Source: Geotalea uraniireducens Rf4 (lineage in GTDB: Bacteria > Desulfobacterota > Desulfuromonadia > Geobacterales > Geobacteraceae). From it: a stretch of 32,000 nucleotides of DNA. Below the pieces are notes generated by a model. That model was not told where the DNA came from. It saw nothing but the letters and a program-made list of their open reading frames with translations, and made no database searches. This document shows, one piece after another, positions 1 through 32,000 of this stretch (positions are counted from its first letter, which is position 1; each line of letters starts with the position of its first letter). The position numbers and the translations under genes were made by a program. The stretch covers positions 3,630,001 to 3,662,000 of the forward strand of contig NC_009483.1 of NCBI RefSeq assembly GCF_000016745.1, in the 5' to 3' direction.

Positions 1-575
1 GACGCCTTGCTCCTTCCACTGCATGCCCACGGAGGCCTGGGAGACCCCTATTTCCTTCCAGCGGACGACCTGCCGTTTCCCCTCCTCGTAGCGGACCCGA
101 TCGTCGGCAGGACACCGGCTGTTGTATTTCAGCTTTTCTACTGTTTTGTCTGCATCTTCCGTCGAATCCACTGCGATCAGTTGGCCGGTCAGCTTGGGAT
201 TCTCCTGGTGCGCTGTTTTTAGTACTCCATTGAGCGCGGCCAGAAGATTTCCCTCCCCATTATTGGGAATTACCATCTGAACCAGAACTTTGCCTTTAGG
301 TTTCTCATTCAGCAGGCTCTGGATTTGTTCGAATACCTGCTGTGCATAGACCGGGAAGCGCTTTTCCATCTCCCGCTCTTCAGAGCTGATGATGAGGCTA
401 CGAACTCCGTCCATTTGAACTTCAACTCCTTCTTTCAGGACATTGCTCATCTGGCAAAGGATGACCAGATGCCCGGCATACTCCGGCGCTCTGCCTTCCT
501 TAACATCGGCCGGTGCCTCCCAGACCGGCTTAAGCACCAAGGTTTCTTGATCCGCCGCTGCGCCGACCGTGCCCT
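1..575 (-). other. Gene D KR3, N-terminal structural part only (cut by the window edge)
   Basis: Collinear with the pre-Rossmann regions of KR1 and KR2: ...VLVQMVIPNNGEGNLLAALNGVLKTAHQENPKLTGQLI...VRYEEGKRQVVRWKE. Confidence 0.6.
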
Positions 576-3500
576 GCCCGCCTTCGAGTACCCGGAAAGA
601 GAGTCCCCTCATACGGACGCAAACGCTCCCGTTCTCATCGCATAGATCGACATCAACGTTGTTAGCCCTGCCCGCGGCTTCGCCGCTGTTGCCGGACCGG
701 ATCACTGCCCACATCAAAGAGGTGCAGCGCTGGAGAATTTCAAGCTGGTGCAGAGTAGACGGAACCATCGGTTTTGGCGCCGCCATGCTGGCAGGCTCTC
801 CAACGATCAGGAGTGAGGCCTGCATTGCGGAATCGAGCATGCTGGGATGCAGAAGGTAATGATCCTCTGTTTCTGAAATCGAGGAAGGCAGCGAGAGTTT
901 TGCAAGCACAGTAGTGGATCCTGCGTAGGCCCTCTCGATGCCTCGATGTCTCGCGCCGTACTCGCTTCCCATCGTTTTAAACGCATCGTAACACTGGGCA
1001 GAACTCAACTCCCGGTCGCACTCTGATTGCACGTCCAGGAGATTTATAACCGGAATATCCGCAACCGGACCGAACAGGGCACTGCCCTGGCTGTTGATAA
1101 TGGTCTCAGCGCTATGCTCTGTCGATTCGCTGTAAATCTCATAGCCAATCTCGCCGTTATCTTTGGGGAAAAGGCCGACATGCACCTGAACCGGTTGGCC
1201 GGTTACGGTAATCGGCCTTGCCCACACGATGTTTTTAAGGGAGATACCCTTCTGAGACGGGTTCCATGACCCCGCGGCCCGGTCCACTGCTGCCCGGGCC
1301 ATCTCCAAATAAGCCGCCACGGGAAGAATTTTCTCGCCGCTCACTGCGTGGTCCGCCAGGAAAAATTCCTCCCCGGTAAAGATCGAGCTGAACCTTTGCT
1401 CGGTCAGGTCCGAGGTGTTCTGGTGCAGCAGAGGGTGAATCGAATGTGCAACCGGCAGTAGCGCCGATGCGCCGGCGGTCTGGGCGATCTCCGGCACCCA
1501 ATACCGGTCTCCGGCAAAGGGATAGGTGGGAAGGCTGATCCTGTGAGGCTTGGCTGCACCGTACAACCTGTTCCAGTCAAAATTGAGTCCCTTGACCCAA
1601 AGATCCAGAAGGCGCGCGTACTTTCCTTTGCTGACCCAGGCGTCGATTGTTTTTGCCATGTCCTCATCGACGGCGTAAAGCCATGCACTGTCGTTATCCC
1701 TGTCCCGTTTAACATGCCCCTTATGAAGATGTTCAAGGTCACTCTTGCCATCCAGATACCCACTCAGTTTCTCTTCCAGGTCCTTGATGGACGCGACAAC
1801 CATTGCCAATCGTGCGTCCATGGCTTCACGGCCAACCTGCAGCGTGTACGCCGCATCTGCCAGATCGGCATCGCTGAATTGCCGTTCCTGGATCGCCCCC
1901 AGCAATCGCCGCGCCTGCTCCTCAAGCCGCTTTTCATTCTTCGCCGACAATACGACGATCGCCGGATGCTGTGCGCTGACCCGGACCGGGATCCGCTCCC
2001 CTCCCTCAGGGATGTATTCTTCGATTACCACGTGAGCGTTGGAGCCCCCGGCCCCAAAGGATGAAATACCGGCGATCCGCGGATATTCCCTGGTCTGGCC
2101 GTTAATCTCGACGACCGGACGCTTCCATTCGGCAAGTTGCTGTTGAACCACGAAAGGCGTGGTACTGAAATCTATGTTCGGGTTCAGCACTTCGGAATGT
2201 AGCGACGGAGCTAACTGGCGGTGCTTGAGCTGAAGCAGCACCTTCGTCACCCCAGCGATGCCCGCCGCGCTCTCGCAGTGCCCGATGTTGGACTTTGCCG
2301 AGCCGATGGAGCAGAACTGTTTTTCCTTGGTGTGTTCCTGGAAGGTCTTGGCCAAGCCCGCGATCTCTATCGGGTCTCCCAATGAGGTCCCCGTGCCGTG
2401 GGCTTCTATGTAGCTGATGGTCCGGGGATGTACCCCGGATTGCTGCAACGCCCGCCCGATGACGCTTGCTTGCGCATTCGGGTTAGGGACCGTGTAACCG
2501 TTGGTCTTTCCGCCGTGATTAATCGTGGACGCCTTGATGACCCCGTAAATCTGATCTCCGTCGGCAACGGCTTTCGCCAGAGGTTTGAGCAGCACCGCTC
2601 CCACGCCTTCTCCTGGGACATAACCATCTCCGCCCTCGCCAAAACTCTCGCACCGCCCTTTGCTCGATACAAACTTGCCTTGGCCGAGAAACATGTACTT
2701 ATTGGGATGGACCGAGACGTTCACCCCACCGGCGATCGCCACCTCGCAGCCGCCCCGTTGCAGGCTTTGACAAGCCAGATGGATGGCGGTCAGCGATGAA
2801 GAACACATGGTGTCCACTGCCATGCTGGGTCCATGGAAATTACAAAAATACGAGACGCGGTTGGCTATCGACGAGGGATTCCCAGCAAGGGCGAGCGGCC
2901 TGCCCTTTGCCGTTTCCTGGGCTCCATAGAGTTGGTACTCCTCGTACATTACGCCTACGTAGACGCCCACATTGCCTTCGAGGCCACCACCCTGATGCAA
3001 CCCGAGCGCTTCACGCGTATATCCTGCATTCTCCAGAGTTTCATACACGCACTGTAAGAAGAGTCGCTCCTGCGGATCCATAATCTCGGCTTCGCGCGGC
3101 GAGATATTGAAGAACAGCGTGTCAAAGAGATCCACTCCATCCAGGAAGCCACCCCATTTGCTGTTGGTCTTTCCCTGTTTGTTCTTATCGGCGTCGAAGT
3201 ACAGACTATGGTCCCAACGATCTTTGGGAATCTCGGTGATGCAATCTTTGCCGTCCCGAAGATTCTTCCAGAACTCCCCGAGGTTTCCTGCTCCCGGATA
3301 GCGCCCTGAAACACCGATGATGGCGATATCTGACACCTCGTTGGCCTTTTCCTCCCGCGCTGCAGCGCGAGACGCGAACCGCGAAGGTCTGCGGTTGCTG
3401 GCGACCGGCTGCGCGGGTTTTGGCGCGGCGACGGAATTTTGGGAAGTATCGGCAGCAGCTGTGGGTGTCTGCTCGATCTCCAGTAATCCCATCAACTGGT

Positions 3501-6500
3501 CTCGGTGTGATTCAAGAAAGTACCCGGACAGTGCCTGAATGGTCTGGTATTCGAAGAAGAGGGTTTTGGGCAGTGAACCGAACACTTTCTCCAATTCATT
3601 GGTCAATTGCAGCACCATGATCGAGTCGATGCCGTATCTTTCCATCGGGGCATCCACATCGACCCGGTGTGCAGGCAGTTTGATACCCGCTGCAACAAGC
3701 TTCTTGAAATAATCCGAGGCTTTGTCCCGAAGCGAATCCTGGGTGACCTCCGGGGCTACCCCGTTTTCAACTACCGGAGAGACGTCCTTGCGAAGCTCCG
3801 CGCGCGACGGCTGTGCAATGATCCCTGCTGTGACGCGTTGCGGGTCGCCGTCTATTACCATTATCTGGTTCTTGCCGCAGGCCAATGCCTGATACAAGGC
3901 AGCAATCCCGGTTGCTGTCGGCAGGGGGATCATTCCCCTGGTCTGCAGCATCATCTGGCGGGTTTCTGCATCAACCTGCATCCCCCCCTCTTGCCAGAGC
4001 GGCCAATTGATTGAGAAGGTTCTCCCCCGGCGTTCGTTTCTGGCCACCAGGTCGTTGCGATATGCCGCGTAGGCGTCCATGAAGGCGTTCGCCGCGGCGT
4101 AGTCGGCCTGACCGAGGTTGCCAGCCGCTGCTGCGGCCGAGGAAAAGAGAAGCACTAGGTCAAGCTCCAGGTGCTGGCTAGCCTGATCCAGATGAACCAG
4201 TCCCCCGACCTTGGGGCCGAGGACCTCCAGGAACTCTTCATTTGTCTTTTTGATGATAAAGCTGTCTCGTGTCACGCCGGCAGCATGGATGATGCCGTTG
4301 ATGCTTCCGAACTCCTCTACGAGAGCCTGAATGAGACCTGCTACGGCGTCTTTCTGGCTGACGTCGACCTGCTGGTACTCGACCCGTGCACCCGATGCTT
4401 CCAACTCCCTCAATTGGGCGCGCTTCACCTCACTCAAAGGCGATCTTCCCGTGAGGATGAGCGTTGCGCCGGTAACCCTATTGGCTATCTCCTTGGCGAA
4501 TATCAGTCCCAGGTTGCCGGCTCCACCCGTAATCAGATAAACACCACGGTCTCTCCACGGGATGCTGGCTTGTTCCTGAAACGAGGCCACTTCGCGCCAG
4601 CCGCAAACGAACCGCTTGCCGCCTTGATACCGAATCTGCTGATCCAGCGCGCTTCGGCTGTTCCCTTTCAGTTTCTCTACGATTGATTCTGAAGTCTCCC
4701 GTGTTTCCACCTCGATCAACTGCCAGCCGAAATTGGGATTCTCAAGCCGGGCCGTCTTTAAAAGACCCGACAGCCCGCCGAAGAGTTGCCCATCTCCCTG
4801 GCCGGAGAACACGACTTGAACGAGTAGCTTCCCTTTAGACTTGCTTCTGAGAACGCTTTGGATTTCCTGAAACGCCTGGAGCGCATAGTCGCCGAACCGC
4901 TCCCCTATGCCTTTTTGCTCCGAGTGGAAGGAAATGCAGCGCGCCCCGCTCATCAGCCTGGTGACCTCTTCGTGGGTTAGGTCATCCTGCCCGCACAACA
5001 GCACAAGATGTTCCGCCTGATCGGCTGCGGTAGCTTCTTCGGCAACGCTCTGCTCATTCCAGACCGGCTCAAGCATCACGGTGCCGATGGCTGTTGAAGC
5101 TCCGGGTCGGACCTCTCCGTCCAGGCCTTTCAATGACAATCCTCGCATCGTGACCCGCACTTTGCCGTGCTCGTCGCTCACATCGATATCGAGTTGTTGC
5201 ACCGAGTCGCCTGGCTTGCTCCCCTTGCCGTAGCGAATCAAGGTCCACATGGAGGGCGTGCAGGTACCGAGGACGTCAAGCTCCTGCAGGGCAAAAGGCA
5301 CAACGGGTTTGAGCGCGCCGCCCTGGTCCTGCCCTCGTATCAACCCGATCGACGCCTGCAATGCCGAATCCATCAAACTGGGGTGCAGGACATACTGCCC
5401 GTCCGTTTGGGAAACCGAATCCGGCAGGGACAGTTTGGCCAATACCTGCCCCACACCGACATATGCTTCCACGATCCCCCGATGTCCCGGGCCGTATTCG
5501 AAGCCCATCTGTAGGAAGGCCTCGTAGCACTGGCTGGAGCTTAGGCTCTCTTGGGTGCACTCTGCCTGCAAGGCCTCGATATCCAGGGTCGACGTCTCGC
5601 GAGTCGACAGGAACTCCGCTGCCCCTTGGCCGTGCACCAACGGCTCAGCGCCATTTGCTTGGGAGTCGCTATATATCTCGTAGGTGATCTCCCCGGTGTC
5701 GTTGGGGACCAGGCCGATGTGTACACGTACCGGCTGAGCGTCGACTGCAATGGGGCGAGCCCAGACCACGTTCTTCAGGCGTATCCCCGCCTTAGGTTCT
5801 TCCGCTCCTGCGGCTTGCTCCAGTGCCGCTCGTGCCATCTCCAGATATGCCACCCCGGGGAGAACCTTCCGGCCCCGCACCACATGGTCAGTGAGGAAAA
5901 ATTCCTCGCCGGTAAAGGTGGAACTAAAGCGCTGCTCGGAGAAGTCCGAGGCATTCTGATGCAGCAGCGGATGTATTCTCTGCTCCTGGTACTCTGGCTT
6001 TTGTTCTCTGGTTTCCGGTACCCAATAGCGCTCCTTGGTGAAGGGATAGGTGGGCAGACTGACGCGACGGGGCTTCGGGTCGCGATACAGCTTGTTCCAG
6101 TCGAACTGCTGGCCCCTCACCCACAACCCGAGAAGCCTGGAGTATTTTCCCCGTTCCATCCACTTCTCGATGGCTTCCTGTAACTCTTCATCCATCGAAA
6201 AAACTGACAAGGCCTCTTTATTGGGCTTGACTTGGCCTCGGTAGAGCTTCTCTATGCCTTCCCGACCCTCACAATACTTGGTCAGGGCTTCTGAAAGCTC
6301 CTGGACCGATTGCGGTATCAGCGCCAGGCGTTCCTCCATGGCGTCTCTGCCGACCTGGAGGGTGTAGGCGATATTGACGAGATCGGCGTCGGAAAACTGC
6401 CGTTCCCGGATCGCGGCCACCAGCAGCTGCGCCTGTTCCTTGAGCCGTTCTTCATTCTTCGCGGACAGCACAATGATGGCGGGATTCGGGGGGGCGATCG

Positions 6501-9500
6501 CAACATGAGGCTGATCCTTGGGAACGTACTCCTCGATTACCACGTGCGCATTCGCGCCGCCGAAACCGAACGAGCTTACGCCGGCCCGGCGCGGCAGCTC
6601 GTTGCCGTTTCCGTCGCGCAACGCCTTCCATTCCCGGTTTTCCTGGACGATGTAAAAGGGACTGTTCTCCAGCTGGATGTAGGGATTGACGACATCGCAG
6701 TGAAGGCTTTTGGCGAGGGTTTTGTATTTGAGCTGCTGAATGACTTTGATGACGCCAGCGATTCCGGCAGCGAGTTCCAGATGGCCGATATTTGTCTTGA
6801 CCGAACCCAATCCGCAATGAGCGCTGGTGACTTCCGGTTCTCCCGTCGCCCGATACAGCTCTTTAAAGGCAGCCTTGAGACCGTTGATCTCTATCGGATC
6901 GCCCAGCTCGGTGCCCGTTCCATGGGCCTCTATGTAGCCGACCGTCCTCGGATCGATTCCTGCCGTGGTATACGCTGACGTCAGCAAGTCGGCCTGGGCT
7001 ACGGGGTTGGGCGCGGTGAGCGAATTGGCGCGGCCTCCGTGGTTCTCGGCAGTTCCCCGTATTACGGCGTGGACATGGTCGTTGTCGCGCTCCGCGTCCT
7101 TGAGCTTTTTGAGGAAGAGCACGCCGACCCCCTCGCCCCGGGCATACCCGTTGGCCCGGTTCGAAAAGGTTTTGCAGCGGCCGTCTTCGCAGAGCATTCC
7201 GGCCTTGCTGAAGCTTAAGTGAAGCTCAGGAGAGACGATGGTATTAACTCCGCCGGCGATGGCCATCTCACAGGTACCGTCTTGCAGTACGGCGACTGCG
7301 CGATGGATTGCGACGAGGGAACTGGAACAGGCGGTTTCAATGGGTTCGCTCGGGCCGTGGATATTGAGAAAATAACTCATTCGGTTCGGCCCAACGGAAG
7401 CAGCCACCCCGGTGGCGGAATATGCTTCAATGGCTACCTTGGCCCGAGAAAGCAGCTCGCTGTAGCCGCTGGTCGCGGTTCCGGCGAAGATGGCTGTATT
7501 GGTTCCGGAAAGGCTTTGAGCCGAGTAGCCAGCGTCTTCTATTGCCTTCCAGACATGGGTCATCAGCAATCGCTGGTTGGGATCCATGATCTCGGCTTCC
7601 CGGGGAGAAATCCCGAAAAACAAAGGATCGAACTCGTCAACGCCGTCGATAAAGCCGCCACATTTGGCGTTAGTTTTGTTCGCTTCTTTCGCGGGATCGC
7701 CGTAGTAGCGCCGCCAATCCCACCGGCTGTTCGGGATCTCCGTGATGCAATCCCTGCCGTCCATCAGGTTTTTCCAGAACTCATCCACATCCGATGCGAA
7801 CGGGAACCTGCCACTCAATCCCACAATTGCCACGGGCTCAAACGAAGACGCAGACGGTTTCGCTACGGCTGGCGCAGCCGTCACCGCAAACCGTGGGTGC
7901 CGTCGTGTGCCAGGGGTGGTTTCTTCAGCCCGGTCCTCCTCGGCGCGCGCGGCAGCCTTAGTCTGTACCTTTGTCTGAACATTTGTCTGTGCTCCTAATG
8001 ATGAGCTAAAGGCTGAACTGTGTGCTTCCACTAGATATTTGGCAAAGCGGCTGAGGGTCGGGTATTCGAAGAAAACCGTCGGAGCCAGCTCGAGCTTGTA
8101 TTCCCGGTTGAGCGTGTTGGCAAACTGAGTCAAGCTGACCGAATCAAAGCCGTAATCATTGAGTTCGACATCGGCATCGATATCTGCGAGCTTTACTCTC
8201 AGTAATTCGGAAACTGCCTGCATCAAAATGGACAGCACTTTTTCCTGCAGGCTGCTGGAATCGATCTCAGACAAAGTACCTGATGCTACGGGAACGGTTT
8301 TCGGCTGGGCACCTGCGGGAGTCATCAAGGAGTCGAGTTTTTGTCTGATGCGGCCAAGCCTGCCTTCCATAACCAGGACTTGTCCTTTTTCGCTGGCCAG
8401 GCCCTGATATAAGGCGCGAATGCCGGTTGATGTCTGCAGGGGGATCATCCCCCAGGACTGCAGCATCATCTTCTCGGCATCAGGATTTACCTGCATCCCT
8501 CCTTCTTTCCATAAAGGCCAATTTAACGACAGCGCCTTTCCTCGTCGTTGTCCTACCTCTGCCAATTCATTACGATATTGCGCATACGCATCCATAAATC
8601 CATTCGCAGCAGCGTAATCCGACTGGCCGGCATTTCCCAACACCCCCGCCAAGGATGAAAACAACAATAGAACGTCCAACTCCATCCCGCTAATTGCCTC
8701 TTCAATCGCCATTAATCCTTTTATTTTTGGACGTAATACTTGCTCAACGTCCTTTCTATTCTTTTTTACTATATAGCTATCCCTTATCACTCCTGCACTA
8801 TGGATGATGCCATGTACCCTTCCATACTTTCCTACTACCTCCTTAATAAGGCTCTCAATTTGGTCATTATCCGTGACATCTGCCTGGTAGTACTTAACTA
8901 TCGATCCATTAGCTTTCAAGCCTTGTATTATGGACTCTTTATCGGGAGTCAGTTCGGACCTTCCTGCTAATATTATTGTGCATTCCTTCAAGTTCTCAAC
9001 AATGTCCCTGGCAAATATTAGACCTAATCCGCCAACGCCACCGCTTATCAGGTACACCCCTTTTTCTTTCCACGGCAATCTGGGTATTTCTCTGGCGCTT
9101 GCCAGCTCTCTCATTTCGGCTATCGACCTGTTGCCAGCTTTATACTTTATAGATTTCCCCGCTTCGCTCCGCGCGTTATCTTTCAGTATCTTTGTTACTC
9201 TCTCAGCATCTTCAATGTCTTCGAGCTCTATCATTTGCCAATCGATATCGGGATGCTCCTGCCGTGCTGTTTTGAACAGTGCGGCATGCCCGGCGAACAG
9301 TCGTCCCTCTCCCGTAGCGAATACTACGGCCTGAATCAGGACTCTTCCGGGCTTTCTTTTTACTATGCCTTGAATCTCTTCGAGTATCCCGACCGTGTAA
9401 TTTTCATATCTTTCATCGATCGGCACTCCATCTTTTCCGGGCCGCAACGTAATGACCCGCGATCCTTCCAGGCTTGCTACTATCTCCTTTTCCGTTGCCG

Positions 9501-10428
9501 GCCCCGGTTCATACAGAACTACAATTTTTTCGGCGTATGCCTCCATCGGTATGGCAGTCGACGCTTTTTCTTCTTTCCATTCGGGATGAAACAGTATCAC
9601 CCTATTGTCCTTATCCTTTTCTCCACTCATCTCCCTTGCTGCCAAACCTTTCATACGGACGCAGACATTCCCTTCGTGATCACATAGGTCAATGTCGATG
9701 GACTCTAACCTACCCGCAGCCTTTTTTCCCTTTCCGTAGCGCGCAAAAGCCCACATGGATTCATGCCACTTTCCTTTTATCTCCACTCTTTCCATGGCAT
9801 AGGGCACTACTGCCACTTCGCCAAGTCCGTCAATCAAACCCATTGCAGCCTGCAATGCAGAATCCAGCATCGAAGGGTGGAGTACATAGTGGTCCGATTC
9901 GCTTTTCACACAATCCGGCATGCTAAGTTTTGCCAGAACTTCTCCATCCCTAGCATAAACCCTTTCTATGCCGCGATGCCCGGGTCCATACTCAATTCCC
10001 ATCTTGCCGAACGCTTCATAATACTCTTCCGACGACACCTCTCTGAGCCATCTCTGCTCCAGCATCGTTGAAATGGCTATTCTTTCCGTCTCACCTGCTT
10101 TGGTTACCTCAGCAGAACCATAGCTATGCGCAACAGTCTCTCCGTCAACATTGGTGCTGCAGACTTCAAAATCTATTTCACCGTTATCGTTCGCTGCTAC
10201 TCCGACAAATAGATTGACCGGATTATCTTCAACTACCACAGGCAAAAGCCACGCTACATTTTTCAACACTATTTCCTGCATTTGGCTTTTATCCAGGTTT
10301 AATGCAGACTCGACAGCTGCCCTCGCCATCTCCAGATAGGCAACCCCCGGCAATATCTTCTTACCATTTATTTTATGATCTTTAAGAAAAGATTCATTGC
10401 CTTTTAGGCAGCTTCTGAATTTCAACAT
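1..10428 (-). CDS. trans-AT polyketide synthase subunit, 3'-truncated by the window edge: DH-KR-ACP-KS-DH-KR-ACP-KS-DH-KR(partial)
   Basis: Absent from the ORF track because no stop lies in the window. ATG at 10428-10426 is preceded by GGAGGAG (10431-10437) and an in-frame TGA at 10444-10446. The frame is open to base 1 (3476 codons); any in-frame stop would have produced a listed ORF ending at 10428. My translation starts MLKFRSCLKGNESFLKDHKINGKKILPGVAYLEM. It contains KS motifs IETACSSSL/EAHGTGT/NIGHLELAAG and DTMCSSSL/EAHGTGT/NIGHCESAAG, KR GGVGGLG and GGAGNLG, and ACP GFDS and GIDS. Confidence 0.9.
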   Translation of the reverse strand, partial: MLKFRSCLKGNESFLKDHKINGKKILPGVAYLEMARAAVESALNLDKSQMQEIVLKNVAWLLPVVVEDNPVNLFVGVAANDNGEIDFEVCSTNVDGETVAHSYGSAEVTKAGETERIAISTMLEQRWLREVSSEEYYEAFGKMGIEYGPGHRGIERVYARDGEVLAKLSMPDCVKSESDHYVLHPSMLDSALQAAMGLIDGLGEVAVVPYAMERVEIKGKWHESMWAFARYGKGKKAAGRLESIDIDLCDHEGNVCVRMKGLAAREMSGEKDKDNRVILFHPEWKEEKASTAIPMEAYAEKIVVLYEPGPATEKEIVASLEGSRVITLRPGKDGVPIDERYENYTVGILEEIQGIVKRKPGRVLIQAVVFATGEGRLFAGHAALFKTARQEHPDIDWQMIELEDIEDAERVTKILKDNARSEAGKSIKYKAGNRSIAEMRELASAREIPRLPWKEKGVYLISGGVGGLGLIFARDIVENLKECTIILAGRSELTPDKESIIQGLKANGSIVKYYQADVTDNDQIESLIKEVVGKYGRVHGIIHSAGVIRDSYIVKKNRKDVEQVLRPKIKGLMAIEEAISGMELDVLLLFSSLAGVLGNAGQSDYAAANGFMDAYAQYRNELAEVGQRRGKALSLNWPLWKEGGMQVNPDAEKMMLQSWGMIPLQTSTGIRALYQGLASEKGQVLVMEGRLGRIRQKLDSLMTPAGAQPKTVPVASGTLSEIDSSSLQEKVLSILMQAVSELLRVKLADIDADVELNDYGFDSVSLTQFANTLNREYKLELAPTVFFEYPTLSRFAKYLVEAHSSAFSSSLGAQTNVQTKVQTKAAARAEEDRAEETTPGTRRHPRFAVTAAPAVAKPSASSFEPVAIVGLSGRFPFASDVDEFWKNLMDGRDCITEIPNSRWDWRRYYGDPAKEANKTNAKCGGFIDGVDEFDPLFFGISPREAEIMDPNQRLLMTHVWKAIEDAGYSAQSLSGTNTAIFAGTATSGYSELLSRAKVAIEAYSATGVAASVGPNRMSYFLNIHGPSEPIETACSSSLVAIHRAVAVLQDGTCEMAIAGGVNTIVSPELHLSFSKAGMLCEDGRCKTFSNRANGYARGEGVGVLFLKKLKDAERDNDHVHAVIRGTAENHGGRANSLTAPNPVAQADLLTSAYTTAGIDPRTVGYIEAHGTGTELGDPIEINGLKAAFKELYRATGEPEVTSAHCGLGSVKTNIGHLELAAGIAGVIKVIQQLKYKTLAKSLHCDVVNPYIQLENSPFYIVQENREWKALRDGNGNELPRRAGVSSFGFGGANAHVVIEEYVPKDQPHVAIAPPNPAIIVLSAKNEERLKEQAQLLVAAIRERQFSDADLVNIAYTLQVGRDAMEERLALIPQSVQELSEALTKYCEGREGIEKLYRGQVKPNKEALSVFSMDEELQEAIEKWMERGKYSRLLGLWVRGQQFDWNKLYRDPKPRRVSLPTYPFTKERYWVPETREQKPEYQEQRIHPLLHQNASDFSEQRFSSTFTGEEFFLTDHVVRGRKVLPGVAYLEMARAALEQAAGAEEPKAGIRLKNVVWARPIAVDAQPVRVHIGLVPNDTGEITYEIYSDSQANGAEPLVHGQGAAEFLSTRETSTLDIEALQAECTQESLSSSQCYEAFLQMGFEYGPGHRGIVEAYVGVGQVLAKLSLPDSVSQTDGQYVLHPSLMDSALQASIGLIRGQDQGGALKPVVPFALQELDVLGTCTPSMWTLIRYGKGSKPGDSVQQLDIDVSDEHGKVRVTMRGLSLKGLDGEVRPGASTAIGTVMLEPVWNEQSVAEEATAADQAEHLVLLCGQDDLTHEEVTRLMSGARCISFHSEQKGIGERFGDYALQAFQEIQSVLRSKSKGKLLVQVVFSGQGDGQLFGGLSGLLKTARLENPNFGWQLIEVETRETSESIVEKLKGNSRSALDQQIRYQGGKRFVCGWREVASFQEQASIPWRDRGVYLITGGAGNLGLIFAKEIANRVTGATLILTGRSPLSEVKRAQLRELEASGARVEYQQVDVSQKDAVAGLIQALVEEFGSINGIIHAAGVTRDSFIIKKTNEEFLEVLGPKVGGLVHLDQASQHLELDLVLLFSSAAAAAGNLGQADYAAANAFMDAYAAYRNDLVARNERRGRTFSINWPLWQEGGMQVDAETRQMMLQTRGMIPLPTATGIAALYQALACGKNQIMVIDGDPQRVTAGIIAQPSRAELRKDVSPVVENGVAPEVTQDSLRDKASDYFKKLVAAGIKLPAHRVDVDAPMERYGIDSIMVLQLTNELEKVFGSLPKTLFFEYQTIQALSGYFLESHRDQLMGLLEIEQTPTAAADTSQNSVAAPKPAQPVASNRRPSRFASRAAAREEKANEVSDIAIIGVSGRYPGAGNLGEFWKNLRDGKDCITEIPKDRWDHSLYFDADKNKQGKTNSKWGGFLDGVDLFDTLFFNISPREAEIMDPQERLFLQCVYETLENAGYTREALGLHQGGGLEGNVGVYVGVMYEEYQLYGAQETAKGRPLALAGNPSSIANRVSYFCNFHGPSMAVDTMCSSSLTAIHLACQSLQRGGCEVAIAGGVNVSVHPNKYMFLGQGKFVSSKGRCESFGEGGDGYVPGEGVGAVLLKPLAKAVADGDQIYGVIKASTINHGGKTNGYTVPNPNAQASVIGRALQQSGVHPRTISYIEAHGTGTSLGDPIEIAGLAKTFQEHTKEKQFCSIGSAKSNIGHCESAAGIAGVTKVLLQLKHRQLAPSLHSEVLNPNIDFSTTPFVVQQQLAEWKRPVVEINGQTREYPRIAGISSFGAGGSNAHVVIEEYIPEGGERIPVRVSAQHPAIVVLSAKNEKRLEEQARRLLGAIQERQFSDADLADAAYTLQVGREAMDARLAMVVASIKDLEEKLSGYLDGKSDLEHLHKGHVKRDRDNDSAWLYAVDEDMAKTIDAWVSKGKYARLLDLWVKGLNFDWNRLYGAAKPHRISLPTYPFAGDRYWVPEIAQTAGASALLPVAHSIHPLLHQNTSDLTEQRFSSIFTGEEFFLADHAVSGEKILPVAAYLEMARAAVDRAAGSWNPSQKGISLKNIVWARPITVTGQPVQVHVGLFPKDNGEIGYEIYSESTEHSAETIINSQGSALFGPVADIPVINLLDVQSECDRELSSAQCYDAFKTMGSEYGARHRGIERAYAGSTTVLAKLSLPSSISETEDHYLLHPSMLDSAMQASLLIVGEPASMAAPKPMVPSTLHQLEILQRCTSLMWAVIRSGNSGEAAGRANNVDVDLCDENGSVCVRMRGLSFRVLEGGQGTVGAAADQETLVLKPVWEAPADVKEGRAPEYAGHLVILCQMSNVLKEGVEVQMDGVRSLIISSEEREMEKRFPVYAQQVFEQIQSLLNEKPKGKVLVQMVIPNNGEGNLLAALNGVLKTAHQENPKLTGQLIAVDSTEDADKTVEKLKYNSRCPADDRVRYEEGKRQVVRWKEIGVSQASVGMQWKEQGV
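580..1445 (-). other. Gene D DH3 (motifs intact)
   Basis: HPLLHQNTSDLTEQRFSSIFTGEEFFLADHAVSGEKILPVAAYLEM; YLLHPSMLDSAMQ. Confidence 0.8.
2010..3335 (-). other. Gene D KS2 (Cys-His-His intact)
   Basis: IAIIGVSGRYPGAG, DTMCSSSL (Cys 2803-2805), EAHGTGTSLGDPIE, SNIGHCESAAG, GSNAHVVIEEY. Confidence 0.85.
3500..3740 (-). other. Gene D ACP2
   Basis: PMERYGIDSIMVLQLTNELEKVFG; the D-S dipeptide is encoded at 3622-3627. Confidence 0.8.
3830..5105 (-). other. Gene D KR2
   Basis: GVYLITGGAGNLG (~4507-4550); GNLGQADYAAANAFMDAYA (~4060-4125). Confidence 0.8.
5110..5975 (-). other. Gene D DH2 (motifs intact)
   Basis: HPLLHQNASDFSEQRFSSTFTGEEFFLTDHVVRGRKVLPGVAYLEM; YVLHPSLMDSALQ. Confidence 0.85.
5440..5975. 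repeat. Dispersed nucleotide-level repeat, copy 1 (N-terminal half of gene D DH2)
   Basis: By-eye alignment to about 20680-21215. There are 4 mismatches in the 60 nt of 5881-5940 versus 21118-21177. Other 60-nt blocks are roughly 78-90% identical. Confidence 0.75.
6525..7840 (-). other. Gene D KS1 (Cys-His-His intact)
   Basis: VAIVGLSGRFPFA, IETACSSSL (Cys 7327-7329), EAHGTGTELGDPIE, TNIGHLELAAG, GANAHVVIEEY. Confidence 0.85.
8020..8270 (-). other. Gene D ACP1
   Basis: ELNDYGFDSVSLTQFANTL; Ser codon 8140-8142. Confidence 0.8.
8340..9620 (-). other. Gene D KR1
   Basis: GVYLISGGVGGLG (9021-9060); GNAGQSDYAAANGFMDAYA (8581-8640). Confidence 0.8.
9625..10428 (-). other. Gene D DH1 (lacks its own HPLL segment)
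   Basis: MLKFRSCLKGNESFLKDHKINGKKILPGVAYLEM; YVLHPSMLDSALQ; ends ...CVRMKGLAAREMSG. Confidence 0.8.
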
Positions 10429-10454
10429 AACTCCTCCGCTAGATCAGACATATT
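10414..10454. repeat. Direct repeat, downstream copy (contains the gene D SD and start)
   Basis: 31 of 41 positions are identical to 10750-10790. The perfect 17-nt core AACTCCTCCGCTAGATC lies at 10429-10445. Confidence 0.8.
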
Positions 10455-10745
10455 TAAAACAAGGGGTTGAATCGACACGTTTTGCGGCGTGAGGGACTGT
10501 TTTCGCCACGAGGACGGCCCCAACGGTTTCTTCGAAGCAATCGAAGCGGTCGATCAGCTGGCATTGGCTGTCTTGCCTGTATGCAGGGGCAGCGATTTTT
10601 GACCGAGCGAGCCTTTCAAGCGAGAACAGCGTGGGGCTTGTCCGTACATTACCAGGCCCGCGGGTGACGGAGTGGCAAATGCCAAGACAACCGTGAAAGG
10701 AACTATGCCGACGGGAGGTTTGATTAATCTCTTTCCACAACGTTA
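10429..10745 (-). other. 317-nt spacer between gene C and gene D, nature unknown
   Basis: This is the only sizeable non-PKS sequence in the window. I counted 160 G+C in 10441-10740 (53%), against 37-47% in the adjacent 60-nt lines. It is bracketed by the 336-nt-period direct repeat. Confidence 0.5.
10431..10437 (-). promoter_or_regulatory. Shine-Dalgarno of gene D (GGAGGAG)
   Basis: Minus strand reads GCGGAGGAGTTATG. This SD lies inside the downstream copy of the 41-nt direct repeat. Confidence 0.7.
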
Positions 10746-13700
10746 CTAGGTCGAACTCCAACGAAACTCCTCCGCTAGATCCGATATGTTTTCATGCAAC
10801 AAAGGGTGGATTTGGCTGACGCTATGACTTCTTTCAAATTTCGTCCCCTTCATTCCTGCTACCCAGTATTTGTCTCGTGCGAACGGATAGCCTGGCAGAC
10901 TGATCTTACCGGGCTTCTCCTTCACATAGATCATGTCCCAGTCAATGGACAGTCCATTTACCCATGTATCAAGCAGTTTTTCATGGTTCTTTTCGCTGTT
11001 CCAGTTGCGAACCGCCTTTTGAAGTTCTTCCTCCGTGGCAGATCGGATCGATGCGTCCTTATTCCTTTTTGCTTGCCCGCGATATATGTCAGTACTATCT
11101 GTTTCATCTTTCAGATAGTTGTTGAGTTTTCCCCTAAGCTCCAGGATTGTACTGGCCGTGAAACCAAGCCTTTCCTCCATCGCCTCGCGCCCCACCTGCA
11201 AGGTATAGGCAATATCCGGCAGGTTTTCATCTCCTGGTCCGGACGTGGCCAGCCACTCTACCAGGTCTCTCACCCGCTCTTTCAATCGCTCTTCGTTCTT
11301 CGCCGACACGACTATCAGCGCAGGATGTTCTCTACTTGGTGTGGGTGGATTTTTCTTTTCTGCCACGTACTCCTCTATTACTACATGCGCATTCGCGCCA
11401 CCTGCTCCAAACGATGATATTCCTGCAATTCTAGGTGTTTCGCTGTTCCAATCTGTCAGTTCTCGCTGTACTTTAAATGGCGTGCTGCCGAACTCGATGT
11501 TCGGGTTCAGCTCAGCCGCATGTATGCTTGGCACCAACTGCTTATGCTTCATCTGCAATAGAACCTTCGTTAATCCCGATATTCCGGCAGCACTTTCGCA
11601 ATGCCCTATATTCGATTTCACTGATCCAATTGCACAAAATTGTGTTTCGTCGGTGTACTGATGGAACGCCCTGGTTAACCCGGCTATTTCAATCGGGTCC
11701 CCAAGCGAGGTGCCAGTCCCATGAGCCTCTATATAGCTGATGTCGCGAGCATTGAAGCCTGCCCTTTCTATCGCTTCCCGTATCACTTCTCCTTGGGCAG
11801 CGGGATTCGGGACGGTGTAACCGCTTGTCTTCCCACCCGAATTGATCATGCTTCCTCGTATAATTCCATATATCTGATCACCATCTTCTTCTGCCTTACA
11901 TAGGAGTTTGAGCAGCACAGCCCCCACTCCTTCCCCGGGGATATATCCGTCTCCGCCTTTACCAAAGCTTTCACACCTTCCCTGGCTAGACAAAAAGTTC
12001 CCCTTTGACAACACGAGATATTTATTCGGATGAATCGACAGATTTACTCCACCCGCGATCGCCGCATCGCATTCACCTCTCTCTATACACAGGCATGCCA
12101 AATGAAGAGCAGTCAGCGATGATGAACACATCGAATCTACCGCCATACTTGGCCCGTGGAAGTTGAACGAATAAGATACCCGGTTGGCTATCGATGCAGG
12201 GCTTCCCACTAAAGCCGTATTCTTTCCGACCTTTTGATCCTGTGCTCCGTAGAGCTGGTACTCCTCATACATTACTGCTGCAAACACACCGACTCTTGCA
12301 CCCAACCTGTCTTTCGTTTGGTCGTTTAAACGTTCTCTGGTATATCCGGCATCCTCGAGCGTGTGATACGCGCACTCCAGAAACAGTCTCTCCTGTGGGT
12401 CCATGGACTCTGCTTCTTTGGGCGATATATTGAAAAACAACGGGTCGAATTCGTCTGCTCCTGATATAAATCCGCCCCATTTACTGTAAATCTTTCCTTC
12501 TTTCCCCTTCTCCTCGTTAAAGTATTGCTTCCAATCCCATCTTTCCTCAGGTATCTCGGTTATACTGTCGGTACCCGCCTTCAAGTTGCCCCAAAACTCA
12601 TCCAGGCTTCTCGCTCCCGGATACCTTCCGGATACTCCAACGATGGCTATGGAACTATTTCTGGCATTCTTTTCCTCATAGCCTTCTGTCTCAGAAATCA
12701 AATCCTTCAGCAGAACAGGCAATTCGACTCTTTGCATTTGCACATTGATAAATTCCGCTACAACATCACCACCTTCAGTCACAACCATCGCGTCGTATGA
12801 TATGGAATCGGGGTTTTCTATCCTTACCTTCTTCACAACATATGCGTAATCTGCGACTCGTTTGAAAACTGTCATTTTCTCTATTTTTTCCAGCACGCTA
12901 ACCTTTTTCCCGAGACCATCCGTGTCGCAGAGCAAATAACAGATTTTCAACAGACGAGAGTCCGCTATTTTAGTTCGTTGCAATCCTGTATTAACACTGC
13001 CAGCCGTTTTGATATGGTAAATGGATGTTGTGCCATTGTATTTCCACTCAGCTTCTATCAAACAACTTTGTCCTGGGTCTCCGATTCTACGGCTAGTCAC
13101 TTCCTTAGATTTATTAATTATTGATTTTATATCTACTCTCTGAAGCCTTTCATGCTCATTTCTTTGATAAAATCCCGAGCAGACAGTCTCAGGTTTGGAT
13201 TCACCAGTTGCATGCTTGAAGACGTCAAACCCTAGTTTAGCTCCTTGTTCATTTAGCTTTACCTCTATCTCAACATTTTCGCTCTTCTTCAATCCTATGG
13301 GCCCGCCGGAAACCCGAACATCATTGAGCTCTACGGGGTAACCTCCGTAGCTATTTCCCAAATAACTTTCCACAGCAAGACAGGGATATGCCAATCCTAT
13401 GATTGCGCGGCGCCCATACATCAGATGGTCTTGCAAGAATGGCTCACTTCCATAAAACTTGTACTTGTTAGAAGATATAGTGGAGGCTACGTTTTTCGTG
13501 CTCGGAAAGCTTTGGGGTTGTGTTCCTCCTTCAGCTAATTTCTTCTGCAGGTACTTGGTCAAATCCAGAAAGTTACTATATTCAAACAATAAGCTTGGGC
13601 TTAGTGCAAGCTGGAAACTTTGCTCTATATCTTTGACTAACTCCAAAAGTTGAGAGGATTCCAAACCTAGCTCAAAGAACCCTACGCTATTCTCAAGCTG

Positions 13701-14693
13701 ATCCATTTGGATGTTGATGTATTTTGCAAATACTTTTTTCAAGGCCCTTTCTAAAGAGGTAACGCAGGAAACATTTGCTTCATCACCCTCATAATGATCT
13801 CTTGTCTTAACGCCTTCATGCCGTTCTATCTTTTCTACCTTTACCCGCTCAGGGTCCATCTGATCCCGGTCTTTCACTCGCTTTACCGTCAAGCCTTTCA
13901 GCTTTGCGACCAGGCGCCCTTCGGGATTGAAGAAGTCCATATCAATGGTGGCAATATCATTCACGGTGCGAATCAATGACCTGTCAATCCTCACATAACA
14001 GCGATCCAACAGTGGCCCTTTGCCATGGAACGACTCATAGGATATAGGCAGGTACATTTCCTCTTGGCTACTACCGGGCATCCTTTCCCGGATCAAGATC
14101 ATCGAGGACATTGCTGCGCCATCTAACAGTGCGGGGTGAAACATGTAATTCGCTGCGACCTCATTGTTTGCAGCCTCTGTGTTTACATCTACTAAACAAC
14201 CCGTGCTGGTTACATATATATTCCCTTTCGCCTTTATCATCCCCTGATGGACCAGTCCGACTTTGCTCGCTTGGGAATATATCGATTCCAGGTCATACTT
14301 CTTGGTGGATGCCTGCTTCACCGTTTCAACATCAATCAGCTCTTCAGGCATAACCTCGTTCAAGTGTAGTTCAACCGTTACAAATAGCTTCCTTTGCTTT
14401 GATGGTCCGGTGGCATTGTTTTCGAAGCTTTCAACACTAATTTTCCAGTATCTTTGTACATTCTCGAATGTAATTCTAAGTCTGACCGGGTTTTCATTGC
14501 TTACCACCAGCGGATTATATATGGCCAAGTTCTTGAAGCAGTGATCATCCCTTTGAATTTTCAGTTTCTCTTTCGCCAGTTGACTCAGCATATCAATGTA
14601 GGCCAAACCTGGCAGTACAGACCGTCCGAATATCTGGTGGCCTTTTACTATCGGATTATCCAAAGTCAAATTACACTCAAATATATTTTGCAT
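10746..14693 (-). CDS. trans-AT polyketide synthase subunit: DH-ACP-(extra DH-like hot-dog)-KS-flanking subdomain-short HPLL tail
   Basis: ORF track 10746..14804 (1352 aa, TTG-initiated). Preferred start is ATG 14693 (MQNIFECNLTLDNPIVKGH...) with GGGGAGAG at 14698-14705. This N-terminus aligns with the gene B N-terminus (MQDQYRISSNHPIVRNH). KS motifs: VDSMCSSSL, EAHGTGTSLGDPIE, SNIGHCESAAG. Confidence 0.88.
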   Translation of the reverse strand: MQNIFECNLTLDNPIVKGHQIFGRSVLPGLAYIDMLSQLAKEKLKIQRDDHCFKNLAIYNPLVVSNENPVRLRITFENVQRYWKISVESFENNATGPSKQRKLFVTVELHLNEVMPEELIDVETVKQASTKKYDLESIYSQASKVGLVHQGMIKAKGNIYVTSTGCLVDVNTEAANNEVAANYMFHPALLDGAAMSSMILIRERMPGSSQEEMYLPISYESFHGKGPLLDRCYVRIDRSLIRTVNDIATIDMDFFNPEGRLVAKLKGLTVKRVKDRDQMDPERVKVEKIERHEGVKTRDHYEGDEANVSCVTSLERALKKVFAKYINIQMDQLENSVGFFELGLESSQLLELVKDIEQSFQLALSPSLLFEYSNFLDLTKYLQKKLAEGGTQPQSFPSTKNVASTISSNKYKFYGSEPFLQDHLMYGRRAIIGLAYPCLAVESYLGNSYGGYPVELNDVRVSGGPIGLKKSENVEIEVKLNEQGAKLGFDVFKHATGESKPETVCSGFYQRNEHERLQRVDIKSIINKSKEVTSRRIGDPGQSCLIEAEWKYNGTTSIYHIKTAGSVNTGLQRTKIADSRLLKICYLLCDTDGLGKKVSVLEKIEKMTVFKRVADYAYVVKKVRIENPDSISYDAMVVTEGGDVVAEFINVQMQRVELPVLLKDLISETEGYEEKNARNSSIAIVGVSGRYPGARSLDEFWGNLKAGTDSITEIPEERWDWKQYFNEEKGKEGKIYSKWGGFISGADEFDPLFFNISPKEAESMDPQERLFLECAYHTLEDAGYTRERLNDQTKDRLGARVGVFAAVMYEEYQLYGAQDQKVGKNTALVGSPASIANRVSYSFNFHGPSMAVDSMCSSSLTALHLACLCIERGECDAAIAGGVNLSIHPNKYLVLSKGNFLSSQGRCESFGKGGDGYIPGEGVGAVLLKLLCKAEEDGDQIYGIIRGSMINSGGKTSGYTVPNPAAQGEVIREAIERAGFNARDISYIEAHGTGTSLGDPIEIAGLTRAFHQYTDETQFCAIGSVKSNIGHCESAAGISGLTKVLLQMKHKQLVPSIHAAELNPNIEFGSTPFKVQRELTDWNSETPRIAGISSFGAGGANAHVVIEEYVAEKKNPPTPSREHPALIVVSAKNEERLKERVRDLVEWLATSGPGDENLPDIAYTLQVGREAMEERLGFTASTILELRGKLNNYLKDETDSTDIYRGQAKRNKDASIRSATEEELQKAVRNWNSEKNHEKLLDTWVNGLSIDWDMIYVKEKPGKISLPGYPFARDKYWVAGMKGTKFERSHSVSQIHPLLHENISDLAEEFRWSST
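10749..10826 (-). other. Gene C C-terminal tail carrying the HPLL N-terminal segment of a DH (DH-docking-like)
   Basis: HSVSQIHPLLHENISDLAEEFRWSST-stop aligns with IHPLLHQNTSDFSEQRFSST of the intact DH domains. The rest of that DH starts gene D. Confidence 0.65.
10750..10790. repeat. Direct repeat, upstream copy (encodes NISDLAEEFRWSS of the gene C tail)
   Basis: Perfect 17-nt core at 10765-10781, exactly 336 nt (112 codons) from the other copy. Confidence 0.8.
11366..12655 (-). other. Gene C KS (Cys-His-His intact)
   Basis: IAIVGVSGRYPGA, VDSMCSSSL (Cys 12126-12128), EAHGTGTSLGDPIE, SNIGHCESAAG, GANAHVVIEEY. Confidence 0.85.
12715..13480 (-). other. Gene C second DH-like hot-dog domain of uncertain function, located between the ACP and the KS
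   Basis: KYKFYGSEPFLQDHLMYGRRAIIGLAYPC. His codon is at 13425-13427 and HxxxG is present, but the conserved Pro is replaced by Ile. I found no recognisable DxxxQ/H motif in the C-terminal half. About 250 aa. Confidence 0.55.
13535..13765 (-). other. Gene C ACP (GLES variant)
   Basis: SVGFFELGLESSQLLELVKDIEQSF (13651-13668 encodes GLESSQ). Confidence 0.7.
13876..14693 (-). other. Gene C N-terminal DH-type hot-dog domain, partner of the gene B KS0
   Basis: DNPIVKGHQIFGRSVLPGLAYIDM; YMFHPALLDGAAMSSM. Paralogous to the gene B N-terminal domain. Confidence 0.7.
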
Positions 14694-17600
14694 CAAACTC
14701 TCCCCAGACGTTATGAACTGAAGAGTGAGCAGCTTTATCTCTTGTTTCCCGTTCTTCATTTGAATCTCTGTTGGTCGCTGTTGATAAGGTAACGCCCGTT
14801 CCAAGGGTTCGTTTATTCAATACAGGAGCTGGCAGAGAGAACAACCGCTGGGTATAGTTCCCTTCCGGAACAAATTCTTCCATGATCACATGGCAATTGG
14901 TACCTCCATCGGGGAATGAATTCTGGGCGGCAATGCGCTTCATCCCTGGCGCTACCAGCCAGTCGGTGCATTCCCTATTGAAACCAATACGTGACGCTGT
15001 GAAATCATAATGTTCAAACGGTTCCATCGCGGATAAGAATGGCGGTATCTTCTTCTCTTCGAGGCTGAGCATGCACCGTATAAACCCGGCCAACCCTGAT
15101 GTCAGGAGAAGGTGCCCAATGTTTGGCTTTATCGATCCCACTGCACACGGCTTCAGTTTGTTGTCATCCAGCCGATATATCTCCGACAGCGCTTTTATTT
15201 CTATTGTGTCTACCACTGGTGAACCACCGCCATTAACTTCGATATAATCTACTTCTTCCGGCTTTTTCCGGCTAAGTTCCAGAGCCTCCTTCATCACTTC
15301 TTTTTGAGCATCTATATTAGGCGAGCCAGGACCCAACGTCCTTCCGTCATTATTTACCGCTATCGCCTTGATAACCCCGTATATCTTGTTCCCATCCCTT
15401 ACCGCATCGCTTAACCTCTTCATTAATACCAGCCCTGCCCCTTCTCCCAGGACCTCTCCTTCTGACTGGTTCTCAAATATTTTAAACTCTCCATTCTTGC
15501 TCAGTATATTTCTCGCCTCAAACAATCTATGTGTAAACTGATTTAAAATCAGGCTCACCGCTCCAACCATCGCCATATCAATTCTTCCGCGTTTTAAGGT
15601 ATCCGACGCCATTGATATCGCCGTTAACCCTGACGAACACGCTGTGTCTAGCACCAAGCTCGGCCCCGTGATATTGAAGAATCTCGATATGTTGGTCGCG
15701 AGATAGTTCTGTCCTATCCCCAAAATCGGGTTATTCGCCTCCAATATCTTTTCCATATCCGGTATTACCTGGGCACGGCCCCCCACATACACCCCGACCC
15801 TTTGGCCTGTGATGTCCTTACTTTCATACCCAGCGTCATAGACCGCCTTAAGACTTTCTTCAAGTATCAACCTGGCTTGCGGATCCATTATCATTGCGTC
15901 GTTTTCTTTCAACTTGAAAAACTCGGGATCGAAGCTATCTATATCGTCGACCCACCCGCCATAATCTCTCCTTCCATTACTTTCCCACCGGCTTTCCGAT
16001 ACTTCCCGAATCGCCTTTTTCCCTTCTGTCAGCAATTTCCAATAGGCGTCCTTGGTTGGAGAATCAGGGAAGCGGCAGGAAATCCCCACTATCGCTATCT
16101 CTTCTTCCCTGCTATCAAAATCTACTCTGTAATCGTTATCGTACTCATCGTTTTCTTCTTCCACCTCTTCATATACTGCTTCAGCTTCTACTCCCAATAG
16201 ATCCTTCAATTCCTGTGCATGGTTATCAACAAAGTACTTGGTCAATTCATTTAAGGTCTTGTTTTCCAATACTACCGACGGCGAAATCGGCTTGGATATT
16301 TTCTTTTGTAATGTCTGTACAATTTGAGCAATAACGATCGAGTCCACCCCGTATTCATCAAACGGCCTCGTTTCGTCAAGTTGAGCATCGTTTAACCTTA
16401 ATTCTTGTTTGAAAACCTCTTTAAGCCATTCTCTGACCTCTACATTCAATTCCTTGCCTACCGTTTTCTTCCAGGTGACCGCTTTAGTTGTTTTCCTTGA
16501 TGGCTTTAGCTCGGTCTTCTTTACTTCTATTTCGGTTTTTAGTAACTCGTTTCTTTTAAATCTTTCCGGATTAACCACGCATGGCAGTGATACGTTAGGC
16601 CCCGCCTCACGGATTACATCCAGAAGCTCCATTCCTTCTCTGTTCGATATCGATTCCAGCCCGGAGTTAATATATACAGGCGTCTTCACCCCATCGGTTG
16701 TAGCCACCATCCCAGCTTCACGCCAGGCCGGCCACTGTACCGATTTTATATTTCCCTCCCCTGTTCTGCTCATTGCAAAGTAATCCATGTAGCTGTTTGC
16801 CATGGCATAGTCACTCTGTCCGACAGATAATGCCGGCAATATGCTGGAGACCGATGAAAACAGTATGCTGAATTTCAGCTTTTCCTTCCTTAGCGCTTGA
16901 TGCAAGTGTACGACCCCCTTAATCTTCGGGGCGCACACATCCTCTATTTCTCCTATTGGCTTCCTGGTAAACGCAGGGTCTTTACCGGCCATTCCCGCGC
17001 AGTGGAACACTCCGGTTATCTCTCCTAATTCCTCCCTGACTTTTGTCACCATCCTATTGACGGCTTCTTCGTCAGTTAACGGTGTGTCGTAATACTGTAC
17101 CCTTACGCCTACCTCTACATACGACTGCAGGGTTTCAATCTTTTCCTTCCTGCCGGCTTCGTTTTTCCATTCCTCGACAGGGGGTAACTTTTCTTTCCCA
17201 AGGATTACCAGTTTCCTTACTCCTTGCGAAACTACCCTTCCTGCGATCGCCCTCCCTATTCCCCTGGTGCCTCCGGTTATCAGTATCACGTCATCTTGTT
17301 CGTACCGGATCGCTGTCTGTGCCCCTCTTATTTCATCTTCTGTCATTTTCACTGCCAAAACCGGCTCGTACCTTTCCTCGTTCCGATAGCAGCACTCGGT
17401 TACCTTCCCCTTGTTGCTGCTCATCAGTTCTTTTTCTATTTGACTTTCTAACTTCTCGATATCATTTTGATTCAATCCCAAATCACTATCCATCGTAGCG
17501 GATCTAATCTCCTTATATTCGGCGCTCAACATCCTGTAGAGACCGGCCAGTCGTGCTCCTTGCATGCTCGGCGCATGATTACGGAAATCATTGAGCAGGT

Positions 17601-20600
17601 GGGTTACCTGGAGCAGTTTGAATCCTTTTTCCCGGTCATTCTCTATGAGCTTCTGTAATAAGCGGAGCTTCCCTGCTTCTAGATCCAGCGACTCTTCATA
17701 TTTCGGGTCCAGCGCGGTTATGTCTATTAATCCTAAGAGCCTGCTCTCGCCGCCCTTTTCTTTGATACGCCGATACAGTTCCTCTCCGTTATCAGATACG
17801 TAGAAATCAGTGGCTATTATCCCTTTTTCTACAGATGTTCCCTGCACCACAATTATGACTTGGATGCCTTCTTTTTCTTTAAATATCATTGTTGCCAGTT
17901 CTGTTGTATTTGTTGTCCCCAGAATGATAAGGAAAACATCGTTCATTACCGAATCGGATTCTATTTGAGTTCTTTGCCACTCCTTGGTCAAAATCATTGC
18001 CTCGCGTCTATATTCTTTGTTTCTCTTATTCATCTCTGTTTTGAGTATCGGTATCCAGTATTTTTCTCTGGCGAACGGATACGCGGGCAGACTGATTCTT
18101 ACCGGTTTTTCCCTGTCATAAATCTTGTTCCAGTTTATGGAGAGTCCTCTTACCCAGAAATCAAGCAATTTCTCATATTTTCTCTTGCTGATCCAGTTAT
18201 CGACCGCCTTTTGAAGGTCTTCATCTATTGCGAATTGGCTAAAGGTTTCTTTATCCCTCTTTGCCTGCCCGCGGTACAGATCAAAGCTATCCACCTCTCC
18301 CTTCAGGTATCTATTGAGTTTTTCCTCTAGCTCCTGGATTGTACTGACCGTAAATCCAAGTCTTTCCTCCATTTCCTCGCGTCCAACCTGCAGCGTATAG
18401 GCGATATCGGCCAGCTTTTCATCTCCATAACCAGCCCTTTCTACCCACTCTGACAGATCTTTCACCCGTTCTTTCAGTCTTTCATCATTCTTCGCCGACA
18501 GTACTATTACCGCAGGGTTTTCTTTGCTTATCGTACATAGCCCTTTCTTTTCTACCTGGTACTCCTCCATTACCACATGGGCGTTGGCGCCACCTGCTCC
18601 GAAAGCCGAAATCCCCGCCCGTCTCGGCAGTTCCCGTCCGTCGATCAAGGGGCGTTTCCATTCCGCGAGCTCCTGCTGCACCACAAACGGAGTGTCGCCG
18701 AAATCGATATGAGGGTTCAGTGTCTGGGCATGCAGCGAGGGCGCTAACTCGCCGTGCGCGAACTGCAGCAGCACCTTCGTCACCCCGGCGATTCCCGCTG
18801 CGCTCTCGCAATGCCCGATGTTCGATTTCACCGATCCGATGGCGCAGAACTCTTTGTCGTTGGTGTATTCCCGGAACGCTTTGGTCAATCCGGCGATCTC
18901 GATCGGGTCTCCCAGAGAGGTGCCGGTACCGTGCGCCTCAATATAACTGATGCTCCGCGGATCGATCCCCGCTTCCTGAAGCGCCCCTACCACAACACCG
19001 GCCTGGGCCTGCGGATTTGGAACGGTGTAGCCGTTGGTCTTCCCGCCGTGGTTGATCGAGGTGCCCTTGATCACCCCGTAGATGTGATCCCCGTCGGCAA
19101 TCGCTTTCGAAACCGGCTTGAGCAGCAATGCCCCGACACCTTCTCCGGGCACGTAGCCGTCTCCGCCCTTGCCGAAGCTTTCGCATTTCCCCTTGCTCGA
19201 CAAGAATCCGCTTTGCGACAGCATCAGGTACTTGTTGGGATGAATCGATACGTTGACCCCGCCGGCAATGGCCACCTCGCACTCGCCGCGCCGGATTCCC
19301 TGGCAGGCGAAGTGGATCGCGGTCAGCGAGGAGGAGCACATGGTGTCGACCGCTATGCTGGGCCCCTGGAAATTGCAGAAATAGGACACGCGATTGGCGA
19401 TCGAGGAGGAAACGCCCCAGCAGGAAATCGGCCTCCCCTGGATTTGCTCCTGCGCCCCGTAGAGCTGGTACTCGTCGTACATTACCCCGACGTACACACC
19501 TACATTGCCGCGAGCCCCGCCTTTCCCGTTGACGCTCAGATTTTCCTTGGTATATCCGGCGTCTTCCATGGTCTCATACACGCATTCCAGGAACAGCCGC
19601 TCCTGCGGGTCAATTATTTGCGCTTCTCGAGGAGAAATGTTGAAGAAGAGAGGATCGAACAGGTCCACGCCATCCAGGAACCCTCCCCACTTGCTGTAGA
19701 CTTTTCCGAGGATGCTTTTGTCTGCATCGAAGTACAGGCCGTGATCCCAGCGGTCTTTCGGGATTTCGGTGATGCTGTCCCTGCCCTCCCTGAGATTCTT
19801 CCAGAATTCCTGGAGGTCCCCTGCCTGAGGATAGCGGCCAGAAACGCCGATGACCGCGATATCAAACGCTCCCTGCGCCAGTTCCTTTTCATTTCGTGAG
19901 GTAGCGCGAACCGACCCAAGACGCGAGCGACCGCGCTTGTCGGGAGATGCCGCAGCTCCTTCAACAAAAGCGAGATGTTGGAGCCTCGCATGGGAAACCA
20001 GCGGTTTCTCCTGGATGCCCAGTGCCGCCTTCATCTGATCCGGGTACGAGGCGAGGAAATATGAGGTCACTTCCCTGATGTTCCGGTATTCGAAAAACAG
20101 GGTCTTGGGAAGCGAGCCGAAGGTCTTTTCCAACTGGTTCGTCATCTGCAGGACCATGATCGAATCGATCCCGTATTTTTCCAGCGCGGCATCGGTTTCG
20201 ATCCGTGAAGCCGGCAGCCCGATCGCAGAAGAAAGCAGCTGTTTGAAATAATGTTCAGCCTTCTCCCGGACGGTATTTCCCTCAAACGCCAATGCTGCGG
20301 CATGCAGGTTTCCATCGAGGTCGGAAACAACCGCGTAGCCGCGCGATGATCCGGTCGAATCCGTCTTTCCTTCCACCCCCCTCACTGAGAGTCCTCTCAG
20401 ACTCGCGCATACCAGTCCCGTCTCGTCGCACAGATCGATATCGAACTTTTCCTTGTCGCCCGTCGCGCCATTGTCGGAAAGGCGGACCCATGACCAGGTC
20501 ACGGAAGTACAGGAACTGAATATCTCCACATCCCTTACCGCAAAGGGAAGCACGGACTTGCGCTCGCCGGAACTCGTCAGGAGCAAACAGGGTTGCAGGG

Positions 20601-23600
20601 CCGAGTCCGTCAAACCAGGATGGAAGACGAACTGTCCCCGGGCGTCGGATTCCGAAGAAGACAGCGACAGCTTCGCCAATACCTTTCCCTCACCGACATA
20701 TGCCTCCTCGATTCCCCGATGTCCCGGACCGTACTCGATCCCCATCTGCTTGAAGGTCTCGTAGCATTGGCTGGGCGTCAGACTCTCTTTGGTGCACTCC
20801 GCCTGCAAGGCCTGGATATCCAGGGAGGACCTTTCGCACGCGGCGAGCAGCTCCGCGGCCCCTTGGCCGTGCACCAACGGCTCCGCTCGGTCTTCTTGGG
20901 AGTCGCTGTAGATTTCATAGGTGATCTCACCGGTGTCGAGGGGGATCAGGCTGATGTGGACACGAACCGGCTGGCCCTCGACCGCAATCGGGCGAGCCCA
21001 CACCACGTTCTTCAGACGTACCCCCGCGTTACCTTCCTCCGCTCCTGCGGCTTGCTCCAGTGCCGCCCGTGCCATCTCCAGGTACGCCACCCCCGGGAGA
21101 ACCTTCCGGCCCTGCACCACATGGTCGGTAAGGAAAAACTCCTCGCCGGTAAAGGTGGAACTGAAGCGCTGCTCGGAGAAATCCGAGGTGTTTTGATGCA
21201 GCAGCGGGTGTATCTTGTCGTTACCGCTGTCACCTAACCTCAGTCTTTCAGCCTCAGGCGTCCAATACCGCTCGCGCGCAAAGGGATACGCCGGCAAGCT
21301 GATGGTCCGCGGGGTCTCCGCTCCATACACCCCGCTCCAGTCGAAGTTCAGTCCGTTTGCCCAGGCTTCCGCTATCTTGGCCGGCCGTGCCTTTTGTATC
21401 CAGGTCTCCAGCAGTGCTTTGCCGTTTTCATCCGACGAGAACAACCCCGCTTCATTCTTGCCTTCCTGCACCCGGCCGCTGAATACTCCGGATGACGGGT
21501 CATTGCCGATGAACCCGGTCAAGGCCCTCAGCACGGCGTCCAGCGAACCTGCGGGGAACGCCAGGCGATACTCCATCGCCTCGCGCCCCATCTGCAGCGT
21601 GTATGCGATATCCGCGAGATCGGCGTCCTCGTGCGATTCGATCCAGCTTTTGATGTTCTCCGCGTAACTTCTCAGTTGCACCTCGGTTTTCGCCGAGAGA
21701 ACAAACAGTGCGGGTCCGCTTGCCGGCACCGAAATCGCGGAGTTTTGCGGAACAATATATTCCTCGATTACCGCGTGTGCGTTGGTGCCGTTGATGCCGG
21801 TGGTGCTGATCGCACCCAGCCGCGGACCGCCATTTTTGCTGGTCCATGCCTGGTTCTCCCGGCACGGCACGAAGGGACTACCTTCGAAACGGATGTAGCC
21901 GTTACTGGTTTCGTAGTGGCGCATCCCCGGAATGGTGTGCGTGTTCATCGCCATCACCATCCCGATCAAGTTCACCAGGCCCGAGGCCGCGAAGGTGTGG
22001 CCCACCAGCGGTTTGATGGAACCCAAGGCGCAGTACTGCTCTTTATCCGTGTAGCTGCGGAACGCACTGGTCAGTGCCTGGAACTCTATCGGGTCGCTCA
22101 GTTTCGATCCGGTGCTGTGCGCCAGAACATATTGGATGTCGTCCGGGGCGATGCGGGACTTGGCATAGATACTCTTGATCAATTCCGCCTGGCTCAAGGG
22201 AGTCGGCGCGATGATTCCGTTGGTTTTCCCGTCGTAGTTCACTCCGCTCGCTTTTATGCACCCATAAATCCGGTCCTTATCCGCCACAGCCTTGGACAGC
22301 GGTTTCAGCACCACGGCGGCGACCGCTTCGGCGGGAACCAACCCGTTGGCATCCCGGTCGAACACGCGGCAGGTGCCATCCGGGGAAAGCATGTCGAACT
22401 TGCTCAAACCGAGATAGGCCGAAGGGGAGAGCAGCAAGCTGATGCCGCCTGCCAGGGCCATTTCGCATTCGCCCTGGCGCAGCGCCTGGCATGCCTGGTG
22501 GACAGCCACCAGCCCGGAGGAGCAGGCCGCCGTCAGCGCGAGATTCGGGCCCTTCAGATCGAGCATGTACGCGATACGGGCCGACAACGTCGCGTTCTGA
22601 TTGCTGTTGATCAGCCCCTGGTTGCCGGACAGGTATCCATACTCGCCCTCCTCGACCCCCACATACACTCCGCACGCCGTGCCCCGGATGCGGGCTCCCA
22701 TGTAGCCGGCATCTTCCAGGGCATGCCACGCCTCCTCGAGAAACAACCGCTGCCCCGGGTCCATGAAGCCCGCCTCTTTCGGAGAAATCTCGAAAAACAG
22801 CGGATCGAAGCAGTCCACATCGGGAACAAATCCACCCCAACGGGAGTTGGTCTTCCCGGCCTCCTGAGCGCGATCCGTGTAGTACCGGCGCCAATCCCAG
22901 CGGTCCGAGGGGACTTCGGTGATGCAGACCCTGCCGTCCACGATATTTTTCCAGAACTCTTCGACACTGCCGGCCTGCGGGAAGCGCCCACTCATTCCGA
23001 CGATGGCGATGGGTTCCGACAACCCCGGGCTCGCGGCTATCGATCCGAATCTGCGTTTGCTCCGCACCTGCGGTTGTGTTTGTGTTGCGGCAGGAATGTC
23101 GTGCCGGGCGGCAGGAACGTAGGCCCGGGCAGCAGGCTTGGGTGCGTCTTCGCGGTACAGCTCCTCGATTGCCGCGCGGTGTTCGCTGGCAAAATAGCGA
23201 ACCAGTTTTCCCAGTGTGGAATAGGCGAAGAACACCGACGGCGTGGTCTCTATGCCAAAACGCTCGGTCAACAAGGCGGCAAGTTCCATCAGGGTGATGG
23301 AGTCGAATCCGAAATCCGCCAGGTTGGTATCCTCGTCCACACGGCTAATCGGAATCTTCATCAAGGTGGCGATCTGCTTTTTAAGGTCCGATTCCAGGCA
23401 TTGCTCCACGCTCAGCCCCTGCATCTCCACGCTTCTGCCGGTGAGCTGGGGGGCTGCGGAGACCGTATTCGACCGGGACACTTCCTCGTTGAGCCCCAGG
23501 AAACGATGCACCCGGCTGCGCTGCCCGACCAGAACCAGGTGCTGGGCTGCGTCCTGAACCGACAAGCAACGCTCGAACACCTCGAGTCCTTCTGCTGTTT

Positions 23601-26600
23601 CCAAAGTGCGCTGGCCGCTCGACTTCAGATACAGTTCGGTCTTCTCGCTGTCCCCGATGCTCATCCCGCCGTCTTTCCACAGCGGCCAGTTGATCGCGAC
23701 CGCCCGTCCCTTCCGCAACCCCTGTTTTTCCAAACCGTTTCGATACTGCGTATAAGACATCTGGAAACGGTTGGCGATCGAGTAGTCGCAGGAGCCGAAG
23801 TCCCCAAGGATCGCCGCGGAGGACGAAAAGTAGCAGATAAAATCGAGCGGTTCCTCGCGAAGCAACTCGTCAAGGACCAGTGTCCCCGTGATCTTGGGAG
23901 CCAGCACTTTTTCAAACCGGCCCATATCCTTTTCCAGAACGCTCTGAATATCCTCGATGCCGGCCGAGTGAATAACCCCGTGGATCCTGCCGAACCGCTC
24001 TTGTGCGCGGTTCAGCCCTTCTTTCATAGCGTCCACGTCGCAGACATCGGCCTGGAGATACCAGACCTTGCTGCCGAGATCCTCAAGTGCTTGTATCCTG
24101 GACTTCTTCGCCTCATCGAGCGGAGATCGCCCGGTAAGCACTAGGTTGACGGGGTTCTTTCGTGCGAAATCGGCCGCGAACAGGAACCCGAGCCCCCCGC
24201 AGCCCCCCGTGATAAGATAGGTTCCGCCTGCTCTCACCAGGCTGACGCCCGGTTCCTGAAGGGTCGGCCGAATCCGGTAGGCATACCGCTTCCCGTCCCG
24301 GTACAAGATGCTGCGCACCTTGCCCCCCGCGTATTCGGCCCGGATCCTTTGTGCCCACGTCTTCATCTCGGCGGCCAGATCCCTCCCCGTAGTCTCTTCC
24401 AGAAGTACCGCGGTCTGAGTAGTCGGCAGGACCAACCCCAAGGACCGTTCGAATCCGATCCAGGACTCCAGATAGCAACGCTCCAGCTCGTTCCCGAACC
24501 GGCCAGCCAGCAGGAAGCGTCCTGTTTTGAGTTTTGCCGATGCAACGGCATGCAGAGTGGAGACTATCGAAGCATAATCGGTAATGCGCTCGGGGTCCTC
24601 GAGCGGCCAGAGATAGAGGACGGCATCGACGTCGCCATGCTCTTCCCGAATACTGCTGAAGGCTTCCTGGTACGTCTTCGGATCATGAAGACAGACGCGA
24701 TACCGGCTTTGGGATTGCTTTTCGTAGCCAGTCCCCTGGGATATAAAAATAACCGTGGTCTGCGGTATAGCTTCAGCAAAGAGATCCTGGCTTTGTGGAT
24801 CGGAGAGAAAACAGATTGCCTTTTTTAACTGTGCAGCAGGCGCGTTCGGCAAAGCGTGCTCTTGCCAGACCTCCTCGAACGTCATCAATTCGAACGGCTC
24901 CGGAGCGGCAGTTGCGGAGGCTTGCGCAAGTTGACTGATTGCATCGGCCGCAAAGGAAGGTTCGGTCTCCGCGCCGCTATACTGTATCCCCTTCATCCTC
25001 ACGCATACTCTTCCCGTTTCATCGCACAAATCGACGTCAAAGGCTTCCGCCTTGTTATCTGCCCCGCCACCCTCCGAATACCGGGCCCATGCCCACATCG
25101 AGCTGGTGCAAGGGGCAAAAAGCTCCAGGCTCTCTACTGAAGCAGGAAGCGCCAGCCTACAGGCAGCATCCCCGCAGCCAATGGTTGCCTGGAAGGCGCA
25201 ATCCAGCAGGGACGGATGAAGAACGTAGCGCTCCAGGGTATCGGACTGCCCCGAGGGAAGCATGAGCTTTGCCAGCGCTTCTTCAGAGCCCGCATGCATG
25301 CTCTCGATACCCCGCTGTCCCAGGCCGTACTCGATACCCATGGACCGGAAGGCCTCGTAGCACTGCTCGGCGTTCAGGGCACTCCGGCTGCACCGGGCCT
25401 GCAAAGCTTCGAGATCGACTCGGGGAGCTTCGCCCGCCGGACCCAGCAGCGCCGTTCCCCTGCTGTGCAGCAGCGGCTCCGTTTGGTTCCCTTCCGCCTG
25501 GCTATAGATCTCGAAGCCAATCTCCCCGCTGTCTTCCAGGTAGAGCCCGATGTGCACCTGCACCGGCTGGCCGTTGAGCGCTATCGGCCGGGTCCAGGCC
25601 ACGTTCTTGAGCCGTATTCCGGCGCCGCCTTCCTCCGTTACCGCAGCCTCTTCCACCGCCGCCCGGACCATCTCAAGGCACGCTGCGGCCGCAAGGACCT
25701 TCCCACCTGTCCCGACCGGCTCGTTCACGAAGAACTCCGCTCCGGTGAAGCTGGAACTAAAGCGCTGTTCGGAAAGGTTCGAGGTATTCTGATGCAGCAA
25801 GGGATGAATCTGGTGGACGGCATTGCCTGTCCTGTGTCCTTTGTCCGTCCGCGAAGCTCCGGTGTCAGGCACCCAATAACGCTCCCGCGCAAACGGATAG
25901 GTCGGCAGTTTGATCCTCTGGGGACGGTACTCTCCATAAAGCCGGCTCCAGTCCACGTCCATGCCGTTTACCCAGAGTTTGCCGAGTTTATGGAACATCC
26001 CCTTCTGCATCCAGGCTTCGACCGTGTTGAACATGTCGTCATCCGAGGTGAACATGTCGACGATCTCTTTATTCCGTTTGACCTGCCCGCGGAAGAGGCC
26101 GCTGACACCTTCCGTGCCTTGCACGAATCCCTTCAGTTTCTCCTTGAGTTCGTCGATCGATTGCGCGACCACGGCAAGGCGCGCGTCCATCGCCTCCCGG
26201 CCCACTTGCAGGGTAAACGCCAGGTCCGTGAGGTTTAGTTCGCGGCCGGATGCCGGTTGTGGCAACTTCGGCATATCTTCAGAATCCGCGAGAAGTTCGC
26301 GGTGCTCCAGGAGACTCGCGCTTGCCGCGGCGATGGAACTCCATTGACGCAGGTCGGCACCGTCGATCTCTATGGCGAGTTCATCTTGCAGGGCATCTTT
26401 GATCAGTTCGAGCTGCAGGAACTCGACCCCGTATTCGTTCCAGTCCTGTTCGATTTCCAGGTCTTCTTCCCGGACATGGATAATCCCGGACATGATGTTG
26501 CGAATCCGAAGCTCCATGGTTTTCCGCAGTCCCGACTCCCTTTCTCCTTGAGCCTGCCGCGGAAGACCGCCGTCGGGGGCATCGAGAAATTCGAGCAACC

Positions 26601-29286
26601 TCACGGCATAGGCGTGCAACCGCTCCTCGTTTTTCGCTGAAAGCGGGACCAGCACCTGTACTTGCTGGTACCCGGCTGCTGCCGGTCGTCCCGCTCCGGG
26701 GACATATTCCTCCAGTATGATATGGGCATTGGAGCCGTAGGCACCAAAGGAGCTCAAGCCTGCCCTTCGGGGATAGCTGACCTCACGGCCGTTTTCAGTA
26801 ATCCTCGGGCATCTCCATTGTTCTAGCGAGCGCTGTACATAAAAAGGCGACTTTTTAAAATCGATGTAACTATTCAATTCTTCAGCATGCAGGGAGGGGA
26901 CGAGGACTTTGTGGTGCAGTTGCAGAAGCAGCTTATGCAAACCGCTGATACCCGCAGCGGACTCGGCATGCCCGATGTTCGACTTCACCGAACCGATCGA
27001 GCAGTATTGCTGATCCTGAGTGTATATTCGATATGCTCTCGCCAACCCCTGTATCTCAATCGGGTCTCCCAGCGATGTTCCTGTCCCGTGTGCCTCGACA
27101 TAGCTTATGGTTCGCGGATCGATACCGGTTTTCTCAACGCAGGTCTCGATCATATCCGCATGGGCTATGGGACTCGGCACGGTGACCCCGCTGACCGCGC
27201 CCACGTGATTAATGGCACTTCCACTGATGACTGCATAAATATGGTCCCCGTCCTCAATGGCTTTGTGCAACGGCTTCAGCAAAACGGCACCGACGCCTTC
27301 CGCCGAGACGTAGCCATCTCCACCATTGCCGAAGGTATGACAACGACCGTCGCTGGAGTGAAAATCCATCACACCGTAGGTCAGATATTTATATGGATGC
27401 AGGGATAAATTCACGCCGCCCGCCAGGGCCACTTCGCATTCCCCGTTCTTGATGCTTTCCAAAGCCAGGTGCACGGCAATAAGCGAGGAAGAACAAACTG
27501 TGTCAACCGCTATACTCGGACCGTGGAAGTTACAGAAATAGGACACACGGTTGGCAATCAGGGCACAACTCAATGACAGGGGGAATACTTCTCCTCCATC
27601 CACGGCTCTCGCTTCGAGCAGCGTATAATCCTTGTGCATGACGCCAGCGAATACGCCGACGTCCCGTCTTTTATGCCTGCCTCGCGAGGCGACCAGTGAA
27701 CTCGGCGTGTAGCCCGCATCTTCAATGGTTTCCCAGCAGGTTTCCAGGAACAACCGCTCCTGCGGATCGAGTACTTCAGCTTCCCTCGGTGAGATTCGAA
27801 AAAACTGAGGATCGAAACAGTCCGGGTCGTCTAAAAAGCCTCCCCATTCCGACATCTTCTTTCCGGAAGGTGACTTTATGCCGTGGAGTCGATGCAGTTC
27901 CCACCGGGATTCCGGAACCTCGGTGATGCAGTCCATGCCCGCTTTCAGGTTTTCCCAGAACTCATCGAGGTTTTTTGCCTTGGGATAACGGCCTGCCATT
28001 CCGATGATGGCGACATCGCTGCGGGTTGCAGAGGGTGCATCGATCCGCGGGGCCGCTTTCGGTCTTGGTTGGGAAACGACGGGACTTGCTGCTTGGGTCT
28101 TTTGACTCGGCGTTTGTGCTGCCGGAGATTTCCCGAACGCGTCAGGATATGTGAGGAAAAGATATTCGGCTAATTCCCCGATGGTCGTGTACTCAAATAG
28201 TAGTGTGGGCATAAGCTGAACCGACAGCTTTTCACCGATCACAGCTACTACCTCAAGCAGCGTCGGGGAATTCAAACCCATTTCATAATACCCGACCTGC
28301 GTCGAAATCTGATCTGCCGGTTGTCCCAGTTTTTCCGCGACCAGCTGTTGTAAAAACAGCTCCGCCTGGCTGCCCCGGGTCGAACTCGTCCCACTCATTC
28401 GGTTCATATCCCCATTCCCGCTGGGTGCAATCGGTCCTTTGGATGTGGCGACATCCTTCCGAAAGGGGTCTATCAAACCGGCCTCTCTGACCAATTTACC
28501 GGCGTAATTCTTCAACTCTCCGATTCTTCTGCCGGACTCGTCGAAAAAAGTCATGGTCAGGTAATTTATCTCTTTTTTTCTGGATACCGGGTTTTGAATC
28601 AGCGTTAGGCACCGTTTTTTAAACAAGGCCCCGGCAGAAAACGATTCATAACACAGTGGTAAAAAGAGGCTCCGGGCTGCCTTGTTCAGGGGGTCGAACA
28701 CCACACCTGAACCAATCGCGCTTGCGTCGATGAGAACCGGGTGAAACATGAAACCCTCGGCACTGGAGAGAGCTTCGTCACCGAGTGATATGTCAATGAG
28801 CGTGCCTTTCTCGCCTTGGTACACGGTCCCTTCAGCCTTCATGAACCCGGTATGCACCAAATCAAAAGACCGGCACCGCTCGTACACTTCTCCCAGACTG
28901 AATACTCGGTCCGCCGTTTTTTTAATAAGCTCCAGATCCTGCGTCTCTTCCAGGGCAGGAGTGTCGACGCGATGCATCTCGGCGGTTATAAAGAGTGTCT
29001 CAACCGGGCGCGATTTTGACCGCGCTCCTTCCACCCGAATCCGCCACCGACCGGCCTTGATTTCCTCGCAGTAAATGCCGATCTCCAAGTCGTCCTCGTC
29101 CGGTATCGTCAGCGGATTATGAATGGACAGGTTGCGCAGTTCGAGCCCCGCGTAATCATGGCCATTTTCCCGGAACAATTGGTACAGCATATCGATATAG
29201 GCCAACCCCGGGAGCAACTTACGACCATAGGCGGCATGATTCCTTACTATCGGGTGGTTGGACGATATACGGTACTGATCCTGCAT
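14677..29286 (-). CDS. giant trans-AT polyketide synthase subunit (~4869 aa): DH-ACP-KS-DH0-KR-ACP-KS-DH-ACP-KS-KR-ACP-KS0
   Basis: ORF track 14677..29292 (4871 aa, GTG-initiated). Preferred start is ATG 29286 with GGAGG at 29294-29298 (7-nt spacer); GTG 29292 remains possible. It carries four KS active-site cysteine motifs ([33 protein letters not shown]), two Rossmann KR motifs and four GxDS-type ACP motifs. Confidence 0.93.
   Translation of the reverse strand: [4869 protein letters not shown]
14698..14705 (-). promoter_or_regulatory. Shine-Dalgarno of gene C (GGGGAGAG), inside the 3' end of gene B
   Basis: Minus strand reads GGGGAGAGTTTGATGCAAAAT. The ATG at 14693 overlaps the end of gene B by 17 nt. 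Confidence 0.6.
14870..16105 (-). other. Gene B KS0 (first His -> Asn)
   Basis: [21 protein letters not shown] (Cys 15637-15639), [13 protein letters not shown] (Asn codon 15232-15234), [11 protein letters not shown]. Confidence 0.8.
16210..16450 (-). other. Gene B ACP4
   Basis: [20 protein letters not shown]; the D-S dipeptide is encoded at 16339-16344. Confidence 0.8.
16560..18040 (-). other. Gene B KR2 (with structural subdomain)
   Basis: [12 protein letters not shown] (~17255-17295); [28 protein letters not shown] (~16775-16830). Confidence 0.8.
18558..19865 (-). other. Gene B KS3 (Cys-His-His intact)
   Basis: [22 protein letters not shown] (Cys 19336-19338), [36 protein letters not shown]. 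Confidence 0.85.
20040..20290 (-). other. Gene B ACP3
   Basis: [24 protein letters not shown]; the D-S dipeptide is encoded at 20161-20166. Confidence 0.8.
20370..21215 (-). other. Gene B DH (motifs intact)
   Basis: [59 protein letters not shown]. Confidence 0.85.
20680..21215. repeat. Dispersed nucleotide-level repeat, copy 2 (N-terminal half of the gene B DH)
   Basis: Partner of 5440-5975 at a constant offset of 15237 nt over the best-matching part. Confidence 0.75.
21753..23020 (-). other. Gene B KS2 (divergent motifs, triad residues present)
   Basis: [23 protein letters not shown] (Cys 22522-22524), [15 protein letters not shown] instead of [33 protein letters not shown]. Confidence 0.75.
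23170..23420 (-). other. Gene B ACP2
   Basis: [19 protein letters not shown]; Ser codon 23299-23301. Confidence 0.8.
23500..24960 (-). other. Gene B KR1 (with structural subdomain)
   Basis: [13 protein letters not shown] (~24187-24230); [21 protein letters not shown] (~23765-23830). Confidence 0.8.
24965..25810 (-). other. Gene B DH0 (DH fold lacking the catalytic His)
   Basis: [46 protein letters not shown] aligns with ...[22 protein letters not shown]. DH becomes EP (25717-25725 encodes NEP) and PG becomes AA. [13 protein letters not shown] is retained. Confidence 0.75.
26245..26580 (-). other. ~112-aa insertion in the KS1 flanking subdomain with a carrier-protein-like sequence that lacks the Ser attachment site
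   Basis: [76 protein letters not shown] occupies the position of xYGxDS. The insert lies between LLEFL and [15 protein letters not shown], which are about 10 aa apart in the other modules. Confidence 0.6.
26703..28020 (-). other. Gene B KS1 (Cys-His-His intact)
   Basis: [21 protein letters not shown] (Cys 27493-27495), [36 protein letters not shown]. Confidence 0.85.
28150..28380 (-). other. Gene B ACP1 (GLNS variant)
   Basis: [25 protein letters not shown]; Ser codon 28267-28269. Confidence 0.7.
28480..29286 (-). other. Gene B N-terminal DH-type hot-dog domain, partner of the gene A KS0
   Basis: [24 protein letters not shown] (HxxxGxxxxP present); [14 protein letters not shown] (Asp present, Q/H of DxxxQ/H absent); no HPLL N-terminal segment. 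Confidence 0.7.
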
Positions 29287-29288
29287 TT

Positions 29289-32000
29289 TCACACCTCCAC
29301 CAATCCGCGTTTCCAGACGCTCGTCTGGTTACCCGCTAGACAATTGTGTTTGAAAGACGCTTCGCGGCTCTGCATCGCAAGAGGAGCCGATGAACCGTCT
29401 TGATAAATTCTGATACGGCTCAAGACCGGAGCCGGCAGGGGTTGTCTTTTGGTACGGGACTCCGTGTCCCTCCACACCTCTACGATGACATGAGCGTTGG
29501 TGCCTCCGTCGGCGAAACAGTTGATCGCTGCAATCTGCGGCTGATCGGTCCACTCCCTTAGCTCCCTGCAAAAATAAAAGGGAGACGACTCCAGGTCATA
29601 GTGCTCCATGGGCCGCTCTCCCGACAGGAATGGAACAAACTGCCGGTGCTGCAGCATCAAAACGACCTTGATAAAGCTCGCAATGCCTTCTGCACACAGG
29701 GGATGCCCGATATTGGGTTTCATCGAGCCCAATCCCAGAGGAGTAGACCCGACGGCGCGGTACACGGATTGAATGGCCTTGAGTTCTAGCAGGTCGGTAA
29801 CCTCAGTGCCCGATCCGTTCGCTTCGAGGTAACTGATCTCTTCCGCCCCCCTGCCGCTCCTTTCCAGGGCAGTCCGCATGACCTCTTTCTGCGCCTGGAG
29901 GTTCGGAGTAGCCGGACCGGCTGTTCTCCCGTCGTTATTGACGGCAACCGCTTTTATCACCGCGTGGATGGCATCCCCGTCTTGAAGCGCCCGCTCTACC
30001 GTCTTCAGTACGAGCACGCCTGCCCCCTCTCCCAATACGGCTCCGGCAGAGCGCCGATCAAAGAGATGAAAGTGCGGTTCCGGGCTCAAAATGTTTCTTT
30101 GCTGAAAGATCCGGTGGTATCCGTCCGTGTTCAGGAGACTCACTCCTCCCACCAAGGCCGAATCTATATCCCCACTGTGCAAGGCCTGAATCCCCATATT
30201 CATTGCCAGTAGCGCTGAAGAACAGGCGGTATCTATCACCACGCTGGGGCCCCGGAGATCGAAAAAATGAGAAATGTTGGCTGCCATGAAGTTCTGCCCA
30301 ACCAGTGTCGGGTTTCGGGCTTTCTCCAAGACGGCGAGGTCGGGTCGGTGTTGACTTCGGGCGCCCACGTAAACCCCTACCGAGGTTCCTTTTATTTCCC
30401 GAGGCGCATATCCGGCGTGGCACCATGCCTTGAGGGTTTCTTCCAATATGGCCAAGGCTTGCGGGTCCATTGCCTTGGCATCTTCTTCGGGGATTAAAAA
30501 AAACGACGGGTCGAAACAGGTGATATCGTCGAGCAGTCCCGCATGGAAAGCATTCGAATACCCCCAACGCTCCCGAGGCACCGCCCGTATCGCGGAGCGT
30601 CCTTGTGATAGCAAGCTCCAGTATTGATCGAGCGTTTCCGCTCCGGGAAAACGGCAGGACAGTCCGATGACCGCGATATCCTGGGAAACCGTGCCCCTCG
30701 TGTGCTCGGACCGTGGTTGTGATTCGTGCGTCGGAGCATGAGTCAATGGCACCAGGGGGGGGGCAGGGGCTGCATCGCGGTTCGTGCGATCGGTGTTTTG
30801 TTCAGGCGCCATCCCCAAAGCCGAGGTTAACCTTTCCGAATAGGCGCCCGCGAGCCACACGCCGAGCGCCCCGAGGCTCGAATGCTCGAGGAGTAACGAA
30901 GGGTCCAGATTATCTTCCGTCAATCGGTTGATCTGCCTCAAGATCTGGGCCAGTAAAATCGAATCGGCACCGTAGTCCTGAAATGGTGTGTCGAGATCGA
31001 GTTTCGCGGGATCGGCCCTCAATTCTTTAGCGAACAGCTCGATCAGCCATGCCTGGATCGTCTTTATGACGCCTTCACCGGGAGTTGAGCTTTCTGCAGG
31101 GGCCGGAGCTGAGAGGATCTTTTCCTGGACGGTTTTTTGAACGGCCCGTCGCATCAAGGCGGGGGGATTCCATCGGCCGGGATCAACCACTGCAGGCAGA
31201 ATTACCGGACCTTGTTCCCCGGACAGGATAGCGTCCATAAGCCACAATCCCTCTTGGTCCGTATGGGCCAACAGGCCCGTCTGTTGATAGACCCTGCTCC
31301 GGATCTCTCCCATGCCTGACTCTTTCCAGCTCGGCCATTGAATGCTGACGATGGGACAGGCAGCATGCTTTGCTTCAGCGAAATAATCCATGTAGCCGTT
31401 CGCCGTGGCATAATCGCTTTGCCCCGAACCCAAAACAGGAACGATCGCGGATACCGAGGAAAAAAGCATGAAAAACTGCAAAGGCTCATTCCTTAAGTTT
31501 CGATAGAGAATATCGAGCCCGATTATTTTAGGGTCCAAAACATCTTGAATCCCTTCGATGGATTTTCGGATGAACGCCGGATTTTCAAAATCGGCGAACC
31601 CCGCGCAGTGGATAACGCCTCCAACAGGCCCCATGCTGTCCTTGATCTGGCGAAGGTTTTTCTGTACGCAGCGCTCATCGGTCAACGGAAGAGAGATCGC
31701 ACAGACCTGCGCTCCCCGGCGCTCCAGTTCCTGTATGGCTTGAATTTTTTCGGAGATGCCCCCTTGTCGGCCCTTATAGGAGTCCCACTCTTCCCGGGAC
31801 GGCAGTGGCTCCCGCCCGGTCAACACCAGACGTTTGACGCCGTAGTTTTCCAGGAAATGCCGCGCGCATAGATACCCCAGACCGCGCGTCCCTCCCGTAA
31901 TCCACAGGACATGATTCTCGGGGAAAATGATTTTCCTGCCGCCTTGAACCGAATGCTCCACGAGGCCGGCGCGGTATCGATTTCCTTTTCTGTAACAAAT
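29289..32000 (-). CDS. trans-AT polyketide synthase subunit, 5'-truncated by the window edge: ...KR-ACP-KS0
   Basis: ORF track 29289..31961 starts at a GTG, but the frame stays open to base 32000 (my translation ICYRKGNRYRAGLVEHSV...). That sequence matches the KR N-terminal region of other modules (IRYQGGKRF...), so the gene continues upstream. Motifs: WITGGTRGLG, GQSDYATANGYMDYF, YGADSILLAQ, DTACSSALL, EANGSGT. Confidence 0.9.
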   Translation of the reverse strand: MCYRKGNRYRAGLVEHSVQGGRKIIFPENHVLWITGGTRGLGYLCARHFLENYGVKRLVLTGREPLPSREEWDSYKGRQGGISEKIQAIQELERRGAQVCAISLPLTDERCVQKNLRQIKDSMGPVGGVIHCAGFADFENPAFIRKSIEGIQDVLDPKIIGLDILYRNLRNEPLQFFMLFSSVSAIVPVLGSGQSDYATANGYMDYFAEAKHAACPIVSIQWPSWKESGMGEIRSRVYQQTGLLAHTDQEGLWLMDAILSGEQGPVILPAVVDPGRWNPPALMRRAVQKTVQEKILSAPAPAESSTPGEGVIKTIQAWLIELFAKELRADPAKLDLDTPFQDYGADSILLAQILRQINRLTEDNLDPSLLLEHSSLGALGVWLAGAYSERLTSALGMAPEQNTDRTNRDAAPAPPLVPLTHAPTHESQPRSEHTRGTVSQDIAVIGLSCRFPGAETLDQYWSLLSQGRSAIRAVPRERWGYSNAFHAGLLDDITCFDPSFFLIPEEDAKAMDPQALAILEETLKAWCHAGYAPREIKGTSVGVYVGARSQHRPDLAVLEKARNPTLVGQNFMAANISHFFDLRGPSVVIDTACSSALLAMNMGIQALHSGDIDSALVGGVSLLNTDGYHRIFQQRNILSPEPHFHLFDRRSAGAVLGEGAGVLVLKTVERALQDGDAIHAVIKAVAVNNDGRTAGPATPNLQAQKEVMRTALERSGRGAEEISYLEANGSGTEVTDLLELKAIQSVYRAVGSTPLGLGSMKPNIGHPLCAEGIASFIKVVLMLQHRQFVPFLSGERPMEHYDLESSPFYFCRELREWTDQPQIAAINCFADGGTNAHVIVEVWRDTESRTKRQPLPAPVLSRIRIYQDGSSAPLAMQSREASFKHNCLAGNQTSVWKRGLVEV
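29294..29298 (-). promoter_or_regulatory. Shine-Dalgarno of gene B (GGAGG), inside the last codons of gene A
   Basis: Minus strand reads GTGGAGGTGTGAAAATGCAG. The gene A stop TGA (29291-29289) sits 2 nt before ATG 29286. Confidence 0.65.
29470..30685 (-). other. Gene A KS0 (condensation-deficient KS: Cys present, first His -> Asn)
   Basis: DIAVIGLSCRFPGA, DTACSSALL (Cys codon 30222-30224), YLEANGSGTEVTD in place of EAHGTGT (Asn codon 29817-29819), PNIGHPLCAEG. Confidence 0.8.
30755..30763. repeat. G9 homopolymer (C9 on the coding strand) in the Pro-rich ACP-KS0 linker of gene A
   Basis: accaggggggggggcagg on the plus strand; encodes ...PAPPLVP.... Confidence 0.9.
30860..31100 (-). other. 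Gene A ACP
   Basis: LDTPFQDYGADSILLAQILRQI; the D-S dipeptide is encoded at 30960-30965. Confidence 0.8.
31140..32000 (-). other. Gene A KR domain (N-terminal part may lie outside the window)
   Basis: VLWITGGTRGLG Rossmann motif (~31880-31915); SSVSAIVPVLGSGQSDYATANGYMDYFA (~31381-31430). Confidence 0.8.

Follow-up and report, generated by a model that had tools for sequence, protein, structure and literature searches.

The window analysed here, a stretch of 32,000 nucleotides taken as a whole, is occupied throughout by four co-directional genes on the minus strand, A, B, C and D, recognized as stop-free frames (Table 1). The original prediction had counted four such genes encoding about 10.5k residues, and the total indeed comes to about 10.56k residues, with more than 10,500 codons free of internal stops. 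The proteins of A, B and C match the Geotalea uraniireducens Rf4 proteins ABQ27263.1, ABQ27262.1 and ABQ27261.1, respectively, at 100% identity; the locus is an orphan but publicly annotated cluster of the 2007 complete genome, not a new sequence. All four genes are under purifying selection, with dN/dS values of 0.17-0.23 against one metagenomic relative. Long open frames on the antisense strand (up to 837 aa) have no Pfam match and were discarded as spurious.

The domain content is that of a modular polyketide synthase (PKS). Pfam and in-window HMMs return the predicted counts of eight KS and eight ACP domains; the six predicted KRs consist of five complete domains and the N-terminal part of a sixth at the end of D, and the eight DH-type domains of seven DHs and one divergent DH-fold domain. 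NRPS modules, a methyltransferase, tandem ACPs and signatures of beta-branching are all missing from the window. Both ends of the assembly line lie outside it, as anticipated, the upstream end being just 814 aa (2.4 kb) away: full-length A is organized as KS-linker-KR-ACP-KS0. An ACP-like insert in the flanking subdomain of B_KS424, at B residues about 927-989, scores 23.2 bits with the PP-binding profile (cut-off 20.8) and splits the LINK HMM match around it; its phosphopantetheine Ser is replaced (GVEF).

A literature search for the product or the accessions of ABQ27261-27263 found neither, nor a characterised pathway, in keeping with the earlier view that the line could not be assigned to a known one. 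The best non-self homologues are 50-68% identical. Nothing above 68% appears among the matches listed for D 1-1250, and no protein longer than about 2300 aa among those listed in three homologue searches. Relatives of protein C in genome contigs are at 61% and 34%, and metagenomic matches to the C-terminus of D reach at most 55%, relative L011 excepted.

Table 1. Coordinates of the genes, domains and other features in the window.
Feature	Position	Strand	Remarks
Gene A	32000..29292	-	903 aa, N-terminus cut by window; C-terminal 903 of 1717 aa (ABQ27263.1)
Gene B	29286..14680	-	4869 aa; ABQ27262.1
Gene C	14693..10749	-	1315 aa; ABQ27261.1
Gene D	10428..1	-	first 3476 aa, C-terminus cut by window
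A KR	31215-31910	-	Pfam, in-window HMMs
A ACP	30855-31040	-	Pfam, in-window HMMs
A KS0 (A_KS440)	29622-30683	-	EANGSGT, Cys-Asn-His
A tail	29292-29621	-	110 aa, LPAPVL motif
B DH	28507-29265	-	
B ACP	28159-28353	-	
B KS (B_KS424)	26887-28017	-	followed by flanking subdomain with ACP-like insert
ACP-like insert	26320..26508	-	in B_KS424 flanking subdomain
B DH0 (B_DH1160)	24961-25809	-	His to Pro
B KR	23512-24225	-	
B ACP	23191-23385	-	
B KS (B_KS2091)	21928-23016	-	AHSTGS
B DH	20365-21213	-	
B ACP	20056-20247	-	
B KS (B_KS3142)	18730-19863	-	
Low-GC block	8478..18555	-	KR-ACP-KS0 // DH-ACP-EI-KS // DH-KR
B KR	16612-17289	-	
B ACP	16231-16425	-	
B KS0 (B_KS4395)	15031-16104	-	EVNGGGS
B tail	14680-15030	-	
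C DH	13866-14681	-	
C ACP	13548-13742	-	
C DH-fold domain	12714-13487	-	enoyl-isomerase-like; between ACP and KS
C KS	11520-12653	-	
C flanking subdomain	10854-11519	-	
C DH beta1 stub	10749-10811	-	IHPLLHENISDLAEE...
17-bp direct repeat, copy 1	10765..10781	-	GATCTAGCGGAGGAGTT; encodes DLAEE(F) of DH stub
Non-coding spacer	10429..10745	-	317 nt, dividing DH domain between C and D
17-bp direct repeat, copy 2	10429..10445	-	directly 5' of gene D ATG
D DH without beta1	9619-10422	-	
D KR	8350-9060	-	
D ACP	8032-8226	-	
D KS (D_KS864)	6700-7839	-	
D DH	5113-5976	-	
D KR	3835-4545	-	
D ACP	3517-3708	-	
D KS (D_KS2366)	2197-3333	-	
D DH	580-1440	-	
Start of next KR	1-579	-	

Ketosynthases, flanking subdomains and acyltransferases

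The motif GHSxG is absent from all six frames of the window, as had been claimed, and the HMM search for an embedded acyltransferase (PF00698), set beforehand as the refuting test, gave no match at E<=0.01 in the 10.56k residues; an integrated AT is absent from the eight modules in the window. In place of an AT, the KS flanking subdomains match the RhiE-like_linker and CurL-like_PKS_C families of Pfam. Their terminal motif LPxYPFxxxxYW had been expected after every KS, with two quoted examples that are present as given (LPTYPFTKERYWVP at D 1462, LPAYPFARERYWTP at B 2668); it follows six of the eight, and fails for the two subunit-terminal KS0 domains (A_KS440 and B_KS4395), which carry short tails of 110-117 aa instead. 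The tails of A and B share the motif LPAPVL(S/N)(R/K), and in each case the next subunit opens with a DH. The same two domains have a Cys-Asn-His triad, with the motifs EANGSGT (A) and EVNGGGS (B) where the active KSs have EAHGTGT; Cys-His-His is kept in the other six. The split modules and KS0 domains on which the original prediction relied are both present, the modules being split at three points (A//B, B//C and C//D).

Type A dehydrating bimodules are reported to install Z double bonds. They have the organization KS-KR-ACP-KS0 // DH-ACP, split after a Cys-Asn-His KS0 (PMC8456789), and this organization is seen twice, as A(KS-KR-ACP-KS0)//B(DH-ACP) and as B(KS3142-KR-ACP-KS0)//C(DH-ACP), with His and Asp kept in both DHs. 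Finally, the one KS tested against the PDB, KS2091, has trans-AT KSs as its 13 best matches (7ZMA, PksL, PksJ, 'AT-less PKS'); the hybrid NRPS/PKS 4OPE ranks after them, and the cis-AT CurL, PikA and EryA are found below.

Since there is no AT, the flanking subdomains are of the AT-less kind, modules are split and KS0 domains present, and KS2091 is closest to trans-AT structures, the trans-AT reading is supported by all the features testable inside the window. In the best explanation, to which we assign a probability of about 0.88, genes ABQ27263 to ABQ27260 belong to an orphan modular PKS of the trans-AT (AT-less) type, and the window covers its central 32 kb. The locus is an ordinary trans-AT PKS, public since deposition of the Rf4 genome. 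In relatives, the approximately 5 kb upstream of gene A contain no discrete AT gene, just rubredoxin, an aminotransferase and an LpxD-like gene; these are non-PKS genes, and gene A opens with a KS.

Unusual dehydratase-fold domains and the C//D junction

Two DH-fold domains depart from the usual catalytic motifs. In B_DH1160 the catalytic His is replaced by Pro, and NEPVGTG..LAA stands where DHs have DHxxxG..LPG; the domain is otherwise close to ordinary DHs (5J6O, E=1.9e-83). Judged by these motifs, B_DH1160 is a DH whose catalytic site is predicted to be dead. Its assignment as a branching (B) domain was considered and rejected on account of the strong matches to ordinary trans-AT DHs (7ZMA, E=1.3e-118, besides 5J6O); the match to the RhiE branching didomain 4KC5 is confined to the linker, with E=2e-4.

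The nature of this domain bears on an alternative that we regard as improbable, namely membership of the line in the glutarimide-polyketide family (migrastatin, cycloheximide or gladiostatin type), which has been predicted to occur in a 'Geobacter' genome. The window would then open within the conserved block of modules that forms the glutarimide, or immediately past it. The A/B architecture, KS-KR-ACP-KS0 // DH-ACP-KS, presumably resembles the first modules of glutarimide PKSs, and a DH-fold domain lacking the catalytic His comes after B_KS424, the KS next to the A//B bimodule. Glutarimide branching modules typically contain tandem ACPs, whereas B_DH1160, with its strong match to ordinary trans-AT DHs and its linker-limited match to 4KC5, is followed by a KR and a single ACP. 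Neither a B-type domain nor an amidotransferase is found in the window, and in relatives the roughly 5 kb preceding gene A contain neither an amidotransferase nor a loading ACP, although glutarimide features may lie in regions outside the window. The prediction of a glutarimide PKS in 'Geobacter' (Helfrich et al. 2021, PMC7930024), repeated in PMC10574677, names no species, and the supplements of the former hold no match.

The second unusual domain lies in C. Its QDH-motif His is kept, Lys occupies the catalytic Asp position (where the consensus of aligned homologues has Asn), and the HPxLxD motif has become ADSRLLK (DPLLLN in the consensus). The domain is conserved across 10 homologues, all of which have H41 and D196. 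The best PDB sequence match of C 403-660 is the PksR EI 4U3V, a weak one (E=0.005 over 78 residues); the AF2 model (pTM 0.74) is a double-hotdog fold, for which Foldseek gives TM values of 0.63-0.76 to PKS DH/EI structures, a range that does not separate EI from DH. PksEI-type domains are recognized by a double-hotdog fold that has the catalytic His but not the catalytic Asp. The domain in C shows these features, and from them and the weak sequence match we consider it a candidate enoyl-isomerase that may shift a double bond. The enoyl-isomerase domain was reportedly described by Gay et al. in 2014.

At the C//D junction, gene fission has occurred inside a DH domain and is flanked by a 17-bp direct repeat, with two exact matches where none is expected by chance. 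In contrast to A//B and B//C, the upstream protein here has a complete flanking subdomain at its end, followed by strand 1 of the DH. The GGAGGAG of repeat copy 2 serves as the Shine-Dalgarno sequence of gene D. The split DH keeps its catalytic motifs (His, Asp and YGPGHRG), and four independent contigs, metagenomic or assembled from reads and each derived from a different further sample, show the same fission and retain both the start codon and the Shine-Dalgarno sequence of D; the spacer of relatives contains a MITE-like insertion. We also considered the Rf4 spacer as a gene, but its 105-aa open frame in phase with D has no Pfam match and indels in relatives break every frame; as an RNA it has no Rfam match. 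No promoter-like site was found in it, and its one terminator-like site, on the opposite strand, corresponds to about the chance rate.

That the cluster is decaying and non-functional, with the stop codon and spacer inside a DH domain, the His to Pro replacement in B_DH1160, the degenerate, Ser-less ACP-like insert in B, the MITE-like insertion in relatives and the compositional patchwork as signs of pseudogenisation, is very improbable in view of the purifying selection on all four genes, the more than 10,500 codons without internal stops, the intactness of all remaining catalytic motifs (those of the split DH included), the conservation of the fission, start codon and Shine-Dalgarno sequence included, in four other samples, and the DH of the module after that of B_DH1160, which would compensate for it.

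Mosaicism and proposed assembly

The trans-AT line is not uniform in composition. GC3 is about 0.48 in the low-GC block of Table 1 and 0.68-0.72 on either side, with one change point at B aa 3577 and another at D aa 650, each supported by a delta logL of about 41; the upstream edge falls just past the KS C-terminal NAH..EEY motif. Among metagenomic relatives, a block of modules was seen to be duplicated and a block to be swapped, at post-KS sites: the duplication is an exact bimodule repeat of 8.1 kb, and the shared DNA of these relatives is 90-98% identical. An assembly loop as the origin of the duplication in L007 was judged unlikely, because the parental sites in Rf4 are 71% identical with an exact match of at most 15 nt, and because the junction carries its own hybrid sequence. 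The composition breaks, the exact tandem duplication and the module swap share one type of location, the boundary immediately following a KS, now the preferred site of module exchange in PKS engineering. Overall, the assembly line appears to be a recombinational mosaic that continues to change among close relatives.

A scheme of biosynthesis can be proposed from the domain content, with colinearity and a start set by gene order assumed; as the first domain of gene A is a KS and a loading domain was not seen, the true first module may lie elsewhere. A discrete acyltransferase encoded outside the window would load extender units onto the eight ACPs. KS-KR-ACP of A is predicted to elongate and reduce, and its KS0 to pass the beta-hydroxyacyl chain to the DH-ACP at the start of B for dehydration. 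KS-DH0-KR-ACP of B would then elongate and reduce, its own DH lacking the catalytic His, and the KS-DH-ACP module that follows would supply the missing dehydration. KS-KR-ACP-KS0 // DH-ACP of B and C would act as the second type A bimodule, after which the His-only DH-fold domain of C may convert the newly formed double bond into a beta,gamma one. C_KS, D_KS864 and D_KS2366 would each be partnered with a DH-KR-ACP set.

Every KR has a DH partner, where nearly every one had been noted, and by rule the product segment is expected to be a polyene without methyl groups or branches, to which the window would contribute 5-6 extensions and about six double bonds. The earlier figure of at least six elongations has to be turned around: with six Cys-His-His and two Cys-Asn-His KSs there are at most six in the window, possibly five. 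Going by the triads and modules, two, possibly three, KSs are predicted to be non-elongating; for B_KS2091, which keeps Cys-His-His, this role is suggested solely by the missing KR.

A wider interpretation, in which the split DH at C//D is a natural docking device and the locus represents a wild population doing combinatorial biosynthesis, is put forward tentatively, as we think it more probably wrong than right. A 0.3-kb insertion with a 17-bp target-type duplication would have cut the DH behind beta-strand 1, and the GGAGGAG of the duplicated DLAEE codons would have been taken over as ribosome-binding site for the gene created downstream; the HPLL strand on C would complement the DH of D in trans, holding both subunits together, and recombination at post-KS sites would yield variants in polyene chain length or structure. 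The trans-AT line is in any case a compact natural example of PKS evolution, in which a catalytic domain is split into two genes still under purifying selection. It is also a genome-mining lead, a large polyene-type line in an anaerobic, metal-reducing bacterium from a genus whose chemistry is poorly understood (Helfrich et al., PMC7930024).

Comparison with known systems

The Rf4 line can be compared with the bacillaene (pks/bae), difficidin (dfn) and macrolactin (mln) PKSs of Bacillus, with which it shares AT-less modules, split type A bimodules (KS-KR-ACP-KS0 // DH-ACP), runs of DH-KR modules giving polyenes, and an enoyl-isomerase-type DH-fold domain (in Rf4 a candidate, with PksR EI 4U3V as best match). 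The nearest solved KS/DH structures to the Rf4 domains are those of PksL, PksJ, MlnB/D and the difficidin line, and several homologues are named PksL or PksN by their sources. Unlike the Bacillus lines, with which its identity is only 37-68%, the Rf4 line lacks NRPS modules, a methyltransferase, tandem ACPs and signatures of beta-branching in the window, and its host is an anaerobic metal-reducing species of the Desulfuromonadota, not a Bacillus. To our knowledge, its module order matches none of the three.

BGC11 of Brevibacillus brevis (K3DAK4 bimodule core, 7ZMA/7ZSK; PMC9491710) is the top PDB match both for KS-linker-DH (E=1.3e-118) and for KS2091 (E=4e-220), and has the same KS-flanking-subdomain-DH-KR-ACP-KS organization. 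The DH of 7ZMA keeps the catalytic His (FFLSDHVIKGQRVLPSAAYLEM), where B_DH1160 has instead NEPVGTGGKVLAAAACLEM. BGC11 is itself an orphan, and for this reason does not help in assigning the Rf4 product. Lastly, the KS//DH junctions of the gladiolin PKS, cited in PMC8456789, have a dehydratase-docking tail; A and B likewise end in a KS0 followed by a tail, and by analogy these tails may have a docking role.

Gene layout and domain content

Long stop-free frames occur on the minus strand only, where they define four co-directional genes, A to D in transcription order (ABQ27263 to ABQ27260). The B ATG lies 2 nt past the A stop, C starts 17 nt before B ends, and a spacer of 317 nt lies ahead of D; the antisense ORFs, which reach 837 aa, match no Pfam family and are a by-product of composition. 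The database annotation of these PKS genes is generic only (for example, 'erythronolide synthase' or 'mycocerosate synthase'). Full-length A reads KS-linker-KR-ACP-KS0, where KS0 is a non-elongating ketosynthase, with an active KS from residue ~10. Upstream of A, three metagenomic relatives carry a rubredoxin, a class-V aminotransferase, an LpxD-like acyltransferase and a regulator, and neither a loading domain nor an AT was found on that side; since these upstream genes are not PKS genes, the PKS genes start 2.4 kb past the right edge of the window.

Domain calls were made with Pfam and with HMMs built from in-window exemplars. They agree exactly with the counts of the original prediction: 8 KS, 8 ACP, 5 complete KR and a sixth truncated at the window edge, 7 DH, and a DH-fold domain, X. 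As predicted, there is no embedded AT: the acyltransferase families give no match at E<=0.01, and the GHSxG motif is present in none of the six frames. The claim that an LPxYPFxxxxYW motif follows every KS holds for six of the eight (both examples quoted for it are present), but fails for the last KS of subunit A and that of subunit B, which have no flanking subdomain and carry instead tails of 110-117 aa with an LPAPVL motif in both. Three of the five defining features of trans-AT systems are present in the window (absence of an integrated AT, AT-less flanking subdomains, split modules with KS0 domains). On a fourth, the affinity of the KS domains to trans-AT clades, trans-AT KS structures lead the PDB matches of the one KS compared; the fifth is a discrete AT gene, which would have to lie outside the window. 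The finding is real, and the reading of the locus as a trans-AT PKS is correct.

Positions of genes, domains and junctions in the window and in contigs of metagenomic or read-assembly relatives (L003 and L006 belong to the same ENA contig; L004 is a Logan contig)
Feature	Sequence	Position	Strand	Product or remark	Domain order
Gene A	window	32000..29292	-	903 aa, N-terminus cut by window; exact C-terminus of ABQ27263.1 (1717 aa)	...KR-ACP-KS
Gene B	window	29286..14680	-	4869 aa; identical to ABQ27262.1 / WP_011939929.1	DH-ACP-KS-DH-KR-ACP-KS-DH-ACP-KS-KR-ACP-KS
Gene C	window	14693..10749	-	1315 aa; 100% identical over 1315 aa to ABQ27261.1	DH-ACP-X-KS-(DH stub)
Gene D	window	10428..1	-	3476 aa, C-terminus cut by window	DH-KR-ACP-KS-DH-KR-ACP-KS-DH-(KR start)
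Post-KS0 tail, A	window	29292-29621
Post-KS0 tail, B	window	14680-15030
ACP-like segment	window	26320-26508		inside B_KS424 flanking subdomain
B_DH1160	window	24961-25809
B DH2692, region compared	window	20594-21213
D DH1485, region compared	window	5357-5976
C//D junction	window	10429-10811
Split-DH junction	L003	13930-14560
Split-DH junction	L004	4100-4510
Split-DH junction	L005	28510-29160
Split-DH junction	L006	28255-28905
Split-DH junction	L007	36230-36885
MITE-like element	L003	14245-14495
MITE-like element	L005	28841-29091
MITE-like element	L006	28585-28835
MITE-like element	L007	36563-36813
MITE-like element	L011	6234-6484

Ketosynthases, dehydratases and the predicted product

In the KS alignment a Cys-His-His triad is found in six KS, and Cys-Asn-His in the two KS0, A_KS440 (EANGSGT) and B_KS4395 (EVNGGGS), which are named by gene and start residue. 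In each case KS-KR-ACP comes before the KS0, and the next protein begins with DH-ACP. A split type A dehydrating bimodule has been defined as KS-KR-ACP-KS0 // DH-ACP (// being a break between subunits), with a KS0 that serves chain transfer only, and Z double bonds are associated with it (PMC8456789); judged by sequence, both of our arrangements fit this definition. The tails after the two KS0 share LPAPVL(S/N)(R/K), and may be docking regions for the DH that opens the next subunit. A further KS, B_KS2091, keeps the triad yet is atypical (TAACSS, AHSTGS), and its module contains a DH and lacks a KR. Inside the flanking subdomain of B_KS424 there is also an ACP-like segment (PP-binding, 23.2 bits) in which the phosphopantetheine Ser is replaced (GVEF).

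All DHs other than B_DH1160 keep the His, Asp and YGPxF-type motifs. In B_DH1160 the catalytic His is changed to Pro and LPG to LAA (NEPVGTGGKVLAAAACLEM), while the domain is otherwise a very strong match to ordinary trans-AT DHs (5J6O, E=1.9e-83). A branching domain was considered and rejected, as the RhiE branching didomain is matched in the linker only; because of this, and of its closeness to ordinary DHs, we read B_DH1160 as a probable inactivated DH, whose role would fall to an intact DH, that of the KS-DH-ACP module (no KR) which comes next. Separately, D DH1485 and B DH2692 agree at ~77% of nucleotides across the 300 nt compared, and in the relatives each one matches the homologue of the other (83% over 620 nt), well above other domain pairs; this likeness suggests that gene conversion or a duplication within the locus has occurred.

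In domain X (C 403-660) the His is invariant across ten homologues, and the Asp of HPxLxD is Asn in the alignment consensus and Lys in Rf4. Its model (pTM 0.74) has a double-hotdog fold and can be superposed on DH and enoyl-isomerase (EI) structures of PKSs, and its best PDB sequence match is the bacillaene enoyl-isomerase 4U3V (E=0.005); X is a plausible candidate EI.

By domain rules, the window would account for six malonate extensions, or five if B_KS2091 does not elongate, and yield a polyene-like chain with one double bond possibly shifted. No methyl, enoyl-reduction or beta-branching functions were found among the window domains, and the predicted pairing of KR with DH is borne out, a DH partner being present for every beta-hydroxyl. 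The expectation of a polyene-like chain is reasonable, but the six elongations that had been given as a minimum are instead an upper bound.

The original inability to assign a pathway was upheld by a full-text literature search, which returned no product, accession mention or cluster description. Self-matches apart, the best homologues share 50-68% identity, and most of them come from Firmicutes: Paenibacillus, Bacillus, Pelosinus and MAGs. The sole literature lead is a sentence in Helfrich et al. 2021 (PMC7930024) on the occurrence of predicted glutarimide PKSs in 'Geobacter', species unnamed. The supplements of that study gave no match, and a glutarimide assignment is unlikely here, because there is no branching domain in the window and no amidotransferase in the upstream flank of the relatives. 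The locus, part of the published chromosome of Geotalea (Geobacter) uraniireducens Rf4, is an already sequenced and annotated trans-AT PKS that is product-orphan.

A dehydratase divided between C and D

The C//D junction divides a DH: its first strand ends C (IHPLLHENISDLAEE...), and D opens at the conserved segment that follows (KFRSCLKGNESFLKDH). The intervening spacer is non-coding and lies between two exact copies of a 17-bp direct repeat (GATCTAGCGGAGGAGTT; 0 expected by chance), of which the downstream one supplies GGAGGAG, the Shine-Dalgarno/ribosome-binding site of D. The KS-DH region is unbroken in the nearest non-Geotalea homologue (P0003, 52% identical), and the split is kept in all relatives compared; all catalytic motifs are kept, and gene D is under purifying selection. 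In the metagenomic relatives the spacer contains a MITE-like element of 246-251 bp whose ends are inverted (TAGTTTCCATCCGGAAAC ... TTTCCGGACGGAAACTA) and for which strong folding is predicted (-108 kcal/mol); neither Rf4 nor the Logan contig has it.

Mosaic composition and a proposed exchange of module blocks

GC3 falls into four blocks (0.60, 0.72, 0.48, 0.68), with change points at B aa 870, B aa 3577 and D aa ~650 (window 26676, 18555 and 8478). The low-GC block of 10 kb spans KR-ACP-KS0 // DH-ACP-EI-KS // DH-KR. The first two change points fall where a KS ends, at its C-terminal NAH..EEY, which is also the post-KS site of a duplication in the relative L007 (JGI 3300029959, Ga0272380_10002303, positions 9617-32326). 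There the B homologue owes its length of 7569 aa to a tandem duplication of linker-DH0-KR-ACP-KS-linker-DH-ACP-KS (DH0 being a DH without the catalytic His) with a period of 8106 nt, 8066 nt of which are 100% identical; the copies join at the GGxNAH..EEY motif that ends the KS, and the join has a hybrid sequence of its own. This is either a very recent natural duplication of a module block or, less likely, an assembly artefact.

In a second relative, L011 (JGI Ga0074193_1000088, a contig of 167.7 kb, positions 15439-22385), the D protein is complete (4133 aa), and gene D is 97.5% identical to that of Rf4 up to the LPTYPFAGxRYWVPE motif after the last KS, beyond which the two diverge completely (window ~1480): L011 continues with KR-ACP-KS0 // DH-ACP-EI-like-KS, Rf4 with DH-KR. 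Divergence from the metagenomic relatives is itself uneven, with dS of 0.20-0.22 for A-C and 0.05 for D, and nucleotide identity rising from ~92.5% to ~97.7%. The step is located exactly at the C/D spacer (window 10458), and at the sequence level points to a recent recombination covering gene D.

These evolutionary observations are a more unusual part of the locus than the trans-AT PKS itself. Trans-AT PKSs are described as evolving by exchange of module blocks (PMC7930024), and the fission of the DH, the GC3 mosaic, the duplication in L007, the swap in L011 and the uneven divergence fit such an exchange, seen here among near-identical genomes.

Follow-up and report, generated by a model that had tools for sequence, protein, structure and literature searches.

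How did about 10 kb of low-G+C DNA come to lie, in frame, within the giant G+C-rich genes of a polyketide assembly line? The question is raised by an orphan trans-AT polyketide synthase (PKS) cluster of the metal-reducing bacterium Geotalea (Geobacter) uraniireducens Rf4. The window, by which we mean the whole 32,000-nt stretch analysed, is part of this cluster, and all of its genes are on the minus strand. A sequence-only reading had described a low-G+C block of ~9.9 kb within G+C-rich PKS genes, and sliding-window G+C and GC3 showed the step to be real. Mean G+C was 46.4% for 8650-18560, against 57.3% for 1-8340 and 57.7% for 18586-32000. Eight hand counts of single 60-nt lines were reproduced exactly (0.333, 0.317, 0.35 and 0.417 inside; 0.60, 0.633, 0.717 and 0.70 outside), but extreme lines had been chosen, and the real step is ~11 points, not the 30-40 that a contrast of 33% with 70% would suggest. 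Over all 60-nt lines, mean G+C was 0.464 +/- 0.066 in the block and 0.575 +/- 0.066 outside. All 500-nt windows were at or below 0.506 within 8501-18500 and at or above 0.508 outside. In-frame GC3 was ~0.49 in the block versus 0.68 outside, with GC1 and GC2 lower in the block as well.

Domain annotation, including Pfam, bore out the domain content that had been given for the block (FSD, flanking subdomain). The features are as follows.

1-10428, minus strand: gene D, with ATG at 10428 and running off the window; DH-KR (block), then ACP-KS-FSD-DH-KR-ACP-KS-FSD-DH (flank), by domain annotation.
1474-1533, minus strand: FSD after D_KS2, motif LPTYPFAGDRYWV, that is LPTYPFAG(D/E)RYWV (1495-1533), by sister-lineage comparison.
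8350-8540, minus strand: left junction, where the first KR of gene D reaches its C-terminus (around KGQVLVMEG), by GC3 change point, fine profile, Pfam and contig L005.
8380-18561, minus strand: low-G+C module block, comprising FSD-KR-ACP-KS0 (gene B end), all of gene C and DH-KR (gene D start), by G+C, GC3, change points, codon usage and domains.
10444-10748, no strand: C/D intergenic insert of 305 nt splitting a DH, core 55% G+C, by repeat analysis.
10746-14693, minus strand: gene C, 1315 aa, with DH, ACP, a divergent DH-like region (12651-13547), KS, FSD and the first strand of the next DH (HPLLHENISDLAEEF).
14827-16104, minus strand: non-elongating KS0, first catalytic His replaced (EVNGGGS), by motif and Pfam.
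16708-17283, minus strand: KR of the in-block dehydrating bimodule (PF08659).
18052-18528, minus strand: post-KS3 FSD (RhiE-like linker), low in G+C, ending in LPAYPFAREKYWI (18052-18090), by Pfam PF22336/PF22621.
18553-18585, minus strand: right junction, directly behind NAHVVMEE (18562-18585) at the KS3 C-terminus, by change points, motif position and sequence.
18586-29292, minus strand: high-G+C part of gene B, DH-ACP-KS1-FSD-DH-KR-ACP-KS2-FSD-DH-ACP-KS3, with host-like codon usage.
29292-32000, minus strand: gene A 3' part, KR-ACP-KS0 (EANGSGT), by domains and motif.

The frames had been said to be uninterrupted over both junctions, and this was the case: ORF B (14677-29292) and ORF D (open from the left end of the window to 10443) are open there. 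The KS0 call in gene B was also correct, with EVNGGGS in place of HGTGT. Gene C, whose protein is identical to P0249, has a 17-nt overlap with the end of gene B. Its DH-like region had no Pfam match at E ≤ 0.001 and resembles a DH only weakly, with an HxxxGxxxxG motif. The insert between genes C and D lies between two imperfect direct copies of a DH-coding stretch (about 10765-10787 and 10429-10453) and matched no Rfam family. The 3' part of gene A and the start of gene B together make up a dehydrating bimodule that is high in G+C and built like the in-block one.

Boundaries were placed by maximum-likelihood change points, on GC3 and on all positions separately. On the right, the GC3 change point fell at 18553 (2-lnL support 18523-18661; GC3 0.692 to 0.502; log-likelihood gain 72.8) and the all-position change point at 18579 (18538-18593). 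The boundary is thus sharp and lies behind NAHVVMEE, in agreement with its earlier placement at the KS3 end (~18550-18600). KS3 was nearest to its flank paralogue D_KS2 (77% identity). The FSD that follows KS3 was 67% identical to the in-block gene C FSD versus 51% to the FSD after D_KS2. It is precisely at the KS3/FSD boundary that relationships become discordant and, judged from these identities, the post-KS3 FSD is of block origin.

On the left, the GC3 change point was at 8476 (7948-8536; log-likelihood gain 46.4) and the all-position change point at 7958, with a zone of intermediate composition reaching ~7950, so that this junction is diffuse, between the KR end and the ACP-KS linker. The Pfam KR model of the first KR of gene D ends at ~8503. 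An earlier placement at ~8450-8700, in the C-terminal part of this KR, holds as to the KR C-terminus, but the best position is the very KR end at ~8350-8540, and it is fuzzy.

Codon usage, which had been proposed as a check, resembled that of the host in the flanks and was foreign in the block. Relative synonymous codon usage of the flank correlated at r=0.89 with that of Geotalea MFS/HlyD/OEP efflux genes and that of the block at r=0.12, on a host baseline of only 1053 codons from three sister-lineage efflux genes adjoining the cluster, near an integrase. Block and flank correlated at 0.25, and the block and the second low-G+C cassette plus trans-AT of the same cluster (see below) at r=0.73. 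FYMINK amino acids made up 27% of the block versus 21% of the flanks, and GARP amino acids 24% versus 29%.

Metagenomes contained a sister lineage (JGI Ga0074193_1000088, 168 kb, and ENA ERZ27247098), which is collinear with Rf4 at 93-99% nucleotide identity. Both G+C steps are also present, in frame, in its contigs. Directly behind the LPTYPFAGDRYWV motif (1495-1533), Rf4 and the sister lineage differ structurally. Between the two, dN/dS was 0.17-0.24 for the block, 0.19 for the right flank and 0.13 for the left flank, and dS by sub-block was 0.16, 0.21 and 0.10. The block is older than the split of the two lineages (dS about 0.1-0.2) and hence not very recent. The sister lineage has a second low-G+C segment, from KS0 to the trans-AT (contig L006, 3524-9894, G+C 0.446), and the last PKS gene and the free-standing trans-AT gene are low in G+C. 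This second segment shows that more than one graft took place in the history of the cluster. It is also the closest relative of the KS0 / DH-ACP core of the block (85%, 67% and 71% amino acid identity, the first value being for KS0), and intra-cluster duplication or gene conversion belongs to that history. An integrase gene was seen a few kb past the cluster end in two cases, the sister lineage and a Logan read-set assembly carrying Rf4 protein P0251.

The series KS-FSD-KR-ACP-KS0 / DH-ACP-DH*-KS-FSD-DH-KR was found wholly collinear in contig L005 and in part in each of contigs L013 and L008, and its local G+C in other contigs is ~0.40-0.47. In L005, a long-read contig that is frameshift-ridden and itself compositionally patchy, window similarity and local G+C (0.44 to 0.34) both stop at the same KR end, at ~window 8378. 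Identity to L005 was 50-76% for the gene B and C parts and 43-54% for the DH, pre-KR and KR of gene D. Named relatives of the block were mainly Bacillota (Pelosinus fermentans 48%, Methylomusa anaerophila 52%, a Clostridia MAG 50%, Bacillus, Paenibacillus), and gene C has a full-length relative in a Bacillus protein family (747 members) at 41% identity. In the search for a donor, the best matches beyond Geotalea were only ~50-55% identical, and none closer was found. The named best matches of flank gene A were mostly Bacillota too (56-61%), so best-hit taxonomy has no power to part block from flank; a separate best-match check of the two, suggested earlier, did not distinguish their taxa.

We consider it likely that a related trans-AT PKS, much lower in G+C, recombined with this assembly line and so supplied the 10 kb in the middle of the window as a block of modules. 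Such a multi-module cassette grafted in frame had been suggested by the sequence-only reading, and it is supported by four independent lines of evidence: the codon usage, the KS3/FSD discordance at a sharp post-KS junction, the collinear low-G+C series and the junctions shared with the sister lineage. A base composition and codon usage of another organism point to several enzyme modules having been built, in frame, into a functioning assembly line. As to direction, the block would be newer than the flanks, and the donor would have had ~40-47% G+C and was possibly an anaerobic member of the Bacillota.

It is unlikely, though worth weighing, that the block is a composite of at least two acquisitions or conversions, e.g. 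FSD-KR-ACP-KS0 / gene C and, separately, the gene D DH-KR, with the split-DH intergenic region as the seam. The lower L005 identity of the gene D parts, the 305-nt, 55% G+C insert with its duplicated DH-coding stretch, the unequal dS of the sub-blocks and the restriction of high similarity with the second cassette to KS0 / DH-ACP would all fit such an origin. However, G+C and GC3 are uniform over the three parts (gene B end, gene C, gene D start), L005 has the whole series on one stretch with DH-KR after FSD and gene order unbroken, and divergence is generally faster in DH than in KS domains.

Less probable again is the reverse polarity, in which the low-G+C parts (block, second cassette and trans-AT gene) are the remnant of an imported low-G+C cluster and the high-G+C modules were either recombined in afterwards, from a Geobacterales PKS that was resident or related, or produced by internal duplication. 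The low G+C of the essential trans-AT gene and of the last PKS gene would agree with this order, as would the Bacillota among the nearest named relatives of flank gene A. Flank modules are indeed duplicated internally: B DH2-ACP3-KS3 shares 68%, 63% and 77% identity with D DH2-ACP2-KS2, and nucleotide identity for those DHs reaches 83%. Against it, the host-like codon usage of the flank (r=0.89) requires a long stay in, or origin from, a Geotalea-like genome. Reverse polarity would moreover alter the order of events only, leaving the block foreign and the recombination junctions the same.

An in-situ cause without transfer, through local selection (e.g. slow translation) or regional mutation bias, is very improbable. 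It has no direct support; G+C does vary by domain type in PKS genes, but the same types (KS, KR, DH, ACP, FSD) are G+C-rich in the flanks. The composition switch spans only ~50-140 nt, amino acid composition shifts with GC3, FSD relationships are discordant, and the homologous series elsewhere is equally intermediate in G+C in hosts of ~30% and ~59% local G+C. Finally, a chimeric assembly of PKS genes from two organisms at conserved KS or KR sequence is effectively refuted: conserved PKS repeats do break assemblies, and the ENA sister contig breaks inside D_KS2 with a 141-nt overlap, but the source is an isolate chromosome (5.14 Mb), both junctions recur in the 168-kb JGI contig and the ENA contig of a lineage 5-7% different in sequence, and the frames are intact with purifying selection (dN/dS ~0.2) over the block.

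Under recombination with a low-G+C PKS, the crossovers would have fallen in conserved 3' ends, one of a KS gene (just past NAHVVMEE) and one of a KR, homologous crossover at both conserved motifs keeping both reading frames. The block is predicted to code for a dehydrating bimodule (KR-ACP-KS0 / DH-ACP) with a divergent DH-like domain, for one more elongating KS with its FSD, and for the DH-KR of the next module. This would add one chain extension and one non-elongating dehydration step to the product, most likely giving a conjugated or shifted double-bond unit.

Trans-AT dehydrating bimodules, in which KS-KR-ACP-KS0 is split from DH-ACP, occur in the difficidin, macrolactin and bacillaene synthases of Bacillus. 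Compared by layout, the block is alike in its KR-ACP-KS0 / DH-ACP order, its polypeptide break after KS0 and a KS0 without the first catalytic His; unlike them, it has an additional, divergent DH-like region that separates the ACP from the next KS. Gladiolin-type split modules have a KS-subunit/DH-subunit interface with a C-terminal DH-docking element, and gene C similarly ends with the HPLL motif of the DH N-terminus, the rest of the DH starting gene D. However, the C/D split looks secondary, given the 305-nt insert of host-like G+C and the duplicated stretch of 25-45 nt, and the L005 homologue (P0002) runs on from FSD into DH. Horizontally acquired DNA in genomic islands is compositionally atypical and ameliorates. 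The block is likewise atypical in G+C, GC3 and codon usage beside host-like genes but is not self-contained: it comprises the whole of one gene and an inner portion, in frame, of two giant ones.

That trans-AT PKSs exchange blocks of modules and recombine behind their KS domains is established (PMC7930024; PMC11260071), and natural hybrids formed by such exchange include pederin/onnamide/psymberin and the actin-binding macrolide families (Helfrich et al. 2021, PMC7930024). As in these hybrids, a contiguous module series is common to otherwise different assembly lines (contigs L005, L008, L013), the junction lies behind a KS, the upstream KS retains its own relationships, and the Geotalea hybrid is intact and under selection. 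In published hybrids similarity just decays over ~100 residues (PMC11260071), whereas the Geotalea graft keeps its foreign base composition and codon usage, so that the breakpoint can be read to ~50-140 nt. An exchange-unit boundary has been proposed at LPTYPFx5W, the FSD end (Mabesoone et al. 2024, PMC11260071). In line with such units, whole units are present in the block, and it is right behind LPTYPFAG(D/E)RYWV, exactly at the proposed boundary, that Rf4 and the sister lineage begin to differ in structure. The right junction, in contrast, lies directly behind NAHVVMEE, a motif of the NAHVILEE type ~155 residues upstream, which would make the FSD after KS3 part of the incoming DNA, and the left junction coincides with the end of a KR instead of following a KS. 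Fusions made artificially at NAHVILEE were found to stall (Mabesoone et al. 2024, PMC11260071). Module-block recombination is a known mechanism, of which this locus is a clean, well-resolved example and not a new kind of system.

We assigned domains with Pfam models and internal BLAST comparisons. All long reading frames of the window lie on the minus strand and belong to the following polyketide synthase (PKS) genes.

PKS genes of the window, with domain orders from Pfam and internal BLAST (FSD, flanking subdomain behind a KS; KS0, non-elongating KS)
29292 to beyond 32000, minus strand: gene A, KR-ACP-KS0
14677-29292, minus strand: gene B, 4871 aa, DH-ACP-KS1-FSD-DH-KR-ACP-KS2-FSD-DH-ACP-KS3-FSD-KR-ACP-KS0
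10746-14693, minus strand: gene C, 1315 aa, DH-ACP-(divergent DH-like region)-KS-FSD and then the opening strand of a DH
start codon (ATG) at 10428, continuing past the left edge, minus strand: gene D, DH-KR-ACP-KS-FSD-DH-KR-ACP-KS-FSD-DH...

Eight KS domains were found in the window, six of them followed by matches to RhiE-like/CurL-like linkers. No Acyl_transf_1 match was detected in about 9,700 aa of the window's PKS, leaving modules without an AT domain, and the first catalytic His is absent from both KS0 domains (EVNGGGS in gene B, EANGSGT in gene A). Because of the AT-less modules and these KS0s, the system is assigned as a trans-AT PKS. In a sister lineage, a second Geotalea lineage known from metagenomes, a 410-aa Acyl_transf_1 gene lies 3' of the last PKS gene, beyond the window's stretch; its 90% cluster includes ABQ27258, an ACP S-malonyltransferase of G. 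uraniireducens Rf4. The Rf4 proteins ABQ27255-ABQ27259, encoded on the same NCBI record as a protein identical to gene C (P0249), comprise a radical SAM protein, HlyD, an MFS transporter, the trans-AT and another PKS. The organism is placed in Geobacterales, phylum Thermodesulfobacteriota. The A/B and B/C gene breaks fall directly behind a KS0, and the C/D break falls behind KS-FSD, inside a DH. KS2 of gene B (21718-23037) has unusual active-site motifs (TAACSS, AHSTGS, KPLVGH) and is approximately 44% identical to the other elongating KSs. An Rfam scan of the whole window gave no match.

A sequence-only reading of this DNA had described a low-G+C block inside G+C-rich PKS genes, comprising the end of gene B behind KS3, all of gene C and the start of gene D. 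This was confirmed: mean G+C is 46.4% in the block compared with 57.3% and 57.7% in the flanks, and 500-nt windows of block and flanks never overlap. The eight 60-nt counts offered with that description were exact as values but, set against these means, extreme as a measure of the contrast. In-frame GC3 is 0.49 in the block and 0.68 in the flanks, and GC1 and GC2 are lower in the block too. The right change point was placed at 18553 by GC3 (support 18523-18661, log-likelihood gain 72.8) and at 18579 by all bases (18538-18593), directly behind the NAHVVMEE motif of KS3 at 18562-18585. On the left, GC3 gave 8476 (support 7948-8536) and all bases 7958; in fine windows G+C is clearly low to about 8460 and intermediate to about 7980, and the Pfam match to the KR stops at about 8503. 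The reading frames cross both junctions uninterrupted, in agreement with the earlier statement.

Relationships among the paralogous domains were compared across the right junction. DH-ACP-KS3 of gene B is a paralogue of DH-(KR)-ACP-KS2 of gene D (68%, 63% and 77%), and by pairwise identities KS3 itself is closest to this flank copy, D_KS2 (77%). The FSD after KS3, by the same measure, shares 67% identity with the FSD of gene C inside the block and only 51% with the FSD after D_KS2. In other pairs of KSs the FSD lies 20-25 points lower in identity than the KS, whereas at the KS3 junction both values are equal. On pairwise identities the relationships are therefore discordant across the junction, which places the seam between the KS3 core and its FSD, in agreement with the composition step.

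A chimeric assembly was rejected, as the same junctions were found in sister-lineage contigs L001 (ENA) and L004 (JGI, 168 kb), which are 99.96% identical to each other. The sister lineage is collinear with the window, with 93-95% identity over 7837-26460, 99.3% over 2737-7836 and the same G+C steps. Between Rf4 and the sister lineage, dN/dS was 0.235, 0.17 and 0.226 for three parts of the block (dS 0.10-0.21), 0.19 for the right flank (dS 0.21) and 0.13 for the left flank (dS 0.05). Given this collinearity, the shared G+C steps and the dN/dS values, the mosaic is older than the split of the two lineages and has been kept functional. Sites of the block that differ in G+C class are G/C in Rf4 in 272 cases and in the sister in 215 (right flank, 222 and 209), a weak hint, about 2.6 sigma by a binomial estimate and unpolarised without an outgroup, that amelioration is in progress.

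From KS1 to KS2 of gene D (1534-7839) the two lineages share 99.3% identity (dS 0.05), while from about 7837 rightwards dS is approximately 0.1-0.2. This step in identity, 99.3% against 93-95%, coincides with the start of D_KS1 and suggests a recent homologous exchange between the lineages over the D_KS1-D_KS2 stretch. Past the efflux genes that close the cluster, at a distance of a few kb, a phage-type integrase gene was seen both in the sister lineage (L006 16758-18014) and in a Logan read-set assembly (L010 12973-13818, with the Rf4 protein P0251). It is possible that the entire cluster lies on a genomic island.

Codon usage was used to ask which part of the mosaic is host-like. RSCU of the flanks correlated with that of three Geotalea efflux genes at 0.89, compared with 0.12 for the block; this host sample, the three efflux genes adjoining the cluster in the sister lineage, is small (1053 codons only). 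Block and flanks correlated at 0.25. The share of FYMINK residues is 27% in the block and 21% in the flanks, an amino-acid shift in the expected direction. Within the limits of the small host sample, the block is compositionally foreign and the flanks are host-like, as in horizontally acquired DNA. In-situ compositional drift was rejected as the cause of the low G+C. Codon usage is the single line of evidence for the direction of transfer.

The block's RSCU correlates at 0.73 with that of the last PKS gene and trans-AT gene of the same cluster. These lie in a second low-G+C segment, which in the sister lineage begins where a KS0 begins, takes in the last PKS gene and ends with the AT gene (L006 3524-9894; 0.446 against 0.555 and 0.531); its Rf4 equivalents are ABQ27258 and ABQ27259. 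The KS0 of this segment is 85% identical to the block KS0 in amino acids, and L006 3385-6274 matches window 16104-13257 at 74% nucleotide identity. Low G+C (0.43) was seen in a nearby radical SAM gene, too.

Between genes C and D, an intergenic insert of 305 nt (10444-10748) divides a DH; its core has 55% G+C, host-like within the 46% block. An imperfect direct repeat of DH-coding sequence flanks the insert, atatcggatctagcggaggagtt (approximately 10765-10787) and atatgtctgatctagcggaggagtt (approximately 10429-10453), and GGAGGAG of the second copy sits at the expected ribosome-binding site of gene D (ATG 10428). The C/D break looks like a secondary gene split and not an original subunit boundary. 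In this intergenic region the sister lineage carries an additional insertion, about 245 nt long (L004 16003-16248, corresponding to about 10458 in the window) and bounded by 17-nt terminal inverted repeats, TAGTTTCC(A/G)TCCGGAAA. This insertion resembles a MITE; no further copy was found among the sequences compared in this analysis.

We searched for relatives of the block outside Geotalea. The best full-length homologues of gene C are 46-55% identical, those of FSD-KR-ACP-KS0 47-55% (including Pelosinus fermentans, Methylomusa anaerophila, a Clostridia MAG and Bacillus) and those of the gene D DH-KR 40-50%. No donor lineage or near-identical copy was found, the best homologues outside Geotalea being 50-55% identical; genome and metagenome scans for a donor returned the sister lineage and distant relatives only, and among GTDB genomes the scan matched a Bacillota MAG, at 61% across the KS, and one from Myxococcales. 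The sequence-only reading had expected best-hit taxonomy to separate block from flanks, but it did not discriminate: both are dominated by named Bacillota at approximately 50-60% identity, and for flank gene A the nearest named relatives are Paenibacillus, Bacillus and Peptococcaceae (56-61%). The cluster shows that gene flow has brought modules into a Geobacterales organism of the subsurface, with anaerobic Bacillota as a possible source.

The module series was found complete and collinear, KS through next-module KR, in another contig, L005, and two more (L013 and L008) each carry part of it, at a local G+C of 0.40-0.47. A contiguous multi-module series is therefore common to the block and to otherwise unrelated assembly lines. 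In L005, a frameshifted long-read contig with neighbouring genes of approximately 30% G+C, there is a step from 0.44 to 0.34 at 16015 (support 15789-16058) that aligns to about window 8378, where similarity to the window falls from approximately 54-58% in the KR to approximately 20-29% in the ACP. This is suggestive of the same left end, the end of a KR, in two unrelated contexts, Geotalea and L005. At its upstream end the contig stops still at 0.42-0.53, apart from a 1.5-kb dip, with no clear boundary. Other contigs with the series are also mosaics: in L005 the series (0.44-0.47) lies beside PKS and non-PKS genes of 0.29-0.36 (about 16015), L014 dips to 0.30-0.38 over 1.5 kb (4500-6000), and in L008 (22680-24725) PKS genes of approximately 0.46 lie beside a MacB-type gene and a hypothetical gene of 0.59-0.60.

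The block has the layout of a dehydrating bimodule, with the order KS-KR-ACP-KS0 / DH-ACP, a KS0 without His, and DH motifs in the first DH of gene C (HQIFGRSVLP and HPALLD, the HxxxGxxxxP and catalytic Asp motifs). A second dehydrating bimodule of the same architecture was seen in the high-G+C flank, the gene A KS0 (EANGSGT; 29472-30689) followed by DH-ACP of gene B (28720-29250); the two are 51% (KS0), 49% (KR) and 33% (DH) identical. In the proposed pathway KS3 would extend onto the in-block ACP and the KR would reduce the product, after which KS0 would hand the chain unextended to the ACP of gene C for dehydration by its DH. The divergent DH-like region of gene C may act on the double bond. 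The gene C KS would extend once more, and the in-block DH-KR of gene D would process this unit on the ACP just past the left junction (8032-8224, of intermediate G+C). The block would thus add one extra C2 unit and one non-elongating dehydration step.

The view that a low-G+C multi-module segment was grafted into the assembly line is supported by foreign codon usage, by the KS3/FSD discordance and by the series shared with L005. A bolder reading, which we consider unlikely, is that the approximately 45% G+C series FSD-KR-ACP-KS0 / DH-ACP-DH*-KS-FSD-DH-KR (DH*, the divergent DH-like region) is a discrete, repeatedly mobilised cassette with defined, non-canonical ends. One end would follow directly on the NAHVILEE motif of a KS, the other would coincide with the C-terminus of a KR, and the cassette would have entered assembly lines in hosts of approximately 30%, approximately 46% and 54-58% G+C. 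In Geotalea the cassette would represent a natural fusion that is functional and under selection, made at the very position where engineered ones stalled (Mabesoone et al. 2024, PMC11260071), and it would work because a KS of the same clade preceded the incoming cassette. If true, this would give trans-AT PKS engineering a second design rule taken from nature, at nucleotide resolution.

Module-block exchange and recombination behind KS domains are widespread in trans-AT PKSs (Helfrich et al. 2021, PMC7930024); for Geobacter that study mentions only predicted glutarimide-type PKSs. In the literature on Geobacter/Geotalea uraniireducens polyketides and on the metagenome accessions, we found no description of the mosaic. 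According to Mabesoone et al. 2024 (PMC11260071), similarity in natural hybrids falls behind NAHVILEE, with the site not placed within approximately 100 residues, synthases artificially fused at that motif stalled, and LPTYPFx5W at the FSD end works as the boundary of an exchange unit. In contrast to that exchange unit, the block has its right junction (18553-18579) behind NAHVVMEE and not behind LPAYPFAREKYW (18052-18090), and its left junction at the end of a KR. A separate, strain-level breakpoint at about 1480 does match it, lying directly behind LPTYPFAG(D/E)RYWV (window 1495-1533). Behind this motif, in the FSD of D_KS2, the sister lineage continues with KR-ACP-KS0, a C-like gene and the trans-AT, whereas in Rf4 a DH and more modules follow (window 1474-1533; L006 1-1400; L004 25209-25713). 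This is a module insertion or deletion between Rf4 and the sister exactly at the published boundary.

Both kinds of junction site are therefore visible in one cluster, an older, shared one behind NAHVVMEE and a younger, strain-level one behind LPTYPFx5W. Because one breakpoint is resolved to approximately 50-140 nt, another lies exactly behind LPTYPFx5W and purifying selection conserves the hybrid, the cluster can serve as a natural test case for the placement of functional fusions. Since module-block exchange, behind-KS recombination and the LPTYPFx5W boundary are already published, the mechanism is a known one and no new one is revealed. In published hybrids breakpoints are blurred by divergence, whereas the Geotalea graft is still foreign in composition and has one breakpoint within approximately 50-140 nt; the instance is unusually well resolved.

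Follow-up and report, generated by a model that had tools for sequence, protein, structure and literature searches.

Subunit junctions decide the success of engineered polyketide assembly lines, and where a trans-AT module is divided between a KS and the DH that follows it, two types of split have been characterised: those with DHD tails and those with four-helix bundles. At a DHD junction the KS lacks its flanking subdomain and has an intrinsically disordered tail of ~70 residues appended to it (PMC9113145), gladiolin GbnD4/GbnD5 being an example (Jenner et al. 2018, as summarised in PMC9113145). Four-helix-bundle docking operates at split trans-AT modules of virginiamycin and macrolactin (PMC9113145). 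In the cis-AT PKS of cremimycin, the DH itself is split over two polypeptides, CmiP3 and CmiP2, and reassembles as a heterodimer (PDB 6K97; PMC12035518, PMC11284099). Here we describe the junction between two genes, C and D, in a 32,000-nt stretch of Geotalea uraniireducens Rf4 (contig NC_009483.1; hereafter the window), which we read as a probably functional and hitherto undescribed kind of subunit junction rather than as damage.

Gene C occupies 14693-10746 of the minus strand, the strand that carries every gene of the window, and runs for 1315 codons without an internal stop. Its KS and flanking subdomain (FSD) lie at 11106-12656, the KS at about 12656-11517 and the flanking subdomain and linker at about 11506-11106 (Pfam PF00109, PF02801, PF16197, PF22336, PF22621); downstream of the KS, matches to PF16197 (residues 1100-1186) and PF22336 (1165-1233) are followed by LPGYPF...YW. 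The PF22336 and PF22621 linkers fit the RhiE-like linker expected after the KS in a trans-AT system, and no AT family appears among the Pfam matches to genes A-D (with genes A and B scanned to E <= 1e-5). The protein then continues for 21 residues past the KS-DH linker, IHPLLHENISDLAEEFRWSST (10749-10811, the end of the fuller terminal stretch SQIHPLLHENISDLAEEFRWSST), before a TAG at 10748-10746 whose next in-frame codon is TAA in the window and CAA in its relative L004, a metagenome contig considered below. These residues align to the DH N-terminus itself, as its first-strand (HPLL) segment, a loop and an RFSST-like stub, and in a profile of FSD-to-DH regions LHENISDLAEEfRWSST aligns with lhentsdlseq.rysst. 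Gene D opens at the ATG at 10428-10426 with MLKFRSCLKGNESFLKDH (also quoted as MLKFRSCLKGNESFLKDHKINGKKILPG), and its first DH (9619-10428) begins at the second strand, without HPLL: PDB matches 5j6o, 7zmf and 5hqw begin at gene D residue 3, equivalent to chain residue ~25, and the profile alignment does likewise. Followed back in frame from this ATG, the sequence meets a stop at 15 nt, which keeps any HPLL segment out of gene D. The domain holds the catalytic His18 and the GxxYGP and LDSALQ motifs, and the remainder of the gene (3-9618, KR-ACP-KS-DH-KR-ACP-KS-DH...) runs past the window edge. The claim of an earlier note on this DNA that gene C ends in the HPLL segment of a DH which gene D resumes at the next strand is thus borne out by translation, profile and PDB alignments. 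None of the best 150 representative DH relatives begins at gene D's position, and N-terminal DHs of its clade usually carry about 55 extra residues, which makes this a minority architecture.

The earlier note had likened the junction to the KS-DHD/DH type, and the two do have in common a split between a C-terminal KS and an N-terminal DH, an upstream tail proposed to contact the DH directly, and a DH without an added N-terminal docking element, residue 3 of gene D falling on the RFSST strand of solved DHs, the same structural position at which DH-like domains start after the window's own DHD-like A/B and B/C junctions. The resemblance does not extend to identity, and a DHD-type junction is rejected because gene C keeps a full flanking subdomain and its tail is 21 residues against ~70 (PMC9113145) and is the DH's own first strand; DHD genes, moreover, overlap or abut, whereas C and D stand 317 nt apart. 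Four-helix-bundle junctions, like this one, serve KS/DH as well as other intramodular splits; many relatives of the gene C KS-FSD end in a C-terminal element of this type, and the partner element opens many of the N-terminal DHs in the clade of gene D. Such junctions use short helical elements (~25-30 aa) at both termini, and relatives with the N-terminal element start ~55-72 residues earlier than gene D, which has neither a ~30-residue helical N-terminus nor HPLL and starts directly in the DH. Gene C likewise lacks a helical C-terminal element of the FYEQLIDEVMNDAISIDSAV kind, ending HPLL... where relatives show ...AISIDSAV..., and a four-helix-bundle pair is rejected on both counts. Cremimycin offers a precedent for a working PKS DH whose single fold is carried on two polypeptides, but there, in a cis-AT rather than a trans-AT system, the cut falls between the hotdog halves (about 146 + 169 residues), whereas here the first strand alone, ~20 residues, lies upstream; a split of the cremimycin kind is rejected because gene D by itself contains both halves, including His18 and the LDSALQ Asp (PMC12035518).

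The architecture is not confined to this locus. Three to four unrelated trans-AT clusters, their junctions previously unannotated, are cut at the same place, between an HPLL tail and an RFSSTF... head. In L006 the upstream protein ends ...LHPLLHAYKKEPTF and a stop, followed after 99 nt by MKKHQFNSIYNGKEFFLTDH at the head of an ORF of 4442 aa; in L007 the stop of ...LHPLLHRNSTSELIK overlaps the start of MFQFSSTFTGEEFFLTDH through TGATG; in L008, from Bacillus wiedmannii, ...LHPLLHQNTLNLSDSLGASQTHS and its stop are separated by 20 nt from MKFTQRFTSTFTGYEFFLADH; and P0182 is probably a further split at this position. Each is built as KS-FSD-...HPLL plus 9-19 residues and a stop, with the DH then resuming from the RFSSTF strand, at spacings from a 1-nt overlap to 99 nt. 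None is orthologous to the window, since the closest DH homologues found are only ~40-44% identical to gene D's DH. Several metagenome 'split DH' proteins (L001-L003) are long-read frameshift artefacts.

We favour, as a reading with a reasonable though far from assured claim to be right, that one trans-AT PKS module (KS-FSD followed by DH-KR-ACP) has been genuinely split in the inter-strand loop between HPLL and RFSSTF, inherited in that state and selectively maintained, with the docking and history proposed here. The tail most likely docks by completing the DH fold, a step that we infer: the HPLL segment of gene C would slot in to supply the edge strand that the double-hotdog fold of gene D lacks, and would in so doing both complete the DH and dock the two subunits. 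A model of tail and DH fused places the HPLL block at pLDDT ~88, with the redundant FRWSST-ML overlap as a low-confidence loop, and reaches a target-normalised TM-score of 0.92-0.94 against solved trans-AT DHs, although as a single chain driven by the alignment of intact DHs it is no independent evidence for docking. More tentatively, the HPLL tail and its DH may represent a distinct, recurrent class of trans-AT interface in which the upstream KS protein donates the DH's first beta-strand, a fold-complementation docking unlike DHD or helical-bundle contacts.

A less likely reading, to which we give a minor share of belief, accepts the split as real and tolerated and takes the tail as vestigial, gene D's DH working, or being dispensable, without its first strand and other contacts (for instance KS-ACP or KS-DH surfaces) serving the junction. 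The gene D DH alone does model confidently, N-terminus included (AF2, pLDDT 87.6, with residues 2-8 as its first strand), and in genes B and C the DH-like domains, likewise placed after KS/DH splits, begin at the same position, 16-18 residues before the catalytic His, with no HPLL in cis, both being observations on which the favoured reading draws too. Analogous tails, moreover, run to anything from 13 to 23 residues counted from the His of HPLL and are not constant in sequence beyond HPLL. Yet in each independent case HPLL itself has stayed with the upstream protein, as its end, and none is cut before it, and solved PKS DH constructs all contain the strand, their chains starting ~25 residues before the point equivalent to gene D residue 3. 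The tail-coding DNA is, furthermore, present in two copies at this locus, of which the translated one holds the consensus and the untranslated one has lost a His, a Leu and a codon.

These copies form the repeat on which the earlier note had built its account, and its figures stand on recomputation: 31 of 41 positions are identical between 10414-10454 and 10750-10790, and the window contains a 17-nt core at just two places (10429-10445 and 10765-10781), as the sole exact 17-mer pair within 1 kb of itself, with a period of 336 nt; a repeat search returned 39 nt at 82% identity with the same spacing. Local alignment extends the repeat to 10810-10753 (copy 1, translated within gene C and with 0 differences from L004) against 10470-10417 (copy 2), 58 versus 54 nt with gaps totalling 4 nt, and scores 44 where 300 shuffles gave 18.0 +/- 2.3 (maximum 30); the last ~15 nt align ambiguously, matching at 10/14 positions ungapped and agreeing with the protein consensus in a 5-nt-gapped version. 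Copy 2 is a decayed DH 5' end. In gene C's frame it reads IQPLVLNMSDLAEELC and a stop, a second HPLL segment in decay, so that the repeat spans the HPLL codons as well, which had been missed. Copy 1 keeps I-H-P-L-L-H-x-N-x-S-D-L; copy 2 has exchanged His for Gln, Leu for Val and His for Leu, and lost one codon. Its 3' part forms the initiation region and first codons of gene D, and the proposal that former Ala-Glu-Glu codons now act as the gene's ribosome-binding site, with the ATG in another frame, holds good: a Shine-Dalgarno-like GGAGGAG at 10437-10431, conserved in L004, ends 2 nt before the ATG (4 nt if counted from the GGAGG core).

It is very improbable that the repeat is a coincidence, simply the conserved 5' ends of the DHs in two paralogous modules, alike only through HPLL...NTSDL. 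Elsewhere in the window, intact DH 5' ends compared over 60 nt share 73-90% identity, so that the 77% between the copies is in itself unexceptional, and other clusters have the split and no repeat. The copies are nevertheless closer to each other than either is to any paralogue (63-72%), and both carry DLAEE and an additional codon and have Ile/Met where NTS has its near-invariant Thr. Neither the four paralogues nor the homologues examined show these states, paralogues and homologue consensus having Ser/Thr-Glu-Gln for Ala-Glu-Glu. Such shared derived states mark the repeat as a true duplicate, and a spacing of 336 nt between two DH 5' ends, with no intervening module, would need a rearrangement in any case.

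The earlier note saw in this repeat the footprint of a gene fission, in which a duplication or insertion of about 336 bp had split an ancestral KS-DH gene. A rearrangement scar is indeed present; the repeat as the cause of the split is not upheld, for homologues with the same split and no repeat, the observation the note had set against itself, exist in the unrelated clusters, and none of the L006, L007, L008 and P0182 junctions has a repeat, a duplicated tail or a long spacer. Nor does the length fit, since removal of 336 nt gives ...EELC and a stop and only removal of 341 nt restores the ORF, which calls for at least one additional 5-nt change. The repeat looks instead like the relic of an older junction, one tightly coupled, together with a later duplication: splits elsewhere are repeat-free, one of them with a TGATG overlap, and copy 2 has a similar ATGTTGA at which the stop after ..EELC overlaps a start. 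In the order of events so reconstructed, not observed, an earlier fission would have given rise to a tail with its stop running into the start of the DH, as in copy 2 and in other clusters; in a later rearrangement the segment coding for the tail would have been duplicated and filler DNA caught up with it. Of the two copies, the upstream one would then have been kept in frame and conserved, and the downstream copy would have retained its initiation function only.

The gap between the genes (10429-10745, 317 nt) is non-coding, with stops in all frames, and about 275 nt of it (10471-10745, minus strand) form an orphan spacer between the repeat copies. The spacer has no Rfam match at E<=1, no detected minus-strand promoter or terminator, an RNA fold z-score of -0.8, no match in a six-frame Pfam scan, no protein homologue for its six-frame concatenate among 5.8 billion sequences and no similarity to the window's PKS proteins. 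Coupling is tight at the A/B and B/C junctions; C/D differs in this gap with no detected promoter, a point against the favoured reading. A palindrome lies at 10515-10552, and terminal inverted repeats are absent from the window's spacer. Insertion of a TE or MITE with target-site duplication was rejected, as the spacer has no inverted ends and the flanking repeat is 54-58 nt long and ~77% identical rather than a short exact duplication; a self-splicing intron, intein or translational bypass was rejected on the Rfam result, the z-score, the EELC and stop left by 336-nt removal and the stops in all frames, and is further countered by indels and a 245-nt insertion within the element in L004.

L004 (Ga0074193_1000088), at 93-98% identity, shares with the window the tail and its stop, the spacer, copy 2, the Shine-Dalgarno sequence and the ATG. 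Its own SNPs, three 1-nt indels and MITE-like insertion of 245 nt, which has 22-nt inverted ends and sits inside copy 2 between window positions 10459 and 10458, make it an independent sample, and the junction is therefore no assembly artefact, the ground on which the earlier note had thought it might fall. That note had also looked to orthologous clusters for a contiguous KS-DH lacking the segment; none was found, and the sole close relative, L004, is equally split. The spacer differs from that of L004 at 22 of 288 nt (7.6%) and, in addition, by three indels of 1 nt, which is close to four-fold sites at 10-18%. The gene C tail has zero substitutions between the two, although 21 codons are too short a stretch to establish that selection acts on the tail, and divergence varies in patches over the entire locus. 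Against L004, gene C has a dN/dS of 0.17 (dS 0.215) and the split DH one of 0.137 (dS 0.125), within the 0.13-0.26 of the flanking coding sequence, and gene D is open for 3475 codons in the window and 2330 in L004; such low ratios and intact frames argue that neither gene is a pseudogene.

They bear equally on the idea, to which we attach very little weight, that an insertion recently broke a KS-DH gene and left the assembly line here dead or decaying. A 317-nt gap with stops in all frames, a spacer without detectable function in Rfam, promoter/terminator, fold, Pfam and homologue searches and a mobile element in the same gap of L004 would suit such a lesion, but dN/dS of 0.14-0.17 on both sides over dS of 0.1-0.2, giant ORFs intact in two lineages and a conserved, strong Shine-Dalgarno sequence and ATG do not, and copies differing by ~20% place the event before those lineages split. 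An assembly or sequencing artefact (a short-repeat mis-join or frameshift errors of the sort behind L001-L003) can practically be dismissed, given an independent contig with the same structure and its own SNPs, indels and MITE, two copies that are non-identical and so not one sequence assembled twice, and error-free window ORFs of 4871 and >3475 codons.

If the split module and its strand-donating tail are as we propose, they would add a third type of junction to the two characterised for trans-AT KS/DH splits, a compact, portable and naturally occurring site at which to split or re-join modules. The idea can be put directly to the test in a cultivable Bacillus (L008), where the junction recurs. 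Such a junction would, in addition, account for the hand-over from a KS that retains its flanking subdomain to a DH carried by a different protein. The locus is a rare dated record of gene-boundary evolution, with a working and a decaying copy of the same 58 nt and a downstream gene whose start signals were recruited from former codons; on the more tentative reading of a distinct class of interface, the window would also preserve a living tail beside the fossil of an older one, recording the remodelling of the junction.

All large genes of the window lie on the minus strand: gene A (~31961 to 29289), gene B (29292 to 14677, 4871 aa), gene C (ATG at 14693 to a stop at 10748-10746, encoding a DH-like domain, ACP, KS and flanking subdomain) and gene D (ATG at 10428, running past the window end at >3475 aa and starting DH-KR-ACP-KS). 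Since Pfam finds KS, KR, DH, ACP and RhiE-like KS linkers in these genes, and no AT family is among the reported matches, the cluster is a trans-AT polyketide synthase (PKS). Many exact 17-mers are common to the second DH module in gene D (~5500-5930) and the third in gene B (~20850-21165), and their DH 5' ends are 90% identical, which points to a recent module duplication or gene conversion inside the cluster. A further DH-like domain in gene B (~25700-25810, residues ~1163-1200) carries FFVNEPVGTG where active DHs have FFLTDHVVxG and, with its catalytic His absent, is probably inactive or repurposed.

At the C/D junction, the protein of gene C ends ...LPGYPFARDKYWVAGMKGTKFERSHSVSQIHPLLHENISDLAEEFRWSST before its stop, that of gene D begins MLKFRSCLKGNESFLKDHKINGKKILPGVAYLEMA, in which KFRSCLKGNESFLKDH corresponds to RFSSTFTGEEFFLTDH, and a stop in the same frame precedes the gene D ATG by 15 nt; the genes are separated by 317 nt (10429-10745). 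Profile alignment of LHENISDLAEEfRWSST from gene C to lhentsdlseq.rysst indicates that gene C does not leave the ancestral DH frame before its stop. Removal of 336 nt gives ...EELC followed by a stop, and no fused ORF, whilst joining 10749 to 10407 (341 nt out) restores a canonical DH N-terminus; thus the two proteins overlap by ~5 DH residues (RWSST and KFRSC).

The junction is bracketed by a repeat, with copy 1 in gene C and copy 2 at the start of gene D. As the earlier note had described, 31 of 41 positions match, an exact 17-nt core recurs at 10429-10445 and 10765-10781, and the spacing measures 336 nt. Nowhere else in the window do two exact copies of a 17-mer lie within 1 kb of each other, and by local alignment the repeat is longer, pairing 10810-10753 with 10470-10417 (score 44, versus 18.0 +/- 2.3 for shuffles). 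Read in the gene C frame, copy 2 gives IQPLVLNMSDLAEELC and a stop, and is therefore a second, degraded HPLL segment (the first strand of a DH). The sequence IHPLLHQNTSDL(S/T)EQRFSSTFTGEEFFLTDH is encoded at the other, intact DH 5' ends of the window, and these match one another at 73-90% identity in DNA, so similarity alone is no proof of duplication. In both copies Ala-Glu-Glu replaces Ser/Thr-Glu-Gln, there is one codon more (TTT/TTA), and the near-invariant Thr of NTS has given way to Ile/Met, features absent from the four paralogues and from the consensus of 53 homologues; no paralogue is as similar to either copy as the other copy is, and the two are true duplicates. Copy 1 has kept all conserved residues, and copy 2 has undergone His to Gln, Leu to Val and His to Leu changes and lost one codon. 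Between GAGGAG and AAATTC, copy 2 also holds 8 nt absent from intact DHs, 3 common with copy 1 and 5 private (alignment of the final ~15 nt of the copies being ambiguous), and it is within these that the gene D ATG sits. A nine-codon ORF at 10423-10452 (ATG TCT GAT CTA GCG GAG GAG TTA TGT TGA; MSDLAEELC) overlaps that ATG at its end, lacks its own SD and is unbroken in the metagenome relative L004; it is probably just a fossil tail, the alternative being translational coupling.

L004 (contig Ga0074193_1000088), found in a metagenome scan by a gene D start 96% identical in protein, shows that the arrangement is inherited. Its positions 1-5725 correspond to window 16147-10458 at 93.1% and 5971-12990 to 10458-3427 at 98.0%, and it shares the gene C tail and stop, the spacer, copy 2, the SD and the ATG. 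Both repeat copies are identical between window and L004, and over 288 nt the spacer has 22 mismatches and three indels of 1 nt, close to the divergence of nearby four-fold degenerate sites (10.7% and 17.6%). Only L004 carries a 245-nt MITE-like insertion (5726-5970, between window positions 10459 and 10458), with 22-nt terminal inverted repeats (5724-5745 and 5954-5975, 86% complementary) at an AT-rich site within copy 2, in its decayed HPLL and 30 nt before the gene D ATG. Taken together, the matching junction, its own indels and the insertion rule out the assembly artefact against which the earlier note had hedged, and show the 5' half of copy 2 to be dispensable. Nei-Gojobori comparison of window and L004 gives dN/dS of 0.17 in gene C, 0.137 in the split DH and 0.13 in what remains of gene D, with dS at 0.215 for gene C and 0.125 for the split DH, and neither lineage has a stop within gene C or D; purifying selection has thus acted on both genes from the divergence of the lineages onwards, the split being older than that divergence. 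The copies differ from one another by ~20%, more than the lineages do, so the duplication is older still. A scan of genome contigs returned no relative, and protein searches for an orthologue gave at best 40-54% identity among the matches listed, all fragments of <~600 aa. A low-GC mosaic block lies at ~8300-18800; it takes in the last part of gene B, the whole of gene C and the opening module of gene D, and has third-position GC of ~0.45-0.55 versus 0.65-0.8 elsewhere. Its dS between window and L004 is patchy at 0.10-0.25, 4-9x higher than the 0.027 of the high-GC part of gene D, suggestive of a module block that was imported or has recombined with a diverged allele.

Several origins were considered for the non-coding spacer between the copies. 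A KS-DH linker decayed after deletion of a whole module was rejected as lacking support, since a profile of 35 FSD-to-DH regions matched only the two HPLL segments, with no LPxYPF/RYW remnant. Tandem duplication of a 336-nt unit was rejected too, the spacer not being similar to the first ~95 codons of gene D. An excisable element, intron or bypass fails because a stop remains after excision of 336 nt, the spacer carries no ribozyme signal, and L004 tolerates indels and a MITE in this region. The spacer is 53% GC, with a GC skew opposite to that of the flanking coding sequence. It has no Rfam match, no significant RNA fold, no minus-strand promoter or terminator in our scan and no Pfam match in six frames; its six-frame concatenate has no homologue among 5.8 billion proteins, and it matches neither plasmids (blastn) nor genome contigs (exact 30-mer), nor is it related to the window's own PKS genes (tblastn/blastn).

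The C/D junction had been likened to dehydratase docking (DHD) junctions, in which a ~70-aa disordered tail follows a KS without flanking subdomain (PMC9113145). That description does fit the junctions A/B (29270-29330) and B/C (14660-14760), where such a KS bears tails of 60-65 aa sharing LPAPVL, a possible counterpart of HPLL, stop and start lie 2 nt apart (A/B) or overlap by 17 nt (B/C), and the following DH-like domains begin 16-18 residues before the catalytic His. With these, C/D shares only the position at which its DH starts. For the DH-like domain at the gene C N-terminus (13734-14693), the nearest structures are the PksL domain 5e1v (E 3e-42) and 5kku, the 'N-terminal dehydratase from the difficidin assembly line'; it aligns with both from about their residue 9-15, so that N-terminal DH-like domains after KS splits also begin without the HPLL strand. 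Four-helix-bundle elements are common in relatives, but none occurs at C/D, and the split DH of cremimycin is cut between its two hotdog halves (PMC12035518). Modelled alone, the gene D DH reaches pLDDT 87.6, its first strand being formed by residues 2-8; in solved structures of trans-AT DHs (5j6o, 7zmf, 5hqw) the chain starts ~25 residues earlier. Fusing tail and DH in a single chain gives pLDDT ~88 for the HPLL block, with the redundant overlap as a loop at ~57, and target-normalised TM-scores of 0.92-0.94 against 7zmf and 5hqw. Such a model is compatible with strand complementation and is not independent evidence for it; we infer a docking role for the gene C tail.

Relatives of the gene C flanking subdomain were searched for proteins ending just after HPLL, and three had readable context. 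L006 ends ...KLHPLLHAYKKEPTF, followed after a 99-nt gap by MKKHQFNSIYNGKEFFLTDH, the start of a 4442-aa ORF; L007 ends ...KLHPLLHRNSTSELIK and overlaps MFQFSSTFTGEEFFLTDH through TGATG; and L008, from Bacillus wiedmannii (GCA_002557845.1), ends ...FLHPLLHQNTLNLSDSLGASQTHS, with 20 nt containing GGAGAG before MKFTQRFTSTFTGYEFFLADH. P0182 is a probable fourth case. None has a bracketing repeat: the same split occurs without one, an outcome that the earlier note had set against its fission reading. In L006 (690-760), an HPLL-like IHVQPLIQ precedes the LHPLLH tail in frame by ~15 residues, perhaps as a second copy, now degraded, inside the linker. Apparent starts inside a DH in the metagenome proteins P0016, P0066 and P0011 were discounted as likely frameshift errors because PKS genes on those contigs are chopped into many pieces, and P0171 (Burkholderia gladioli) is truncated where its contig ends. 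Among the best 150 representative DH relatives, none starts at the position of gene D, and N-terminal DHs of this clade have ~55 extra residues. A paper describing the HPLL-tail split was not found, subscription journals being outside our coverage. In copy 2, EELC and its stop overlap ATGTTGA much as stop and start do in L007, a likeness that suggests an earlier, tightly coupled junction of which copy 2 is the fossil. What the sequences show is secure, as is the inheritance of the split, and a two-step history of the C/D junction may be proposed. With L006, L007 and L008 alongside, the cut between HPLL and RFSSTF (the next strand) is a recurrent natural split point, albeit a minority one.
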